Origin: Haliotis rufescens
Lineage: Eukaryota
NCBI RefSeq assembly: GCF_023055435.1
Contig: NW_025963791.1
Span: 33,232,001 to 33,296,000 of the forward strand
Length of the DNA: 64,000 nucleotides
Direction of reading: 5' to 3'
Shown here: positions 1 to 64,000 of the stretch, piece by piece
How positions within the stretch are numbered: position 1 is the stretch's first letter
How the letters are laid out: every line of letters starts with the position of its first letter
Position numbers and translations under genes: made by a program
The notes under the pieces: generated by a model
The model's input: the letters and a program-made list of their open reading frames with translations, nothing else
Told to the model about the DNA's origin: nothing
Databases searched by the model: none

Positions 1-2780
1 AGCGTGTGTCTATGTAATTGTTTATACTATTGTTGTAATAAAATATGTTCCTACATTATAGTTTTCATGAATTCTGTCATAAGAACAGGCTTGATCATTG
101 TTTCCACACAATAAGGATTTACCTTGAATAGATGAACCGAAACTGAATATATGAATGTATTGTGATCATGTGAGATGAGATTTGATGTCACTTTCACTCA
201 TTTAGATGAGGCGGTAAACTGTCGTCATTGATTCAAAGGCGCATTTGTTTTAATATTAAAAGCTAACTCTAAAACAACTACCAATAGGGTCTTGTATTAA
301 TGACCTGTAATCCACCTCCGTCAGCACCAACCAAGCCTTGCTTTACTGATAATGGACACGCCCCCTCACAGTCACAATACAAGGGAGGTAACTGTGAACG
401 TTAGTATTCAGGACGAAGTCAACATATCTTTATTGTGTCATTTTTACACGTCGACGAATGACTTTGTTGACCTGAATGTCAAACATTTGTAAAACCCATA
501 ACAATAAAAGAAATTTAAATCAATATACTTTACATTTTTCTATTTTCTTGGGGCCAACAATTCCTACTTTCGGTTTCTCTTCGTTTAATGTTTCGTGTGT
601 TTTGAAGTTTAAATTTAAGAAATACAAACCTTATGTAAGTTTGATGGTGTCGATGTCCTGAATAAACAGGTATACTAGTTCTTCATGTGCACTGTGTGAG
701 ACTTAATTGTATGACCTGGATGCCTTGAAATAACCAAATCCCGCCTCGGTACACACCTGTGCCTACCTGTCCCTTCCTCATGACATACAAGGGAGGTAAC
801 TGCGAAATCTCGACTAGTGGTGATTCATAAGCGATCAAATCTGATGGCAACGTAGGTTCCTGGATCGAATCAAGGATAATTCTTGTAACAACGCAAGAGA
901 TCGGCACATTTCAATATACACACACGGGACACACTGTAAACAGCATTTTTGTAATATCCTAAGATGTCCTACGCATTCGTATTTGTACAAGTATGTGCCA
1001 ACATGCATGTAATGTGGTTTGCAACAGAACAAGAAGTAAAAGGCTGCAACACCGGTTATGTGGCAGGTGTGGTGATCGACATGTCATAAATGTTACAAAT
1101 AAGAAATATACCACAGATAAAATAGCTTTTCCTGAAACTTAAAGCAAAATCATACCAGTATCACTAAGTAATGTTAACAGGCACACCGTTATGTAATGCA
1201 AGTCACTGCAAAAATGAAATAATCTTGAAAGTGATATTGGTCCCAATTTCACCTCATCTCCGGGGCTTAGTGTGTAATTATAGCATTGTATGCCATATTA
1301 CCACGGTAGTTAAATACTAATGGATCGTAACGGCGCACGCTTACAAACTTATAAAATATGTCATATGCAAAATGTTCCTTGTTCTTGGTTCAACTTTTAT
1401 GACACATCCATTAGGAATGATCGATGCTGATTTTCTTTACTGAGTTCGGTAAACAAAGTACCTGTCATTGGCGACACAAGGGCGGGCAGCTCTATATTAC
1501 CGAGGTATGGCTATGTTGTGGCGTGATCATGTGGCTTCACTTCCTTATTTGTATTATGCACAATCGGTATGCATACGACCTACGTTGGGGCAAAGGATTT
1601 CGTCTAAACAAATGGGTTCTTTTCTAATCAATTAGAATGGAGGCAGGGATATTTCCACTTCAAATACATTAAAGGAACAACCATGAAAAAGTTAAAGTGT
1701 GTATACGTGACATGCCACAACGAGTCCTGTATTCGATCATGCAATGAAATATCGTGTTTAGATTTGCATAAGTAAACAGTCGACATGAGTGTGGATTACG
1801 AGATTTACCGATACCGCAATAATATAGAGACCGCGATAATATAGAGTCATACCCTGTAATGATACCAGTCTCATTCAAATCTAATCCTCGTGCTCACTAC
1901 GGATTCATAGAGAGCACCAAGATCTCGTTTTAATGAGAGTGTAGTTACACCAGGTGTATGTTGACAGTTTCACAGCCACATGACTTCCTGGCTTGATATC
2001 TGAGTTGACCTTATTGCACAAGAGGCTGGGAGGATCACCAAGGAAGGCTATCTGGTGGTGACCTCGGACACAACGAGGAAGCAGGCTGACTGCATGGAGA
2101 AGATACCAGTATACAAGCCAAACTGAATATACCATTTGGTCCATTTTCTTAGCTATCTATCTATCAGATGCGTAGAAGCTGATATGGCGCAAGGGTTTGT
2201 GGATACATTTTGCTACTTTGTATGATGTTAAGTTTCTACTTATTCAAGGGTTTAATAAATTATTCAGTCAGCAAATCATATAAATAAGATATTGGAAAAT
2301 AAATATATAAATAAAATCCCATGTGGATTCTGGGTTAGAACAGAAAACCACAGTGAAAGAGACTACATGGATCGTGTGGTCATGCTTTTTGACATTCCTG
2401 ATTGCGTGTCATTGTGACAGCATGGGATGTTGCTCATAATATCCATCACTAGTTTGTGTGACCCAGTCTCTGTTACCAACATGCCTCTGTGAAAAAGCTG
2501 GACATATTGCTGAGTGTAGGGTTAATCATGTAACAAAGAAGCCATAGGGCGTGTAAGTTAGAATTGGTCCCCAGTAACCTGTTAGAAATAGGCGCCTGCA
2601 ATGGTTCGTTTGAAGTGTTGTGTCACCATAACCGGACATCATGGGACATTTGTCTCAATATCAACCATTGGTCTGTCTTGTCAAGACTAGCTTATCAATA
2701 GGCTCTCGGGATATAGATGGAACAACACACTCAGGTAAATGCAATCATGATTATGTATGTTTTATTGTGTTTAATGTCAC
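1..2780 (-). repeat. 5' flank/promoter block of a further TRIM paralog lying left of the window (copy 0)
   Basis: Colinear and highly similar to the upstream blocks of copy 1 (from ~13514), copy 2 (from ~21247) and copy 5 (from ~56956). All begin agcgtgtgtctatgta. Confidence 0.85.
566..579 (-). promoter_or_regulatory. IRF-element/ISRE-like motif GAGAAACCGAAAGT (copy 0)
   Basis: Matches the IRF consensus GAAANNGAAAG/CT and is kept in paralogous promoters. Confidence 0.55.
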
Positions 2781-2877
2781 ACTCAGAAATATTCTGAACA
2801 GCATTTTGGGTCAAAGATGAGTGTAGAGAGTGTTGAATCAGCTGTCTGCTAATTTGGTGAAGTCCTCCAGATATATT

Positions 2878-3040
2878 GGGGGAGGTGTGGTAGCCTAGTG
2901 GTTAATGTGTTCGGTTGTCACACCAAAAACCTAGGTTCGATTCCCTACATGTGTGTACAGTGTGTGAAGCCAATTTATGGTTTCCCCATCGTGATATTGC
3001 TGAAATATTGCTAAAAGCAGCGTAAAACCATACTCACTCA
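2878..3040 (+). mobile_element. tRNA-derived SINE (family A, (CACT)n tail)
   Basis: A box (tagcctagtgg), B box (ggttcgattcc), tgtgaagcc core and actcactc tail. Many copies in the window. Confidence 0.85.
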
Positions 3041-3240
3041 ATCAGTCCAGACATAAAGTTGGTGGAAGGAAAAAAATCGGGGCCTTCAAGAAAAGGTTGA
3101 GATTGGTCTGCTTCCATTTTTGCATGTAAACCCGTGTTCTTGCAGTTGTGTTTGATATTAGAATCAATGCACCTGTCCCAGACGTGCAGTATTTTTAGAC
3201 ATTCCATGGAAGGATCTGGGCTATAGGTTGAGTTACTTAA

Positions 3241-3890
3241 AGGGGAAGTGTACACGCAAAAATCACTTTCTTTCTTTTTCTAAACAAAACGCAAATTTAG
3301 AATTAGTTAGTATCTGTGTTTGAAAATATACACTCATTTTTTTCACAGTGAAAGTAGGAAGCTCACAATAGTGTTAAAATGATATGCCGTTATGAGGCCT
3401 TCGTTTTACGAGCGAAATAGGCTTGAGTTATCCCCCTTAGATTATGACGTAATTGGTGCCAATTCAACTTGGTCCCTGTCTATTCTCAACGCAAAAGATA
3501 TCAAGGACCAGTTTGCGGTAAAACAACATGGTCTACGACACACTCCGGCGCAGTGGTGACTCAGCATAACACAATTCTGGCTGGCATCTGAGACGCTAGA
3601 ATGACAAAACTGTACCTACACCACGTGAAGCGGCTCTAACAAAGCATGATGACGTCATAATGTTTATCAATTGGCACCAATGACGTCATATTGCAAGGGG
3701 CATAAGTCATGGTGTTTTTGTTATGGAAATAGAACACTTGGTAAATGTGAAAAATAAAACGTTTTAATGCAAAAAATATGTTAATTAAATATGATGTTTT
3801 TATATTTTTGTCTATGACACTTCTAGGTTAACACTTTTAATGTGGAAAAAGTATAAGAAAAATTGGTTCATTTCCGTGTGAACTTGCCCT
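3241..3890. mobile_element. Non-autonomous TTAA-targeting DNA transposon (Kolobok/T2-like MITE)
   Basis: TTAA TSDs at 3237-3240 and 3891-3894. Imperfect TIRs AGGGGAAGTGTACACG / CGTGTGAACTTGCCCT. Internal inverted repeats. Empty paralogous site at ~51611-51628 (gagttacgtaagaacaag). Confidence 0.85.
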
Positions 3891-4200
3891 TTAAGAACAA
3901 GTCAAATATTACCATGTGATTTCATACACACATTCATGCACCATGTTCCGCCTTATGTCTCTTTGTAAAAGCTAGCACACCACAGTACTTATTATATATT
4001 ATTCCTGGTTCCCACTTGGCTGCTGTCAATATTTTTCTAGGTGCCCTTTCAAACTTTAAAGAGCCACATTAAAATGAAAGGAGCCACATTGATTTAGGCT
4101 TACAAAGAATTATTATTTGAGAACTTAATAAGACAAGACAAGATAGAAAACATTCCAGTTGTTCTGATGTGTCTGAACAAGAAACTTTGAAAACGTGTCA

Positions 4201-4357
4201 TGAGTGAGTGAGTGGTTTTACGCCGCTTATATTCCAGCAATATCACGGCGGGGGACACCAGAAATGGGCTTCACTCATTGTACCCATGTCGGGAATCGAA
4301 ACCGGATCTTTGGCGTGACGAGCGAATGCTTTGACCGCTAGGCTACCCGGCCGACCC
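4201..4357 (-). mobile_element. tRNA-derived SINE (family A)
   Basis: Reverse complement of the SINE at 50195-50354. Confidence 0.85.
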
Positions 4358-4843
4358 TGCCACAATGAAGACAATTCGTTGAACAATTACCCTTGTCGAA
4401 AGACCATCATTGGAATTCACTAAGGCAGTATCCTGTAACAATACTGCTGCTGCCTTTTCGCTTTAATCCAATGTCTGTGTTATGCATTTGCTTCGGTTTC
4501 CGATTCATTTATTACAATCAGACACATTCATAGCAGTTGAAGTAATCTTTGGCGTCTCGCATCCCGATGTTCAATTCCCTGATTCCACTATGCCCAGCCA
4601 CATCTAATAAACGCCTTTAAGGAGTGCTGGCAGTAATGGCCACAGTAATGTTATTCATATCATCATTCTGTGATTGACAGTTTGGCTTAGTATGGCTCTT
4701 GATAACATGTCAAATATTCTTCTGTGATTTGAACCATTGTGAAAGTAAACTGAGAAATGTGCATGTGACCAGAAAGACATAAACTTGTAGCATTACAGAC
4801 GATAACATCAGAGGCAAGACAGGCTTTAATGTTGCTGTAGTGC

Positions 4844-5003
4844 GTAAGTGAGTTTCACGCGGCTTTTACCAATATTCCAGCAATATCACGGCGGGGGACA
4901 CCAGCAATGGGCTTCACACATTGTACCCATGTATGGAATTGAACCCGGGTTTTCGGCGTGACAAGCGAACGCTTCTACTGCTAGACTGCTACTCCACCGC
5001 CCC
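4844..5003 (-). mobile_element. tRNA-derived SINE (family A)
   Basis: Same family. Paralogous copy at ~26545-26717. Confidence 0.85.
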
Positions 5004-5151
5004 TCGATATCACAGTAAGGAGCTGCACTAACCACAATGTTGATATCAGTTTCTTTCAATATGTGAAATAATTTAGTCACCAATCAAATTTTATTACCAC
5101 TGACAAACACACAATAAATTAATACAGGTGAACACGCAGGTAGATGGCTAA

Positions 5152-5965
5152 TAGGGATGCGATGAGTTCAGAATTACTACCCGGGTACCCGACCCGCTAT
5201 TACCTGACCCTACCCAAGTACCCAGCCCCCTATTACCTGACCCTACCCGCGTACACGGCCTCCTATTACCTGACCCTACCCAAGTACCCGACCCCCTATT
5301 ACCTGATCCTACCAAAGTACCCGACCTTCTATTATCTGACCCTACCCAAGTCCCCGACCCCCTATTTCCTAACACTACCAAAGTACCCGACCCCCTATTA
5401 CCTGACGCTACCCGGGTACCTTACTCCCTATTACCTGACCCTACCAAGGTACCCGACCCCCTATTACCTGACCCTACCCAAGCACCCGACTCCCTGTTAC
5501 CTGATCCTACCCAAGAACCTGACACCCTTTTACCTGATCCTACCCAGGTACCCGACCCCCTATTACCTGACCCTATCCGAGTACCCGACCAACTATTACC
5601 AACACTACCCAGGAACCTGCTGTTGTTTTCGAGTTGGGAAGATAATGCCTGACTGGAAATTGTTTTACCAGACTCCTAGCAAAACTTAAATATTTATATA
5701 CATGTATAAAAAGATCTAAACATGCATACACTGAAGTTGACTAAAACCTATATTTACTCAGACACATATAACAAGGAATATGTGCATTGTCAGAAAGAAA
5801 TGCTATTTGCAGTGTAGCCATAGAGTTTTGTTGTTATTGTCATTGAACAATATATCACTTGATTAACCACCGATCCAGGTAATCCTGTGGACACCCGGAT
5901 CCATCTCAGGACCCAACCCTCCCGAGTACCCGACCCACCCCTCCCGAGTACCCGACCCAACCCTA
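5152..5965. mobile_element. hAT-like MITE carrying a 33-bp minisatellite
   Basis: TAGGG...CCCTA termini, 8-bp TSD ATGGCTAA/ATGGCTGA and subterminal ACCCGAC repeats. Confidence 0.75.
5176..5612. repeat. 33-bp tandem minisatellite (tacccgaccccctattacctgaccctacccaag), about 13 copies
   Basis: Directly visible. It produces the spurious (PKYPTPYYLTL)n ORF. Confidence 0.9.
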
Positions 5966-6003
5966 ATGGCTGACAATAATGTATGAGGGTGATATTCTAT
6001 TTA

Positions 6004-9000
6004 GAGTGAGTGTGAGTTAAAAAAACGTCACACCGGCAATATTTCAGCCATATCGTGACGAGAAGTTATTATATATTATCAAAAAATAAAAACCTTTCAT
6101 CGATGGCAGCAAAATACAACCATACAAAATTATCACGAAATGTCACAATACAACATAAAAATGAGCTATAGATCACCAGCAACCAAAGTTAGGCCACCAC
6201 ACTGGGGACCATGGGGGCTTACGGTACATTTGCTACCTACATGGTGCCCCAGCAGGATTTATACCATCCCTCTGGCTGCTGGCGATGGTCAGAAAGATTA
6301 GCTAAACAGTTAAAATCTACAAAAATACTACGATTAAGATGACTGAGAAATTAAACAAATACTTTGAATAATACCGGACTTACGTACCCTCTCAGGGGGA
6401 CAATTATTTTACGATACTTCAAATCCATGTGAAGATACAGCCACTAACAATCTCAGTTATGACTTCATTCTACCAAATTAAAATGACTTTCTATATACTA
6501 TACATGTTATAATCAAAATTTATCTATTAATTCTATTTCTTTTAAAAAACCGATGATTACATGAGCACATGAGATTTATGGATGTAATTTTGAAATCATT
6601 TACCCTTGTGATGGGAAAATCAATGCAGTCAAGCAAAAAAGAGTGACCGTGATTCTTTCATCACAAGGGATGCAGAATGGAGGATCCTCGACTTTCAATA
6701 CATATTCGTGGGTATATCTACTGTGGCCAATACGACCTCGTCACATTATGACCTCTTCAAATCTGGACTGACAGTCCAAGTAGGTGTAACGGATAGTTGG
6801 TTTAATTTCATATAATTTATTGATACCTACTTGGTTGTCCCACTTTTTCTGCATTGGATCCCTGATGTAACAACTTACAACAGGCCTACAATCACTGTAT
6901 GGGATAAGAAGTGGTGTCACAGTTTTGTTGAGTGCTGCTTTTGCAGCAGCAGCAGCCATTGTGTTACCAATGATTCCAACATGGCTCGGTAACAAACAAA
7001 AATACGATGTCGCATTGGCCAGTAGCAAGATAATTAAACATCGTAATAATTTTGATTATAATCGGATGTGTACAAGACTGTTTTTTAATAGCTTGAAGGC
7101 AAGAGAGTGAGTCTGAAAATATAATAAATTGTTTATGTTTTGATTGCTTATTGATATATTCTAGTGCTGTGAATATGGCCTTTGCGTTGACCGTAAAAAT
7201 GGAACAGTTGTCTGGTATACGGTTTGATATAGTCCTGGATCCAATGACAGTGGCGCTGGCAACAGCGTCACCATCCGTGGATCCATCTGTAAATATAGAT
7301 TTGTAGGTATCGTATGGGGATCGTAATTGATTATATTCTTGCAGATACATTAGTTGATTTGTTTCAGATTTTTTTAAATAAGTGAGAGAAAGATCTACTT
7401 CAGGTCTGACTAATTGCCAAGGAGGAGTAGACAAAAGCCGGCATGGAGATATTATATCAAAGTCAATATTAGCATCTGCAATGTGAGACTTGATCCAAAT
7501 GCCAAGTGGCGGTCCAAGTTATGGCTTGTTGTGAAACAGCTCCTCATTGAGAGGATGAGTTATAAGCTGGATTTGATGGGTTGTGCGTAATTTAGTTATT
7601 TACTGAAGGGATACTTTTAAGCGGCGTTGTGCAAGCGAAGGCTCATCGGCCTCCACATACAAACTAGGTACAGGAGAGGTTCTAAATGATCCAAGACAGA
7701 GTCTTGGTCCTTGATGATGTATGCAATCTAATTTCCCTAAATTACTTTGAGCAGCTCCGGCATATACAATTGAACCATAATCTAGCTTAGATCTAATAAG
7801 GGATCTATACAGGTGAAGTAAGGTTGTCTGATCCCCACCCAAGCTTAGTATTTGCAACAACTTTTAGTAGATCTGGAGCCTTCAAGCATTTAGTTTTAAG
7901 ATGTTTTATATGAGGTTAAAACGTCAAGTGGCGATCACAAAAAAGACCCAAGAACTTGGTCTCCTCACCAACCTTGATGGGGGCACCGTTTAACAGTTGC
8001 TCCGGGCCTTTATGCGGTCTATAATGTCAACAAAAATGGATACAATTTGTCTTTGCTTTGGAAAATCTAAATCCATTCTCAAGCGACCACTTTTGGATTA
8101 AATGTAGGGAAAGCTGCAGTTGCCTTTCTATTGTGTGCATGTTGTTGCCACGAGAAGATATGTTGAAGTCATCTACAAAGAGTGACCCATCAATTGAGTC
8201 ATTCAATACCTTGGAGAGACTGTTAATTTACAGTTAGAAGTGTCTGGAGACTTGGTTCGGGCAAGTGTTTTAGAAGCTGATAATGAATATTAACAGCTCA
8301 GTTGCAGTATCACGAGCTTGCCCAAGGGCGGTGTTGAGCTCGTGTAGTCCTTTGCAATTGGCACATTTTATTTATGCATCACAATCGGTGTTCTCAGGTT
8401 CACCACCGCAACGCTGACAAATCACAGAGTGGTTACAATATTTGGAGCCATGACCAAATTTTAGGCACTTGAAACATCGGAGTGGATTGGGGACATACAC
8501 CTCCACTCCGATGTTGATATACCTAGCTTTTGACTTTTGTGCAAATGTAAACAGATATGTGCTTGATGAGATGATGTCACCATCTCTTGATTTCCTGGTA
8601 AACCGTTTGACTGCTGTCACTCCTTGGAGTTTGAGTTCTTCCGTAATGTCTTGTTCGGACATGTCGGACAGGCAATCGGCTCTGTCACGAACAATGTCAC
8701 GAACTCAAAGTTTTGTGCACAGACACAGCAACCTCAATATTGGCAAACGTGTAGTTAATGATAACAGATTGAGAGATTGCTTTCTCTGTGAACACTCAAC
8801 AAGGAGCGAGCCACTACGAAGACGCGACACATTCTTTTCTCCACAAATTCCAGATACAGCTTTGGGAATGGCAAAGAGATGTTCGGTTTGACTAGTGTCA
8901 TCTTGATCGACATGTCTACGTTTGGAACGGTTTGAACCAGGGTATTGGTGAGACATGATGAAAGAAAATAATTCACCACCCTGCTCTCCACCCACCATGG

Positions 9001-9592
9001 TGTGCCACAAAGATCAATGTTTTATAGCACCGGATCTCCAACATGCCAACATCAGGGATACAGAGGCGGTATACTCCAGTAAAAACACCTTGAACAGCTG
9101 AATTTGTCTACCAAATATAATGCCAGGCTGGTTCGGCCCATAACAAAAACTTGGAGACAGACAGAACTCAGAGGTCAATAGTACCTGATTGGCCCATGAA
9201 CCACCGCCTTCTGGCATGGGACTCGAGGCATGTTTATATCCTATAATGTTCATTAACAACATATATACCCAACTTTCACATTAATTGAAATATTTCAATA
9301 TGGACGTGTTACATACACAGGGCATGGCGTGACCAGCCGATTGATAGAACCGGGCCCATTCTTCCATCCGCCTAGGTGAAGTCAGGGTCAGAGTGGTGTG
9401 TTGGGCAAAGGAACACTGTTCCTGGCTCAAGAGCCCTCAACCACCAGAATCCCCACGGCAAACAGGTTGCCCAATGTTGTCGCCTCTCAAGCAATGGGGT
9501 GCTGTGGACACACTCTACCCCGAGTCCACACGGGGGAAGAGCGATTAGCGTTACCCAGCACTCACCACGTTGAGGTTGCTCTTCATGACTGC
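6004..9592 (-). mobile_element. Decayed I/Nimb-group non-LTR retrotransposon with RNase H, internally deleted
   Basis: ORF1 zinc knuckle (CFKCLKFGH, CQRCGG). RT C-terminal part (LYRSLIRSKLDYG). RNase H motifs (IFTDGS, IFSDSLS, PSHVGIIGN). 5' end GCAGTC and (CACT)-type 3' tail. 7-bp TSD CTATTTA at 5997-6003 and 9593-9599. Many frameshifts. Confidence 0.85.
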
Positions 9593-10328
9593 CTATTTAT
9601 AATTCTTCCAACCTTTTCAGCTTGTAAACAGTAGAAAGAATTATGGAATAAGTGCAGATAACCAGCTTCAGAGACATAAGTAGGTCAGTTGGTCGTGACG
9701 TCATAGTAAACGATGACATCACAATGGCCTGGATTAAAAGTTTTTTGTTTATGGCATGTAGGCAGACGACAAACACTGTTATCATGGATTTTTTTATTTG
9801 TGGAAAAAAATACATTTTGCTCGTGCTGTGTGTAAATGATATTTTAAATGAACCTATGATTAAGTGTATGACAATCAAAAAAGTAAAAATAATTCATTGA
9901 AGTTTTCATTCATCGATTTTATTTGAACTGGAGTCTATGCATAGCACGGGCTAGGGCTAGAGAGAGAGAGAGTATAATGTTTATTATAGTGCCACATGTT
10001 ATATACACTTCAGAGAAACAGGTTGCTTGACACATAATGTGATGTGAACCTGGTACAAAGAAAACTGCTAATTGCACCTCTACGTACTTCTCCTACATAC
10101 ATGTGTGTATGTGTATTTTTTTTTGCGCGTGTGTGTGTATGGATATAAAGTAGCGCTAAAAAATGAAACCTTTATATGTCTGTATTTTGGGCCACTGGCC
10201 TCTATACTGAATAAATTGTCTTGTCTAATGTTATCTGAATTGATGTGGAAATAATGTCTGTGGATACACCTTTGTATGATCATTCACACCCCAATCGGAA
10301 AAGACCATTTTGAGTTGTTAGAGTGTAT

Positions 10329-11974
10329 TTAACACCAGTGATACCGATGATTGAAATCATGCAATTGTATCTGATCTCCACCACAAATATACAGTGTGTC
10401 ATGTCTATCGACATACAATCCCCTTGGATCACAGCCAATGTCCTGATGATCTGTGACATAATCCCCTGTCTCTGTCAGCCGTACCACATTGGGGCTGTCT
10501 GCAACCAGGATGTCTCCTGTTGAAGTAGTTGAGATACCGTAAGGTCTGAGTGCTCTGTCTCCGGTAGGGGCGTATCTCCACACAACATCCCCCTCTTACG
10601 TCACACATGTCACAGACTTCTTCCCCCAGTCAGACACGAGTATGTTGCCCTTGTTGTTGACACACATGTAGCCGGGGAAGGTAAACAGTGTCTCATTGTT
10701 GTGTGTAGTGACTGACCTCAGCATGTGTCCCGCCATGTCCAGGATATCAACACAGGCGACACCACCTGCTGCTAGAGATGAAGGACTCAGAACAGCGAGA
10801 CTGTAGTACTCCTTGCTTGTTGTGATGGTTGAGAGCAGCACCAGGTCAGGGGTCACTTCTACTGTTACAATCTGACTGGAGTCAGGGACAGCAACCATCA
10901 CCTGGTTCTCCTTCAACTGTGTTACACCACATGGATGGTCATCCAGGGGAAGTCTACTTTGACATGTCAAGTTGTTTCTGGTGTAGAAGGATTTCACACA
11001 CGTGTTATTTGCGTCAGTGACTACAACTGTCTGTATACCATCTACAAGGAGGACTGTGACGTCACGTAGATCAGGCTCCACTTCATCACCCGCCATCCTC
11101 CCATCTATCTGGTCAACCAGCACTGGAGACGGCAGACATGTGCCCTGATCCTGGTATGTGACGTCAATCTTCCCCAGCTGTAGGTCATCTAGGATGTGCT
11201 GGACGTTGTCAGTGTCAGGTGTAAACCTGATGTCATCTATTCTCGGTGTGTCTGCTGTGTCTGTGTCCCTGACATCCCCCAACTCTACAGCCCCCGACTC
11301 CCAGGCCTGATACGCGTCATACAGGTCCATCTCACAGTCCGATACCAAGGCCTGGTCAATGAACTCACAATGTTGTCTGTACATCTGCATTTCAATCTCT
11401 TGTAGTTTAACATCTGCTTTAAGTTGCTTAGTTTGTTTGTCTGTAATATCCCTGACTTTATTTATCAGCTGTTTTTCTTTCTGCTTGATGTTGGCGATGG
11501 CTCTCTCAACAGCAGATTTGATGTGACGTTCTACTCCAACTTTGTTTTTCTTAATTCTGCCAATTGTCTTGTTTGTTTTCTGAACAATTGTTTGTTTTTT
11601 ATGTACTTTCTTTGATAACTGTTCAGCATTTCTTCTCAAGTGGTATTTCATTGTTGGCATCATTGACTCTATGGTAATGACAGACTCACATTTCCTGTGG
11701 TAAATAACACAACATGTCTGACACACAGCTTTGTGGCAGTCTTTACATACAAGTTTTATAACCTCATCCTTATGTTCCCTGCACATGACCTTGCGTCCCC
11801 TCTTCACCTTGATCTCTCCTGAAAGGTCACAGATATCATGGTCATGTGATGCAGGACTTGCACGATGCATCTTGACACATCTTTCGCAGAGGGACACTTG
11901 ACACTTAGAACACCATGAGGCTCCCGGAGTTGTCTCCCCTAACTTCTCACACACTGAGCAACGTGAAGCGGAAC
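10329..11974 (-). pseudogene. TRIM copy 1 large exon (B-box x2, coiled coil, NHL-like propeller) with premature stop
   Basis: Acceptor ttacag|GTTCC at 11975/11974. TAA at 10598-10596 where paralogs have TCA (Ser), and the frame continues after it. A 30-bp deletion removes the native HEVNFM* end. May encode a C-terminally truncated protein. Confidence 0.85.
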
Positions 11975-12273
11975 CTGTAAGTGGACATGTCTATAGTTAT
12001 TTGACATATCATAACAATATTTATATAAATTAGAAGATTGAGAATCCAGGTAAAATCAACCCCTCTCACCTATTTTCAATGCACGAATAGGGCGATGGGT
12101 GTAGGCTTGGAGTTCAAGTGTTGGCTCGTCACGCCCGTGGGTTTGATGTGTGAAGCCCCATATTGGCATGATTGGCAGTGGCGTAAAACTGAACTCATTC
12201 ACCCAGTTATGTACATGTAGTTTCAACAGCTACAGTTACTCTTACAAGTGAACAGTTTTGATCACGATTTTCA

Positions 12274-12425
12274 CGGGCGGTTGGGAAGCCTTGTGGTTTA
12301 AGTGTTAGCCAGGTTTGATTCCCCACAGGAGTAAAATGTGTGAAGCCCATTTCTTGTGTCCCCGCAGTGATATCTCTGGAACATTGCTGAAGGTCGCAAA
12401 AATACATGCTCACTCACTCACTCAC
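12274..12425 (+). mobile_element. Family A SINE in the TRIM intron (degraded second copy at ~12089-12200)
   Basis: tRNA-like head and actc tail. Same position in the introns of copies 2 (~19960-20128), 4 (~48047-48192) and 5 (~55697-55842). Confidence 0.75.
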
Positions 12426-12835
12426 TATCATCAACCTGAAACATTCTATCATTTACAAATACCCTTTTGATAAACTGCTATTTGTAGATGTTTTCAAATA
12501 ATAATTTTTTCAAGTGCTTTATGGATGATCTGATTATATAAGCATCATGTAAACCGATAATAATCAGCAGGTCAATTAGCATTGCCGATGCACATCGTCC
12601 CGACGTCATAATATATTGTAAATATTTCTATGCAGTGATTACAGTTGGAGTCATGTTTGTAACAAATGTATATTTTCTGGTTTCGTTTAGTGGAGTCAGT
12701 TGGTATCATTGAATATTCTGTTAACAGCAGTACTGTAATTATACTGCATGTTTAAACAAATAATGATTATGATTCTCATTACTAGATATCAGTTTGTGAA
12801 ATGAATGTGCAATTCATAATGTAATAAACCAATAC

Positions 12836-13133
12836 CTGTTTTGACAACGTCAGCTTGAGTGTCAATCAGCCCCTGTATAATGATGCTGGGTTTGATCTGC
12901 CCCGCCCACTCCTCCACTGGCCGGCTGGGGTGGGGGACCTTGGTATCTTGTCGACAGAAGGCACAGGGGATCGTCTTGGACTGTATAGCATCTGGTCTTG
13001 TTTGGATGTATGCAGTGACACATTTCCTGCAGAATGTGTGATCACACCTCAGTGTACAGGGGTCTGTGTACAGTTCCTGGCAGATCACACAGGTGAGGAA
13101 TTCTGTAACTTTCTCAGCTCGTGACGTCGCCAT
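12836..13133 (-). CDS. TRIM copy 1 RING (C3HC4) exon, first coding exon
   Basis: MATS..CVIC..C.H.FC..C..C..C. Acceptor tttacag directly before the ATG and donor CAG|GTATT. 298 nt, phase 1, in frame with the large exon. Confidence 0.9.
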
Positions 13134-13261
13134 CTGTAAAACATAAATAACTGTTCACTTTTCCAAGAAATAATTTCAGCTGAAGTTGTTCCGTCTTTGT
13201 TATGGGGTAACATGTGTTTAGTTTGAGGCAATAACATCTCTTGAGTGCACTTCGGGCTTAC

Positions 13262-13900
13262 CTTCTATATCAAGCTGACACGCGACGATATAACTGAAAT
13301 ACTGTATAACGCGGCATAACACCAAAAGCACTCACCCCGTCAGTAACTTGTGTGCACCACTAAGTATGCTGAAACGCCTCTGTAAATCCATGTCGAATGA
13401 GTTATTTACATATCGTATCTTGTCACAAAAGTAACCATATCGACCAATCCATAGTGCTACAGGAATAACAGATGCTACACAGCGTGACTTCATGTCAAAC
13501 AAGGTGTTTCAGAAGCGTGTGTCTATGTATTTGTTTATACTATTGTTTCAATAAATTATGTTCCTTCATTATAGTTTTTTATGAATTCTGTCATAAGAAC
13601 AAGCTCGATCGTTGTTTCCACACAATAAAGGATTTACCTTGAATAGATGAACCGAAACTGAATATATGAATGAATTGTGATCATGTGAGATGAGATTTGA
13701 TGTCAACTTCTCTCATGTAGATGAGGCGGTAAACTGTCGTCACTGATTCAAAGGCGCATTTGTTTTTATATTAAAAGCTAACTTTAAAACAACTACCAAT
13801 AGGGTCCTGTATTGATGACCTGTAATCCACCTCCGTCAACACCAACCAAGCCTTGCTTTACTGATAATGGACACGCCCCCTCACAGTCACAATACAAGGG
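13262..13900 (-). promoter_or_regulatory. Putative 5' UTR exons and proximal promoter of TRIM copy 1
   Basis: Donor-like sites AAG|GTAAGC (13262/13261) and AAG|GTAAAT (13638/13637), both kept even in the divergent copy 3. GC-box-like CACGCCCCC at ~13872 and CCAAT at ~13796. No transcript evidence. Confidence 0.45.
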
Positions 13901-14081
13901 AGGTAACTGTGAACGTTAGTATTCAGGACCAAGTCAACATATCTTTATTGTGTCATTTTTACACGTCGACGAATGACTGTGTTTACCTGAATATCAAACA
14001 TTTGTAAAACCAATAACAATAAAAGAAATTTAAATCAATATACTTTACATTTTTTTATTACCTTTGGGGCCAACAATTCCT

Positions 14082-14095
14082 ACTTTCGGTTTCTC
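14082..14095 (-). promoter_or_regulatory. IRF-element/ISRE-like motif (copy 1)
   Basis: GAGAAACCGAAAGT on the gene strand. Confidence 0.55.
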
Positions 14096-16567
14096 TTCGT
14101 TTAATGTTTCGTGTGTTTTTAAGTTTAAATTTAAGAAACACAAACCTTATGTAAGTTTGATGCTGTCGATGTCCTGAATAAACAGGTATACTAGTTCTTC
14201 ATGTGCACTGTGTGAGATTTAATTGTACGTCCTGGATGCCTTGAAAAAACAAATCCCGCCTCGGTACACACCTGTGCCTACCTGTCCCTTCCGCATGACA
14301 TACAAGGGAGGTAACTGCGAAATCTCGACTAGTGGTGATTCATAAGCGATCAAATCTGATGGCAACGTAGGTTCCTGGATCGAATCAAGGATAATTCTTG
14401 TAACAAAGCAAGAGATCGGCACATTTCAATATACACACACGGGACACACTGTAAACAGCATTTTTGTAATATCCTAAGATGTCCTACGCATTCGTATTTG
14501 TACAATTATGTGCCAACATGCATGTAATGTGGTTTGCAGCAGAACAAGAAGTAAAAGGCTGCAACACCGGTTATGTGGCAGGTGTGGTGATCGACATGTA
14601 ATAAATGTTACAACTAAGAAATATACCACAGATAAAATAGCTTTTCCTGAAACGTAAAGCAAAATCATACCAATATCACTAAGTAATGTTAACGGGCACA
14701 CCGTTATGTAATGCAAGTCACTGCAAAAATGAAATAATCTTGAAAGTGATATTGGTCCCTATTTCACCTCATCTCCGGGGCTTAGTGTGTAATTATAGAA
14801 TTGTATGCCATATTACCGCGGTAGTTAATTTATAATGTATCGTAACGACGCACGCTTACAAACTTATTAAATATGTCATACCCAAAAATTTCCTTGTTCT
14901 TTGTTCAACTTTTATGACACATCCATTAGGAATGATCGATGCTGAGTTTCGTTACCGAGTTCGGTAAACAAAGTACCTGTCATTGGCGACACATGGGCGG
15001 CAGCTCTATATTACCGAGGTATGGCTATGTTGTGGCGTGATACATGTGGATCATGTGGCTTCACTTCCTGATTTGTATTATGCACAATCGGTATGCATAC
15101 GACCTACGTTGGGTCAAGGGATTTCGTCTAAACAAATGGGTTCTTTTCTAATCAATTAGAATGGAGGCAGGGGTATTTCCACTTCAAATACATTCAAGAA
15201 ACTACCATGAAAAAGTTAAAGTGTGTATCCGTGACATACTACAACGAGTCCTGTATTCGATCATGCGATGAAATATCGTGCTTAGATTTGCATAAGTAAA
15301 CAGTCGACATGAGTGTGGATTACGAGACTTACTGATACCGCAATAATATAGGGCCCGCGATAATATAGAGTCATATCCTGTAATGATACCAGCCTCATTC
15401 AAATCCAACCCTCGTGCTCGCTACAGGTTCATAAAGAGCACAAAGATCTGGTTTTAATGAGAGTGTAGTGACACCAGGTGTATGTTGAGAGATTCACAGC
15501 CACATGACGTCCTGGCTTGATATCTGAGTTGACCTTATTACACAGGAGGCTGGGCGGATCACCAAGGGAGTCTATCTGGTAGTGACCTCGGACACAACGA
15601 GGAAGCAGATGTTGAACCAGGCTGACTGCATGGAGAAGATACCAGTGTACAAGCCAAACTGAAAATACCATTTTGTCCATTTTCTCAGCTATCTATCTAT
15701 CAGATGCGTTGAGGCTGATATGGCGCAAGGGTTTGTGGATACATTTTGCTTCTTTGTGTGATGTTTAGTTTCTACTTATTCAAGGGTTTAATAAATTATT
15801 CAGTCAGCAAATCATATAAATTAAATGTTGGAAAATAAATATATAAATAAATTCCCATGTGGATTCTGGGTTAGAACAGAAGGCCACAGTGAAAGAGACT
15901 ACATGGATCGTGTGGTCATGCTTTTTGACATTCTTGATTGCGTGTCATTGTGACAGCATGGGGTGTTGCTCATAATATCACTAGTTTGTCTGACCCAGTC
16001 GCTGTTACCAACAGGCCTCTGTGAAATAGCTGGACATTTTGCTGAGGGCAGGGTCAATCATGTAACAAAGAAGCCATAGTGTGTGTGGGTTAGAATTGGT
16101 CCCTAGTAACCTAGCGACTGCAATAGATCGTTTGACGTGTTGTGTCACCATAACCGGACATCATGAGACATTTGTCCCAATATCAACCATTGGTCTGTCT
16201 TGTCCAGACTAGCTTATCAATAGCCTCTCAGGATATAGATGGAACAACATACTCAAGTAAATGCAATCATGATTATGTGTGTTTTATTGTGTCTAATGTC
16301 ACACTCAGAAATATTCCAGCTATTTGATGTGGACTTGTAACTAAGTGATTGATATTGTGAGCAATGATCCACTCCAACAGGGTACATGAAACACAACAAA
16401 TCAAGTAACAGAGCCTGACCACTCGGTCCCTATGGTCGCCTTTTACAACCAGCATACGTTACTGAGGATATATTCTAACCTGGGATCCCTGTTGGGATCA
16501 ACAATGTCATTTGAATTGCCCAACTTATGATGAAATATGTAGGACTCAAGCAAATATGATTGTTTGT

Positions 16568-16789
16568 TGACAAATTGTTGTTGAGGGCTGCACTCAGCAT
16601 TATTCCAGCTATGTCTGTAATTAATTGAGTCTGGGCCAGACAATCCAGGGATTGACATCATGAGCATCTACCATGCAAGTCAGTGAGCCTGACCACCCGA
16701 TCCCGTTAGTCGCCTCTTAAGACAAGCATAGCCACCTTTTACAGCAAGCATGGGTTGCTGAAGACCTATTCTACCCCTGATCTTCATGG
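16568..16789 (-). mobile_element. SINE-like dispersed repeat (family B)
   Basis: Reverse complement of 25225-25481. Also at ~24299-24520, ~40112-40305 and ~59790-59985. Confidence 0.7.
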
Positions 16790-17114
16790 CCTAACGTTTG
16801 TTCAGTTTATTCAGAGTAAACTATATCTATTTTACGGTCTCTGATTATGGAGCTGACGCACAAAAATAATTTCATTTTTAGCCAAACACTAACATGGAAT
16901 CACTTACAGTTTATTTTTTGACAATTGAACAATTAAATGTACTATACCTACGACACTATTATAATCATTAGAGATATGAACACAATTACACAATTGTAGA
17001 AGTGTTCCTCCGTACAGGTATGATGCAGGAGCTATTTGTTATTAAGTGGCTCACCATAACGTTCCACAAAACAAACTTCATGACATCACAAATGGAACAT
17101 TCCTACATGGAACA

Positions 17115-17479
17115 GACCGCCTCCGTGGTCTAGTGGTAGAGCGTCCGCCCAGAGAGCGGAAGTTCCGGGGTTCGATCCCCGACCGCGTCATACCAAAAGA
17201 CATTAACAGATGGTACTTGTTGTTACCCTGTCTGGTGCTCGGCATTAAGGGGATAAAACAAGGACTGGTCGGCTCGGAGTCAGTACACTGTGTCTGAGTG
17301 GGGTATTCTTGTTAAACTTCGGCATGGTATCTCAGTGAGCTAGCACTATAAATCGGCATCAGTCCGGACTAGTACAACCTGCCACACACACACACACAGA
17401 CACACACACGTGCAGACACGTCGCTATATAAGTGCAATAATCATGGACGCGACGTTAAACCCCATTTTAACGCACCTCA
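17115..17479 (+). mobile_element. Full-length tRNA-derived SINE resembling Meta-domain SINEs
   Basis: A and B boxes, central gactggtcggctcggagtcag...tcagtgagctagcactataaa, and a (CA)n tract. 13-bp TSD CCTACATGGAACA. Empty sites at ~45575 and ~53226. Confidence 0.85.
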
Positions 17480-18031
17480 CCTACATGGAACACCCTTTCT
17501 ACTATCTAGTAAACTAAAAACATTCTATGACGACGGTGCAATGGACCACGTACCTAACATGGTACTGAATGGAGCTGGGACGAGTCCAAATCTACAGCCC
17601 GGGTAACCAGCCCGACTCGGGAACCCACTGATGGTCTCAAGAGTTGGGAACTCATTAGTGTCATTAAACAATATATCAAGTCACCATCCACTGGTCCAAG
17701 TAGTCATGTGAGCACTTCAATAACAAGTAAACCATATCATATCTACTAAGAATAGAGTGAAATATTGGTATCTCTTGAGCAGATTGGGATCAAACCAAGG
17801 ACTTTTCGCCTTCCCGGCCGACACCGTACTTACTAGAACACGGAGGTGATTTAATAAAGATAACCAGATTGCTAAATACATAATGTGATGTGTAATGATG
17901 TGAAAATAATGTCTGTTGATACACCTTTGTATGATCATTCACACCCCAATCGGAAGAGTCCATTTTGAGTTGTTATAGGGAAGTTAACACCAGTGATAGT
18001 GATGACTGAAAGCATGCAGTGGTTGGTGTGA

Positions 18032-19659
18032 CTACATGAAGTTGACTTCGTGTATCTGACCGTCTTCACACACATACATTGTGTCATGTCTATCTACATA
18101 CAATCCATATGGATCACAGCCAATGTCTTTATGATCTGTGACATAATCCCCTGTCTCTGTCAGCTGTACAACATTGTTGGTGTCTGCAACCAGGATGTCT
18201 CCTGTTGGAGTAGTTGAGATACCATAAGGGGTGAGTGCTCTGTCTCCAGTAGGGGCGTATCTCCACACAACATCCCCCTCTGACGTCACACATGTCACAG
18301 ACTCCTCATCCCAGTCAGACACGAGTATGTTACCCTTGTTGTTGACACAAATGTACCAGGGGTAGGAGAACAGTGTCTCGTTGTTGTGTGTAGTGACTGA
18401 CTTCAGCACGTGTCCCGCCATGTCCAGGATATCAACACAGTCATATGTACCTGCTGCTAGAGATGAAGGACTCAGAACAGCGAGACTGTAGTAGTCCTTG
18501 CTTGTTGTGATGATAGAGAGCAGCACCAGGTCAGGGGTCACTTCTACAGTTACAATCTGACTGGAGCCAGGGACAGTAACCATCACCTGGTTCTCCTTCA
18601 ACTGTGTTACACCACGTGGAAAGTTATCCAGGGGAAGTTTACTGTGGCATATCAAGTTGTTTCTTGTGTACAAAGATTTCACACACTCGTTCTCCATGTC
18701 AGTGACTACAACTGTCTGTATACCATCTACAACCAGGACTGTGACGTTACGTAGATCAGGCTCCATTTCATCGCCCGCCATCTTCCCATCTATCGTGTCA
18801 ACCAGCACTGGAGATGGCAGACATGTGCCCTGATCCTGGTATGTGACGTCAATCTTCCCCAGCTGTAGGTCATCTAGAGTGTGCTGGACGTTGTCAGTGT
18901 CAGGTGTGAACCAGATGTCGTCTATTCTCCGTGTGTCTGCTGTGTCTTTGTCCCTGACATCCCCCAGCTCTACAGCCCCCGACTCCCAGGCCTGATAGGC
19001 GTCATACAGGTCCATCTCACAGTCCGATACCAAGGCCTGGTCAATGAACTCACAATGTTGTCTGTACATCTGCATCTCAATCTCTTCAAGTTTAACAACT
19101 GCTTTAAGTTCCTTAGTTTGTTTGTCTGTAATATCCTTGACTTCGTTCATCAGTTGTTTTCCTTTCTGCTTGATGTTGGCGATGGCTCTCTCAACAGCAC
19201 ATTTAATGTGATTTTCTACTGCTATTTTGTTTTTCTCAATTCCGCTAATTTTCTCGTCTGTTTTCTTAACAATTGTTTCTTTTCTATGTATTTTCTTTGA
19301 TAACTGTTTAGCATGCCTTCTTAAATAGTATTTCAAGTTTGGCAACATTAACTGAATGGTAACGACAGACTCACATTTTCTATGGTAAACAACACAACAT
19401 GTCTGACACACAGCTTTGTGGCAGTCTTTACATACAAGTTTTATAGCCTCATCCTTATGTTCCCTGCATATGACCTTGCGCCTCCTCTTCACCTTTACCT
19501 CCCTTGAAAGGTCACAGATCTCATGGTCATGTGATGATGGACTTGCACGATGTATCTTGACACATCTTTCGCAGAGGGACACTTGACACTCAGAACACCA
19601 TGAGGCTCCCGGAGTTGTCTCCCCTAACTTCTCACACACGGAGCAACATGAAGCGGAAC
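18032..19659 (-). CDS. TRIM copy 2 large exon: B-box1, B-box2, coiled coil, NHL-like beta-propeller (641 aa with the RING exon)
   Basis: Open frame. CxxC...CxxC....C..C...H....H B-box1 and CREH...CKDC...CQTC...H B-box2. Repeated PxG / ILVSD blades. Canonical acceptor. Confidence 0.92.
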
Positions 19660-20563
19660 CTGTAAGTGGACATATCTATAGTTATTTGACATATCATGAG
19701 AATATTTATATAAATTAGAAGATTGAGAATCCAGATAAAATCACCCCCTCTCACCTATTTTCAATCCACGAATAGGGCGATGGGTGTAGGCTTTGAGTTT
19801 AAGTGTTGGCTCGTCACGCCCGTGGGTTTGATGTGTGAAGCCCCATATTGGCATAATTAACAGTGGCGTAAAACTGAACTCATTCACCCAGTTATGTACA
19901 TGTAGTTTCAACAGGTGCAATTGCACTTACAAGTGAACAGTTTCGATCACGATTTTCACGGGCGGTAGTGAAGCCTTGTGGTTTAAGTGTTAGCCAGGTT
20001 TGATTCCCTACATGAGTAAAATGTGTGAAGCCCATTTCTTGTGTCCCCCGCAATGATATCGCTGGAACATTGCTGAAGGTGGCAAAAATACATACTCACT
20101 CACTCACTCACTCACTCACTCACTCACTATTATCAACCTGAAACATTCTATCATTACTAATACCCTTTTCATAAATTGCCATTTGTTGATGTTTTCAGAT
20201 AATAATATTTTCAAGTGCTTTATGGATGATCTGATTATATAAGCATCATGTAAACCGATAATAATCAGCAGGTCAATTAGCATTGCCAGTGCACATTGCC
20301 CCGACGTCAAAATATATTGTAAATATGTCTTTGCCGTGAGTACAGTTAGAGTCATGTTTGTAACAAATGTATATTTTCTGGTGTCGTTTAGTGGAGTTAA
20401 TTGGTATCATTGAACATACTGTGAACAGCAATACTGTAATTATACTGTATGTTTAAACAAATAACGAGTACCCTTTAACATGCTTTCATTACAAACATGA
20501 TTCTTATTACTAGATTTCAGTTTGTGAAATGAATGTGTAGTTCATAATGTAATAAACTAATAC

Positions 20564-20861
20564 CTGTTTTGACAACGTCAGCTTGTGTGTCAATCAGCCC
20601 CTGTATAATGATGCTGGGTTTGATCTGCCCCGCCCACTCCTCCACAGGCCGGCTGGGATGGGGGACCTTGGTATCTTGTTGACAGAAGGCACAGGGGATC
20701 GTCTTGGACTGTACAGCATCTGGTCTGGTTTGGATGTATGCATTGACACATTTCCTGCAGAATGTGTGATCACACGTCAGTGTACAGGGGTCTGTGTACA
20801 GTTCCTGGCAGATCACACAGGTGAGGAATTCCATTACTTTGTCAGCTCGTATCGTCGCCAT
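20564..20861 (-). CDS. TRIM copy 2 RING exon
   Basis: Intact C3HC4 RING, 298 nt, GT donor, phase 1. Confidence 0.92.
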
Positions 20862-21814
20862 CTGTAAAACATAAATAACTGTTCACTTTTCGTAGAAATA
20901 ATTTCAGCTGAAGTCGTTCCGTTTTTGTAATAGCGTTACATGTGTTTTGTTTGAGACAATACAATACAATTTCTTGAAGCGACTTCGGGCTTACCTTCCA
21001 TATCAAGCTGACACACGATGATATAACTGAAATACTGCATTAAGCGGCATAACACCAAACACACTCAACCCGTCAGTAACTTGTGTGCACCACTAAGTAT
21101 GCTGAAACGCCTCTGTAAATCCATGTCGAATGAGTCGTTAACATATCATTTCTTGTGACAAAAATGACCATATCGACCAATCCATAGTGCTACAGGAATA
21201 ACAGATTCTACATATCGTGACTTCATGTCAAACAAGGTGTTTCAGAAGCGTGTGTCTATGTATTTGTTTATACTATTGTTTCAATAAAACATGTTCCTAC
21301 ATTATAGTTTTTTATAAATTCTGTCATAAGAACAAGTTCGATCGATGTTTCCACACAATAAAAGATTTACCTTGAATAGATGAACCGAAACTGAATATAT
21401 GAATGTATAGTGATCATGTGAGATGAGATTTGATGTCAACTTCACTCATGTAGATGTGGCAGTAAACTGTCGTCATTGATTCAAATGCGCATTTGTTTTT
21501 ATATTAAAAGCTAACTTTAAAACAACTACCAATAGGGTCTTGTATTGATGACCTGTAATCCACCTCCGTCAACACCAACCAAGCCTTGCTTTACTGATAA
21601 TGGACACGCCCCCCTCACAGTCACAATACAAGGGAGGTAACTGTGAACGTTAGTATTCAGGACCAAGTCAACATATCTTTATTGTGTCATTTTTACACGT
21701 CGACGAATGACATTGTTTCCCAGAATGTCAAACATTTGTAAAACCCATAACAATAAAAGAAATTTAAATCAATATACTCTACATTTTTCTATTTTCTTGG
21801 GGCCAACAATTCCT

Positions 21815-21828
21815 ACTTTCAGTTTCTC
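21815..21828 (-). promoter_or_regulatory. IRF-element/ISRE-like motif (copy 2) GAGAAACTGAAAGT
   Basis: The variant base falls in the spacer, so the consensus is kept. Confidence 0.55.
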
Positions 21829-24800
21829 TTCGTTTAATGTTTCGTGTGTTTTTAAGTTTAAATTTAAGAAATACAAACCTTATATAAGTTTGATGCTGTC
21901 GATGTTCTGAATAAACAGGTATACTAGTTCTTCATGTGCACTGTGTGAGATTGAATTGTACGTCCTGGATGCCTTTAAATAACCAAATCCCGCCTCGGTT
22001 CACGGCTGTGCCTGTCCCTTCCGCATGAAATACAAGGGAGGTAACTGCGAAATCTCGACTAGTGGTGATTCATAAGCGATCAAATCTGATGACAACGTAG
22101 GTTCCTGGATCGAATCAAGGATGATTCTTGTAACAACGCAAGAGATCGGCATATTTCAATATACACACACGGGACACACTGTAAACAGCATTTTTGTAAT
22201 ATCCTAAGATGTCCTACGCATTCGTATTTGTACAATCATGTGCCAAAATGCATGTAATGTGGTTTGCAGCAGAACAAGAAGTAAAAGGTTGGAACAGCGG
22301 TTATGTGGCAGGTGTGGTGATCGACATGTCATAAATGTTCCAAAAAAGAAATATACCACAGATAAAATAACTTTCCTGAAACGTAAAGCAAAATCATACC
22401 AATATCACTAAGTAATGTTAACGTGCACACCGTCATGTAATGCAAGTCACTGCAAAAATGAAATAATCTTGAAAGTGATATTGGTCCCTATATTTTCACC
22501 TCATCTCCGGGGCTTAGTGTGTAATTATAGCATGGTACGATATATTATCGCGGTAGTCAAATTATAATGGATGGTAATGGCGCACGCTTACAAACTTATT
22601 AAATATGTCATACACAAAATGCTTGTTCTTTGTTCACCTTTTATGACACATCAATTAGGATTGATCGATGCTGATTGTCTTTACTGAGTTCGGTAAACAA
22701 ATTACCTGTCATTGGCGACACAAGGGCGGGCAGCTCTGTATTACCGAGGTATGGCTATGTTGTGGCGTGATACATGTGGATCATGTGGCTTCACTTCCTG
22801 ATTTGTATTATGCACAATCGGTATGCATACAACCTACGTTGGGTCAAGGGACTTCGTCCAAACAAATGGGTTCTTTTCTAATCAATTAGAATGGAGGCAG
22901 GGGGTATTTCCACTTTAAATACATTCAAGAAACTACCATGAAAAAGTTAAAGTGTGTATACGTGACATACTACAACGAGTCCTGTATTCGATCATGCGAT
23001 GAAATATCGTGCTTAGATTTGCATAAGTAAACAGTCGACATGAGTGTGGATTACGAGACTTACTGATACCGCAATAATATAGGGCCCGCGATAATATAGA
23101 GTCATATCCTGTAATGATACCAGCCTCATTCAAATCCAACCCTCGTGCTCGCTACAGGTTCATAAAGAGCACAAAGATCTGGTTTTAATGAGAGTGTAGT
23201 GACACCAGGTGTATGTTGAGAGATTCACAGCCACATGACGTCCTGGCTTGATATCTGAGTTGACCTTATTACACAGGAGGCTGGGCGGATCACCAAGGGA
23301 GTCTATCTGGTAGTGACCTCGGACACAACGAGGAAGCAGATGTTGAACCAGGCTGACTGCATGGAGAAGATACCAGTGTACAAGCCAAACTGAAAATACC
23401 ATTTTGTCCATTTTCTCAGCTATCTATCTATCAGATGCGTTGAGGCTGATATGGCGCAAGGGTTTGTGGATACATTTTGCTTCTTTGTGTGATGTTTAGT
23501 TTCTACTTATTCAAGGGTTTAATAAATTATTCAGTCAGCAAATCATATAAATTAAATGTTGGAAAATAAATATATAAATAAATTCCCATGTGGATTCTGG
23601 GTTAGAACAGAAGGCCACAGTGAAAGAGACTACATGGATCGTGTGGTCATGCTTTTTGACATTCTTGATTGCGTGTCATTGTGACAGCATGGGGTGTTGC
23701 TCATAATATCACTTGTTTGTCTGACCCAGTCGCTGTTACCAACAGGCCTCTGTGAAATAGCTGGACATTTTGCTGAGGGCAGGGTCAATCATGTAACAAA
23801 GAAGCCATAGTGTGTGTGGGTTAGAATTGGTCCCTAGTAACCTAGCGACTGCAATAGATCGTTTGACGTGTTGTGTCACCATAACCGGACATCATGAGAC
23901 ATTTGTCCCAATATCAACCATTGGTCTGTCTTGTCCAGACTAGCTTATCAATAGCCTCTCAGGATATAGATGGAACAACATACTCAAGTAAATGCAATCA
24001 TGATTATGTGTGTTTTATTGTGTCTAATGTCACACTCAGAAATATTCCAGCTATTTGATGTGGACTTGTAACTAAGTGATTGATATTGTGAGCAATGATC
24101 CACTCCAACAGGGTACATGAAACACAACAAATCAAGTAACAGAGCCTGACCACTCGGTCCCTATGGTCGCCTTTTACAACCAGCATACGTTACTGAGGAT
24201 ATATTCTAACCTGGGATCCCTGTTGGGATCAACAATGTCATTTGAATTGCCCAACTTATGATGAAATATGTAGGACTCAAGCAAATATGATTGTTTGTTG
24301 ACAAATTGTTGTTGAGGGCTGCACTCAGCATTATTCCAGCTATGTCTGTAATTAATTGAGTCTGGGCCAGACAATCCAGGGATTGACATCATGAGCATCT
24401 ACCATGCAAGTCAGTGAGCCTGACCACCCGATCCCGTTAGTCGCCTCTTAAGACAAGCATAGCCACCTTTTACAGCAAGCATGGGTTGCTGAAGACCTAT
24501 TCTACCCCTGAAATTCATGGGTACAAACAAATACGAATGGCCCAAGCATTTAACCTATGGAAAGAATGGAAAGGTTTCAATCCTGTCTGCATCTAATATT
24601 TACGAACTGCTGTAAAAAGCTGGAATTTTGGTAACTGCTGTGGAATTCAGTATTCACTCAAGCCTATGTGAGTAATTAACTGGACATTTTGACTGGTGCA
24701 TGTTTCAGAATGGCCAAGGCAAAGCAGGCTGTGTTGAGGGAGAAGAAACAACACACCCTCAAGAAACAACATCGCCAGACTCCATGTGTGGGCAGTTCAT

Positions 24801-25022
24801 GACCACAGAAGACTGTGTATAAGTATTGTAGAGCGTGTGTGAGTGTGAAGTCCAGGGTGTGGTGGGGATGAATGTCGACAGTCCAAGGACAGCTGCAGGA
24901 GGTGTTGATTCAGTCAAGGCGGAAGTTGTGTGTCATCATATATGTCGACCTGTGTCACTTCACCTCAGTCAGTTTGTAGCCCTGATAATAAAGAGAAGTT
25001 CTACAATGTCCGTTTTATGAAT

Positions 25023-25108
25023 TTAATATGGGCTGACGTTTAATATGGGCTGACGTTTAATATGGGCTGACGTTTAATATGGGCTGATGTTTATTATGGG
25101 CTGACGTT
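25023..25108. repeat. 17-bp tandem repeat (tttaatatgggctgacg) x5
   Basis: Directly visible. Confidence 0.9.
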
Positions 25109-25224
25109 TGGAATAGGGTGGAGGATTGATGAAAGCTGAATATTAAGTGCAGAGGATTTTGTGCAACGGTTTCACAAACCGGAGCTCTGCCACTGTCACA
25201 ATTGCTTTTCTCAAGCACACGACC

Positions 25225-25481
25225 CATTGAGATCCGGGGCAGAATATGTCTACAGCAACCCATGCTTGCCATAAAAGGTGACTATGCTTGTTGTAAGAGG
25301 TGACTAACAGGATCGGGTGGTCAGGCTCGCTGACTTGGTTGATGCATGTCATCGTATCCCAATTGCGAGGATCGATGCTCATGATATCAATCACTGGATT
25401 GTCTTGTCCAGACTCGATTATTTACAGACCACCGTCATATAGCTTGAATATTGATGAGTGCCACATTAAACAACAAACAAA
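25225..25481 (+). mobile_element. SINE-like dispersed repeat (family B) with (AAAC)n tail
   Basis: Multi-copy in the window and ends in aaacaacaaacaaaa. Confidence 0.7.
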
Positions 25482-26876
25482 AATAAAATATCAAGCACAC
25501 ACTTTGAGACCTCTGAAGTGATCATAACTTTATTCCAAAGGAAGCCAGAGGCATCGGACTTCTGTTTTAAAGGGAAACAACACTCCAACTCTCAGTCGTC
25601 TTGCAGGCCCTGGTTTGATTAGCCTGTATAATCAACAGGTTCCAAGTAGTGCTAAGCACAACCAGTCGAGATTATTGTCTATATGCATATTTTTAATCTG
25701 TGAAGAAAGCCCTCCATATTTCAATACGCTCTTTAAAGTTGCACTGCACTGAACAGCATTTTGGGTCAAAAATTAGTGTAGAGATTGTTGGGTCAGCTGT
25801 CACCTAATTTGGTGAAGTCCAAATGGTTCAAGATATATTTGGGGAGGTGGGGTAGCCGAGTGGCTAATGTGTTCGATTGTCACACCAAAAGCCTAGGTTT
25901 TACCATCCGTTTAGTAATATCCAAGCAATATCACGTCGGGGGAAACCAGAAATGGGCTTCACACATTGTACACATGTCGGGAATCGAGTCCGGATCTTCG
26001 GCGTGACGAGCAAACGCTTTTACCACTCGGCTACCCGACCGCCCCTGCCACAATGAAGACAAATCATTGAACAATGACTCTTGTTGAAAGACCATCACTG
26101 GAATTCACTTAGGCAGTATCCTGAAACAATACTGTTGCTGCTTTTTTGCTTTATTCCAATGTTTGTTGTATGTATTTGCTTCAGTTTCCGATTCATTTAT
26201 TACAACCAGACACACTCATAGCAGTTGAAGTAATCTGGGGCGTCTCGCATCCCAATAATGAATTCCCTGATTCCACTATGCCCAGCCACATCTGCAGCTA
26301 ATAAACACCGTGTAGGAGTGCTGGCAGTAAGAGCCATAGTTATGTTATTCATATCATCATTCTGTGATGGACAGTTTGGCTTAGTATGGCTCTTGATAAC
26401 ATGTCAAATATTCTTCTGTGATTTGAACATGCCACCATGGTGAACGTAAATTGAGAAATGTGCATGTGACCAGAAATACATAAACGTGTAGCATTACACA
26501 CGATAACATAAGAAGCAAGATAGGCTTTAATGTCGCTGTAGTGTGTGTGTGAGTAAGTGAGTATGGTTTTACTCCGCTTTTACCAATATTCCAGCAATAT
26601 CACGACGGGGGACACCAGAAATGGGATTCACACATTGTACCCATGTGGGGAATTGAACCCGGGTCTTCGGCGTGACAAGGGAACGCCTCTACCGCTAGAC
26701 TCCTACTCCAACGCCCCTCGATATCACTGTAAGGAGGTGCACTACCCATAAAGTTGATATCCATCAGTTTCTTTCAATATGAGAAATATTTTAGTCACCA
26801 ATCAAATTTTATTAAAGGGAGCCACTGACAACCACACAATAAATTAATACAGGCGAACAGGCAGGTAGATGGCTAA

Positions 26877-27380
26877 TAGGGATGAGAATTACTACCCTAG
26901 TACCCGACCCCCTATTACCTGACCCTACGAAAGTACCCGACCCCTATTAGTTGACCCTATCCAGGTACCCGACCCCCTATTTCCTGACCCTTCCCGGGTA
27001 CCCGACCCCTGTTACCTGACCCCACCCAGGTACCCGATCAACTATTACCAACACGACCAAGGAACCTGCTCTTGTTTTCGAGTTGGGTAGAAAATGTCTG
27101 ACTGGAAACTGTTTTACCGGAGACCTGGCAAAACTTAATTATTACCTACATGTATAAATAGATCTGAACATGCATACACTGAAGTTGACTAAAACCTATC
27201 TTTACTCAGACATTTATAATTCAGAAGGAATATGTGCATTGTCAGAAAGTGTAGCCATAGAGTTTTGTTGTTATTGTAATTGAACAATATATCACGTGAT
27301 TAACCAGCTATCCGGGTAATCCTGTGGACACCTGGATCCATCTCAGGACCCACCCCTCCCGAATACCCGAGCAAACCCTA
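26877..27380. mobile_element. hAT-like MITE, paralog of 5152-5965 with about 5 minisatellite units
   Basis: Same termini and TSD context. Confidence 0.75.
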
Positions 27381-27849
27381 ATAATGGCTGACAATAAAAG
27401 TACGAGGGTGAGATTCTATTTAGAGTGAGTGTGAGTTAAAAAAAAATTAACGTCACACCGGCAATATTTCAGCCATATCGTGACGAGAAGTTATTACATA
27501 TTATCACTAAATAAGAACCTGTCATCGATGGACAGTAAAATAACTAGAATATCACAGATTAATCGTTAAAAATAGCATACAAAATTATCACGAAATGTCA
27601 CAATACAACATAAAAATGAGCTATAGATCACCAGCAACCAAAGTTAGGCCACCACAATGGGGACTATGGGGGCTTATGGTACATCTGCTACCTACCTGGT
27701 GTCACAAATCTTATTAAAACATTACCTTTAAACAAGTTCTGAGATTTGTGTAAGAATATACCAAATGTTCTCAATCACTAATACTTCCTTCTCTTGTGTA
27801 TGATATAACATATAAATATATTTGAACATGAGCTTCAACCTCGTCCAAT

Positions 27850-28780
27850 TAAGCTTTGGCCGGACTTACGAAAGTTGAGTATGTCTTGTCCCAGAGAGGT
27901 GCCCCACAAGTTCTCCTAGAAGGCTACACGTTCGCTAAGAACAGGACGAAGAATGAAAATGTGTACTGGAGGTGTGTGAACAGATCTTGCAGTGGCAAGT
28001 GCACCACAGTCAGAGACTACGTTCGCGGCACGTCAGAACACAACCATCCACCTAGTGATGACCGAGCAGTGAGATTTGTCAACGCCATAAGGAAGAAGGG
28101 CATGGAAGAGACAACACCTATGCAGCAAATCTACAACGACCTCATCAGCCAACAGGAGGACGACTTGGTGCCGCATCAAGAGCTGAGGTAGACCTTCCAG
28201 ATCAGTGGACAGCGACACAAGATGGAAGAAGATTCCTGTTGTTTGCTGACGGAGAGGACGACAAGATACTGGCGTACTGCTCCGACGAGGCTCTTGAAGC
28301 ACTGCAGTCCGCAGATAAAATCTTCATAGATGGAACATTCTCTACCTGCCCTCTTCTGTGAAACCAAGTATACATTATTCACGCGATGTCAGGTTCCACA
28401 ATGTACCCTCTGGTCTACACACTCCTTCCAGATCGCCAGAGAGCTACATACACCAGACTCTTCAACCTCCTCAAGACCAAGGTTCAGCAGACCCTCGGCC
28501 GACCCCTAGCTCTATCTGTCATCCAAACAGACTTCGAACTTGCTGCCATTCAAGCTGCCGAGACTGCATTTCCTCAGAATGATGTCAAAGGCGGTCTATT
28601 CCATTTCTGTCAGGCAATATGGCGCAAAACACAAGAACTAGGACTTGCAGTTGCATACAAAGAAGATGTGGAGGTTCGCAAGTGGATACGACGAGCTGTA
28701 GGTCTGGCATTGCTGCCCCTTCTCGAGGTCCAAGATGCCTGGCTTGAAGCCATGAACCAGTGCCCCGACGTGCGCCAATC
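27850..28780 (+). mobile_element. Degenerate MULE (Mutator-like) transposase with FLYWCH zinc finger
   Basis: SQRG...YWRC...C...HNH (FLYWCH). DGTFSTCP, YPLVYTLLP, TDFELA and FHFCQAIWRK (MULE DDE domain). Stops and frameshifts. Confidence 0.85.
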
Positions 28781-29847
28781 TGATAGTTATATACTGCAGG
28801 GATAATTTTAAGCGGTGTTGTGCAAGCGAAGGCTCATCGGCCTCCACATACAAACTAGGTACAGGAGAGGTTCTAAATGATCCAAGACAGAGTCTCAGTC
28901 CTTGATGATGTATGCTATCTAATTTCCCTAAATTACTTTGAGCAGCTCCAGCATATACAATTGAACCATAATCTAGCTTAGATCTAATAAGGGATCTATA
29001 CAGGTGAAGTAAGATTGTCTGATCCCCACGCCACTTAGTATTTGCAACAACCTTTAGTAGATCCGGAACCTTCAAGCATTTAGTTTTAAGATATTTTATA
29101 TGAGGTTAAAATGTCAAATGGCGATCAAAAATAAGACCCAAGAACTTGGTCTCCTCAACAACCTTGATGGGGGCACCGTTTAACAGTAGTTCTGGGTCTT
29201 TATGCGGTCTATAATTTCAACAAAAATGGATACAATTTGTCTTTGCTTTTGAAAATCTAAAACCATTCTCAAGCAACCACTTTTGGATTTTATTTAGGCA
29301 AAGCTGCAGTTGCCTTACTATTGTGTGCATGTTTTTGCCACGACAAGATATGTTGAAGTCATCTACACAGTGTGACCCATCAATTGAGTCATTCAATGCC
29401 TTAGAGAGACTGTTAATTTTAATGCCGAATAATGTGACACCATACTGCCTTGTGGGACACCCTGATCCTGATTGTAATGGTGAGACAGGTTGAACCCACA
29501 CGGACTTGAAATTGTCTGTCGGTTAAAAAACTGGATATAAACCAAGGGAAACGACCCCACAATCCAAAATCATGAAGATCTCTTAAAATGCCATGCTTCC
29601 TAGTTGTATCATAAGCTTTTTCGTAATCGTAAAAAAATGGATACAGCATTTTGTTTGTTTATAATGGAATTCTTATGAACGATTCTAAACGTACCAGATG
29701 ATCAATGGTACTTCTATTTTCCCGGAAACCACATTGTATATCTGTGATGAGATGATTGGTTTCCAAATACCAAACTAATCGATTGTTCACCATACGCTCT
29801 ATAGTTTTGCAAATGCAACTGGTAAAAGATATAGGACGGTTATTAGA

Positions 29848-31174
29848 TTTATCATATGATATATATATATTTATCATATAATGGGTAGGTTTCTCGGCAG
29901 GATAAAGCCAACGGATAAAAACGATATCCGTTGGGGTCATATGCGGATAGAGATGCAAATATCAAAGGTCAAGTAGGACTACTTTCACTGTTTATAAACA
30001 AACATGGCGTCGCCCTCGTTATTCGGCGATCGAGTCAGAATTAACCATCGTGAATCTGGATACACTACAGGGATAATTTCTATCATTATCAAACGAACAG
30101 TCTAATATACTGAAATCAGTGTCTTACTGTGACGTAGTAGCTAAGGCATTTTATAAGTTTTTGCAACTTTCGAGGTATAAATTTCCAAACAATTTTGCGA
30201 GGGCACGAGGCCTAGCCAAGCGGGATCAGTAGCCATATCTGTGCTTGTTAGACCTCTGTGGCTTGAAACCTTCTCCACAAATCAAAATGGTCGGATTCGG
30301 CCGAAATATGTTTGAACTGTTACCTTGTTTCGATTTGTCGCTGTGTGTACATCTGACTACACTTCTTAACGTTATGAAAGGACAGACCGACTGTCAACAA
30401 CGTCTGACCGTGGCCGTGACGTCTCATAGACTAGGTTTAGAGTAGCTTCCCTTTGACAAAGGGCAGTTAATCTAGCGGACAGACCGATGGATTGCCGAGA
30501 AAGGCAATTAAAAACAACTGTTGTTTTGCGTATAAGTTGCTTCGCCACTGTATAAGAAACAGATATCAGTTGGAACTATATTGACTACTGTCACTGTCCG
30601 ACTGACACATCACTTACCCTGTGACGTAATAAATATTAAGGCTCGCTAAATACAATGTTTATTCCAAATGCAGGATATTTACCATCCCCAAACACACTCG
30701 CGTGATAACCTCTATTTATCATATACCTGGTAGGTTTCTCGGCAGGTTAGAGCCAACGGATAAAAACGTTATCCGTTGGGGTTATATGCGGATAGAGATG
30801 CAAATATCAAAGGTCAAGTAGGGACTACTTTCACTGTTCATAAACAAACATGGCGTCGCCCTTGTTATTCGTCGATCGAGTCAGAATTAACCATCGGGAA
30901 TCTGGATAATCTACAGGTATAATTGCTATCATTATCAAAAGAACAGTCTAATATACTGGAAATCAGTGTCTAACTGTGATGTAGCTAAGGAATTTTATAA
31001 GTTTTTGGCAACTTTGGAGATATAAATTTCGAAACAATTTTGCAAGGGCGCTAGGCCTAGCCAAGCGGGATCAGTAGCCATATCTGTGCTTGTAGACCAA
31101 GGCTCGCTTAATACAATGTTTTTCTTAATGCAGGATATTTACCATCTCCAAACACACTCGAGTGATAACCTCTA
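29848..31174. mobile_element. Head-to-tail dimer of a TIR-less non-autonomous element (Helitron- or Crypton-like)
   Basis: Unit 1 is 29848-30714 and unit 2 is 30715-31174 (internally deleted). Each runs TTTATCATAT...GATAACCTCTA. Inserted between A and T of the LINE RT without a TSD. Subterminal hairpin. Confidence 0.65.
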
Positions 31175-31272
31175 TGGATCTGTACGATCCCGTCCAGGTT
31201 TTGGTACAGGGACTACAATCGCATCATGCCACGAAGGAGGAAAAATCCCTGATGTCCAAATATCATCAAATA

Positions 31273-32470
31273 TATACTGAACCAAATTAAAAACTTCACA
31301 ATCCTAAAATTTTAACATTTTGACCAGTTATCATTGTGGGCCCATATTGTGTATTTAAACAGAAATGGCCACGTATTGTCTTCAGATAACACCCGTTTTT
31401 GTGCAGGTGAATCGATCAAAATCATGTGCACAGCACTATAGTGGCAAAAGTGTTTTTTCACGTGCAACTGGTCACGTGGCCATAATACCGTACATGTTTT
31501 CAGCCAAACTTGTTAGCAGTCATTAAAAAAACAAAAAAAACACAAGAAGGCTTTACGGCCATTTGTCATGCCACGCCTTTCTAATGTGCAACGTGAACGT
31601 GCCATCGGCATGTTGCAGACGGGAACGTCCGTAGCTGAAGTCGCAAGGACGATTGGTTGTAGTCGACGGACTGTTTATGATTTACAGACGCGTCTACAGC
31701 AAACGGGTACCACCACTGATCGCCCTCGGCCAGGTCGACCACGTGTGACGTCACATGCAGAAGATCGTCAGATTGTCTTACGGCACCTCCGTAACTGATT
31801 TTTGACGGCTACATCAACCAGAAATGAACTGTTTAGGGGTAGACTGAGTGCGCAAACTGTTCACAACTGTCTGAGAACTGCTCACCTTCAAGCACGACGG
31901 CCATACTGCGGGCCGATTCTGACTCAATTACACAGACGTCAACGTCAATTGTGGGCACAGCAACACGTACGATGAACTCAGGGGAATTGGAATCAAGCCG
32001 TCTTCATTGATGAATCCCGATTTAATCTTCGATTTGCTGATGGTAGGTCGCCGTCATGAACGTTACGCCCAGTGTTGTGTACAGGAAGTTGACAGATTTC
32101 GAGGCGGAAGTGTCATGGTGTGGGGTGCTTTCTGTGGCAATGCACGTTCCAGGCTTTTTGTCATCCGTGGCAACCTCAACGCTGATGCTTACCGCGACCA
32201 GGTACTGGCACCAGAACTTCTGCCTTTTATGGCAGCTCATGGACCCGGTTTGATCTTCCAACACGACAATGCCAGACCCCACACAGCAATTTTGACAAGG
32301 AATTTCCTTCAGAATGTGGGAGTCAACGTCATGGACTGGCCGTCAAGGTCTCCCGACCTCAATCCCATCGAACACGTCTGGGATGCTCTTGGCAGAAGTC
32401 CGCGCACTCTCCAGAACCAACCACAGTATTTGCAAGATCTTGGCACCATTTTGCAGCAACAATGGCAGAT
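31273..32470 (+). mobile_element. Degenerate Tc1-like (DD34E) transposon, 3'-truncated
   Basis: HTH MPRLS...GRPRVTS, FIDESRF, FQHDNARPH and WPSRSPDLNPIEHVW. Premature stops and a frameshift. Starts at a TA. Confidence 0.88.
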
Positions 32471-33739
32471 TAAACATGTTACATTTCCTGACATCACATT
32501 TATCTGTGTTCTTAAGATAGGTTTCTTGTGAACACAAAGCTGATGGTTTAGAATCTTGAATTAAAAGCTGTAAATCATGAAAATTATTTCTATATCCTCT
32601 ACAATTCCATCAAAGTATGTTGGACGATTGAGTCATGGTGGCTCAATCTGCGAACGCTCACGTACACGTGAGGAGGAAGGACTCCTACTTCTGCTCTGTG
32701 ACGATGGTGTTACATCCATGTCCAGAGCATCAAAGGCGTTATGAACAATTATCTCTGAAGATGAGGAGTTCCTGGTTGTCTGATTTCTATTAAGTGTTTT
32801 TCTTTTTCTTTCTTTTCTGGTCAAAGGTTGCATGTCTGGTTCTACAGCATCAGATTCTTTAGTGACAAGCACTTCAGCATCAGACACCGTATTGTCTAGT
32901 TCAGAGAGATTCCATCAGGATACTAGCATCTTAGACTATCAATAGTGTACATCTATACGCATGCGCGGCGTGAGTCCCAGTAAGCCGTCAGCCTGTACAG
33001 ACGTCTCTTAGTATATCAGTAAACAGTGATTAACCAAACCCCGCGTTCGTTATGCAGTTATCAGCTGATACGACAACCTGAGAACATTACAACTGTAATC
33101 ATAGACTTTTTTTATTTGTGGAAAAAATACATTTTGCTCGTGCTGTGTGCAAATGATATTTTTAAATGAACCTATGATTAAGTATGTAACACAAAACAAA
33201 GTAAAACTAATTCATTGAAGTTTTCATTCATCGATTTTATTTGAACTGGAGTCACGGACATATCACGGGCTAGACACTGCGAATTCAAAGCACGTCTCGC
33301 AGGCAGTTCGCTGGTGGGCGTGGGCTAATTTCTATTTATTGTGTCTATAGACGTACACACTTAAAATTCTGGTGTGCATACTTTGCATCAGTCTGCATAT
33401 AAAGTGTGCACCTCCAAAACACAAAAATATATCTCACTCCATAAATGAGTCAACAAAAATAACTTCATACGCTGCTTTGTTAGTCATCAACACAAACCAC
33501 TGTAGACCATACAACATCTGATTTGTTTTACTGGAGCCCAAGCAAAAAGCCCGATATACGTATAAAACGATCTGGTCATGCATACACTGAAGTTGTTTGA
33601 GGCTTTATCTTTACTCAAACATATAGACGTCAGAAGGAATGTGTGCATAGTCAGAAAGAAATGCGAACATTAGAGATTTGTAGTTTTTTTTAACCATGGA
33701 GTTTTATTGTCATTGTCGTTTAACAATATACCCCGTGAC

Positions 33740-33867
33740 NNNNNNNNNNNNNNNNNNNNNNNNNNNNNNNNNNNNNNNNNNNNNNNNNNNNNNNNNNNNN
33801 NNNNNNNNNNNNNNNNNNNNNNNNNNNNNNNNNNNNNNNNNNNNNNNNNNNNNNNNNNNNNNNNNNN
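33740..33867. other. Assembly gap
   Basis: N run. Confidence 0.95.
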
Positions 33868-34068
33868 AACCTTTATATGTCTGTATTTTGGGCCACTGGC
33901 CTCTATACTGAATAATTGTCTTGTCTTGCCTAATGTTATGTGTAATGATGTGAAAATAATGTCTATGGATACACCTTTGTATGATCATTCACATCCCAAT
34001 CGGAAAAGACCATAGTGCATTTAACACCAGCGATAGTGATGATTGAAAGCATGCAGTGGTTGATGTGA

Positions 34069-35696
34069 CTACATGAAGTTGATTTCGTGTGTCTGACCTC
34101 CACCACAAATATACAGTGTGTCATGTCTATCGACATACAATCCATATGGATCACAGTCAATGTCCTGATGATCTGTGACATAATCCCCTGTCTCTGTAAG
34201 CCTTGTAACATTACTGCTGCCTGCAAGCAGGATGTCTCCTGTTGGAGTAGTTGAGATACCATAAGGGCTAAGTGCTCTGTCTCCAGTAGGGGCGTATCTC
34301 CACACAACATCCCCCTCTGACGTCACACATGTCACAGACTTCTTCTCCCAGTCAGACACGAGTATGTTGCCCTTGTTGTTGACACACATGTAGAAGAGGG
34401 GGGCAAACAGTGTCTCATTGTTGTGTGTAGTGACTGACCTCAGCACGTGTCCTGCCATGTCAAGGATGTCAACACAGGCGGTAGTACCTGCTGCTAGAGA
34501 TGAAGGACTCAGAACAGCGAGACTGCAGTAGTCCATGCTCGTTGTGATGGTTGAGAGCAGCACCAGGTCAGGGGTCACTTCCACTGTAACAATCTGACTG
34601 GAGTCAGGGACAGCAACCATCACCTGCTTCTCCTTCAACTGTGTTGCACCACATGGAAAGTTATCCAGGGGAAGTTTACTTTGGCATGTCAAGTTTTTTC
34701 TGGTGTAGAAGGATTTCACACACTTGTTATTTAAGTCAGTGACCACAACTGTCTGTATGCCATCTACAACCAGAACTGTGACGTCACATAGAGCAGGCTC
34801 AACTTCATCACCCGCCATCTTCCAATCTATCGTGTCAATCAGCACTGGAGACGGCAGACACGTGCCCTGATCCTGGTATGTGACGTCAATCTTCCCCAGC
34901 TGTAGGTCATCTAGGATGTGCTGGACGTTGTCAGTGTCAGGTGTAAACCTGATGTCATCTATTCTCCGTGTGTCTGCTGTGTCTGTGTCCCTGACATCCC
35001 CCAACTCTACAGCCCCCGATTCCCAGGCCTGATAGGCGTCATACAGGTCCATATCACAGTCCGATACCAAGGCCTGGTCAATGAACTCACAATGTTGTCT
35101 GTACATCTGCATCTCAATCTCGTCAAGTTTTACATCTACTTTAAGTTCCTTAGTTTGTTTGTCTGTAATATCCCTGACTTCATTCTTCAGTTGTTTTCCT
35201 TTCTGCTTGATGTTGGCGATGGCTCTCTCAACAACAGATTTGATATCCTTTTCTACTGCTATTTTGTTTTTCTCAATTCCGCTAATCTTCTTGTTTGTTT
35301 TCTGAACAATTGTATGTTTTCTATGTATTTTCTTTGATAACTGTTCCGCGCTTTTTCTCAAGTGGTATTTCATAGTTGGCATCATTGACTCTGTGGTAAT
35401 GACAGACTCACATTGCCTGTGGTGAATAACACAACATGTCGAACACACGACTTTGTGGCAGTCTTTACACACAAGCTTTATAACCTCATCCTTGTGTTCC
35501 CTGCACATGACCTTGCGTCTCCTCTTCACCTTGACCTCTCCTGAAAGGTCACAGATTTCATGGTCATGTGATGCTGGACTTGCACGATGCATCTTGACAC
35601 ATCTTTCGCAGAGGGACACTTGACACTCAGAACACCATGAGGCTCCCTGAGTTGTCTCCCCTAACTTCTCACACACAGAGCAACATGAAACGGAAC
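34069..35696 (-). CDS. TRIM copy 3 large exon (B-boxes, coiled coil, NHL-like propeller)
   Basis: Open frame and canonical acceptor. 641 aa spliced. Confidence 0.92.
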
Positions 35697-36647
35697 CTGT
35701 AAGTGGACATTTCTATGGTTAATGGAGATATTATAACTGTATTTACATAAATTACGAGATAGAAAATTCAGGAAAAATTGTTCTTTTTTGAAAGTTATTA
35801 ACAGTGCTTGCGGTATAGGATTGGTGATAAAGTGTTGTCTTGTCAGGGTTATTTGATATTCTTGTGTGGGGGGAATAGGGGTAGATTTTGGGAGTCTAGG
35901 GTTTGATCGAAAACTTAAACAATTACATGAGAAAATGCTTGAATAAAATTGTTATGCTTGAGACATTGGCTGCCATAAAATTACACTGTTAATAATTTTA
36001 TGTAGGCTTATAGTTCTGATCAAAATGAAACAGACCTTTTGAAATGGGATTTTGTATTGAGATTAGATATTTTCAGCCCGAGCTACAGAACCTGATATTT
36101 AAAAAAAATTATAATAATTTATATATATCTTTGAGCCTGAATTTGTTTTAAGAAACAAGTACTGGCAATTTTTTTTTCTCAACAATTTGAAGCATAATTA
36201 TGTTTTTGAACAACATTTGGGGAGAAAATATTTTTTCGATAATATCCCCGCCTGAACCCAACCCCTGAGAACATCAAATGACTGCGCCCTTACAATTAAC
36301 TTTACATATTGTAGACATGTTTAGCTATTTTGTTTTCAAGAGCATTATCGATCACCTGGTCACAATAACTGTTACGTATACTAGTATTTATATATATTAT
36401 GTCCGCATCATATTCAATGTTAATAATGAACATGTTAATAAGTAGTATCATAGCTAAAATATATAGTACGCCTTTCTTAAAGTGCTTTGGATACAGTAGA
36501 GACATGCTTTTGATGGATAAATGTGTATTTTCTGGTGTTTATTTGAGTCAATTGTTATCATTGGAACAGTGTCTCACTGCAATACTGTAATTATACTATG
36601 TATCTAAAAAACATCAAATACCATTAAAATGCACATGTTATCAATAC

Positions 36648-36945
36648 CCGTTTTGACAACGTCGGCTTGTGTGTCAATCAGTCCCTGTATAATGATGCTG
36701 GGTTTGATCTGCCCCGCCCATTCCTCCACTGGCCGGTTGAGGTCAGGGACGTTGGTATCTTGTCGACAGAAGGCACAAGGGATCGTCTTGGACTGTACAG
36801 CATCTGGTCTGGTTTGGATGTACTTGGTGACACATTTCCTGCAAAATGTGTGATCACACCTCATTGTACAGGGGTCTGTGTACAGTTCCTGGCAGATCAC
36901 ACAGGTGAGGAATTCTCTCACTTCCCCAATCTGGGCTGTCGCCAT
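36648..36945 (-). CDS. TRIM copy 3 RING exon
   Basis: MATAQIGEV... intact RING, ttccag|ATG acceptor and G|GTATT donor, 298 nt. Confidence 0.9.
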
Positions 36946-37299
36946 CTGGAAAACAAGAATGAAAGTCACATAAATCATTTTTCAATTTTTCAAAAAATAT
37001 CACTTCGTCCGTCCCTGTAATGGGGCAATTTTGGTTGGCACATACTGAAAATATGTTGTAGAGAGCCATTTCGAACTTACCTTCCGCATCAAGCTGACAT
37101 GGTATTACTGAAATACTGTTCAAAGAGGGATAACACCAAACTCATTCACGTGTTGAGTGCATCATTTAATATGTTGAAACGTCTATTATTCGATGTCAAA
37201 CGTGTAGTTTGTCTCTGAGAAGTCAATGTTGTTTCTATGCCGAAACAACATCACAGTCAACTACACAATAGCGATCAGTATTATATGTAGAGTGTCGAC

Positions 37300-37560
37300 C
37301 AGGCAAACCAACTGCTGACATCATGAGCATCGAATCACCTCACCAGGGTACGATGAGACACAGTCAGCCAGGTCTCACATTGTAACAAACGGTTCAAATA
37401 TGAAATTGTCGCTCTTATGAATTCTTGTTCCAAATTTGATGGCGTTTTTGTGTCAAACAGGCAAACTCACAGCTGCTGATGTGACGAGCATGGAGTCAAG
37501 ACGTCAGGGTTACGATTAGACAGTCAGCCAGGTCTCACATTGTAACAAACGGTTCAAATT
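37300..37560. repeat. Tandem duplication with a period of about 157 bp
   Basis: acagtcagccaggtctcacattgtaacaaacggttcaaat occurs twice. Confidence 0.75.
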
Positions 37561-38169
37561 GAGTCACTCTGGTGATAAGACTTGACATATATATTCAGCC
37601 ACAAGTGGGATAGTCTCTCAATACATCCGGCTTTAATATTCTGTTAAAATCAACCGGACGATTTAACCAAAAACTGATAAAAATGTGTTCCCAAAATGAC
37701 TATACATAGTGCTATAGGAATACATTATTCTACATATTGATATCACGCCAAGCAAGGCCCATTAACTCATTATCTAATAACTTACTGGCTCTGTTGTTAA
37801 AAACAAGGTTTTTGTTTCCACACAATTAAGGATTTACCTTGTAGAGATGAACTCATACTAATATACATGAATTATTGTGACAATGTGAGGTGAGGCTTAA
37901 TTAATGCCAATTAAACTCACACAGGTTTGACATTGTCATCATTATTTGAAATGCACACGTGTTTGAACTTTGAAAATCTACCAACAGTCAGTATAAATGA
38001 ATAAATAATGTTAACACCAAGCCTTGTGAATGTGTGGTTTTTTCATGGAGAAGGGTTGTCAGTATGAGATCAGATAATCGACAGCGTTTCCGTTGGGAAT
38101 ATTCATTTAATTCTGCATTCGTTTTTTCCGAATTATCGAGTTGATGCATGTTGAGGGTAGTTGGTGTCC

Positions 38170-38480
38170 TTGTACTATAACTAAAGACTGTTCTGTACAA
38201 CTTAACCCGAATTATCACACGAAGCAACAAACACTCCTAAATCTCACTAGTCTTGATTCGCCTCCACTGGATACCGGCCTCAGTAAGGATCGAACATAAG
38301 ATACTAAGTATCGCCTACCTATGTATTAAAGGCTCAGCTCCATCATACCTATCAAGTTTGGTGAGAGAATACGTACCATCTAGATACCCCAGATCGACCA
38401 GCGTCTCAATGCTCACCATACCACCAACATGCGACCACAGACGCTGTTTCTCCACATTTACTTCACTTTTGAACAATCAA
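38170..38480 (+). mobile_element. L2/CR1-group LINE 3' ORF2 fragment
   Basis: LHWIPASVRIEHKIL...GSAPSYLSSL...YVPSRYPRS is typical of the L2 ORF2 C-terminus. Confidence 0.75.
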
Positions 38481-41400
38481 CCTCTCACCATCAAATAATA
38501 CTTGTCCAATCAGACTACTAATTTTTGAAATTATTGTTTTTGAAAAAAAAGCACTCACACGAAAACCATTACACCAGACTTATTTCCGCACGGTTAAATC
38601 GTTTGTAACAACAAATACAACTGTATGCATTTTCCTCATATCGAATAATTAATTGGATTTCGAACAGCTCATCACATATCAATTTGTGTATCACTTTCCT
38701 TTTTTGATTGCCCTGTGGATTTATAATTGTGAACACAAATCTTCTCCCTTTCTCGACATATGTAATATCCATGTTGGAAGGATGTACGTTGAAGTTACTG
38801 TAAGTTTCCAAATAAATCTTTAAATTCAAATTAGTTCTTTTCTGTAGGAGGGAATTGGGTTTTACTTTGACTGGCTCATAGTTAGATTTTGGAAGTTGGA
38901 AATATGTACGAAAGAAAAATGACAACTTGTAAATAATATTTGATGTTTGCAATGGGTAAACAAGAGCCTTTATCTTACCTCGCCCCTTGAGTCAACTTAC
39001 GCATTGCAATCAGTTCAGTTAAAGTCAAACTAAGACATTATTAATGCCAGCTTCATTCACTCCTGAGTGACTTGTAAACTTGAAATTCCGAAAGTATTGT
39101 CAGAACGGTGATGAGACATGTTCATAACACCCCATCAGTCTATAAATAGAAATGTTTTCGCAAGCGTGTGGTAACGATTGAAGATCAAGATCTATCAATG
39201 TGAAAACGACGTCGAAGAAAGCTTGTGTACACAATATCATGATATGGATGTATTAATTTGAGAATGTTCTCAGAGTCCTCAAAACAATGAATACTTTATG
39301 TCAATGATTGATAATGCAAAGAATGTTTCAATGATAAATATTACAATTAACAATCAAAATAAGGACGAGACAGGTTGATACCAAATGTAATAAGAGACTG
39401 AGAGTGAAATCCCGTTAATCCAGGTGTCACTATCTGCGGGGGTGTGGGGTGATCTGCAATGATCTACAAAACTGTAACCACAAACTATCAAAACAAGGGC
39501 ATCTGTTTCTAAAATTTGATTCATAGCCGCTAAGGTGAGGTCGCGTCCAAGATTATTGCCCCCATAAAGCGATGTGCGTGCGTGCGTGCATGCGAGATAG
39601 TGACGATGTGGCCTATTGTGCATGACTATTTTTTTTGTGGTTGCCAGCTGTGTCATGTTTCATGTCATATTTGGTATCATGATCCCATTAACGTGCGAAT
39701 GGTCAGCGTGCAGGTACAACTTTTTATCTCCATACATCGATTCAGTATCTGCTTCATCTGTAACCTATAGACGAAAGTTTCTTCCCGATATGTGGATAAT
39801 CATATCGACAAACATGGCTGTAAATCACCGTATGATACATAGGACAGTTCACTCAAACACTATATTCATACGCGGTTTCTGAAGCTGAGTGAGATCAGGT
39901 TGAAAAATTGAACATCGTTGATCGAGATTATTGTAAGAATGACATGACAGGTTAAAAAGATAACCCTCGCGTGATTCCGAATCGTAAATATCAAATATGA
40001 GGAATGTGTTGTATGCTCGTTACAGGGTCGAACAATTCAACTTTTATTCTATAAATTTTGATATTTATGATACGGAAACACACTCATGTATTATTCTCTA
40101 CATGTGTCTTGTTGTGTTTGTTGTTGAACGCCGCACTCGGAACTATTCCAGTTATATGACGGCGATCTGTAAATTATCGCGTCTGGACCAAACAAGGTTG
40201 TGACTGACATCAGGAGCATCGATCTAGGTAATTAGGACACGATGACATGACACAATACGACAAGCATTGATTGCTGAAGACCCATTCTAACCCGGATCTT
40301 CATGGGGAACACATATATGCATGTGTTAGCTATACATGTCAGTATATACTGGTACAAATCAACTTCTTATACGGGATTTTTTTATGTGAGGTAATTTTTG
40401 TGAAAATGTTTTGCATAAATGTTACAGCGTCCAATGCTGACATGACAGATTGCGTTTAACTGACAGGTTGTTGTATGAAGGCAGTACATACACTGGTGTA
40501 TAGATGGGAACAAAAGGATAATGCGGGTCGACCAGTTAGAAAATGACTTCACCTCATGATCTCCGGTTGGCTATAAATAATAAAATATATATTTAATGTC
40601 TTATCTCTTCCTAAATCATTTACCTCCCAAAATATATACTTTGGCGGTGCTAGCAAAACATCGTCCAATCTTAAATATTAACAAATGTTCATTAATAATG
40701 TGTAAGGGAAGGATTTATATATTACGAAATTATTCCATGTTATGTCCAGTGCCAACACCAAGCCTACCTATCAGTTGTCCCCTGTCCTGTGTTGATATGA
40801 TATCTTTCCAGTCACAAGATCAGTATCCGTCAAACCATGTGATCTACTTGTGTAACCCAGACTACTAATGTTATCTATGAGATAGGCCTTCACTTTAGAA
40901 AAGAAACAGAAAGCAGACAAATAGTGCAGACTCCTTTTCAAGAAGCTTTGAGTGTCTCTGAAGCATTTTTGGTGGAAGTAGTGAACTTTCTAAGCCGAAT
41001 TTCCAAAGTAAACACACCGTGTTTATGCTCCTCCTTGCACGATGTATATCTTTCAACTGAGTCTTATGGTAGCGTTAACCTGGTACGTTGGATCAACACT
41101 GTGGCAACAATGTTGCAGTAAAGTTAAACGTCCTTTCGTAGATATAACAACAAAAATGCGTCGGATACGTTTCTTGGGTAGGTACATGAGCGGTGCAAGA
41201 ATATATGCGGTTCACTTTCACTGTGTTACTTCGCGTCACATACAGAGATACCTTTAGCTGACATGTTACTGGCCTTCGTCGAATTAAGATCGTATTAAAA
41301 TTCAATTGATCTTATTTCAGTAACGATTTAGATAACACTTAAAGATATCTTAGCAAACAGAAAAATACTTGTCATACGGGCAATATCCCTAACTGAATAA

Positions 41401-42597
41401 CCTTGACCTTGTCCACAACGCTGCCAAGTTCATGTGCACAGCAAACTACATTCGCTACACTTTAACATCAGTATGGACATCTCTGAGATGTGCCTGCAAT
41501 ACTAATCATCAACAATCGGCGTATCGCGAAGTGTCGACGTTCAAGAATCACGCCACGAAAGAGAAATGACAATCCGGAACTGGGACAAGCACGTAAACTG
41601 AATGAGTAGTTCCAATAGATACTTTCACTGTTTACTTGAGCATGGGAAAGTTCATTGTATGTGTTTATATCCTGAAACATCAGCAAGGCCTGTTTCCTGA
41701 TAGACGAAGCCCGTCGAAGGTTGACCATAATGTGAGGTTTCAAATTTGTTTGTAAACATAGTGAACACGTAAATTAGTCATTCGAACTATTTTGGCTCTT
41801 ATTTTCACAAGTCGTCAATTCCTTAACCCGTCTTGATTATCATATTATCATCAGTTCGTTTTCGTCAACATATACAGTGAGTCTCTTGTGCAGGATTAAT
41901 ACACTGTCACAATTTGTTTTCTCAAGCACACTCTTATAACATATGTTATAGACCCTGGAAGTGATCATAACCTTGTTTTAATTGAAGCTAGAGGCATGTG
42001 ACTTTCTGACTTTAAAAGGGCAACAATACTCCAACTTTCTGATGCGACGTTAAATTTAAACTCACTTACTCAGCAGATTCTAATAAGCAAGTCAAACAAG
42101 TCAAGATAATAGTCCATTATATGGAAACTCTGAATCTGGGAAGAAAAAGCCATCCACTTTTCAATACTTTCAACATTGGAGTGTTGTTGTCCTTTAAAGT
42201 TGTCCTGCACAAGACAACGTTAGGGCTGAAAGATGAACACAGATATTGGTGAGGTCAGCTGTCACCTAATTTGGTGAAGTCCAAATGGTTCTGGATATGT
42301 TGTTGCTGGTGGCGAAAGGGTTCGGGACATTTAAGAAGAGGTTGGAGTGGGTCTGCTTGCATTTTTGCATGTGATGCAAACACCTGTTTAGTTGTTTTGT
42401 TGTAGTTCTGTGTGACGGCATAATGAAAGTACCATGTGCTCTGTTAGAATATTCTAAACGATTTTCAACAATTAAGATGGGTTCTTTTCAAAGCAAACTC
42501 TTTGGTTTTAGTGTCATGATATGCTCATCATATTAATCTCATACATTAAGCAGGTTCAAAACGTTATTCGAACGTGAACAGACAGGTAGATGGCTAC

Positions 42598-43082
42598 TAG
42601 GCCTGAGATGAGACCAAATTTACTACCCAGGTAGCCGACCCCCTATTACCTGACCTTACCCAGGTACCCGACTCCCTATTACCTGACCCAACCCAGGCAC
42701 CCCACAACCTGTTACCTGACCCTACCAGGGTACCCTACAACCTGGCCTGACCCGACCAGGGAACCTGCTGTAGGATTCGAGGAGGGTAGAAAATGCCTGA
42801 TTAGAAATGTTTTACCGGAGCCCTGGCAAAAACCCTTCAGATACATGTACATACGAACTAATCATGCATACACTGAAACTGACTGAAGCTTTACCTTTAC
42901 TCAGATATATAAAAGTCAGAAGGAATACGTGGAGTGTCAGAAAGATATATGACACATTAGTGATTTTCGGTGTAGCCATGGAGTTTTATTGTTATTGAAC
43001 AATATAGCATGTGACTCACTACGGGTCCGGGTAATCTTGTTGGTGCCCAGATCCAACCCAGGACCAAACCAACCAAGCCCTA
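42598..43082. mobile_element. hAT-like MITE paralog (partial duplicate at ~43909-44325, another copy at 51885-52336)
   Basis: TAGG...CCTA termini, ATGGCTAC/ATGGCTAA TSD and minisatellite units. Confidence 0.75.
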
Positions 43083-43657
43083 ATGGCTAACAAAAAAAGT
43101 GCACGAGGTGAGATTCTGATTCCAACCTTTGCAGCTGTAAAGAGTAATATCAAGTATCTCCGGCGTAAAAAAGTACAGCTGACCAGCTTCAGTGGCAGAG
43201 AGAAAAGGTATTTATGTTCTAATTCGCTTCGCTCAGACGAACATAAAATATTTACCATGTACAACATACGCATCTCAAGGGTTATGCCTACCGCAGCTGA
43301 CAAGCGAGCAGGTTTATTAACAATCACAAATAAATACACTCGTCAAACTCGTAAACAGTGTTTCAAGTCGAATCCACGAATCTGTCAAAACCGCAGTTAC
43401 GTGAAATATACAATTCCCAACTAAAATTGTGACCAAAGCAAACGTGATGTAACACGTTTTGCAGTTATTCAGAAATGTTTGAAATTATAATCATAATATA
43501 CTTATCTTAAATTAATCTTCATCTGTGACTGCTTTTTCTTCCGTTTTCCTTGGCTCAGTTTTGGATCCCAACTGTAACTTGACCAGAAACTTCCCACATC
43601 ATACCGAACACATCGTACAACTCAAATACAAGGATCTGCCCTACGGCTTAATTTTGT

Positions 43658-43720
43658 CCAACGGCTCAACTTTGCCCAACGGCTCAACTTTGCCCAACGG
43701 CTCAACTTTGCCCAACGGCT
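43658..43720. repeat. 18-bp tandem repeat (ccaacggctcaactttgc), about 3.5 copies
   Basis: Directly visible. Confidence 0.9.
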
Positions 43721-46127
43721 AAACACTCCAATACTTTGTAACCTCAAATTCTTGAGCCAATATTTTGCAAGATGTAAAATATGCTCGCCTGTGTAATACG
43801 AAGACCTCGAATGGTTCAACACAGTCAGTGAACACTACACGTCACGTTCCTCACGTGACTTCGTGACACCACATTCACGTGCAATGTACCTGGCTGAATG
43901 TACCTGAAACCCGACTCCCTATTACCTGACCCAACCCAGGCACCCCACAACCTGTTACCTGACCCTACCCAGGTACCCTACATCCTGACCTGACCCGACC
44001 AGGGAACCTGCTGTAGGATTCGAGTAGGGTAGAAAATGCCTGATTAGAAATGTTTTACCGGAGCCCTGGCAAAAACCCTATAGATACATGTATGTACGAA
44101 CTGATCATGCATACACTGAAATTGACTGAAGCTTTACCTTTACTCAGATATATAAATGTCAGAAGGAATACGTGGAGTGTCAGAAAGAAATATGACACAT
44201 TACTGATTTTCGGTGTAGCCATGGAGTTTTATTGTTATTAAACAATATAGCACGTGACTAACTACGGGTCCGGGTAATCTTGTGGGTGCCCAGATCCAAC
44301 CCAGGACCCACCTAACCCAGCCCTAATGGCTAACAAAATAAGTGTACGAGGTGAGATTCTGTTTCCAACCTATTCAGCTGTAAAGGGTAATATCAAATGT
44401 CTCTAGTGTAAAAAAGTACAACTGACCAGCTTCAGTGGCAGGGAGAAAAGGTATGTCAGTTGATCGTGACGTCATGGTAACCGATGATGTCACACTGGTC
44501 TGCAAAACATTGTGACGCAACTTTAATGTAGCGATAACTCCTGTGGAATCCAGTTATGGATAAAGAATTTACTTCAATATGTTTTGCGTTTATGGAGGTG
44601 TAAGTACATGACAGACAATGGTATAGGGTCATGTTTTTTATTTGTGAAAAATACATTCTACTCTTGCTGAGTGCCAATGCTATTTAAAACGATCCAATGA
44701 TTATGTGTGCGGTACAAATAAGTAAAAGAAATCGATTGAAGTTTTCTGTCAATGACTTCAATGATTTTATTTAATCTGGGGGCTATGCATATCACGGGCG
44801 AGCCACCGCGAATTCCTACGACGTCACGCAAGTAGTTCGCTAATCATGGGCTGATGTTAATTAATGTTAACCATCTGATGAAACGGACTCACTTGCAATT
44901 TATTTATTTAAGAATTAACTTAACAATATTTATTGTGTTTATGGAGGTATAAATCTAAAAGGACTTGTGTCCATACCATGCGTTAATCTGCGTACAAAAC
45001 GCAAAGTGTGCATTCCCCTCTAAGCACAAAAATACATTTTACAAGACAACAATAACAGTGAGTGAGTTTATGCTTTACGTCACATCGGCAATATTTCAGC
45101 CATATCGTGACGATACAACAATAACAACTTCAAAGACTGTCTATTAAGTCATAAACACAAACAAAGAGTAGACGATTCAAAATATGACACTGTACAGCTC
45201 AATAGTGCAACACAAGATCTGCCAACTCTATTATCAGCCAGTCATGAAACAAATCCGAGGGTGTGCATGGCCTAATGTTTGTTCAGTTTATGCAGAGTAA
45301 ACTAAATCTATTTAGGTCTCTGATTATGGAGCTGACGCACAAAAATAATTTCATTTTTATGCGAACAATAACATGGAATCACTTACAGTTTATTTTTTGA
45401 CAATTGAACAATGAAATGAACTATGCCTACAACACTATTATAATCATTATAGATATGGACACAATTACACAATTGTAGAAGTGTTCCTCCGTACAGGTAT
45501 GATGCAGGAGCTATTTGTTATTAAGTGGCTCACTATAACGTTCCACAAAATAAACTTCATGACATCACAAACATCCTACATGGAACACCCTATCTACTAT
45601 CTAGTAAAGTAAAAACGATCTATGACTACGGTGCAATGGACCACGTACCTAACATGCTACTGAATGGACCTGGGACGAGTCCAAATCTACAGCCCGGGTA
45701 ACCAACCCGACCCGGGAACCCGCTGATGGTCTCAAGATTTGGGAACTCATTAGTGTCATTAAAACAATATATCAAGTGACCATCCACAGGTCCAAGTAGT
45801 AATGTGAGCACTTAAATAACAAGTAAACCATATCATATCTTCTAAGAATAGAGTGAAGTATTGGTATCTCTTGAGCTGATTGGGATCAAACCACGGGCTT
45901 TTCGCCTTCCCGGCCGACACCGTACTTACTAGAACACGGAGGCGATTTAATAAAGAGAACCAGGTTGCTAAACACATAATGTGATATGTAATGATGTGAA
46001 AATAATGTATGTGGATACACCTTTGTATGATCATTAACACCCCAATCGGAAGAGTCCATTTTGAGTTGTTATAGTGAATTTAACACCAGCAATAGTGATG
46101 TTTGAAATCATGCAATTATTGATGTGA

Positions 46128-48934
46128 CTACATAAAGTTGACTTCGTGTATCTGATCTCCACCACAAACATACAGTGTGTCATGTCTATCTACATACAAT
46201 CCATATGGATCACAGCCAATGTCCTGATGATCTGTGACATAACCCCCTGTCAGCCGTATCACCTTGTTACTGTCTGCAAGCAGGATGTCTCCAGTTGTAG
46301 TAGTTGAAATACCAAAAGGGTCGAGTGCTCTGTCTCCAGTAGGGGCGTATCTCCACACAACATCCCCCTCTGACGTCAGAAATGTCACAGACTTCTTCCA
46401 CGGGTCAGATACGAGTATGTTGCCCTTGTTGTTCACACACATGTACCAGGGTTGGGTAAACAGTGTCTCATTGTTGTGTGTAGTGACTGACCTCAGCACG
46501 TGTCCTGCCATGTCAAGGATATCAACACAGTTGGTAGTACCCGCTGCTAGAGATGAGGGACTCAGAACAGCGAGACTGTAGTATTCCTTGCTTGTTTTGA
46601 TGGTTGAGAGCAACAACAGGTCAGGGGTCACTCCTACTGTTACAATCTTCCTTATGCCAGGGACAGAAACCATCACCTGGTTCTCATTCAACTGTGTTAC
46701 ACGACATGGAGAGTCACCCAGGGTAAGTGTACTGTGGCATGTCAAGTTGTTTCTGGTGTACAAAGATTTCACACACTTGTTGTCGTAGTCAGTGACAACA
46801 CATGTCTGTAAACCATCTGCAACCAGGACTGTGACGTCACGTAGCCCAGGCTCCTCCTTATCACCCACTATCCTCCCATCTATCACGTCAACTCGCACTG
46901 GAGACGGCAGACATGTGCCCTGATCCTGGTATGTGACGTCAATCTTCCCCAGCTGTAGGTCATCTAGGATGTGCTGGACGTTGTCAGTGTCAGGTGTGAA
47001 CCTGATGTCATCTATTCTCGGTGTGTCTGCTGTGTCTGTGTCCCTGACATCCCCCAACTCTACAGCCCCCGACTCCTGGGCCTGATACGCGTCATACAGG
47101 TCCATCTCACAGTCCGATACCAAGGCCTGGTCAATGAACTCACAATGTTGTCTGTACATCTGCATCTCAATCTTGTCAAGTTTAACAACTGCTTTAAGTT
47201 GCTTAGTTTGTTTGTCTGTAATATCCTTGACTTCATTCATCAGCTGTTTTTCTTTCTGCTTGATGTTGGCGATGGCTCTCTCAACAGCAGATTTAATGTG
47301 ATTTTCGACTGCTATTTTGTTTTTCTCAATTCCGCTAATTTTCTCGTCTGTTTTCTTAACAATTGTTTCTTTTCTATGTATTTTCTTTGATAACTGTTTA
47401 GCATGCCTTCTTAAATGGTATTTCAGGTTTGGCAACATTGACTGAATGGTAACGACAGACTCACATTTCCTATGGTAAACAACACAACATGTCTGACACA
47501 CAGCTTTGTGGCAGTCTTTACATACAAGCTTTATAACCTCATCCTTATGTTCCCTGCACATGACCTTGCGTCTCTTCTTCACCTTGACCTCTCCTGAAAG
47601 GTCACAGATTTCATGGTCATGTGATGCTGGACTTGCACCATGCATCTTGACACATCTCTCGCAGAGGGACACTTGACACTCAGAACACCATGAGGCTCCC
47701 GGAGTTGTCTCCCCTAACTTCTCACACACTGAGCAACATGAAGCGGAACCTGTAAGTGGACATGTCTATAGTTATTTGACATATCATAACAACATTTATA
47801 TAAATTAGAAGATTGCGAATCCAGGTAAAATCATCTGCTAACTTATGTTCAATGCACGAAAAGGGCGGTGGGTGTAGGCTTGGAGTTCAAGCGTTGGCTC
47901 GTCACGCCCATGGGTTTGATATGTGAAGCCCCATATTGGCATAATTAACAGTGGCGTAAAACTGAACTCATTCACCCAGTTATGTACATGTAGTTCAACA
48001 GGAACAATTGCTCTTATAAGTGTACAGTTGTGATCACGATTATCACGGGCGATGGGGAAGCGAAGATGTTTTAAGGGTTAGCCAGGTTTGATTCCCTACA
48101 TGAGTAAAATGTGTGAAGCCCTTTTCTTGTGTCTCCCGCAGTGATATCTCTTGAACATTGCTGAAGGTGGCAAAAATACATACTCACTCACTTTAATCAA
48201 CCTGAAACATTCTATCATTACTGATACCCCTTTCTAAAACTGTCATTTGTAGATGTTTTCAGATAATAATATTTTCAAGGGCTTTATGGATGATCTGATT
48301 ATATAAGCATCATGTAAACCGATAATAATCAGCAGGTCAATTAGCATTGCCAGTGCACATTGTCCCGACGTCAAAATATATTGTAAATATGTCTATGCCA
48401 TGATTACAGTAAGAGTCATGTTTGTAACAAATGTATATTTTCTGGAGTCGTTTAGTGGAGTTAATTGGTATCATTGAACATACTGTTAACAGCAATACTG
48501 TAATTATACTGCATGTTTAAACAAATAATGAGTACCCTTAAACATGCCTTCATTACAACCATGATTCTTATTACTAGATTTCACTAGTTTGTGAAATGAA
48601 TGTGTAGTTCATAATGTAATAAACCAATAACGGTACCTGTTTTGACAACGTCAGCTTGAGTGTCAATCAGCCCCTGTATAATGATGCTGGGTTTGATCTG
48701 CCCCGCCCACTGCTCCACTGATCGGCTGGGATGGGGGACATTGGTATCTTGTCAACAGCAGGGAGTGGGGATCGTCTGGGACTGTACAGCATCTGGTCTG
48801 GTTTGGATGTATCCTGTGACACATTTCCTGCAGAATGTGTGATCACACCTCAGTGTACAGGGTTCTGTGTACAGTTCCTGGCAGATCACACAGGTGAGGA
48901 ATTCCGTTACTTTCTCAGCCCGCGACGTCGCCAT
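46128..48934 (-). pseudogene. TRIM copy 4, probable pseudogene (exons 48934-48637 and 47749-46128)
   Basis: TGA at 48754-48752 in the RING exon (CGA/CAA in paralogs) and one RING Cys lost. UTR donor deleted at ~49060 and ~3 kb of promoter deleted. The large exon is still open, with a 6-nt deletion. Confidence 0.85.
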
Positions 48935-50194
48935 CTGTAAAATATAAATAACTGTTCACTTTTCCAAGAAATAATTTCAGCTGAAGTTGTTCCGTCTTTG
49001 TAATGGATTAACATGTGGTATTTTTTGAGACAATAACATTTCTTGAGTGCCACTTCTGGCGCTGACACGCGATGATATAACTGAAATACTGCATTAAGCG
49101 GCATAACACCAAACACAATCACCCCATCAGTAACTTGTGTGCACCACTAAGTTTGCTGAAACGCCTCTGTAAATCCAGGTCGAAGGAGTCGTTTACATAT
49201 CATTTCTTGTAACAAAAATGACATGACAAATACGACAAGCATTGATTGCCGAAGACCCATTCTAACACGGATCTCCACGGGGAACATATGCATGTGCTAC
49301 CTATACATGCCATTATATACTGGTACAAATCAAGTTATTATACAGGAACTTTTAATACGAGGGCCTTTTTGTGAAAATATTTTGCATAAATGTTACAGCG
49401 TCCTATGTTAGCATGACATATTGCGTTGAACTGACAGGTTGTTGTATGGAGGCAGTACATACACTGGTGTATAGATGAAAAAAAGGATAATGCACCATTC
49501 CTGCAGCTTTAGGCGATATTGATAAAAACTGTTCATATATGAAATACAACAAAGGAAGATACGAGTATCAGGGTCTGGTCGTGAAATGGGTGTTTCCAAC
49601 GGCAAGAGCTACGATAACGAATGTTTACCAAAGACACATGCAATTACCTTGCCAGTTCTCCTATGAGCATTGTAATGTCAAGAACCTATCAACAGCGAAA
49701 GTACAGCTGCAGTTCTATGTACACAGTAGGACCAGAGTTCACTCTCTACAACTATGTATCTAGCGGCGGTTACCGTATCGCCTCATCCATTCATATTATA
49801 GAAACAGTTGGTTTGTATGTCTCTCCTGAGGGATGCGGGTTGACCCGTTAGAAAATAACTTACACTTCTTGATCTCCGGTTGGCTAAAAGTAATAAAATA
49901 TATATTTAATGTCTTAACTCTTCCTAAATCATTTACCCCCCCAAATATATACTTTGGCGGTGCTAGCGAAACATCGACCAATCTTAAATATTAACAAATG
50001 TTTATTAATAATGTGTAAGGATTTATATATTACGGAATTATTCCATGTTATGTCCAGTGCCAACACCAAACCTACCTCTGGTTTGTCCCCTGTCCTGTGT
50101 TGATATGATATCTTTCCAGTCACAAGATCAGTATACGCCTCACCATGTGATATACTTGTGTAACTCAGAGTACTAATGTTATCTATGAGATAGG

Positions 50195-50354
50195 GTCGGT
50201 CGGGTAGCCTCGTGGTTAAAGCGTTCGCTCGTCACGCAGAAGACTCTGGTTCGATTCCCGACTTGGGTACAATGTGTGAAGCCCATTTCTGGTGTCCCCC
50301 GCCGTGATATTGCTGGAATATTGCTAAAAGCGGTGTAAAATCATACTCACTCAC
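50195..50354 (+). mobile_element. Young full-length family A SINE
   Basis: Intact A and B boxes. 15-bp TSD TATCTATGAGATAGG/TATCTTTGAGATAGG. Empty site at ~40872. Confidence 0.92.
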
Positions 50355-53300
50355 TATCTTTGAGATAGGAGTGAAAAGAAACAGAAAGCAGACAAATAGT
50401 GCAGACTTTTAAAGAAGCTTTGAGCGTCTCTGAAGCATTTTTGGTGGAACTTTCTAAGCCGAATTTCCAAAGTTAACACACCATGTTTATGCTCCTCCTT
50501 GCAAAACATACGTATTTCAACTGAGTCTCTCTAAGTCTCTAACTGAATAACCTTGACCTTGTCCACAACGCTGCCAAGTTCACGTGCACAGCGAACTACA
50601 TTCGCTACACTTTAATATCAGTATGGACATATCTGAGATGTGCCTGCAATGCTTATCATCAGCAATCGGCGTATCGCAAAGTGTCAGCGTTCAAGAATCA
50701 CGCCACGAAAGAGAAATGACAATCCGGGAATGGTGACTGAAACAACCATAATTTGCAAATTGACTGAGGAGTTCCAATAGATATTTTCACTGTTTACTTT
50801 AGCATGGGAAAGTACATTGTATGTGTTTATATCCTAAATCATCAGCAAGGCCTGTTTCCTGATAGACGAAGCCCGTCGAAGGCTGACCATGATGTGAGGT
50901 TTCAAATTTGTTTGTAAACATAGTAAACACGTACATTAGTCACCTGAACTATTTTGGCTCTTAGTTTTACAAGTCGTCACTTCCTTAACCCGTCTTGATT
51001 ATCATGAGTTCGTTTTCGTCAACATATACAGTGAGTCTCTTGTGCAGGATTAATACACTGTCAAAATTTGTTTTCTCAAACACACTCTTATAACATATGT
51101 TATAGACCCTTTGTTATAAATGAAGCTAGAGGCATGTGACTTTCTGACTTTAAAAGTGCAACAATACCCCAACTTTCTGATGCGACGTTAAATTTAAACT
51201 CACTTACTCAGCGGATTCCAATAAGCAAGTCAAACAAGTCAAGATTATAGTCCATTATATGGAAACTCTGAATTTGTGAAGAAAAAGCCATCCTTTTTTC
51301 AATACTTTCAATATTGGAGTGTTGTTCTGCACTCGACAACGTTAGGGCTTAAAGACGAACACAGATATTGGTGAGGCCAGCTGTCACCTATTTTGTTGAA
51401 GTCCAAATGCTTCTGGATATGTTGTTGCTGGTGGCGAATACGTTAGAGACATATAAGATAAGGTTGGCGTGGGTTTGCTTGCATTTTAGCACGTAATGCA
51501 AAAACCTGTTTAGTTGTTTTGTTGTAGTTGTGTATGACGGCACAATGACTTAACCTGTCCCAGACGTGCAGTATTGAGATACATTCCATGACGGATCTGT
51601 GCTACAGGGAGAGTTACGTAAGAACAAGTAAAAAATACAGTGAACAAAAGTTATTATAATTGCATGCACAAATCTAATTGTGCTGCTAGACGTCATATAA
51701 TTGTTCCAGATTCCTTGACCTTGTGCTTTGGTAGAATATTCTCAAAGATTTTCAACAATTAAGATGTCTTTTTCAAACCTAACACTTTGGTTTTAGTGTC
51801 ATGATATACTCATAATATTTCAGACTCATACATTAAACAGGTTGAAAACATAATTCGAACCTGAACAGACAGGTAGATGGCTACTAGGCCTGAGATGAGT
51901 CCAAATTTACTACCCAGGTACCCGACTCCCTATTACCTGACCCAACCCAGGTTCCCGACCCCCTATTACCTGACCCTACCCAGGTACCCTACATCCTGAC
52001 CTGACCCGACCAGGGAACCTGCTGTAGGATTCGAGTAGGGTAGAAAATGCCTGATTAGAAATGTTTTACCGGAGCCCTGGCAAAAACCCTTCAGATACAT
52101 GTATGTACGAACTGATCATGCATACGCTGAAATTGACTGAAGCTTTATTTTTAGTTAGATATATAAATGTCAGAAGGAACACGTGGGGTGTCAGAAAGAA
52201 ATATGACACATTAGTGATTTTCGGTGTAGCCATGGAGTTTTATTGTTATTAAACAATATAGCACGTGACTAACTACGGGTCCGGGTAATCTTGTGGGTGC
52301 CCAGATCCAACCCAGGACCCACCTAACCCAGCCCTAATGGCTAACAAAATAAGTGTATGAGGTGAGATTCTGTTTCCAACCTATTCAGCTGTAAAGAGTA
52401 ATATCAAATGTCTCCAGTGTAAAAAAGTACAACTGACCAGCTTCAGTGGCAGGGAGAAAAGGTATGTCAGTTGATCGTGACGTCATGGTAACCGATGATG
52501 TCACACTGGTCTGCAAAACATTGTGACGCAACTTTAATGTAGCGGTACCTCCTGTGGAATCCAGTTATGGATTAAGAATTTACTTCAATATGTTTTGCGT
52601 TTATGGAGGTGTAAGTACATGACAGACAATGGTATAGGGTCATGCTTTTGTTTGTGAAAAATACATTCTGCTCTTGCTGAGTGTAACTTAACAATATTTA
52701 TTGTGTTTATGGTATAAATCTAAAAAGACTTGTGTCCATACCATGCGTTAATACATTTTACAAGACAACAATAACAACTTCAAAGACTGTCTATTAAGTC
52801 ATAAACACAAACAAAGAGTAGACGATTCAAAATATGACATTGTACAGCTCAATAGTGCAACACAAGATCTGCCAACTCTATTATCAGCCAGTCATGAAAC
52901 AAATCCGAGGGTGTGCGTGGCCTAATGTTTGTTCAGTTTATGCAGAGTAAACTAAATCTATTTCATGGTCTCTGATTATGGAGCTGACGCACAAACATAA
53001 TTTCATTTTTAGGCGAACAATAACATGGAATCACTTACAGTTTATTTTTTGACAATTGAACAATGAAATGAGCTATGCCTACAACACTATTATAATCATT
53101 ATAGATATGGACACAATTACACAATTGTAGAAGTGTTCCTCCGTACAGGTATGATGCAGGAGCTATTTGTTATTAAGTGGCTCACTATAACGTTCCACAA
53201 AACAAACTTCATGACATCACAAACATCCTACATGGAACACCCTATCTACTATCTAGTAAAGTAAAAACGATCTATGACTACGGTGCAATGTACCACGTAC

Positions 53301-53779
53301 CTAACATGCTACTGAATGGACCTGGGACGAGTCCAAATCTACAGCCCGGGTTACCAACCCGACCCGGGAACCCGCTGATGGTCTCAAGATTTGGGAACTC
53401 ATTAGTGTCATTAAAACAGTATATCAAGTGACCATCCACTGGTCCAAGTAGTAAAGTGAGCACTTAAATAACAAGTAAACCATATCATATCTACTAAGAA
53501 TAGAGTGAAGTATTGGTATCTCTTGAGCTGATTGGGATCGAACCACGGGCTTTTCGCCTTCCCGGCCGACACCGTACTTACTAGAACACGGAGGCGATTT
53601 AATAAAGAGAACCAGGTTGCTAAACACATAATGTGATATGTAATGATGTGGAAATAATGTATGTGGATACACCTTTGTATGATCATTAACACCCCAATCG
53701 GAAGAGTCCATTTTGAGTTGTTATAGAGAATTTAACACCAGCGATAGTGATGATTGAAATCATGCAATTATTGATGTGA

Positions 53780-55407
53780 CTACATAAAGTTGACTTCGTG
53801 TATCTGATCTCCACCACAAACATACAGTGTGTCATGTCTATCTACATACAATCCATATGGATCACAGCCAATGTCCTGATGATCTGTGACATAACCCCCT
53901 GTCTCTGTCAGCCGTATCACCTTGTTACTGCATGCAAGCAGGATGTCTCCAGTTGTAGTAGTTGAAATACCATAAGGTCTGAGTGCTCTGCCTCCAGTAG
54001 GGGCGTATCTCCACACGACACCCCCCTCTGACGTCACACATGTCACAGACTGCTCATCCCTGTCAGACACGAGTATATTGCCCTTGTTGTTGACACACAT
54101 GTAGTCGGGGCGTGTAAACAGTGTCTCATTGTTGTGTGTAGTAACTGACCTCAGCACGTGTCCTGCCATGTCCAGGATATCAACACAGTTGGTAGTACCT
54201 GCTGCTAGACATGAGGGACTCAGAACAGCGAGACTGTAGTATTCCTTGCTTGTTGTGTTGGTAGAGAGCAGCACCAGGTCAGGGGTCACCTCTATTGTTA
54301 CAATCTTCCATATGTCAGGGACAGAAACCATCACCTGGTTCTCATTCAACTGTGTTACACGACATGGAGAGTCACCCAGGGTAAGTGTACTGTGGCATGT
54401 CAAGTTGTTTCTGGTGTACAAAGATTTCACACACTCGTTGACGTAGTCAGTGACAACACATGTCTGTAAACCATCTACAACCAGGACTGTGACGTCAAGT
54501 AGCACAGGCCCCCCCTCATCACCCACTATCCTCCCATCTATCTGGTCAACCAGCACTGGAGACGGCAGACATGTACCCTGATCCTGGTATGCGACCTCAA
54601 TCTTCCCCAGCTGTAGGTCATCTAGGATGTGCTGGACGTTGTCAGTGTCAGGTGTAAACCTGATGTCATCTATTCTCGGTGTGTCTTCTGTGTCTGTGTC
54701 CCTGACATCCCCCAACTCTACAGCCCCCGACTCCCAGGCCTGATAGGCGTCATACAGGTCCATCTCACAGTCCGATACCAAGGCCTGGTCAATGAACTCA
54801 CAATGTTGTCTGTACATCTGCATCTCAATCTCTTCAAGTCTAACAACTGCTTTAAGTTGCTTAGTTTGTTTGTCTGTAATATCCTTGACTTCATTCATCA
54901 GCTGTTTTTCTTTCTGCTTGATGTTGGCGATGGCTCTCTCAACAGCAGATTTAATGTGATTTTCGACTGCTATTTTGTTTTTCTCAATTCCGCTAATTTT
55001 CTCGTCTGTTTTCTTAACAATTGTTTCTTTTCTATATATTTTCTTTGATAACTGTTTAGCATGCCTTCTTAAATGGTATTTCAGGTTTGGCAACATTGAC
55101 TGAATGGTAACGACAGACTCACATTTCCGATGGTAAACAACACAACATGTCTGACACACAGCTTTGTGGCAGTCTTTACACACAAGCTTTATAACCTCAT
55201 CCTTATGTTCCCTGCATATGACCTTGCGCCTCCTCTTCACCTTGACCTCCCCTGAAAGGTCACAGATCTCATGGTCATGTGATGCTGGACTTGCACGATG
55301 TATCTTGACACATCTTTCGCAGAGGGACACTTGACACTCAGAACACCATGAGGCTCCCTGAGTTTTCTCCCCTAACTTCTCACACACTGAGCAACGTGAA
55401 GCGGAAC
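53780..55407 (-). CDS. TRIM copy 5 large exon (B-boxes, coiled coil, NHL-like propeller)
   Basis: Open frame and canonical acceptor. 641 aa spliced. Confidence 0.92.
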
Positions 55408-56276
55408 CTGTAAGTGGACATGTCTATAGTTATTTGACATATCATAACAATATTTATATAAAATAGATTGAGAATCCAGGTAAAATCACCCCCTCTCACC
55501 TATTTTCAATGCACGAATAGGGCGGTGGGTGAAGGCTTGGAGATAAAGTGTTGGCTCGTCACGCCCATGGGTTTGATGTGTGAAGCCCCATATTGGCATA
55601 ATTGGCAGTGGCGTGAAACTGAACTCATTCACCCAGTTACGTACATGTAGTTTCAACAGGTACAATTGCACTTATAAGTTCTGATCACTATCATCACGGG
55701 CGGTGGGGAAGCCTTGTGGTTTAAGTGTTAGCCAGGTTTGATTCCCCACATGAGTAAAATGTGTGAAGCCCATTTCTTGTGTCTCCCGCAGTGATATCTC
55801 TGGAACATTGCTGAAGGTGGCAAAAATACATACTCACTCACTTTTATGAACCTGAAACATTCTATCATTACAAATACCCTTTTCATATACTGCCATTTGT
55901 AGATGTTTTCAGATAATAATATTTTCAAGTGCTTTATGGATGATCTGATTATATTAGCATCATGTAAACCGATAATAATCAGCAGGTCAATTAGCATTGC
56001 CAGTGCACATTGTCCCGACGTCAAAATATATTGTAAATATATCTATGCCGAGATTACAGTAAGAGTCATGTTTGTAACAAATGTATATTTTCTGGAGTTG
56101 TTTAGTGGAGTCAATTGGTATCATTGAACATACTGTTAACAGCAATACTGTTATTATACTGCATGTTTAAACAAATAACGAGTACCCTTTAACATGCTTT
56201 CATTACAAACATGATTCTTATTACTAGATATCAGTTTGTGAAATAATGTGTAATTGATAATGTAATAAACCAATAC

Positions 56277-56574
56277 CTGTTTCGACAACGCCAGCTTGTG
56301 TGTCAATCAGCCCCTGTATAATGATGCTGGGTTTGATCTGCCCCGCCCACTCCTCCACTGGCCGGCTGGGGTCGGGGACCTTGGTATCTTGTCGACAGAA
56401 GGCACAGGGGATCGTCTTGGACTGTACAGCATCTTGTCTGGTTTGGATGTACCCTGTGACACATTTCCTGCAGAATGTGTGATCACACCGCAGTGTACAG
56501 GGGTCTATGTACAGTTCCTGGCAGATCACACAGGTGAGGAATTCAGTCACTTTCTCAGCCCGTGACGTCGACAT
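56277..56574 (-). CDS. TRIM copy 5 RING exon
   Basis: Intact C3HC4 RING, 298 nt, canonical splice sites. Confidence 0.92.
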
Positions 56575-57519
56575 CTGTAAAACATAAATAACTGTTCACT
56601 TTTCGTAGAAATAATTTCAGCTGAAGTTGTTCCGTCTTTGTAATGGAGTAGCATGTGTTTTGTTTGAGACGATAACATTTCTTGAGTGCGACTTCGGGCT
56701 TACCTTCCATATCAAGCTGACACACGATGATATAACTGAAATACTGCATAACGCGGCATAACACTAAACGCACTCACCCCGTCAGTAACTTGTGTGCACC
56801 ACTAAGTATGCTGAAACGACTCTGTAAATCCATGTCGAATGAGTCGTTAACATATCATTTCTTGTAACAGAAATGACCATATCGACCAATCCATAGTGCT
56901 ACAGGAATAACAGATTCTACATATCGTGACTTCATGTCAAACAAGGTGTTTCAGAAGCGTGTGTCTATGTATTTGTTTATACTATTGTTTCAATAAAATA
57001 TGTTCCTACATTAGAGTTTTCATGAATTCTGTCATAAGAACAGGCTTGATCATTGTTTCCACACTATAAAGGATTTACCTTGAATAGATGAACCGAAACT
57101 GAATATATGAATGTATTGTGATCATGTGAGATTAGGATTGATGTCAACTTCCCTCGTGTAGATGTGGAGGTAAACTGTCGTCATTGTTTGAAATGTGCAT
57201 TTGTTTTCATATTAAAAGCTAACTTTAAAACAACTACCAATAGGGTCCTGTATTTATGACCTGTAATCCACCTCCGTCAACACCAACCAGGCCTTGATTT
57301 ATTGGTAATAGACACGCCCCCTCACAGTCACAATACAAGGGAGGTAACTGTGAACGTTAGTATTCAGGACCAAGTCAACATATCTCTATTCTGTCATTTT
57401 CACTTCGACGAATGACTTTGTTTACCTGAATCTCAAACATTTGTAAAACCCATAACAATAAAAGAAATTTAAATCAATATACTTTATATTCTTTTATTAC
57501 CTTGGGGCCAACAATTCCT

Positions 57520-57533
57520 ACTTTCGGTTTCTC
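57520..57533 (-). promoter_or_regulatory. IRF-element/ISRE-like motif (copy 5)
   Basis: GAGAAACCGAAAGT on the gene strand. Confidence 0.55.
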
Positions 57534-60213
57534 TTCGTTTAATGTTTCGTGTGTTTTTAAGTTTAAATTTAAGAAACACAAACCTGATATAAGTTTGATG
57601 CTGCCGATGTCCTGAATAAACAGGTATACTAGTTCTTCATGTGCACTGTGTGAGATTTAATTGTACGTCCTGGATGCCTTGAAATAACCAAACCCCGCCT
57701 CGGTACAGACCTGTGCCTACCTGTCCCTTCCCTTCCGCATGACATACAAGGGAGGTAACTGCGAAATCTCGACTAGTGGTGATTCAAAAGCGATCAAATC
57801 TGATGACGACATAGGTTCCAGGATCGAATTAAGGATGATTCTTATAACGTCGAAAGAGATCGCACATTTCAATATATACACACACAGTACACATTGTAAA
57901 CAGTATTTATGTAATATCCTAAGATGTTTTACACATTCGTATTTGTACAATTATGTGCGAACATGTATACATGTAATGTCGTTTATAGCAGTACAAGAAG
58001 TAAAAAGTTGGACAAGCTATATGGCAGGTGTGGCGATCGAGATGTCATAGATGTTACAAATAAGAAATATACCACAGATACAATAACTTTCTTGAAACGT
58101 AAATAACAATGTTACCAGTATTTCAAAGTAATCCGAACGGGCAAATCAACACACCGTCATGTAAACATCTTGAGCCCGAGAAACATGTAGGTGTTACACC
58201 AGTCTTACACCAGCAGGATTCCTGTGGCCTCCGTGTGTTACAAAAAATAAATAAAAAAAGTCATGTATACTGTTGTGGTCAGAAGCATCAGATCACAAAT
58301 CGAAGTCACGGAGTGTAATGTTAGTATCAGATATGTTCACTGCATGCTGAATAATCTCTTGTTTCGTTTTACTTGAACACAAAACCTGCATATGTGGCAC
58401 GTGCGATACGCTACAGGTAATCTCTTACTTGTTTCCCTCAGTACGTATGATTACTGATGTTAAGCCTCTGATTATAGCATGGTAGCATTTACTGATTTCA
58501 ATACACGAGATTTAACGTATATATTTACGTGTTTTACTATTCCTTCATGATTTATTGATGTAATGATACATGGCCCTGATCGCGTTTGGATCTGTGCGAT
58601 GAAGGAATATCCCTATTTACTTCTACAGGGCGGTGTTCTTTTCCATATATCTATTGAGATAGTGTCATCTCTATGAGTAGGTATATGCTGGCTGAATGAG
58701 TATTTATCTCACGATAGGCTGCATTTACAATCACAAATTTACACTTGAGTCTGTGAGTGAAGAATGTACCCCAATGGGGACGTTACTATTGACATCTCAT
58801 TGATCAACCTTCGATGGACAGCTGTGTTTCAAAACTTGTTGATAAATATAACTATGGATTTATGCTGTATGTGTTGAATACTGATATCCTATTTCAATAT
58901 CTCCTATGACCCTACATAAAAACAACTGTACGCTCATTTATATATGTGTGAGACTGGATGAAACATGAAACGAAACAGCTGAGAAGCTAGCTTAAATTAA
59001 TTGTTTGTTTTAGTTGGCAACATGAATTCTTATATCAACCAAATAAGGATTGTAAAAGCATTCAAAAATTTGTCTTCATTAATCCTGCATTCGCCGCATT
59101 CAGCAATATTCCGACTATATGACGGCGGCCTGTAAACAATCCAGTCTGGACCAGACAATCCAGTTATTGACATAATGAGCATCGACCCACGTCATTGGGA
59201 TACGATGATATTTATCAAGCAATTAGCCTGACCTGAGATTACGAGGCCTGCACTGTGTCACCAGTGTATATCTGGAGAGATAGTGACGCTGTGAACTATA
59301 ACAGTTTTGTGCATGTGGTTGCCAGCTGTGTCCTGTGTCATGTCATATTTGGTATCATGATCCCATTAACGTGCGAATGGTCAGCGAGCAGGTACAACCT
59401 TTAATCTCCATACATCGATTCAATATCTGCTTCATCTGTAACCTATAGACGAAAGTTTCTTCCCGATATGTGGATAATCATATCGACAAACATGGCTGTA
59501 AATCACCATATGATAAATGGGACACTTCACTCAAACACTATATTCATACACGGTTTCTGAAGCTGAGTGAGATCAGGTTGAAAAATTGAACATCATTGAT
59601 CGAGATTATTGTAAAAATGACATGTCAGGGTAAAAAGATTACCCTCGTGTGATTCCGAATCGTAAAGATCAAATATGAGGAATGTGTTGTATGCTCGTTA
59701 CAGGGTCGAACAATTCAACTTTTATTCTATAAATTTTGATATTTATGATACGGAAACACACTCATGTATTATCCTCTACAAGCGTTTTGTTGTGTTTGTT
59801 GTTGAACGCCACACCCAGAACTGTTCCAGTTATATGACGGCGATCTGTACATTATCGCGTCTGGACCAAACAAGGTTGTGACTGACATCAGGAGCATCGA
59901 TCTAGGTAATGAGGACACGATGACATGACACAATACGACAAGCATTGATTGCCGAAGACCCATTCTAACCCGGATCTTCATGGGGAACACATATATGCAT
60001 GTGTTAGCTATACATGTCATCATATACTGGTACAAATCAACTTCTTATACAGGAATTGTTAATGCGAGGTCATTTTTGTGAAAATATTTTGCATAAATGT
60101 TACAGCATCCAATGCTGGCATGACAGATTGCGTTGAACTGACAGTGTTTTGTGTTTTAAAATACAGATTCAAGTAAACTCCATAAGTTACTTTTTATCCT
60201 AGTAAAACCTGCT

Positions 60214-60738
60214 CTACAAGTCTTCCTGTTTCGCCTGCACCTTTTTCAATCGTTGTTTTGTGGCTGTGTACAGGTCGTGAGACGTGATGTTCTCAGCCCT
60301 GTCATAGAACTGGCGGAACACCTGTGCGTTCATATGGTAGAATGCCAACTCATGCTTTCGGCGATGGTCGGGGACGATTAGGCCGTTTTCGTCAAATTTC
60401 TGTGCAGGTAAAGGACATCCAAAATGGTTCAGATTTGCCTGTGCTTTCGCGACAGGCTTCCCGGCTTTAGTTGCATCAAGCGCCTTGTGAAGTTTGTCAC
60501 AGAGGAAACACTCATATCCTGAAGCAGCCTTCCCAAAACGTCCACCTGCATACTCCCCTGGTGATATCCGGGCGAGTTCTGACTTCAGCCTTGGATTTGA
60601 AATACCCGTGTGTTTGAATTGGAGGTATGACTCATACTTTTCGTCGTTCCGATCAAGCTGCTTGATGAACGCAGCCAAGTCTTGAATAGTGTCAAAGTCT
60701 TCGACCAGAATCGCTGATTTGGTGGATGGTAAAAAGTC
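60214..60738 (-). CDS. Terminal exon of a FUT10/FUT11-like GT10 fucosyltransferase
   Basis: ttcag|GAC: DFLPSTKSAILVEDFDTIQDLAAFIKQLDRNDEKYESYL...YECFLCD...HFGCPLP matches the FUT10/11 C-terminus. Confidence 0.85.
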   Translation of the reverse strand, partial: DFLPSTKSAILVEDFDTIQDLAAFIKQLDRNDEKYESYLQFKHTGISNPRLKSELARISPGEYAGGRFGKAASGYECFLCDKLHKALDATKAGKPVAKAQANLNHFGCPLPAQKFDENGLIVPDHRRKHELAFYHMNAQVFRQFYDRAENITSHDLYTATKQRLKKVQAKQEDL

Positions 60739-61625
60739 CTGAAAGTACGTTTTAAGTAGAGCTGATTTGAAATTGCATTTATTTGATTAGAACAAACTAC
60801 AATCAGAAAAAAGATGCATAATAATCGCTATTCTTTCCGAGGCTGAGAGCTAAGATTCTAGTTGACTGCAAGTTTGTTCAATTCATGACAAATTTATTTT
60901 TAAATTCCTTTCACGCTGTTAATGCCACAGTACACATTTATAACATGACCATAAAACGGAAATGATTTATCGGCACAGACGCACTTTAACATTCATTCTT
61001 TATTCGTTAGTTTATCTTTCTCCGCTAGTTTTTCTCATTCAGCTCTTCAGATAATAGAAACAGATCACAATGGGGGTTCACAGTTTCAAATCATATATTA
61101 AGTTACTGTATTATTGTGTCTGGATGTGTCCTCGAATGTTACATAAACATTTAGGTGTATATGCGTCAAACGTAGAACCCGTGATTCTTAAATTGTGGTT
61201 GAAAAATAATCCTGATGATAACAATGGTTCAGCGACAATCTCTTTGAGTGAACCCTCCACCTATACATGGATGAGCAGCTACACCGTAAGTCTTGTCTAA
61301 CACTAAGTTGAATAGCTTACTGCAAAACGTTTTCCTTCATCTGTTACACGAGACGATAGCTATATTTAAGACCAAAGCTTACCCTCTGCCCTATCGTAGT
61401 CGTTTATTGTATCGAAGTTGTTTAGAACATGTAATTATGATTATGCCTTTAAATCTACGACATACGCCTTTGTGTGTATTGGGTACAGCCTAAGAAAATA
61501 TATAATTACTTATATACCCTCACGAAAATGCCACCACACAAACAAGACATGTCACCCATCTCGTGGTCCAAGCATAAGAACATATACTCTCATTGAAATG
61601 TTTCCACACACAGAAGTCATCTCAC

Positions 61626-61765
61626 CCTGATTGTCGGCGAGCCGAGCACAACTTCTCTGTGATGTAGTCGTCACAGATGGCGTTCTCAAAAGCTATAGCA
61701 AACTTGTAGCGGGCGACAAGTCTCAAAAAGTCTGGCTTCAAGAAGCCTGCTATACCGTCGAGAAT
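61626..61765 (-). pseudogene. FUT10/11-like internal exon with the alpha-1,3-FucT motif, apparently frameshifted
   Basis: [20 protein letters not shown] followed by GSPTIR|gtgag in another frame. The usual WRPL..G.VP.Y segment is missing. Confidence 0.75.
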
Positions 61766-62237
61766 CTATATGCAACAGAAAGAGAATGGTTACACTTTAA
61801 TAGTTGCAAAGTGCTTTGCTCTTCATTCCACAATGCATGTATCTTAACAAAATAGATAGATTTGCCCAGTCTACATTTTGATAACATTGAGTGCATGTAG
61901 GTCGGAAATGTGGTAAAAGATTATGAGCTGTACTGACATACTATATATTATGATAATAAATTAACATTGTGTTGAAATGATAACGAGCCCAGTTACATGT
62001 ATGACATGGCCTAAACGATGGGTTCCATTATCCTCCAAAATATCATAACATGTGTGACAGTGAAAGCANNNNNNNNNNNNNNNNNNNNNNNNNNNNNNNN
62101 NNNNNNNNNNNNNNNNNNNNNNNNNNNNNNNNNNNNNNNNNNNNNNNNNNNNNNNNNNNNNNNNNNNNNNNNNNNNNNNNNNNNNNNNNNNNNNNNNNNN
62201 NNNNNNNNNNNNNNNNNNNTCCTGTTAGTGTGTCTTA

Positions 62238-63776
62238 ATGTGTGACTGTATCAGTGTGTATGTGTGTGTCTGTATGTGTGACTGCATCAGTGTGTATGTG
62301 TGTGTCTGTAAGNNNNNNNNNNNNNNNNNNNNNNNNNNNNNNNNNNNNNNNNNNNNNNNNNNNNNNNNNNNNNNNNNNNNNNNNNNNNNNNNNNNNNNNN
62401 NNNNNNNNNNNNNNNNNNNNNNNNNNNNNNNNNNNNNNNNNNNNNNNNNNNNNNNNNNNNNNNNNNNNNNNNNNNNNNNNNNTGTATGTCTGTCTGTATG
62501 TCCGTGTGTGTGTCTGTATGTGTATGTGTCTGTATTCGTGTATGTCTGTCTGTATATCTGTGTGTATGTGTGTGTGTCTGTATTCGTGTATGTCTGTCTG
62601 TATGTCTATGTGTGTGTCTGTATGTGTGTGTGTCTGTATTCGTANNNNNNNNNNNNNNNNNNNNNNNNNNNNNNNNNNNNNNNNNNNNNNNNNNNNNNNN
62701 NNNNNNNNNNNNNNNNNNNNNNNNNNNNNNNNNNNNNNNNNNNNNNNNNNNNNNNNNNNNNNNNNNNNNNNNNNNNNNNNNNNNNNNNNNNNNNNNNNNN
62801 NNNNNNNNNNNGTCTGTCTGTATGTCTATGTGTGTGTCTGTATGTGTGTGTCTATATTCGTGTATGTCTGTCTGTATGTCTGTGTGTGTCTGCATGTGTG
62901 TGTGTCTGTATTCGTGTCTGTATGTCTGTATGTCTGTGTGTCTGTACGTGTTTGTCTCTGTATTCGTGTATGTATGTCTGTATGTATGTGTGTGTGTCTG
63001 TATGTGTGTGTCTGTATTCGTGTATGTCTGTCTGTATGTCTGTGTGTGTCTGTATTCGTGTGTATATGTCTGTGTGTCTGTATGTGTGTGTATGTGTGTG
63101 TGTGTCTGTATTCGTGAATGTATGTCTCTATGTATGTGTGTATGTCTGTCTGTATGTCTATGTGTGTGTCTGTATGTGTATGTCTGTCTGTGTGTCTGTA
63201 TATGTGTGTCTATTCGTGTATGTATGTCTGTATGTCTGTGTGTGTATGTATGTATGTGTGTGTGTCTGTATTCGTGTATGTCTGCGTGTATGTCTGTGTG
63301 TGTCTGTATTCGTGTGTGTCTGTATTCGTATATGTCTGTCTGTATGTCTGTGTGTGTCTGTATGTGTGTGTCTATGTATTCGTGTATGTCTGTCTGTATG
63401 TCTGTGTGTGTGTCTGTATGTGTGTGTCTATGTATTCGTGTATGTCTGTCTGTATGTCTATGTGTGTGTCTGTATGTGTGTGTCTGTATTCGTGTATGTC
63501 TGACTGTATGTCTGTGTGTGTCTGTATGTGTGTGTCTGTATTCGTGTATGTCTGACTGTATCTCTGTGTGTGTCTGTATATGTGTGTATGTGTCTGTATT
63601 CGTCTATATCTCTGCGTGTGTCTATATGTGTGTGTCTATGTATTCGTGTATGTCTGCCTGTGTGTCTGTGTGTCTGTATGTGTGTGTCTGTATTCGTCTA
63701 TGTCTGTGTGTGTGTCTGTATTCGTGTATGTCCGCCTGTATGTATGTGTATGTCTGTATGTGTGTGTATGTGTCTG
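62238..63776. repeat. Complex TG-rich microsatellite (tgtatgtctg/tattcgtg variants) with assembly gaps, inside a FUT intron
   Basis: Low-complexity sequence with N runs. Confidence 0.95.
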
Positions 63777-63950
63777 NNNNNNNNNNNNNNNNNNNNNNNN
63801 NNNNNNNNNNNNNNNNNNNNNNNNNNNNNNNNNNNNNNNNNNNNNNNNNNNNNNNNNNNNNNNNNNNNNNNNNNNNNNNNNNNNNNNNNNNNNNNNNNNN
63901 NNNNNNNNNNNNNNNNNNNNNNNNNNNNCACATGGTTCAGTTGGACTCAC

Positions 63951-64000
63951 TCTTCTGGGAAGTCCTTGTTGTGGAGACAAGGGCCGTAGGAATCTACATC
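63951..64000 (-). CDS. 3' part of an upstream FUT10/11-like exon
   Basis: DVDSYGPCLHNKDFPE followed by a GA|GTGAGT donor. This is the conserved VDSYGxCL motif. Confidence 0.8.

Follow-up and report, generated by a model that had tools for sequence, protein, structure and literature searches.

The window, a stretch of 64,000 nucleotides of the Haliotis rufescens genome, holds five genes encoding RING, two-B-box, coiled-coil and NHL proteins, each of them lying on the minus strand; a sixth gene is represented by its 5' flank. This agrees with the count given in a preliminary description of this DNA. In each gene the 5'UTR exon is followed by a RING exon and then by a single large exon encoding the two B-boxes, the coiled coil, a short linker and the NHL domain. 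The features are as follows.

1-1172, minus strand: 5' flank of the sixth paralog (promoter / 5'UTR-exon region), a 90% match to the copy-5 unit at 58132-56956
10329-11974, minus strand: copy 1 main exon (B-box1, B-box2, coiled coil, linker, NHL propeller), from ORF translations; ORF 10596-11954
12836-13133, minus strand: copy 1 RING exon, 99 codons plus 1 nt with a phase-1 donor, C3HC4 intact
18032-19659, minus strand: copy 2 main exon, intact; ORF 18032-19639, propeller approximately 18035-18811
20564-20861, minus strand: copy 2 RING exon, from the C3HC4 motif check
33740-33867, no strand: assembly gap of 128 N, approximately 200 nt 3' of the copy 3 stop codon
34069-35696, minus strand: copy 3 main exon, intact; ORF 34069-35676, propeller approximately 34072-34848
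36648-36945, minus strand: copy 3 RING exon
46128-47749, minus strand: copy 4 main exon, 533 codons, open; ORF 46128-47729, propeller approximately 46131-46901
48637-48934, minus strand: copy 4 RING exon remnant, with an in-frame stop
53780-55407, minus strand: copy 5 main exon, numbering reference; ORF 53780-55387, spliced model exactly RefSeq P0001 (641 aa)
53783-54559, minus strand: copy 5 six-bladed NHL propeller, 24 strands, from AlphaFold2 and Foldseek
56277-56574, minus strand: copy 5 RING exon
57584-57706, minus strand: copy 5 5'UTR exon (3' end 57584, donor GT; reaching 5' at least to 57706), covered by RNA-like contigs

The body of the sixth paralog lies 1.5-3.1 kb before the window, with its main exon at C13:33228851-33230455. 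The assembly gap is outside all coding sequence and is crossed by no reading frame; continuity across it is immaterial to the finding.

Residue r of the copy 5 ORF corresponds to positions 55387-3r+1 to 55387-3(r-1). In this copy, the B-boxes occupy approximately residues 10-87, the coiled coil 96-215, the linker 216-276 and the propeller 277-535. An 869 nt intron (55408-56276, GT..AG) separates the RING and main exons, and the 5'UTR exon is spliced to an acceptor immediately upstream of the ATG (56574). RNA-like contigs span 57587-57706 and then run into the start of the RING exon. As the RNA-like runs are restricted to exons and the 5'UTR exon is joined to the RING exon, spliced transcripts of the family are present.

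The product of copy 3, which ends at a TAG codon (34069-34071), is identical to RefSeq P0016 (641 aa); this unit is set apart from the others by diverged non-coding flanks. Defects in copies 1 and 4 had been overlooked in the preliminary description. The reading frame of copy 1 is interrupted by a TAA at codon 453 (10596-10598), which falls at the start of the C4-D4 bottom loop, directly behind strand C4 of blade 4; the C-terminus of this copy is also changed, with a 6-nt insertion and a stop shifted to 10329. The extent from 10329 that had been assigned to this copy requires read-through of the TAA; in RefSeq, copy 1 is a truncated 558-aa protein model (P0026). In copy 4, the RING exon has a stop and its last zinc-ligand Cys pair is broken (TPCC and a stop versus CAFCR), so that this copy is likely a pseudogene, or else encodes a RING-less product. 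With two pseudogene-like members among the five copies in the window, the family is of the birth-and-death type. Among 30 paralogs, six are pseudogene-like, and the main exon is open over 535 codons in 24.

The cluster around the window comprises at least 35 copies over approximately 500 kb. About 35 copies with at least 70% identity lie at C13:32.83-33.32 Mb, every one of them on the minus strand, and 30 of these reach at least 78%; a genome search for the family gave 81 scored matches and 810 first-look candidates. Transposon fragments (FLYWCH + MULE, DDE_3) are found between the copies. Abalone genomes are highly heterozygous, and some copies have a counterpart 170-380 kb away with 0-4 differences in 1605 nt (for the copy 2 main exon, 4 differences from a copy at a distance of 184 kb), as would be seen if haplotypes had been collapsed or expanded in the assembly and some 'paralogs' were alleles of fewer genes. 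Such an artefact is extremely unlikely, given that protein divergence among the five window copies is 9-18%, that they are spaced by 8-16 kb with distinct intergenic transposon content, and that related arrays are present in the proteomes of H. cracherodii, H. rubra and H. asinina. Moreover, the substitution pattern described below would be unchanged even if some copies were alleles.

The RING was recognised by Pfam zf-C3HC4 (E = 1.7e-8), and 29 of the 30 paralogs retain the motif C-x2-C...C-x-H-x2-C-x2-C...C-x2-C in full, the exception being copy 4. The second B-box (residues 55-87) scored 32 bits with Pfam zf-B_box, for a cut-off of 24; the first (residues 10-41), which is ANCHR-like, scored under the cut-off. 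Residues 96-215 or so, Lys/Glu-rich and proline-poor, are predicted to form a coiled coil. The Pfam NHL model alone was sub-threshold in copies 1 and 5 (16.7-18.6 bits versus 20); by phmmer, the domain matched the PDB sequences of TRIM3 and TRIM2 (E = 1e-11), and also TRIM71 and Brat. The AlphaFold2 model of the copy 5 propeller has six blades and 24 strands (pLDDT 96.5, pTM 0.93), and its top Foldseek matches are the NHL domains of Thin, TRIM2, TRIM3, Lin41 and Brat (TM 0.77-0.81); sequence identity with solved NHL domains is 13-18%. No filamin match was obtained at E <= 0.01 for the 535-aa exon product, and the linker has only about 60-70 residues. The C-terminal domain is an NHL domain and not a B30.2/PRY-SPRY domain.

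The same layout of RING, B-box, coiled coil and six-bladed NHL is found in the TRIM-NHL proteins (TRIM2, TRIM3, TRIM32/Thin, TRIM71/LIN-41, Brat, Mei-P26, Wech), which the abalone family matches best in both sequence and fold. However, in contrast to class VII proteins of the TRIM2/3/71 type, the abalone genes have no filamin/Ig domain between coiled coil and NHL; TRIM32 likewise lacks filamin, but the abalone genes differ from it in having two B-boxes. TRIM-NHL proteins are encoded by one to four conserved genes and have a basic, conserved top face, whereas the abalone family has hundreds of tandem copies and an acidic, hypervariable one. Several of the abalone genes are named 'TRIM56-like' in RefSeq. 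TRIM56, a vertebrate antiviral protein, has the same RING, B-box, coiled coil and NHL-like C-terminal region but is single-copy, and the likeness noted here is in layout and RefSeq naming. TRIM56 requires RNA binding to act against viruses (PMC6623546).

The propeller patches reported to differ among copies 1-5 were all present as quoted in the translations: VTD-ANNT/MENE/LNNK/YDNK/YVNE, LF-TFPGY/SYPWY/APLFY/TQPWY/TRPDY, SD-WGKK/WDEE/WEKK/PWKK/RDEQ, AAG-GVA/TYD/TTA/TTN/TTN, VP-DSSQ/GSSQ/DSSQ/GIRK/DIWK and AL-x-P. Across 30 paralogs, 27 propeller columns have at least five residue types, and 24 of them fall in D-A or B-C loops (75 positions; Fisher odds ratio 28, p = 9e-12), the other three being at strand ends and none in the 39 bottom-loop positions. 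In the model, the D-A and B-C loops, two per blade and 12 altogether, are predicted to share one face of the propeller, the top face, an assignment made from strand topology and not from measured atomic distances. The hypervariable or selected residues, in copy 5 numbering, are as follows.

286, 292, 295 (D6-A1 loop); 315, 316 (B1-C1 loop)
339-343 (D1-A2 loop); 358, 360 (B2-C2 loop)
382, 384 (D2-A3 loop); 398-400 (B3-C3 loop)
425, 426, 428 (D3-A4 loop); 443-446 (B4-C4 loop)
470 (D4-A5 loop); 486-488 (B5-C5 loop)
511 (D5-A6 loop); 525-527 (B6-C6 loop)

Synonymous rates were similar across domains (dS 0.156 in the B-box, 0.176 in the coiled coil, 0.091 in the linker and 0.166 in the propeller), and dN was 0.037, 0.067, 0.055 and 0.121, respectively. 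The N-terminal half, said earlier to be nearly invariant, is thus merely less variable (dN 0.04-0.07 versus 0.12 in the propeller). The RING-B-box-coiled-coil half is under purifying selection, with omega at approximately 0.47, and the picture of a constant E3 carrying a variable propeller holds. Site classes were set by structure, without regard to variability. Strands and bottom loops each had an omega of about 0.6, and the top-loop class 1.39 (p = 0.003, GY94-F61) or 1.45 (p = 0.0009, MG94-F3x4), rising to 1.90 (p = 0.0002) for the top loops of blades 4-6 alone. A tree-free estimate from fifteen independent pairs gave 1.28 for top loops (CI 0.95-1.76) and 0.46-0.65 for the other classes. 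When pseudogene-like and duplicate rows were dropped, the top-loop omega went down to 1.24 (p = 0.07), and the signal for the whole class is borderline.

Elevated dN/dS at the patches, a check named beforehand, was found at the level of sites. For the 24 hypervariable codons omega was 2.96 (LRT 42), whereas 80 neutral simulations under the same selection rule never exceeded 1.58 (LRT at most 6.0). Approximate M1a versus M2a comparisons gave LRTs of 130 and 248 and assigned approximately 10% of the sites an omega of 5-8. Among sites with a posterior of at least 0.95, 19 of 21 were in D-A or B-C loops and none in A-B or C-D loops, so that the array also passed a second check named beforehand, that the variable residues lie on one face. 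The codon models were home-made (not PAML or HyPhy), using grid approximations and fixed branch lengths. Recombination was significant (PHI-like p < 0.001) and can inflate the LRTs of site models; a separate tree for each alignment segment lessened this effect but did not eliminate it.

Could the loops simply be drifting? Were the family a group of TRIM-NHL duplicates, amplified recently and in part decaying, its exposed loops under relaxed constraint would have an omega near 1, and values above 1 would be an artefact of recombination, multi-nucleotide mutations and post-hoc choice of sites. The recombination detected, the six pseudogene-like copies, class omegas of only 1.24-1.45 and a tree-free interval that touches 1 all point in this direction. 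So does the number of highly variable columns, 27 against 16-23 in neutral simulations, which is only slightly higher. The synonymous rate at the hypervariable codons is also raised (alpha 2.08), which could come from multi-nucleotide changes, conversion tracts or older lineages. Yet the bottom-face loops are as exposed, and have the low omega given above and no hypervariable column. Drift would not give the hypervariable-codon values, which lie outside the neutral range, nor 24 open main exons out of 30 with a constrained N-terminal half, and a wrong tree would raise synonymous and nonsynonymous counts equally. We therefore regard relaxed constraint alone as quite improbable; faster replacement than synonymous change at approximately 20-25 top-face residues is supported.

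Since the top-face loops carry the fast-replaced residues, nearly every paralog has its own predicted binding surface: 28 distinct face signatures were counted among 30 copies. Known NHL domains bind their ligands at the top opening (PMC9634614, PMC5908797). In the abalone family, Trp is over-represented 6.2-fold at the hypervariable sites, where Phe, Arg, Gly, Asp and Tyr are enriched too. The net charge of the top loops, a residue count rather than an electrostatic calculation, ranges from -12 to 0 over the 30 paralogs. By this count, none of the 30 has the positively charged top surface or pocket of RNA-binding NHL domains (PMC5908797). Such a net acidic, Trp/Arg/Tyr-rich composition favours protein rather than RNA as the probable ligand. 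The preliminary description had proposed an analogue of TRIM5 and finTRIM diversification; the diversified face and the raised omega bear this out in part, and the net acidic face argues against the RNA binding of Brat and LIN-41 that it took as precedent.

TRIM5alpha and TRIM22 of primates and finTRIM and btr of teleosts are likewise tandem TRIM E3s with a conserved RBCC half and birth-and-death evolution with pseudogenes. The comparison with selection on TRIM5 and finTRIM reportedly goes back to work by Sawyer in 2005 and van der Aa in 2009. The abalone family shares with them the tandem array and positive selection on surface loops of the recognition domain, as estimated here with home-made models and with recombination present, but the diversified domain is an NHL beta-propeller in this gastropod versus B30.2/PRY-SPRY in TRIM5 and finTRIM, and the antiviral role in abalone is putative. 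Expansions of F-box and MATH-BTB adapters in nematodes and plants, in which only the substrate-binding domain is under positive selection, are said to have been described by Thomas in 2006. They are also large, lineage-specific, tandem ubiquitin-ligase families, for which pathogen proteins were proposed as targets; however, they are cullin adapters of other folds, whereas the abalone genes are RING-type with NHL. Further context on the TRIM family is given in PMC3137616 and PMC3845644.

A repertoire need not be an immune one. Paralogs could each control endogenous substrates or mRNAs, in the manner of the developmental proteins Brat, LIN-41 and TRIM2/3/32, or restrict the animal's own transposons: the characterised TRIM-NHL relatives, by fold and sequence, are all developmental or neuronal regulators, transposon fragments lie between the copies, and the immune role of the array is one that we infer. 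But regulators of endogenous substrates are normally single-copy and conserved, whereas hundreds of tandem copies with omega above 1 on the binding face are a signature of antagonistic co-evolution, and the top face is acidic, where LIN-41 and Brat have a basic pocket for RNA (PMC5908797). As context, oyster TRIM genes are among the loci tied to herpesvirus survival (PMC9437489). Restriction of transposons would itself be conflict-driven defence and overlaps with the immune reading. A purely non-immune repertoire is, in our view, somewhat unlikely.

We consider it moderately probable that the array is a Haliotis-specific, massively expanded birth-and-death family of TRIM RING E3s with a diversified NHL ligand face, driven by a putative arms race. 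The evolutionary part of this interpretation is supported; E3 activity, ligand type, any immune role and pathogen-driven selection on the array are what we infer, the last by analogy. The top face of each paralog would bind a different target, probably a protein, and the coiled coil would dimerise the ligase. The RING would then transfer ubiquitin onto the bound target or onto the ligase itself, with degradation or signalling as the outcome. Renewal of the repertoire would come from duplication, gene conversion and pseudogenisation together with diversifying selection, and the most likely driver, as with TRIM5 and finTRIM, would be an arms race with intracellular parasites, be they viruses, intracellular bacteria or transposon proteins. 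A constant enzyme half with a fast-changing propeller face is the pattern expected of a diversified recognition repertoire.

Six-frame ORF listing of the window gave five long ORFs on the minus strand (452-535 codons); approximately 870 nt upstream of each lies a shorter one of about 115 codons. By Pfam, the short ORF encodes a C3HC4 RING, and the long one two B-boxes and a sub-threshold NHL repeat. The short ORF ends at a phase-1 donor (AAAACAG/GTATTG), and the acceptor of the long ORF (CTTACAG/GTTCCGC) is placed 20 nt before its first GTG. An acceptor immediately 5' of the ATG indicates a 5'UTR exon as well. The exons of copy 5 and the assembly gap near copy 3 are as follows.

53783-55407, minus strand: copy 5 exon 2 (main), matches RefSeq protein P0001
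56277-56574, minus strand: copy 5 exon 1 (RING), matches RefSeq protein P0001
33740-33867, unstranded: assembly gap of 128 N, about 200 nt 3' of the copy 3 TAG (34069-34071)

Checked exon by exon, the two copy 5 exons account for every residue of P0001, a 641-aa Haliotis rufescens protein named "tripartite motif-containing protein 3-like". The gap is crossed by none of the array's reading frames, and similarity of the copy 3 unit to the other units stops at 33931, before the gap is reached. Two copies carry lesions. In copy 1, codon 453 has changed from TCA to TAA (10596-10598), where the C4-D4 loop begins, right after strand C4 of blade 4; a 6-nt insertion near its end shifts the stop, and RefSeq holds it as a truncated 558-aa protein. 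The limit of 10329 assigned to this copy in the preliminary description is therefore reachable only by read-through of that TAA. In copy 4, the RING exon has an in-frame stop (TPCC followed by a stop, versus CAFCR in the others), and a zinc ligand is lost. All the patch strings quoted in that description are present in the translations of the five copies, which confirms the observation of an array with variable propeller patches.

In three sequencing runs of transcriptome-like size, contigs of at least 97% identity span the copy 5 exons and almost no intron or intergenic DNA; in a 1-Gb DNA-like run, the copy 5 unit is covered throughout. RNA-like contigs stop at the donor of the 5'UTR exon (CAG/GT, 57584) and resume in the start of the RING exon, and a single contig links the 5'UTR exon with a RING-exon start. 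None of the matches listed spans the intron between RING and main exons. From the exon-limited coverage and the linking contig, the family is transcribed and spliced. With contigs of 80-270 nt and paralogs 85-99% alike, this statement holds at the family level only. Several contigs from the three RNA-like runs diverge at 56293-56297, some 20 nt short of the RING-exon donor, into unrelated sequence; diverged paralogs may be their source, or else an alternative junction.

By sequence, the C-terminal 266 residues have matches in the NHL domains of TRIM3, TRIM2, TRIM71 and Brat, at E values from 1×10−11 to 7×10−5. An AlphaFold2 model built on a 62-sequence alignment (pLDDT 96.5, pTM 0.93) predicts 24 strands arranged as six four-stranded blades, blade 6 being closed by the N-terminal strand. 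In the PDB, Foldseek matches it best to NHL domains, those of Thin, TRIM2, TRIM3, Lin41, Mei-P26, Brat and TRIM71 (TM 0.77-0.81). In solved NHL domains, the ligand site is the top opening (PMC9634614, PMC5908797).

To locate the variable sites, 30 paralogs were aligned by codon (536 columns, with one indel column), and propeller positions were classed solely by the order in which DSSP places strands along the model. The D-A and B-C loops (75 positions) form a common face by antiparallel topology, called "top" by convention; the A-B and C-D loops (39 positions) form the opposite, bottom face, and the strands comprise 144 positions. The register of the NHL motif, with FxxPxG ahead of strand A and DxxNx following strand B, is consistent with the TRIM3 alignment. 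Five or more residue types were found in 27 propeller columns: 24 in top loops and three at strand ends, with bottom loops contributing none (Fisher p = 9×10−12). All 12 top loops contain one or more of these columns, as compared to a single one in the whole of the N-terminal 276 residues. On the predicted fold, the variable residues thus lie on one face of the propeller, as had been proposed from sequence.

Nei-Gojobori dS was 0.156 in the B-box region, 0.176 in the coiled coil, 0.091 in the linker and 0.166 in the propeller; the corresponding dN values were 0.037, 0.067, 0.055 and 0.121. The N-terminal half, first described as nearly invariant, is merely less variable than the propeller. Gene conversion was rejected as the main cause of this N-terminal constancy, since dS is alike in B-box, coiled coil and propeller; the contrast between domains is therefore more than N-terminal homogenisation. 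Within the linker itself (copy 5 residues 216-276, window ~54560-54742), dS has about half the value seen in the domains on either side; gene conversion may have homogenised it locally, or the nucleotide sequence itself may be constrained.

Recombination is present in the alignment (PHI-like test, p < 0.001), so selection was measured with per-segment trees and with a tree-free test. Codon models were run with our own code, which kept branch lengths fixed and took parameters from grids.

Omega by structural class, with p against omega = 1 where calculated
Top loops, GY94-F61: omega 1.39, p = 0.003
Top loops, MG94-F3x4: omega 1.45, p = 0.0009
Top loops, blades 4-6: omega 1.90, p = 0.0002
Top loops, blades 1-3: omega 1.25, not significant
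Bottom loops: omega ~0.6
Strands: omega ~0.6
N-terminal half: omega 0.47

In the tree-free test, on 15 phylogenetically independent pairs, top-loop pN/pS was 1.28 (bootstrap CI 0.95-1.76), the other classes ranging from 0.46 to 0.65. Dropping seven pseudogene-like or duplicate rows brought top-loop omega to 1.24 (p = 0.07). For the top loops as a whole class, evidence of diversifying selection is only moderate.

On intact copies, approximate M1a versus M2a likelihood ratios, which recombination may inflate, reached 130 in blades 1-3 and 248 in blades 4-6, and M2a placed about 10% of sites at omega 5-8. Top loops contain 19 of the 21 sites with a posterior of at least 0.95, strand ends the other two, and bottom loops none. 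A FUBAR-like empirical-Bayes posterior was discarded because it gave 0.93 to invariant sites, and only the FEL-like likelihood ratios of that run were kept. For the 24 hypervariable top-face codons, alpha was 2.08 and beta 6.14, giving an omega of 2.96 (LRT 42), versus 0.68 for the remaining propeller codons. As these codons were picked by their variability, this value was calibrated by neutral simulation on the same tree (gamma shape 1.0 or 0.5, 40% of sites neutral), taking the 24 most variable columns each time. Over 80 replicates, omega was 1.0-1.14 (maximum 1.58) and the LRT never exceeded 6.0, so that the rise in dN/dS expected at the variable sites is indeed found. The number of columns with five or more residue types is weak evidence (27 observed, 16-23 under neutrality), and the case rests on placement and omega. 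Synonymous changes are likewise elevated at the hypervariable codons, which may be due to multi-hit codons, conversion tracts or older lineages. Evidence for diversifying selection on some 20-25 top-face positions is good.

Outside the propeller, a sliding window showed pN above pS (0.084 versus 0.043) at coiled-coil residues ~111-140 (window ~54968-55057), and coiled-coil sites E160, Q177 and V181 had beta > alpha (FEL-like p < 0.05). This could be selection on paralog-specific dimerisation.

By residue counts, the net charge of the top loops ranges from -12 to 0, acidic in all paralogs except one, which is neutral. Hypervariable positions are enriched in Trp (6.2-fold), and also in Phe, Arg, Gly, Asp and Tyr; the 24-residue signature is unique in 28 of 30 paralogs. 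RNA-binding NHL domains have a basic pocket or surface (PMC5908797). Compared with this, the acidic face suggests that a protein or other non-nucleic-acid ligand is more likely, a preference drawn from residue counts rather than electrostatics.

The window occupies positions 33232001-33296000 of its contig. When all 1.33 Gb of the assembly were searched in six frames, 81 scored matches emerged from 810 first-look candidates. About 35 copies of at least 70% identity (30 of them at least 78%) lie between 32.83 and 33.32 Mb of the same contig, on the minus strand throughout. Three copies are found at 42.54 Mb, sub-families of 60-66% identity at 30.3-32.5 Mb, and others of 46-49% on other contigs. 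The best 120 database matches come from Haliotis species only; in Aplysia, only 22 TRIMs were reported (PMC9334734). Of 30 paralogs, 29 keep an unbroken RING motif, and six have a stop or frameshift somewhere. Near-identical copies exist 170-380 kb apart. In two pairs separated by 170-185 kb, locus L007 (33065784-33067388 of the contig) with copy 2 (L008, window 18032-19639) and L024 with L025, the main exons show only 4 differences in 1605 nt, and the RING exons are less alike. Such pairs suggest either a recent segmental duplication or conversion event, or haplotypes that were duplicated in the assembly. Copies 4 and 5 are mosaic, with 0-1 differences in some stretches of 100-150 nt and 19 in others. 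Taken together, disrupted copies, near-identical distant copies and mosaicism show that the family evolves by birth and death with exchange between copies.

Other sequences lie in and around the array:

27856-28805, plus strand: transposon fragment with FLYWCH zinc finger and MULE transposase domain (Pfam), between copies 2 and 3
32007-32531, plus strand: Tc1/mariner-like DDE_3 endonuclease fragment (Pfam), between copies 2 and 3
5144-5689, plus strand: 181-codon ORF of about 14 tandem "YPTPYYLTLPK"-like units, no Pfam match, probably a translated minisatellite
62069-63990: simple repeat, GC 0.28, strongly skewed, TG/CA-rich, translating as Cys-Val repeats
62069-62219, 62313-62482, 62645-62811 and 63777-63928: four N gaps inside this repeat

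The transposon fragments make the inter-unit spacers unlike in transposon content.

RefSeq names for these genes are automatic (TRIM2/3/56/71-like). The domain search of the main-exon product found no filamin domain, which sets the family outside class VII TRIM-NHL proteins, and its acidic face sets it outside the RNA-binding NHL group. TRIM5/TRIM22 and the fish finTRIMs offer a possible functional likeness, by analogy, whereas the recognition fold differs (NHL, not SPRY); the nematode F-box and MATH-BTB expansions are also similar. Molluscs are reported to have large TRIM repertoires, and TRIM loci to be tied to oyster herpesvirus survival (PMC9437489). Our full-text literature search found no paper describing diversification of abalone TRIM-NHL genes, nor any account of a tandem TRIM array in which the NHL top face is hypervariable with omega > 1.

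The data thus support diversifying selection on one propeller face, and an immune-receptor function is a plausible candidate role. Tentatively, and with somewhat less than even confidence, we propose that abalone carry hundreds of germline-encoded intracellular E3-ligase "receptors", whose NHL propellers, with 12 diversifying CDR-like loops, would bind and ubiquitinate pathogen or transposon proteins, as a fold-independent molluscan counterpart of TRIM5/finTRIM or plant NLRs. Molluscs have, to our knowledge, no adaptive immunity; they survive heavy exposure to viruses and bacteria, and herpesvirus and withering syndrome afflict abalone fisheries. The 20-25 defined positions can be targeted directly by loop swaps, pull-downs and association studies, including markers for disease-resistance breeding. 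If true, a large ligase family with a diversifying binding face would provide, within the lophotrochozoans, a concrete and testable candidate for specific recognition inside cells, and the TRIM design of a constant E3 with a variable sensor would have evolved twice, the second time on NHL instead of SPRY.

What the first reader, a model, noticed from the sequence alone, without database searches (positions are those of the whole stretch)
13161..15180. IRF/ISRE-like, GAS-like and kB-like motifs in the TRIM 5' regions
Seen: GAGAAAC(C/T)GAAAGT about 950 bp upstream of the ATG in copies 1, 2 and 5 (14082, 21815, 57520) and at the equivalent position in copy 0 (566). A second near-ISRE GAACCGAAACTG lies at 13649-13660. 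TTCN3GAA sits just upstream of the ATG exon, where only the N positions differ (TTCCAAGAA 13161 and 48962; TTCGTAGAA 20889 and 56602). GGG(A/G)TATTTCC-type motifs lie at 1646, 15170 and 22901. Established: these match IRF, STAT and NF-kB consensus sites, and molluscs have IRF/STAT antiviral signalling. Inference: the array is made of interferon-like stimulated genes. Conservation among recent duplicates is weak evidence on its own.
Basis: partly seen in the sequence, partly recalled or inferred. Interest (0 to 1): 0.7.

Follow-up and report, generated by a model that had tools for sequence, protein, structure and literature searches.

The report
Antiviral IRF switch in abalone TRIMs
A large cluster of abalone TRIM ubiquitin-ligase genes carries a conserved IRF-type DNA site just inside the first intron, the same kind of site found near abalone Mx, viperin and other antiviral-type genes, so these TRIMs are likely switched on by virus sensing, whereas the STAT and NF-kB look-alike sites appear to be chance.

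Summary
The genes are Haliotis RING–B-box–coiled-coil–NHL TRIMs. Transcript-like contigs join a non-coding exon 1 to the ATG exon, so GAGAAACCGAAAGT (14082-14095) sits about 50 nt inside intron 1, not in the upstream promoter. It survives as a 19-nt identical island in a paralogue clade 3 Mb away, whose surrounding DNA barely aligns (B-box/coiled-coil dS about 0.8). Perfect IRF sites occur in 34 of 76 cluster copies, all one inherited site, and in 0 of 29 other TRIMs. The same site class lies 5' of Mx-like (4 of 7 copies), viperin, IFI6/27-like, DTX3L-like and tandem-CARD genes, and of a distant TRIM. The second near-ISRE, the GAS and the kB motif are no better conserved than their flanks; GAS and kB counts are at chance level. 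Against: within closer clades the site is only modestly conserved and was lost several times, it is not enriched genome-wide, the blind test was weak (2 of 20 against 0 of 12), and induction was not measured. Verdict: likely a real IRF element marking a finTRIM-like, virus-inducible family; not an IRF+STAT+NF-kB module.

The parts
14080..14098 (-). IRF element of copy 1 (core GAAACCGAAAGT 14082-14093; extended 19-nt footprint), about 50 nt into intron 1
564..582 (-). Same IRF element in copy 0
21813..21831 (-). Same IRF element in copy 2 (spacer CT)
57518..57536 (-). Same IRF element in copy 5
14146..14324 (-). Non-coding exon 1 of copy 1 (donor at 14145 from the joint; 5' end approximate, contig cover reaches about 14324 in one run and about 14375 in another)
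   Evidence: donor conserved in paralogues
13134..14145 (-). Intron 1 (GT..AG, 1012 nt), holding the IRF element, the near-ISRE and the GAS look-alike
14303..14319 (-). Conserved island CGCAGTTACCTCCCTTG near the inferred start of exon 1; likely a core-promoter or initiator-like element (a second copy lies at 13895-13909)
14377..14387 (-). Short conserved upstream island TGATTCGATCC, function unknown
12834..13133 (-). ATG/RING exon of copy 1 (3' end approximate)
   Evidence: (RING shown on the copy 2 equivalent)
10596..11990 (-). B-box/coiled-coil/NHL exon frame of copy 1, ended early by an in-frame stop
13649..13660 (+).
13161..13169 (.).
15170..15180 (+).

Best explanation
The GAGAAACCGAAAGT site in intron 1 is likely a functional IRF-binding element that would let abalone IRFs switch on part of this TRIM-NHL gene cluster when virus-derived nucleic acid is sensed. 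Shown: a non-coding exon 1 is joined to the ATG exon, the site lies about 50 nt past its donor and roughly 230 nt from a conserved promoter-like island, and both islands are kept across deeply diverged paralogue promoters. Inferred: RLR/MAVS or cGAS/STING signalling activates the IRF1/2-like or IRF4/8-like factor; it binds the tandem GAAA repeats and co-induces these E3 ligases with Mx, viperin, IFI27-like, DTX3L-like and RIG-I-like genes. The diversifying NHL propellers would then pick out targets for the conserved RING. Copies that lost the site are predicted to be non-inducible, differently regulated or decaying. The GAS, kB and second ISRE look-alikes are passengers of recent duplication.
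For: Footprint: between the window clade and the clade at C13:30.3-30.55 Mb, 5' DNA aligns at 0.54-0.64 identity against 0.53-0.61 for shuffles (3 pairs) and B-box/coiled-coil dS is 0.77-0.89. Yet 22 of 23 nt at the site match, and the only shared words of 14 nt or more belong to this site or the promoter-like island. P(19 of 19 identical) at a named place is 1e-6 to 2e-5. 7 of 7 RING-defined copies of that clade keep a perfect site. Motif identity is 0.977 against 0.901 for flanks in 28 alignable copies. Perfect sites occur in 34 of 76 cluster copies, all in one orientation, and in 0 of 29 other TRIMs. The genome rate is 3.6 per Mb, so P is about 0.004 for a 1-kb intron. Pre-named controls: Mx-like 4 of 7 perfect (one more with 1 mismatch) against 0 of 10 other dynamin-family loci; viperin has a perfect site about 1 kb upstream and a 1-mismatch site beside a GAS and a TATA. 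Sites also lie 5' of IFI6/27-like, Macro+RING+DTC and nSTAND3-ankyrin arrays, and of a second Macro+DTC gene, two CARD genes and a distant TRIM. Two IRF genes keep the recognition-helix sequence (helix assignment recalled). Oyster IRFs activate ISRE reporters (PMC5557890, passages) and oyster TRIMs are among antiviral-regulated families (PMC7064767, passages).
Against: No induction, binding or reporter data. In the tree-aware test over the closer clades the 12-nt core has 18 changes against a median of 31.5, and 14.6% of intron windows are as conserved; the site is degraded or deleted in several lineages. The 34 copies are one inherited site, not 34 tests. IRF words are not enriched genome-wide (729 against 783, 4832 against 5229, 234 against 208). 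The blind sample gave 2 of 20 ISG-like loci against 0 of 12 controls (Fisher p=0.52). Neither IRF gene has a perfect site within 25 kb upstream. RING and NHL exons show much lower dS (0.16-0.34) than B-box/coiled-coil between the same clades, so gene conversion acts here and could in principle copy a short patch. The splice joint rests on 26-30 nt on its short side, below the tool's 31-nt bar, in runs only guessed to be RNA. Allowing any of 2400 windows, the footprint's expected count rises to 0.002-0.06.
Confidence: 0.65

Rival explanations
1. The site is a real conserved element but serves basal or developmental expression: it is bound constitutively by IRF1/2 or by another GAAA-reading factor such as Blimp-1/PRDM1, or it helps splice intron 1. 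The TRIMs are then not virus-inducible.
For: Conservation shows function, not inducibility. The site travels with a promoter-like island that is even better conserved. The array is covered by contigs in all RNA-guessed runs laid, whose treatment is unknown. Overlap of PRDM1 and IRF motifs is recalled knowledge.
Against: The same site class sits at Mx-like, viperin, IFI27-like, DTX3L-like and CARD genes, and not at other dynamin-family loci. The CC/CT spacer fits IRF better than PRDM1 (recalled).
Confidence: 0.2
2. The site is a chance IRF-like word in the ancestral intron, spread by tandem duplication and kept identical between clades by short gene-conversion tracts.
For: Conservation inside the closer clades is modest and losses are repeated. 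The dS mosaic points to conversion. There is no genome-wide enrichment.
Against: The flanks of the island are at or near shuffle-level identity, which leaves little homology to seed conversion. Island order and spacing are kept in several clades. A distant TRIM (31 of 78 RING residues identical) has the same word.
Confidence: 0.12
3. One reading: a composite IRF + STAT + NF-kB module drives the whole array.
For: All motifs exist; kB-like words lie about 2 kb upstream in many young copies.
Against: GAS and kB are at chance frequency, no better conserved than flanks, and absent from diverged clades. The near-ISRE is lost in all 11 diverged alignable copies.
Confidence: 0.03

Closest known systems
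Vertebrate IRF-E/ISRE in interferon-stimulated genes (consensus recalled)
   Same: Tandem GAAA repeats with a 2-nt spacer, near the transcription start, shared with Mx-like, viperin, IFI27-like, DTX3L-like and CARD genes of the same genome.
   Different: Gastropod host; intronic position; binding untested. Molluscs are not known to have IRF9/STAT2 (recalled), so an IRF1/2- or IRF4/8-like factor is the likely reader rather than ISGF3.
Teleost finTRIM/btr expansions (PMC13030082, passages read)
   Same: Lineage-specific tandem expansion of RBCC E3 ligases with a faster-evolving C-terminal domain, linked to antiviral induction; paralogue-specific ISRE presence is reported for salmonid ISGs in the same review.
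   Different: C-terminal NHL propeller instead of PRY/SPRY (B30.2), and not orthologous. Induction is shown in fish and only inferred here. NHL dN/dS is 0.55-0.85 pairwise, not above 1.
Oyster and scallop IRF-ISRE system (PMC5557890, PMC13524488, PMC5869526; passages read)
   Same: Mollusc IRF1/2- and IRF8-like factors bind or activate ISRE; TRIM families respond to poly(I:C) or OsHV-1 in oyster (PMC7064767; bioRxiv 10.64898/2026.05.15.723513; passages).
   Different: The passages read describe mammalian reporters or one cytokine promoter in bivalves; here native, footprinted sites are seen across several effector families of a gastropod.
TRIM-NHL class (TRIM2/3/32/71, wech; TRIM56-like labels)
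   Same: RING, two B-boxes, coiled coil, NHL repeats.
   Different: Close relatives listed are all Haliotis; at least 80 RING exons on one contig; two coding exons.

Membership tests
IRF element (IRF-E/ISRE) | Match to tandem GAAA consensus GAAASYGAAASY | tested here: met
   Perfect match at 14082-14093; consensus recalled
IRF element (IRF-E/ISRE) | Close to the transcription start | tested here: met
   About 50 nt into intron 1 and about 230 nt from the approximate start of exon 1; start not mapped, joint rests on 26-30 nt
IRF element (IRF-E/ISRE) | Conserved above flanking DNA | tested here: met
   Met between deep clades and by identity; only modest within closer clades
IRF element (IRF-E/ISRE) | Cognate IRF encoded in the genome | tested here: met
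   Two IRF loci
IRF element (IRF-E/ISRE) | Bound by IRF and needed for induction | not testable with these tools
   Needs EMSA, CUT&Tag or reporters
IRF element (second site, 13649) | Consensus match and conservation | tested here: not met
   Imperfect match; identity 0.885 against 0.903 for flanks; lost in all 11 diverged copies
GAS (STAT site) | Above chance and conserved | tested here: not met
   15 against 18.4 expected; identity 0.833 against 0.888; 20 of 76 copies
kB site | Above chance and conserved | tested here: not met
   5 against 3.4 expected; identity 0.961 against 0.949 in 8 young copies only
Interferon-stimulated (virus-inducible) gene | Induced by dsRNA, virus or an interferon-like cytokine | not testable with these tools
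   Only contigs of unlabelled runs could be laid; the poly(I:C) tables of PMC12882144 are on Figshare and were not seen
TRIM-NHL | RING + B-boxes + coiled coil + NHL | tested here: met
   Pfam RING, B-box and NHL hits; coiled coil read from the sequence, not computed
finTRIM | C-terminal B30.2/PRY-SPRY domain, teleost lineage | tested here: not met
   NHL, not B30.2; Haliotis. It works like a finTRIM at most

The most novel reading that the evidence does not exclude
Abalone has a native IRF regulon readable from its genome. One word class (GAAASYGAAAS followed by TAG) marks Mx, IFI27-like, DTX3L-like, RIG-I-like and nSTAND3-ankyrin genes and at least two separate TRIM lineages. The TRIM-NHL cluster is then an independently evolved invertebrate counterpart of fish finTRIMs, in which copies gain or lose virus inducibility by keeping or losing one intronic site.
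Probability: 0.45. Interest if true: 0.72.

Novelty: new member of a known kind. Interest (0 to 1): 0.5.

Why it matters
Molluscs mount an interferon-like response, but in the passages read, evidence that their IRFs drive native effector genes comes mostly from mammalian reporters. A footprinted native site, shared by known antiviral homologues and by an uncharacterised family of several dozen TRIM-NHL ligases, gives a direct test of which genes a gastropod IRF controls. Copies with and without the site form a built-in control. It also offers candidate resistance loci against abalone herpesvirus, and a motif-based way to nominate new invertebrate antiviral genes (for example the nSTAND3-ankyrin array).

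Tried and rejected
No RNA holder is listed on record for the stretch; the contigs laid cannot give expression level, strand or start, and run treatments are unknown, so induction was not testable. Cross-species conservation could not be tested: no relatives' genomes are offered, and the difference tables are truncated. Genome-wide enrichment of IRF words over reversed controls: none. The shared 3' TAG extension was noticed after the fact; its blind test gave 2 of 20 against 0 of 12, not significant, with only 145 of 280 top-ranked ORFs sent to Pfam. IRF autoregulation: no perfect site at either IRF gene. The three exact 14-mer hits at C1:7.41-7.45 Mb and four singletons had no identifiable gene (not Pfam-scanned). 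Link between site loss and pseudogenes: the four RING exons with stops lack a perfect site, but copy 1 keeps the site and has a stop; not tested further. Positive selection on NHL: pairwise dN/dS stays below 1. Two HaHV-1 abalone papers name no TRIM or IRF gene in the main text (PMC6520846, PMC11851962; term look-ups); their supplements were not read and may bear on induction. Rejected: GAS, kB, second ISRE, the 'upstream promoter' placement and finTRIM membership. No protein fold or complex was run, since none bears on a DNA motif.

Full report
Observation. All motifs are at the stated coordinates. The genes are minus-strand TRIMs with a RING exon and one large B-box/coiled-coil/NHL exon; close homologues are labelled Haliotis. 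The window lies at G000:C13:33232001-33296000, in a cluster with at least 80 related RING exons on that contig. TTCN3GAA (15 seen, 18.4 expected) and the kB pattern (5 seen, 3.4 expected) are at chance level in the window. A perfect GAAASYGAAASY occurs 4832 times in 1.33 Gb, so P is about 0.004 for a 1-kb intron.

Gene structure. Each ATG follows a splice acceptor directly. Contigs join 13133 to 14146 with CT..AC ends in 5 of 7 distinct runs laid: 4 of 4, and 2 of 4, one of them a repeat. The joint is absent in one RNA-guessed run and in a run of unknown type that covers every bin. The short side is only 26-30 nt, the runs are only guessed to be RNA, and contigs may come from paralogues. The donor is conserved among copies. 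Exon cover runs from 14146 to about 14324-14375. So the main site is about 50 nt inside intron 1, the near-ISRE is mid-intron, the GAS is 28 nt before the acceptor, and only the kB motif is upstream.

Conservation. I scored 105 RING-anchored upstream regions, 2.3-3.5 kb each, after skipping 16 duplicate or non-TRIM loci; one further locus had no RING hit. A perfect IRF site is present in 34 of 76 cluster copies, always in the same orientation, and in 0 of 29 other TRIMs, whose first exons may lie further out. These 34 descend from one site. In 28 alignable copies the motif is 0.977 identical against 0.901 for flanks. A tree-aware count on 34 sequences (8 dropped for not covering the region) is weaker: 18 changes against a median of 31.5, with 14.6% of intron windows as low (5% for the 14-mer), and several lineages have degraded the site. 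The strongest evidence is the clade at 30.3-30.55 Mb. All 7 of its RING-defined copies keep the site. Its 5' DNA aligns to the window clade at or near shuffle level (3 pairs; z 2.2-3.8 between the islands, none beyond the site), and B-box/coiled-coil dS is 0.77-0.89. Even so, 22 of 23 nt at the site match, in the same order and at similar spacing as a second island at 14303-14319 near the inferred start. The chance of 19 identical bases at a named place is 1e-6 to 2e-5; anywhere in 2400 windows the expected count is 0.002-0.06. RING and NHL show lower dS between the same clades, so conversion acts in this family and is the main caveat. The near-ISRE (0.885 against 0.903; lost in 11 of 11 diverged copies), the GAS (0.833 against 0.888; 20 of 76 copies) and the kB motif (0.961 against 0.949; 8 young copies) show no such signal.

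Does the genome use IRF sites at antiviral genes? Families named beforehand: Mx-like dynamins (identity judged from the sequence, not from a tree) have a perfect site 3.1-5.6 kb upstream of the GTPase exon in 4 of 7 copies, and one more has 1 mismatch. This compares with 0 of 10 other dynamin-family loci; the Mx copies are not independent, and some control anchors are internal exons. Viperin has a perfect site about 1 kb upstream and a 1-mismatch site beside a GAS and a TATA box. Neither of the two IRF genes has a perfect site within 25 kb; both keep the recognition-helix sequence (assignment recalled). Of 8 tandem site clusters picked by hand, the genes were IFI6/27-like, Macro+RING+Deltex-C (DTX3L-like), nSTAND3-ankyrin, Ig-domain and EGF-repeat, with 3 unidentified. 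A refined word ending in TAG, noticed after the fact, is not enriched genome-wide (234 against 208). Its first 20 unexamined loci gave 2 ISG-like genes (Macro+Deltex-C; tandem CARD) against 0 of 12 shifted controls (p=0.52). Eight further loci, four of them hand-picked, gave a multi-CARD array and a distant TRIM (31 of 78 RING residues identical) carrying the same word twice. Most genomic matches are therefore noise, but several separate antiviral-type families carry the site near their 5' ends.

Mechanism. Shown: the position, the footprint and the co-occurrence with antiviral homologues. Inferred: nucleic-acid sensing activates an abalone IRF, which binds the intronic GAAA repeats and induces the site-bearing TRIMs. 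NHL domains vary faster (pairwise dN/dS 0.55-0.85) than RING (0.13-0.43), as expected if they select targets. Confidence 0.65. Rivals: a basal or other-factor role (0.2), chance plus conversion (0.12), the full IRF+STAT+kB module (0.03).

Known context. Oyster IRF2 and IRF8 activate ISRE reporters (PMC5557890, passages). Scallop and oyster IRF1 bind ISRE (PMC13524488, passages; PMC5869526, passages). TRIM families are among antiviral-regulated genes in oyster (PMC7064767 and bioRxiv 10.64898/2026.05.15.723513, passages). Fish finTRIMs are the closest analogue but carry B30.2 (PMC13030082, passages). Searches for abalone+ISRE, gastropod IRF sites, mollusc TRIM-NHL expansion and related terms (listings only) showed no paper on native IRF sites in abalone TRIMs. 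Subscription journals, where much abalone immunology appears, are not covered, and no supplements were read. PMC12882144 (part 1 of 2 read) offers the poly(I:C) data needed for the decisive test. Earlier scan notes report conversion and broken copies in other abalone TRIM arrays; they were used as leads only.

Verdict. Observation confirmed; interpretation partly supported. One likely real IRF element in intron 1; three look-alikes rejected. A new member of a known kind, interest 0.5.

Noticed in passing
window 14303-14319 and 13895-13909 (-): The island CAGTTACCTCCCTTG is the best-conserved non-coding word across four clades and occurs twice per gene unit; initiator-, MYB- or RFX-like by recall.
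   Followed up: partly
window 10596-10598 and RING exon of copy 4 near 48750: Copy 1 has an in-frame stop in the NHL region. Copy 4 has a stop in the RING exon, and its upstream DNA is replaced beyond about 49217, removing exon 1 and the IRF site.
   Followed up: partly
window 18032-19675 against L049: Mosaic divergence between clades: dS 0.77-0.89 in B-box/coiled coil but 0.16-0.34 in RING and NHL, suggesting domain-wise gene conversion.
   Followed up: partly
window 60214-60786 (-): Fucosyltransferase (Glyco_transf_10) exon interleaved with the TRIM array; a database protein fuses both (P0004), possibly an annotation artefact.
   Followed up: no
L121-L124 (G000:C2:23.5-23.9 Mb): Ten tandem IRF sites; the one copy examined lies 5' of an 1813-aa nSTAND3-ankyrin frame, a candidate uncharacterised antiviral family.
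   Followed up: partly
L150-L156 (G000:C13:29.75-29.92 Mb; C157): Mx-like array of five copies about 0.4 Mb from the deepest TRIM clade, with double or triple GAAA repeats upstream.
   Followed up: partly
L141 (G000:C598:277039-278093): Viperin upstream region with a near-IRF site, a GAS and a TATA box in close order, plus a perfect IRF site; the best candidate for a real GAS seen here.
   Followed up: partly
L199 (G000:C35:37.81 Mb): Distant TRIM with two inverted copies of the IRF word about 1 kb apart.
   Followed up: partly
window 27853-28805 and 31923-32531: MULE (FLYWCH + transposase) and Tc1-like DDE remnants, plus LINE fragments, between TRIM copies.
   Followed up: no
L054-L056 (G000:C1:7.41-7.45 Mb): Three tandem units share about 19 nt with the TRIM IRF element, but no gene was identified nearby.
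   Followed up: partly
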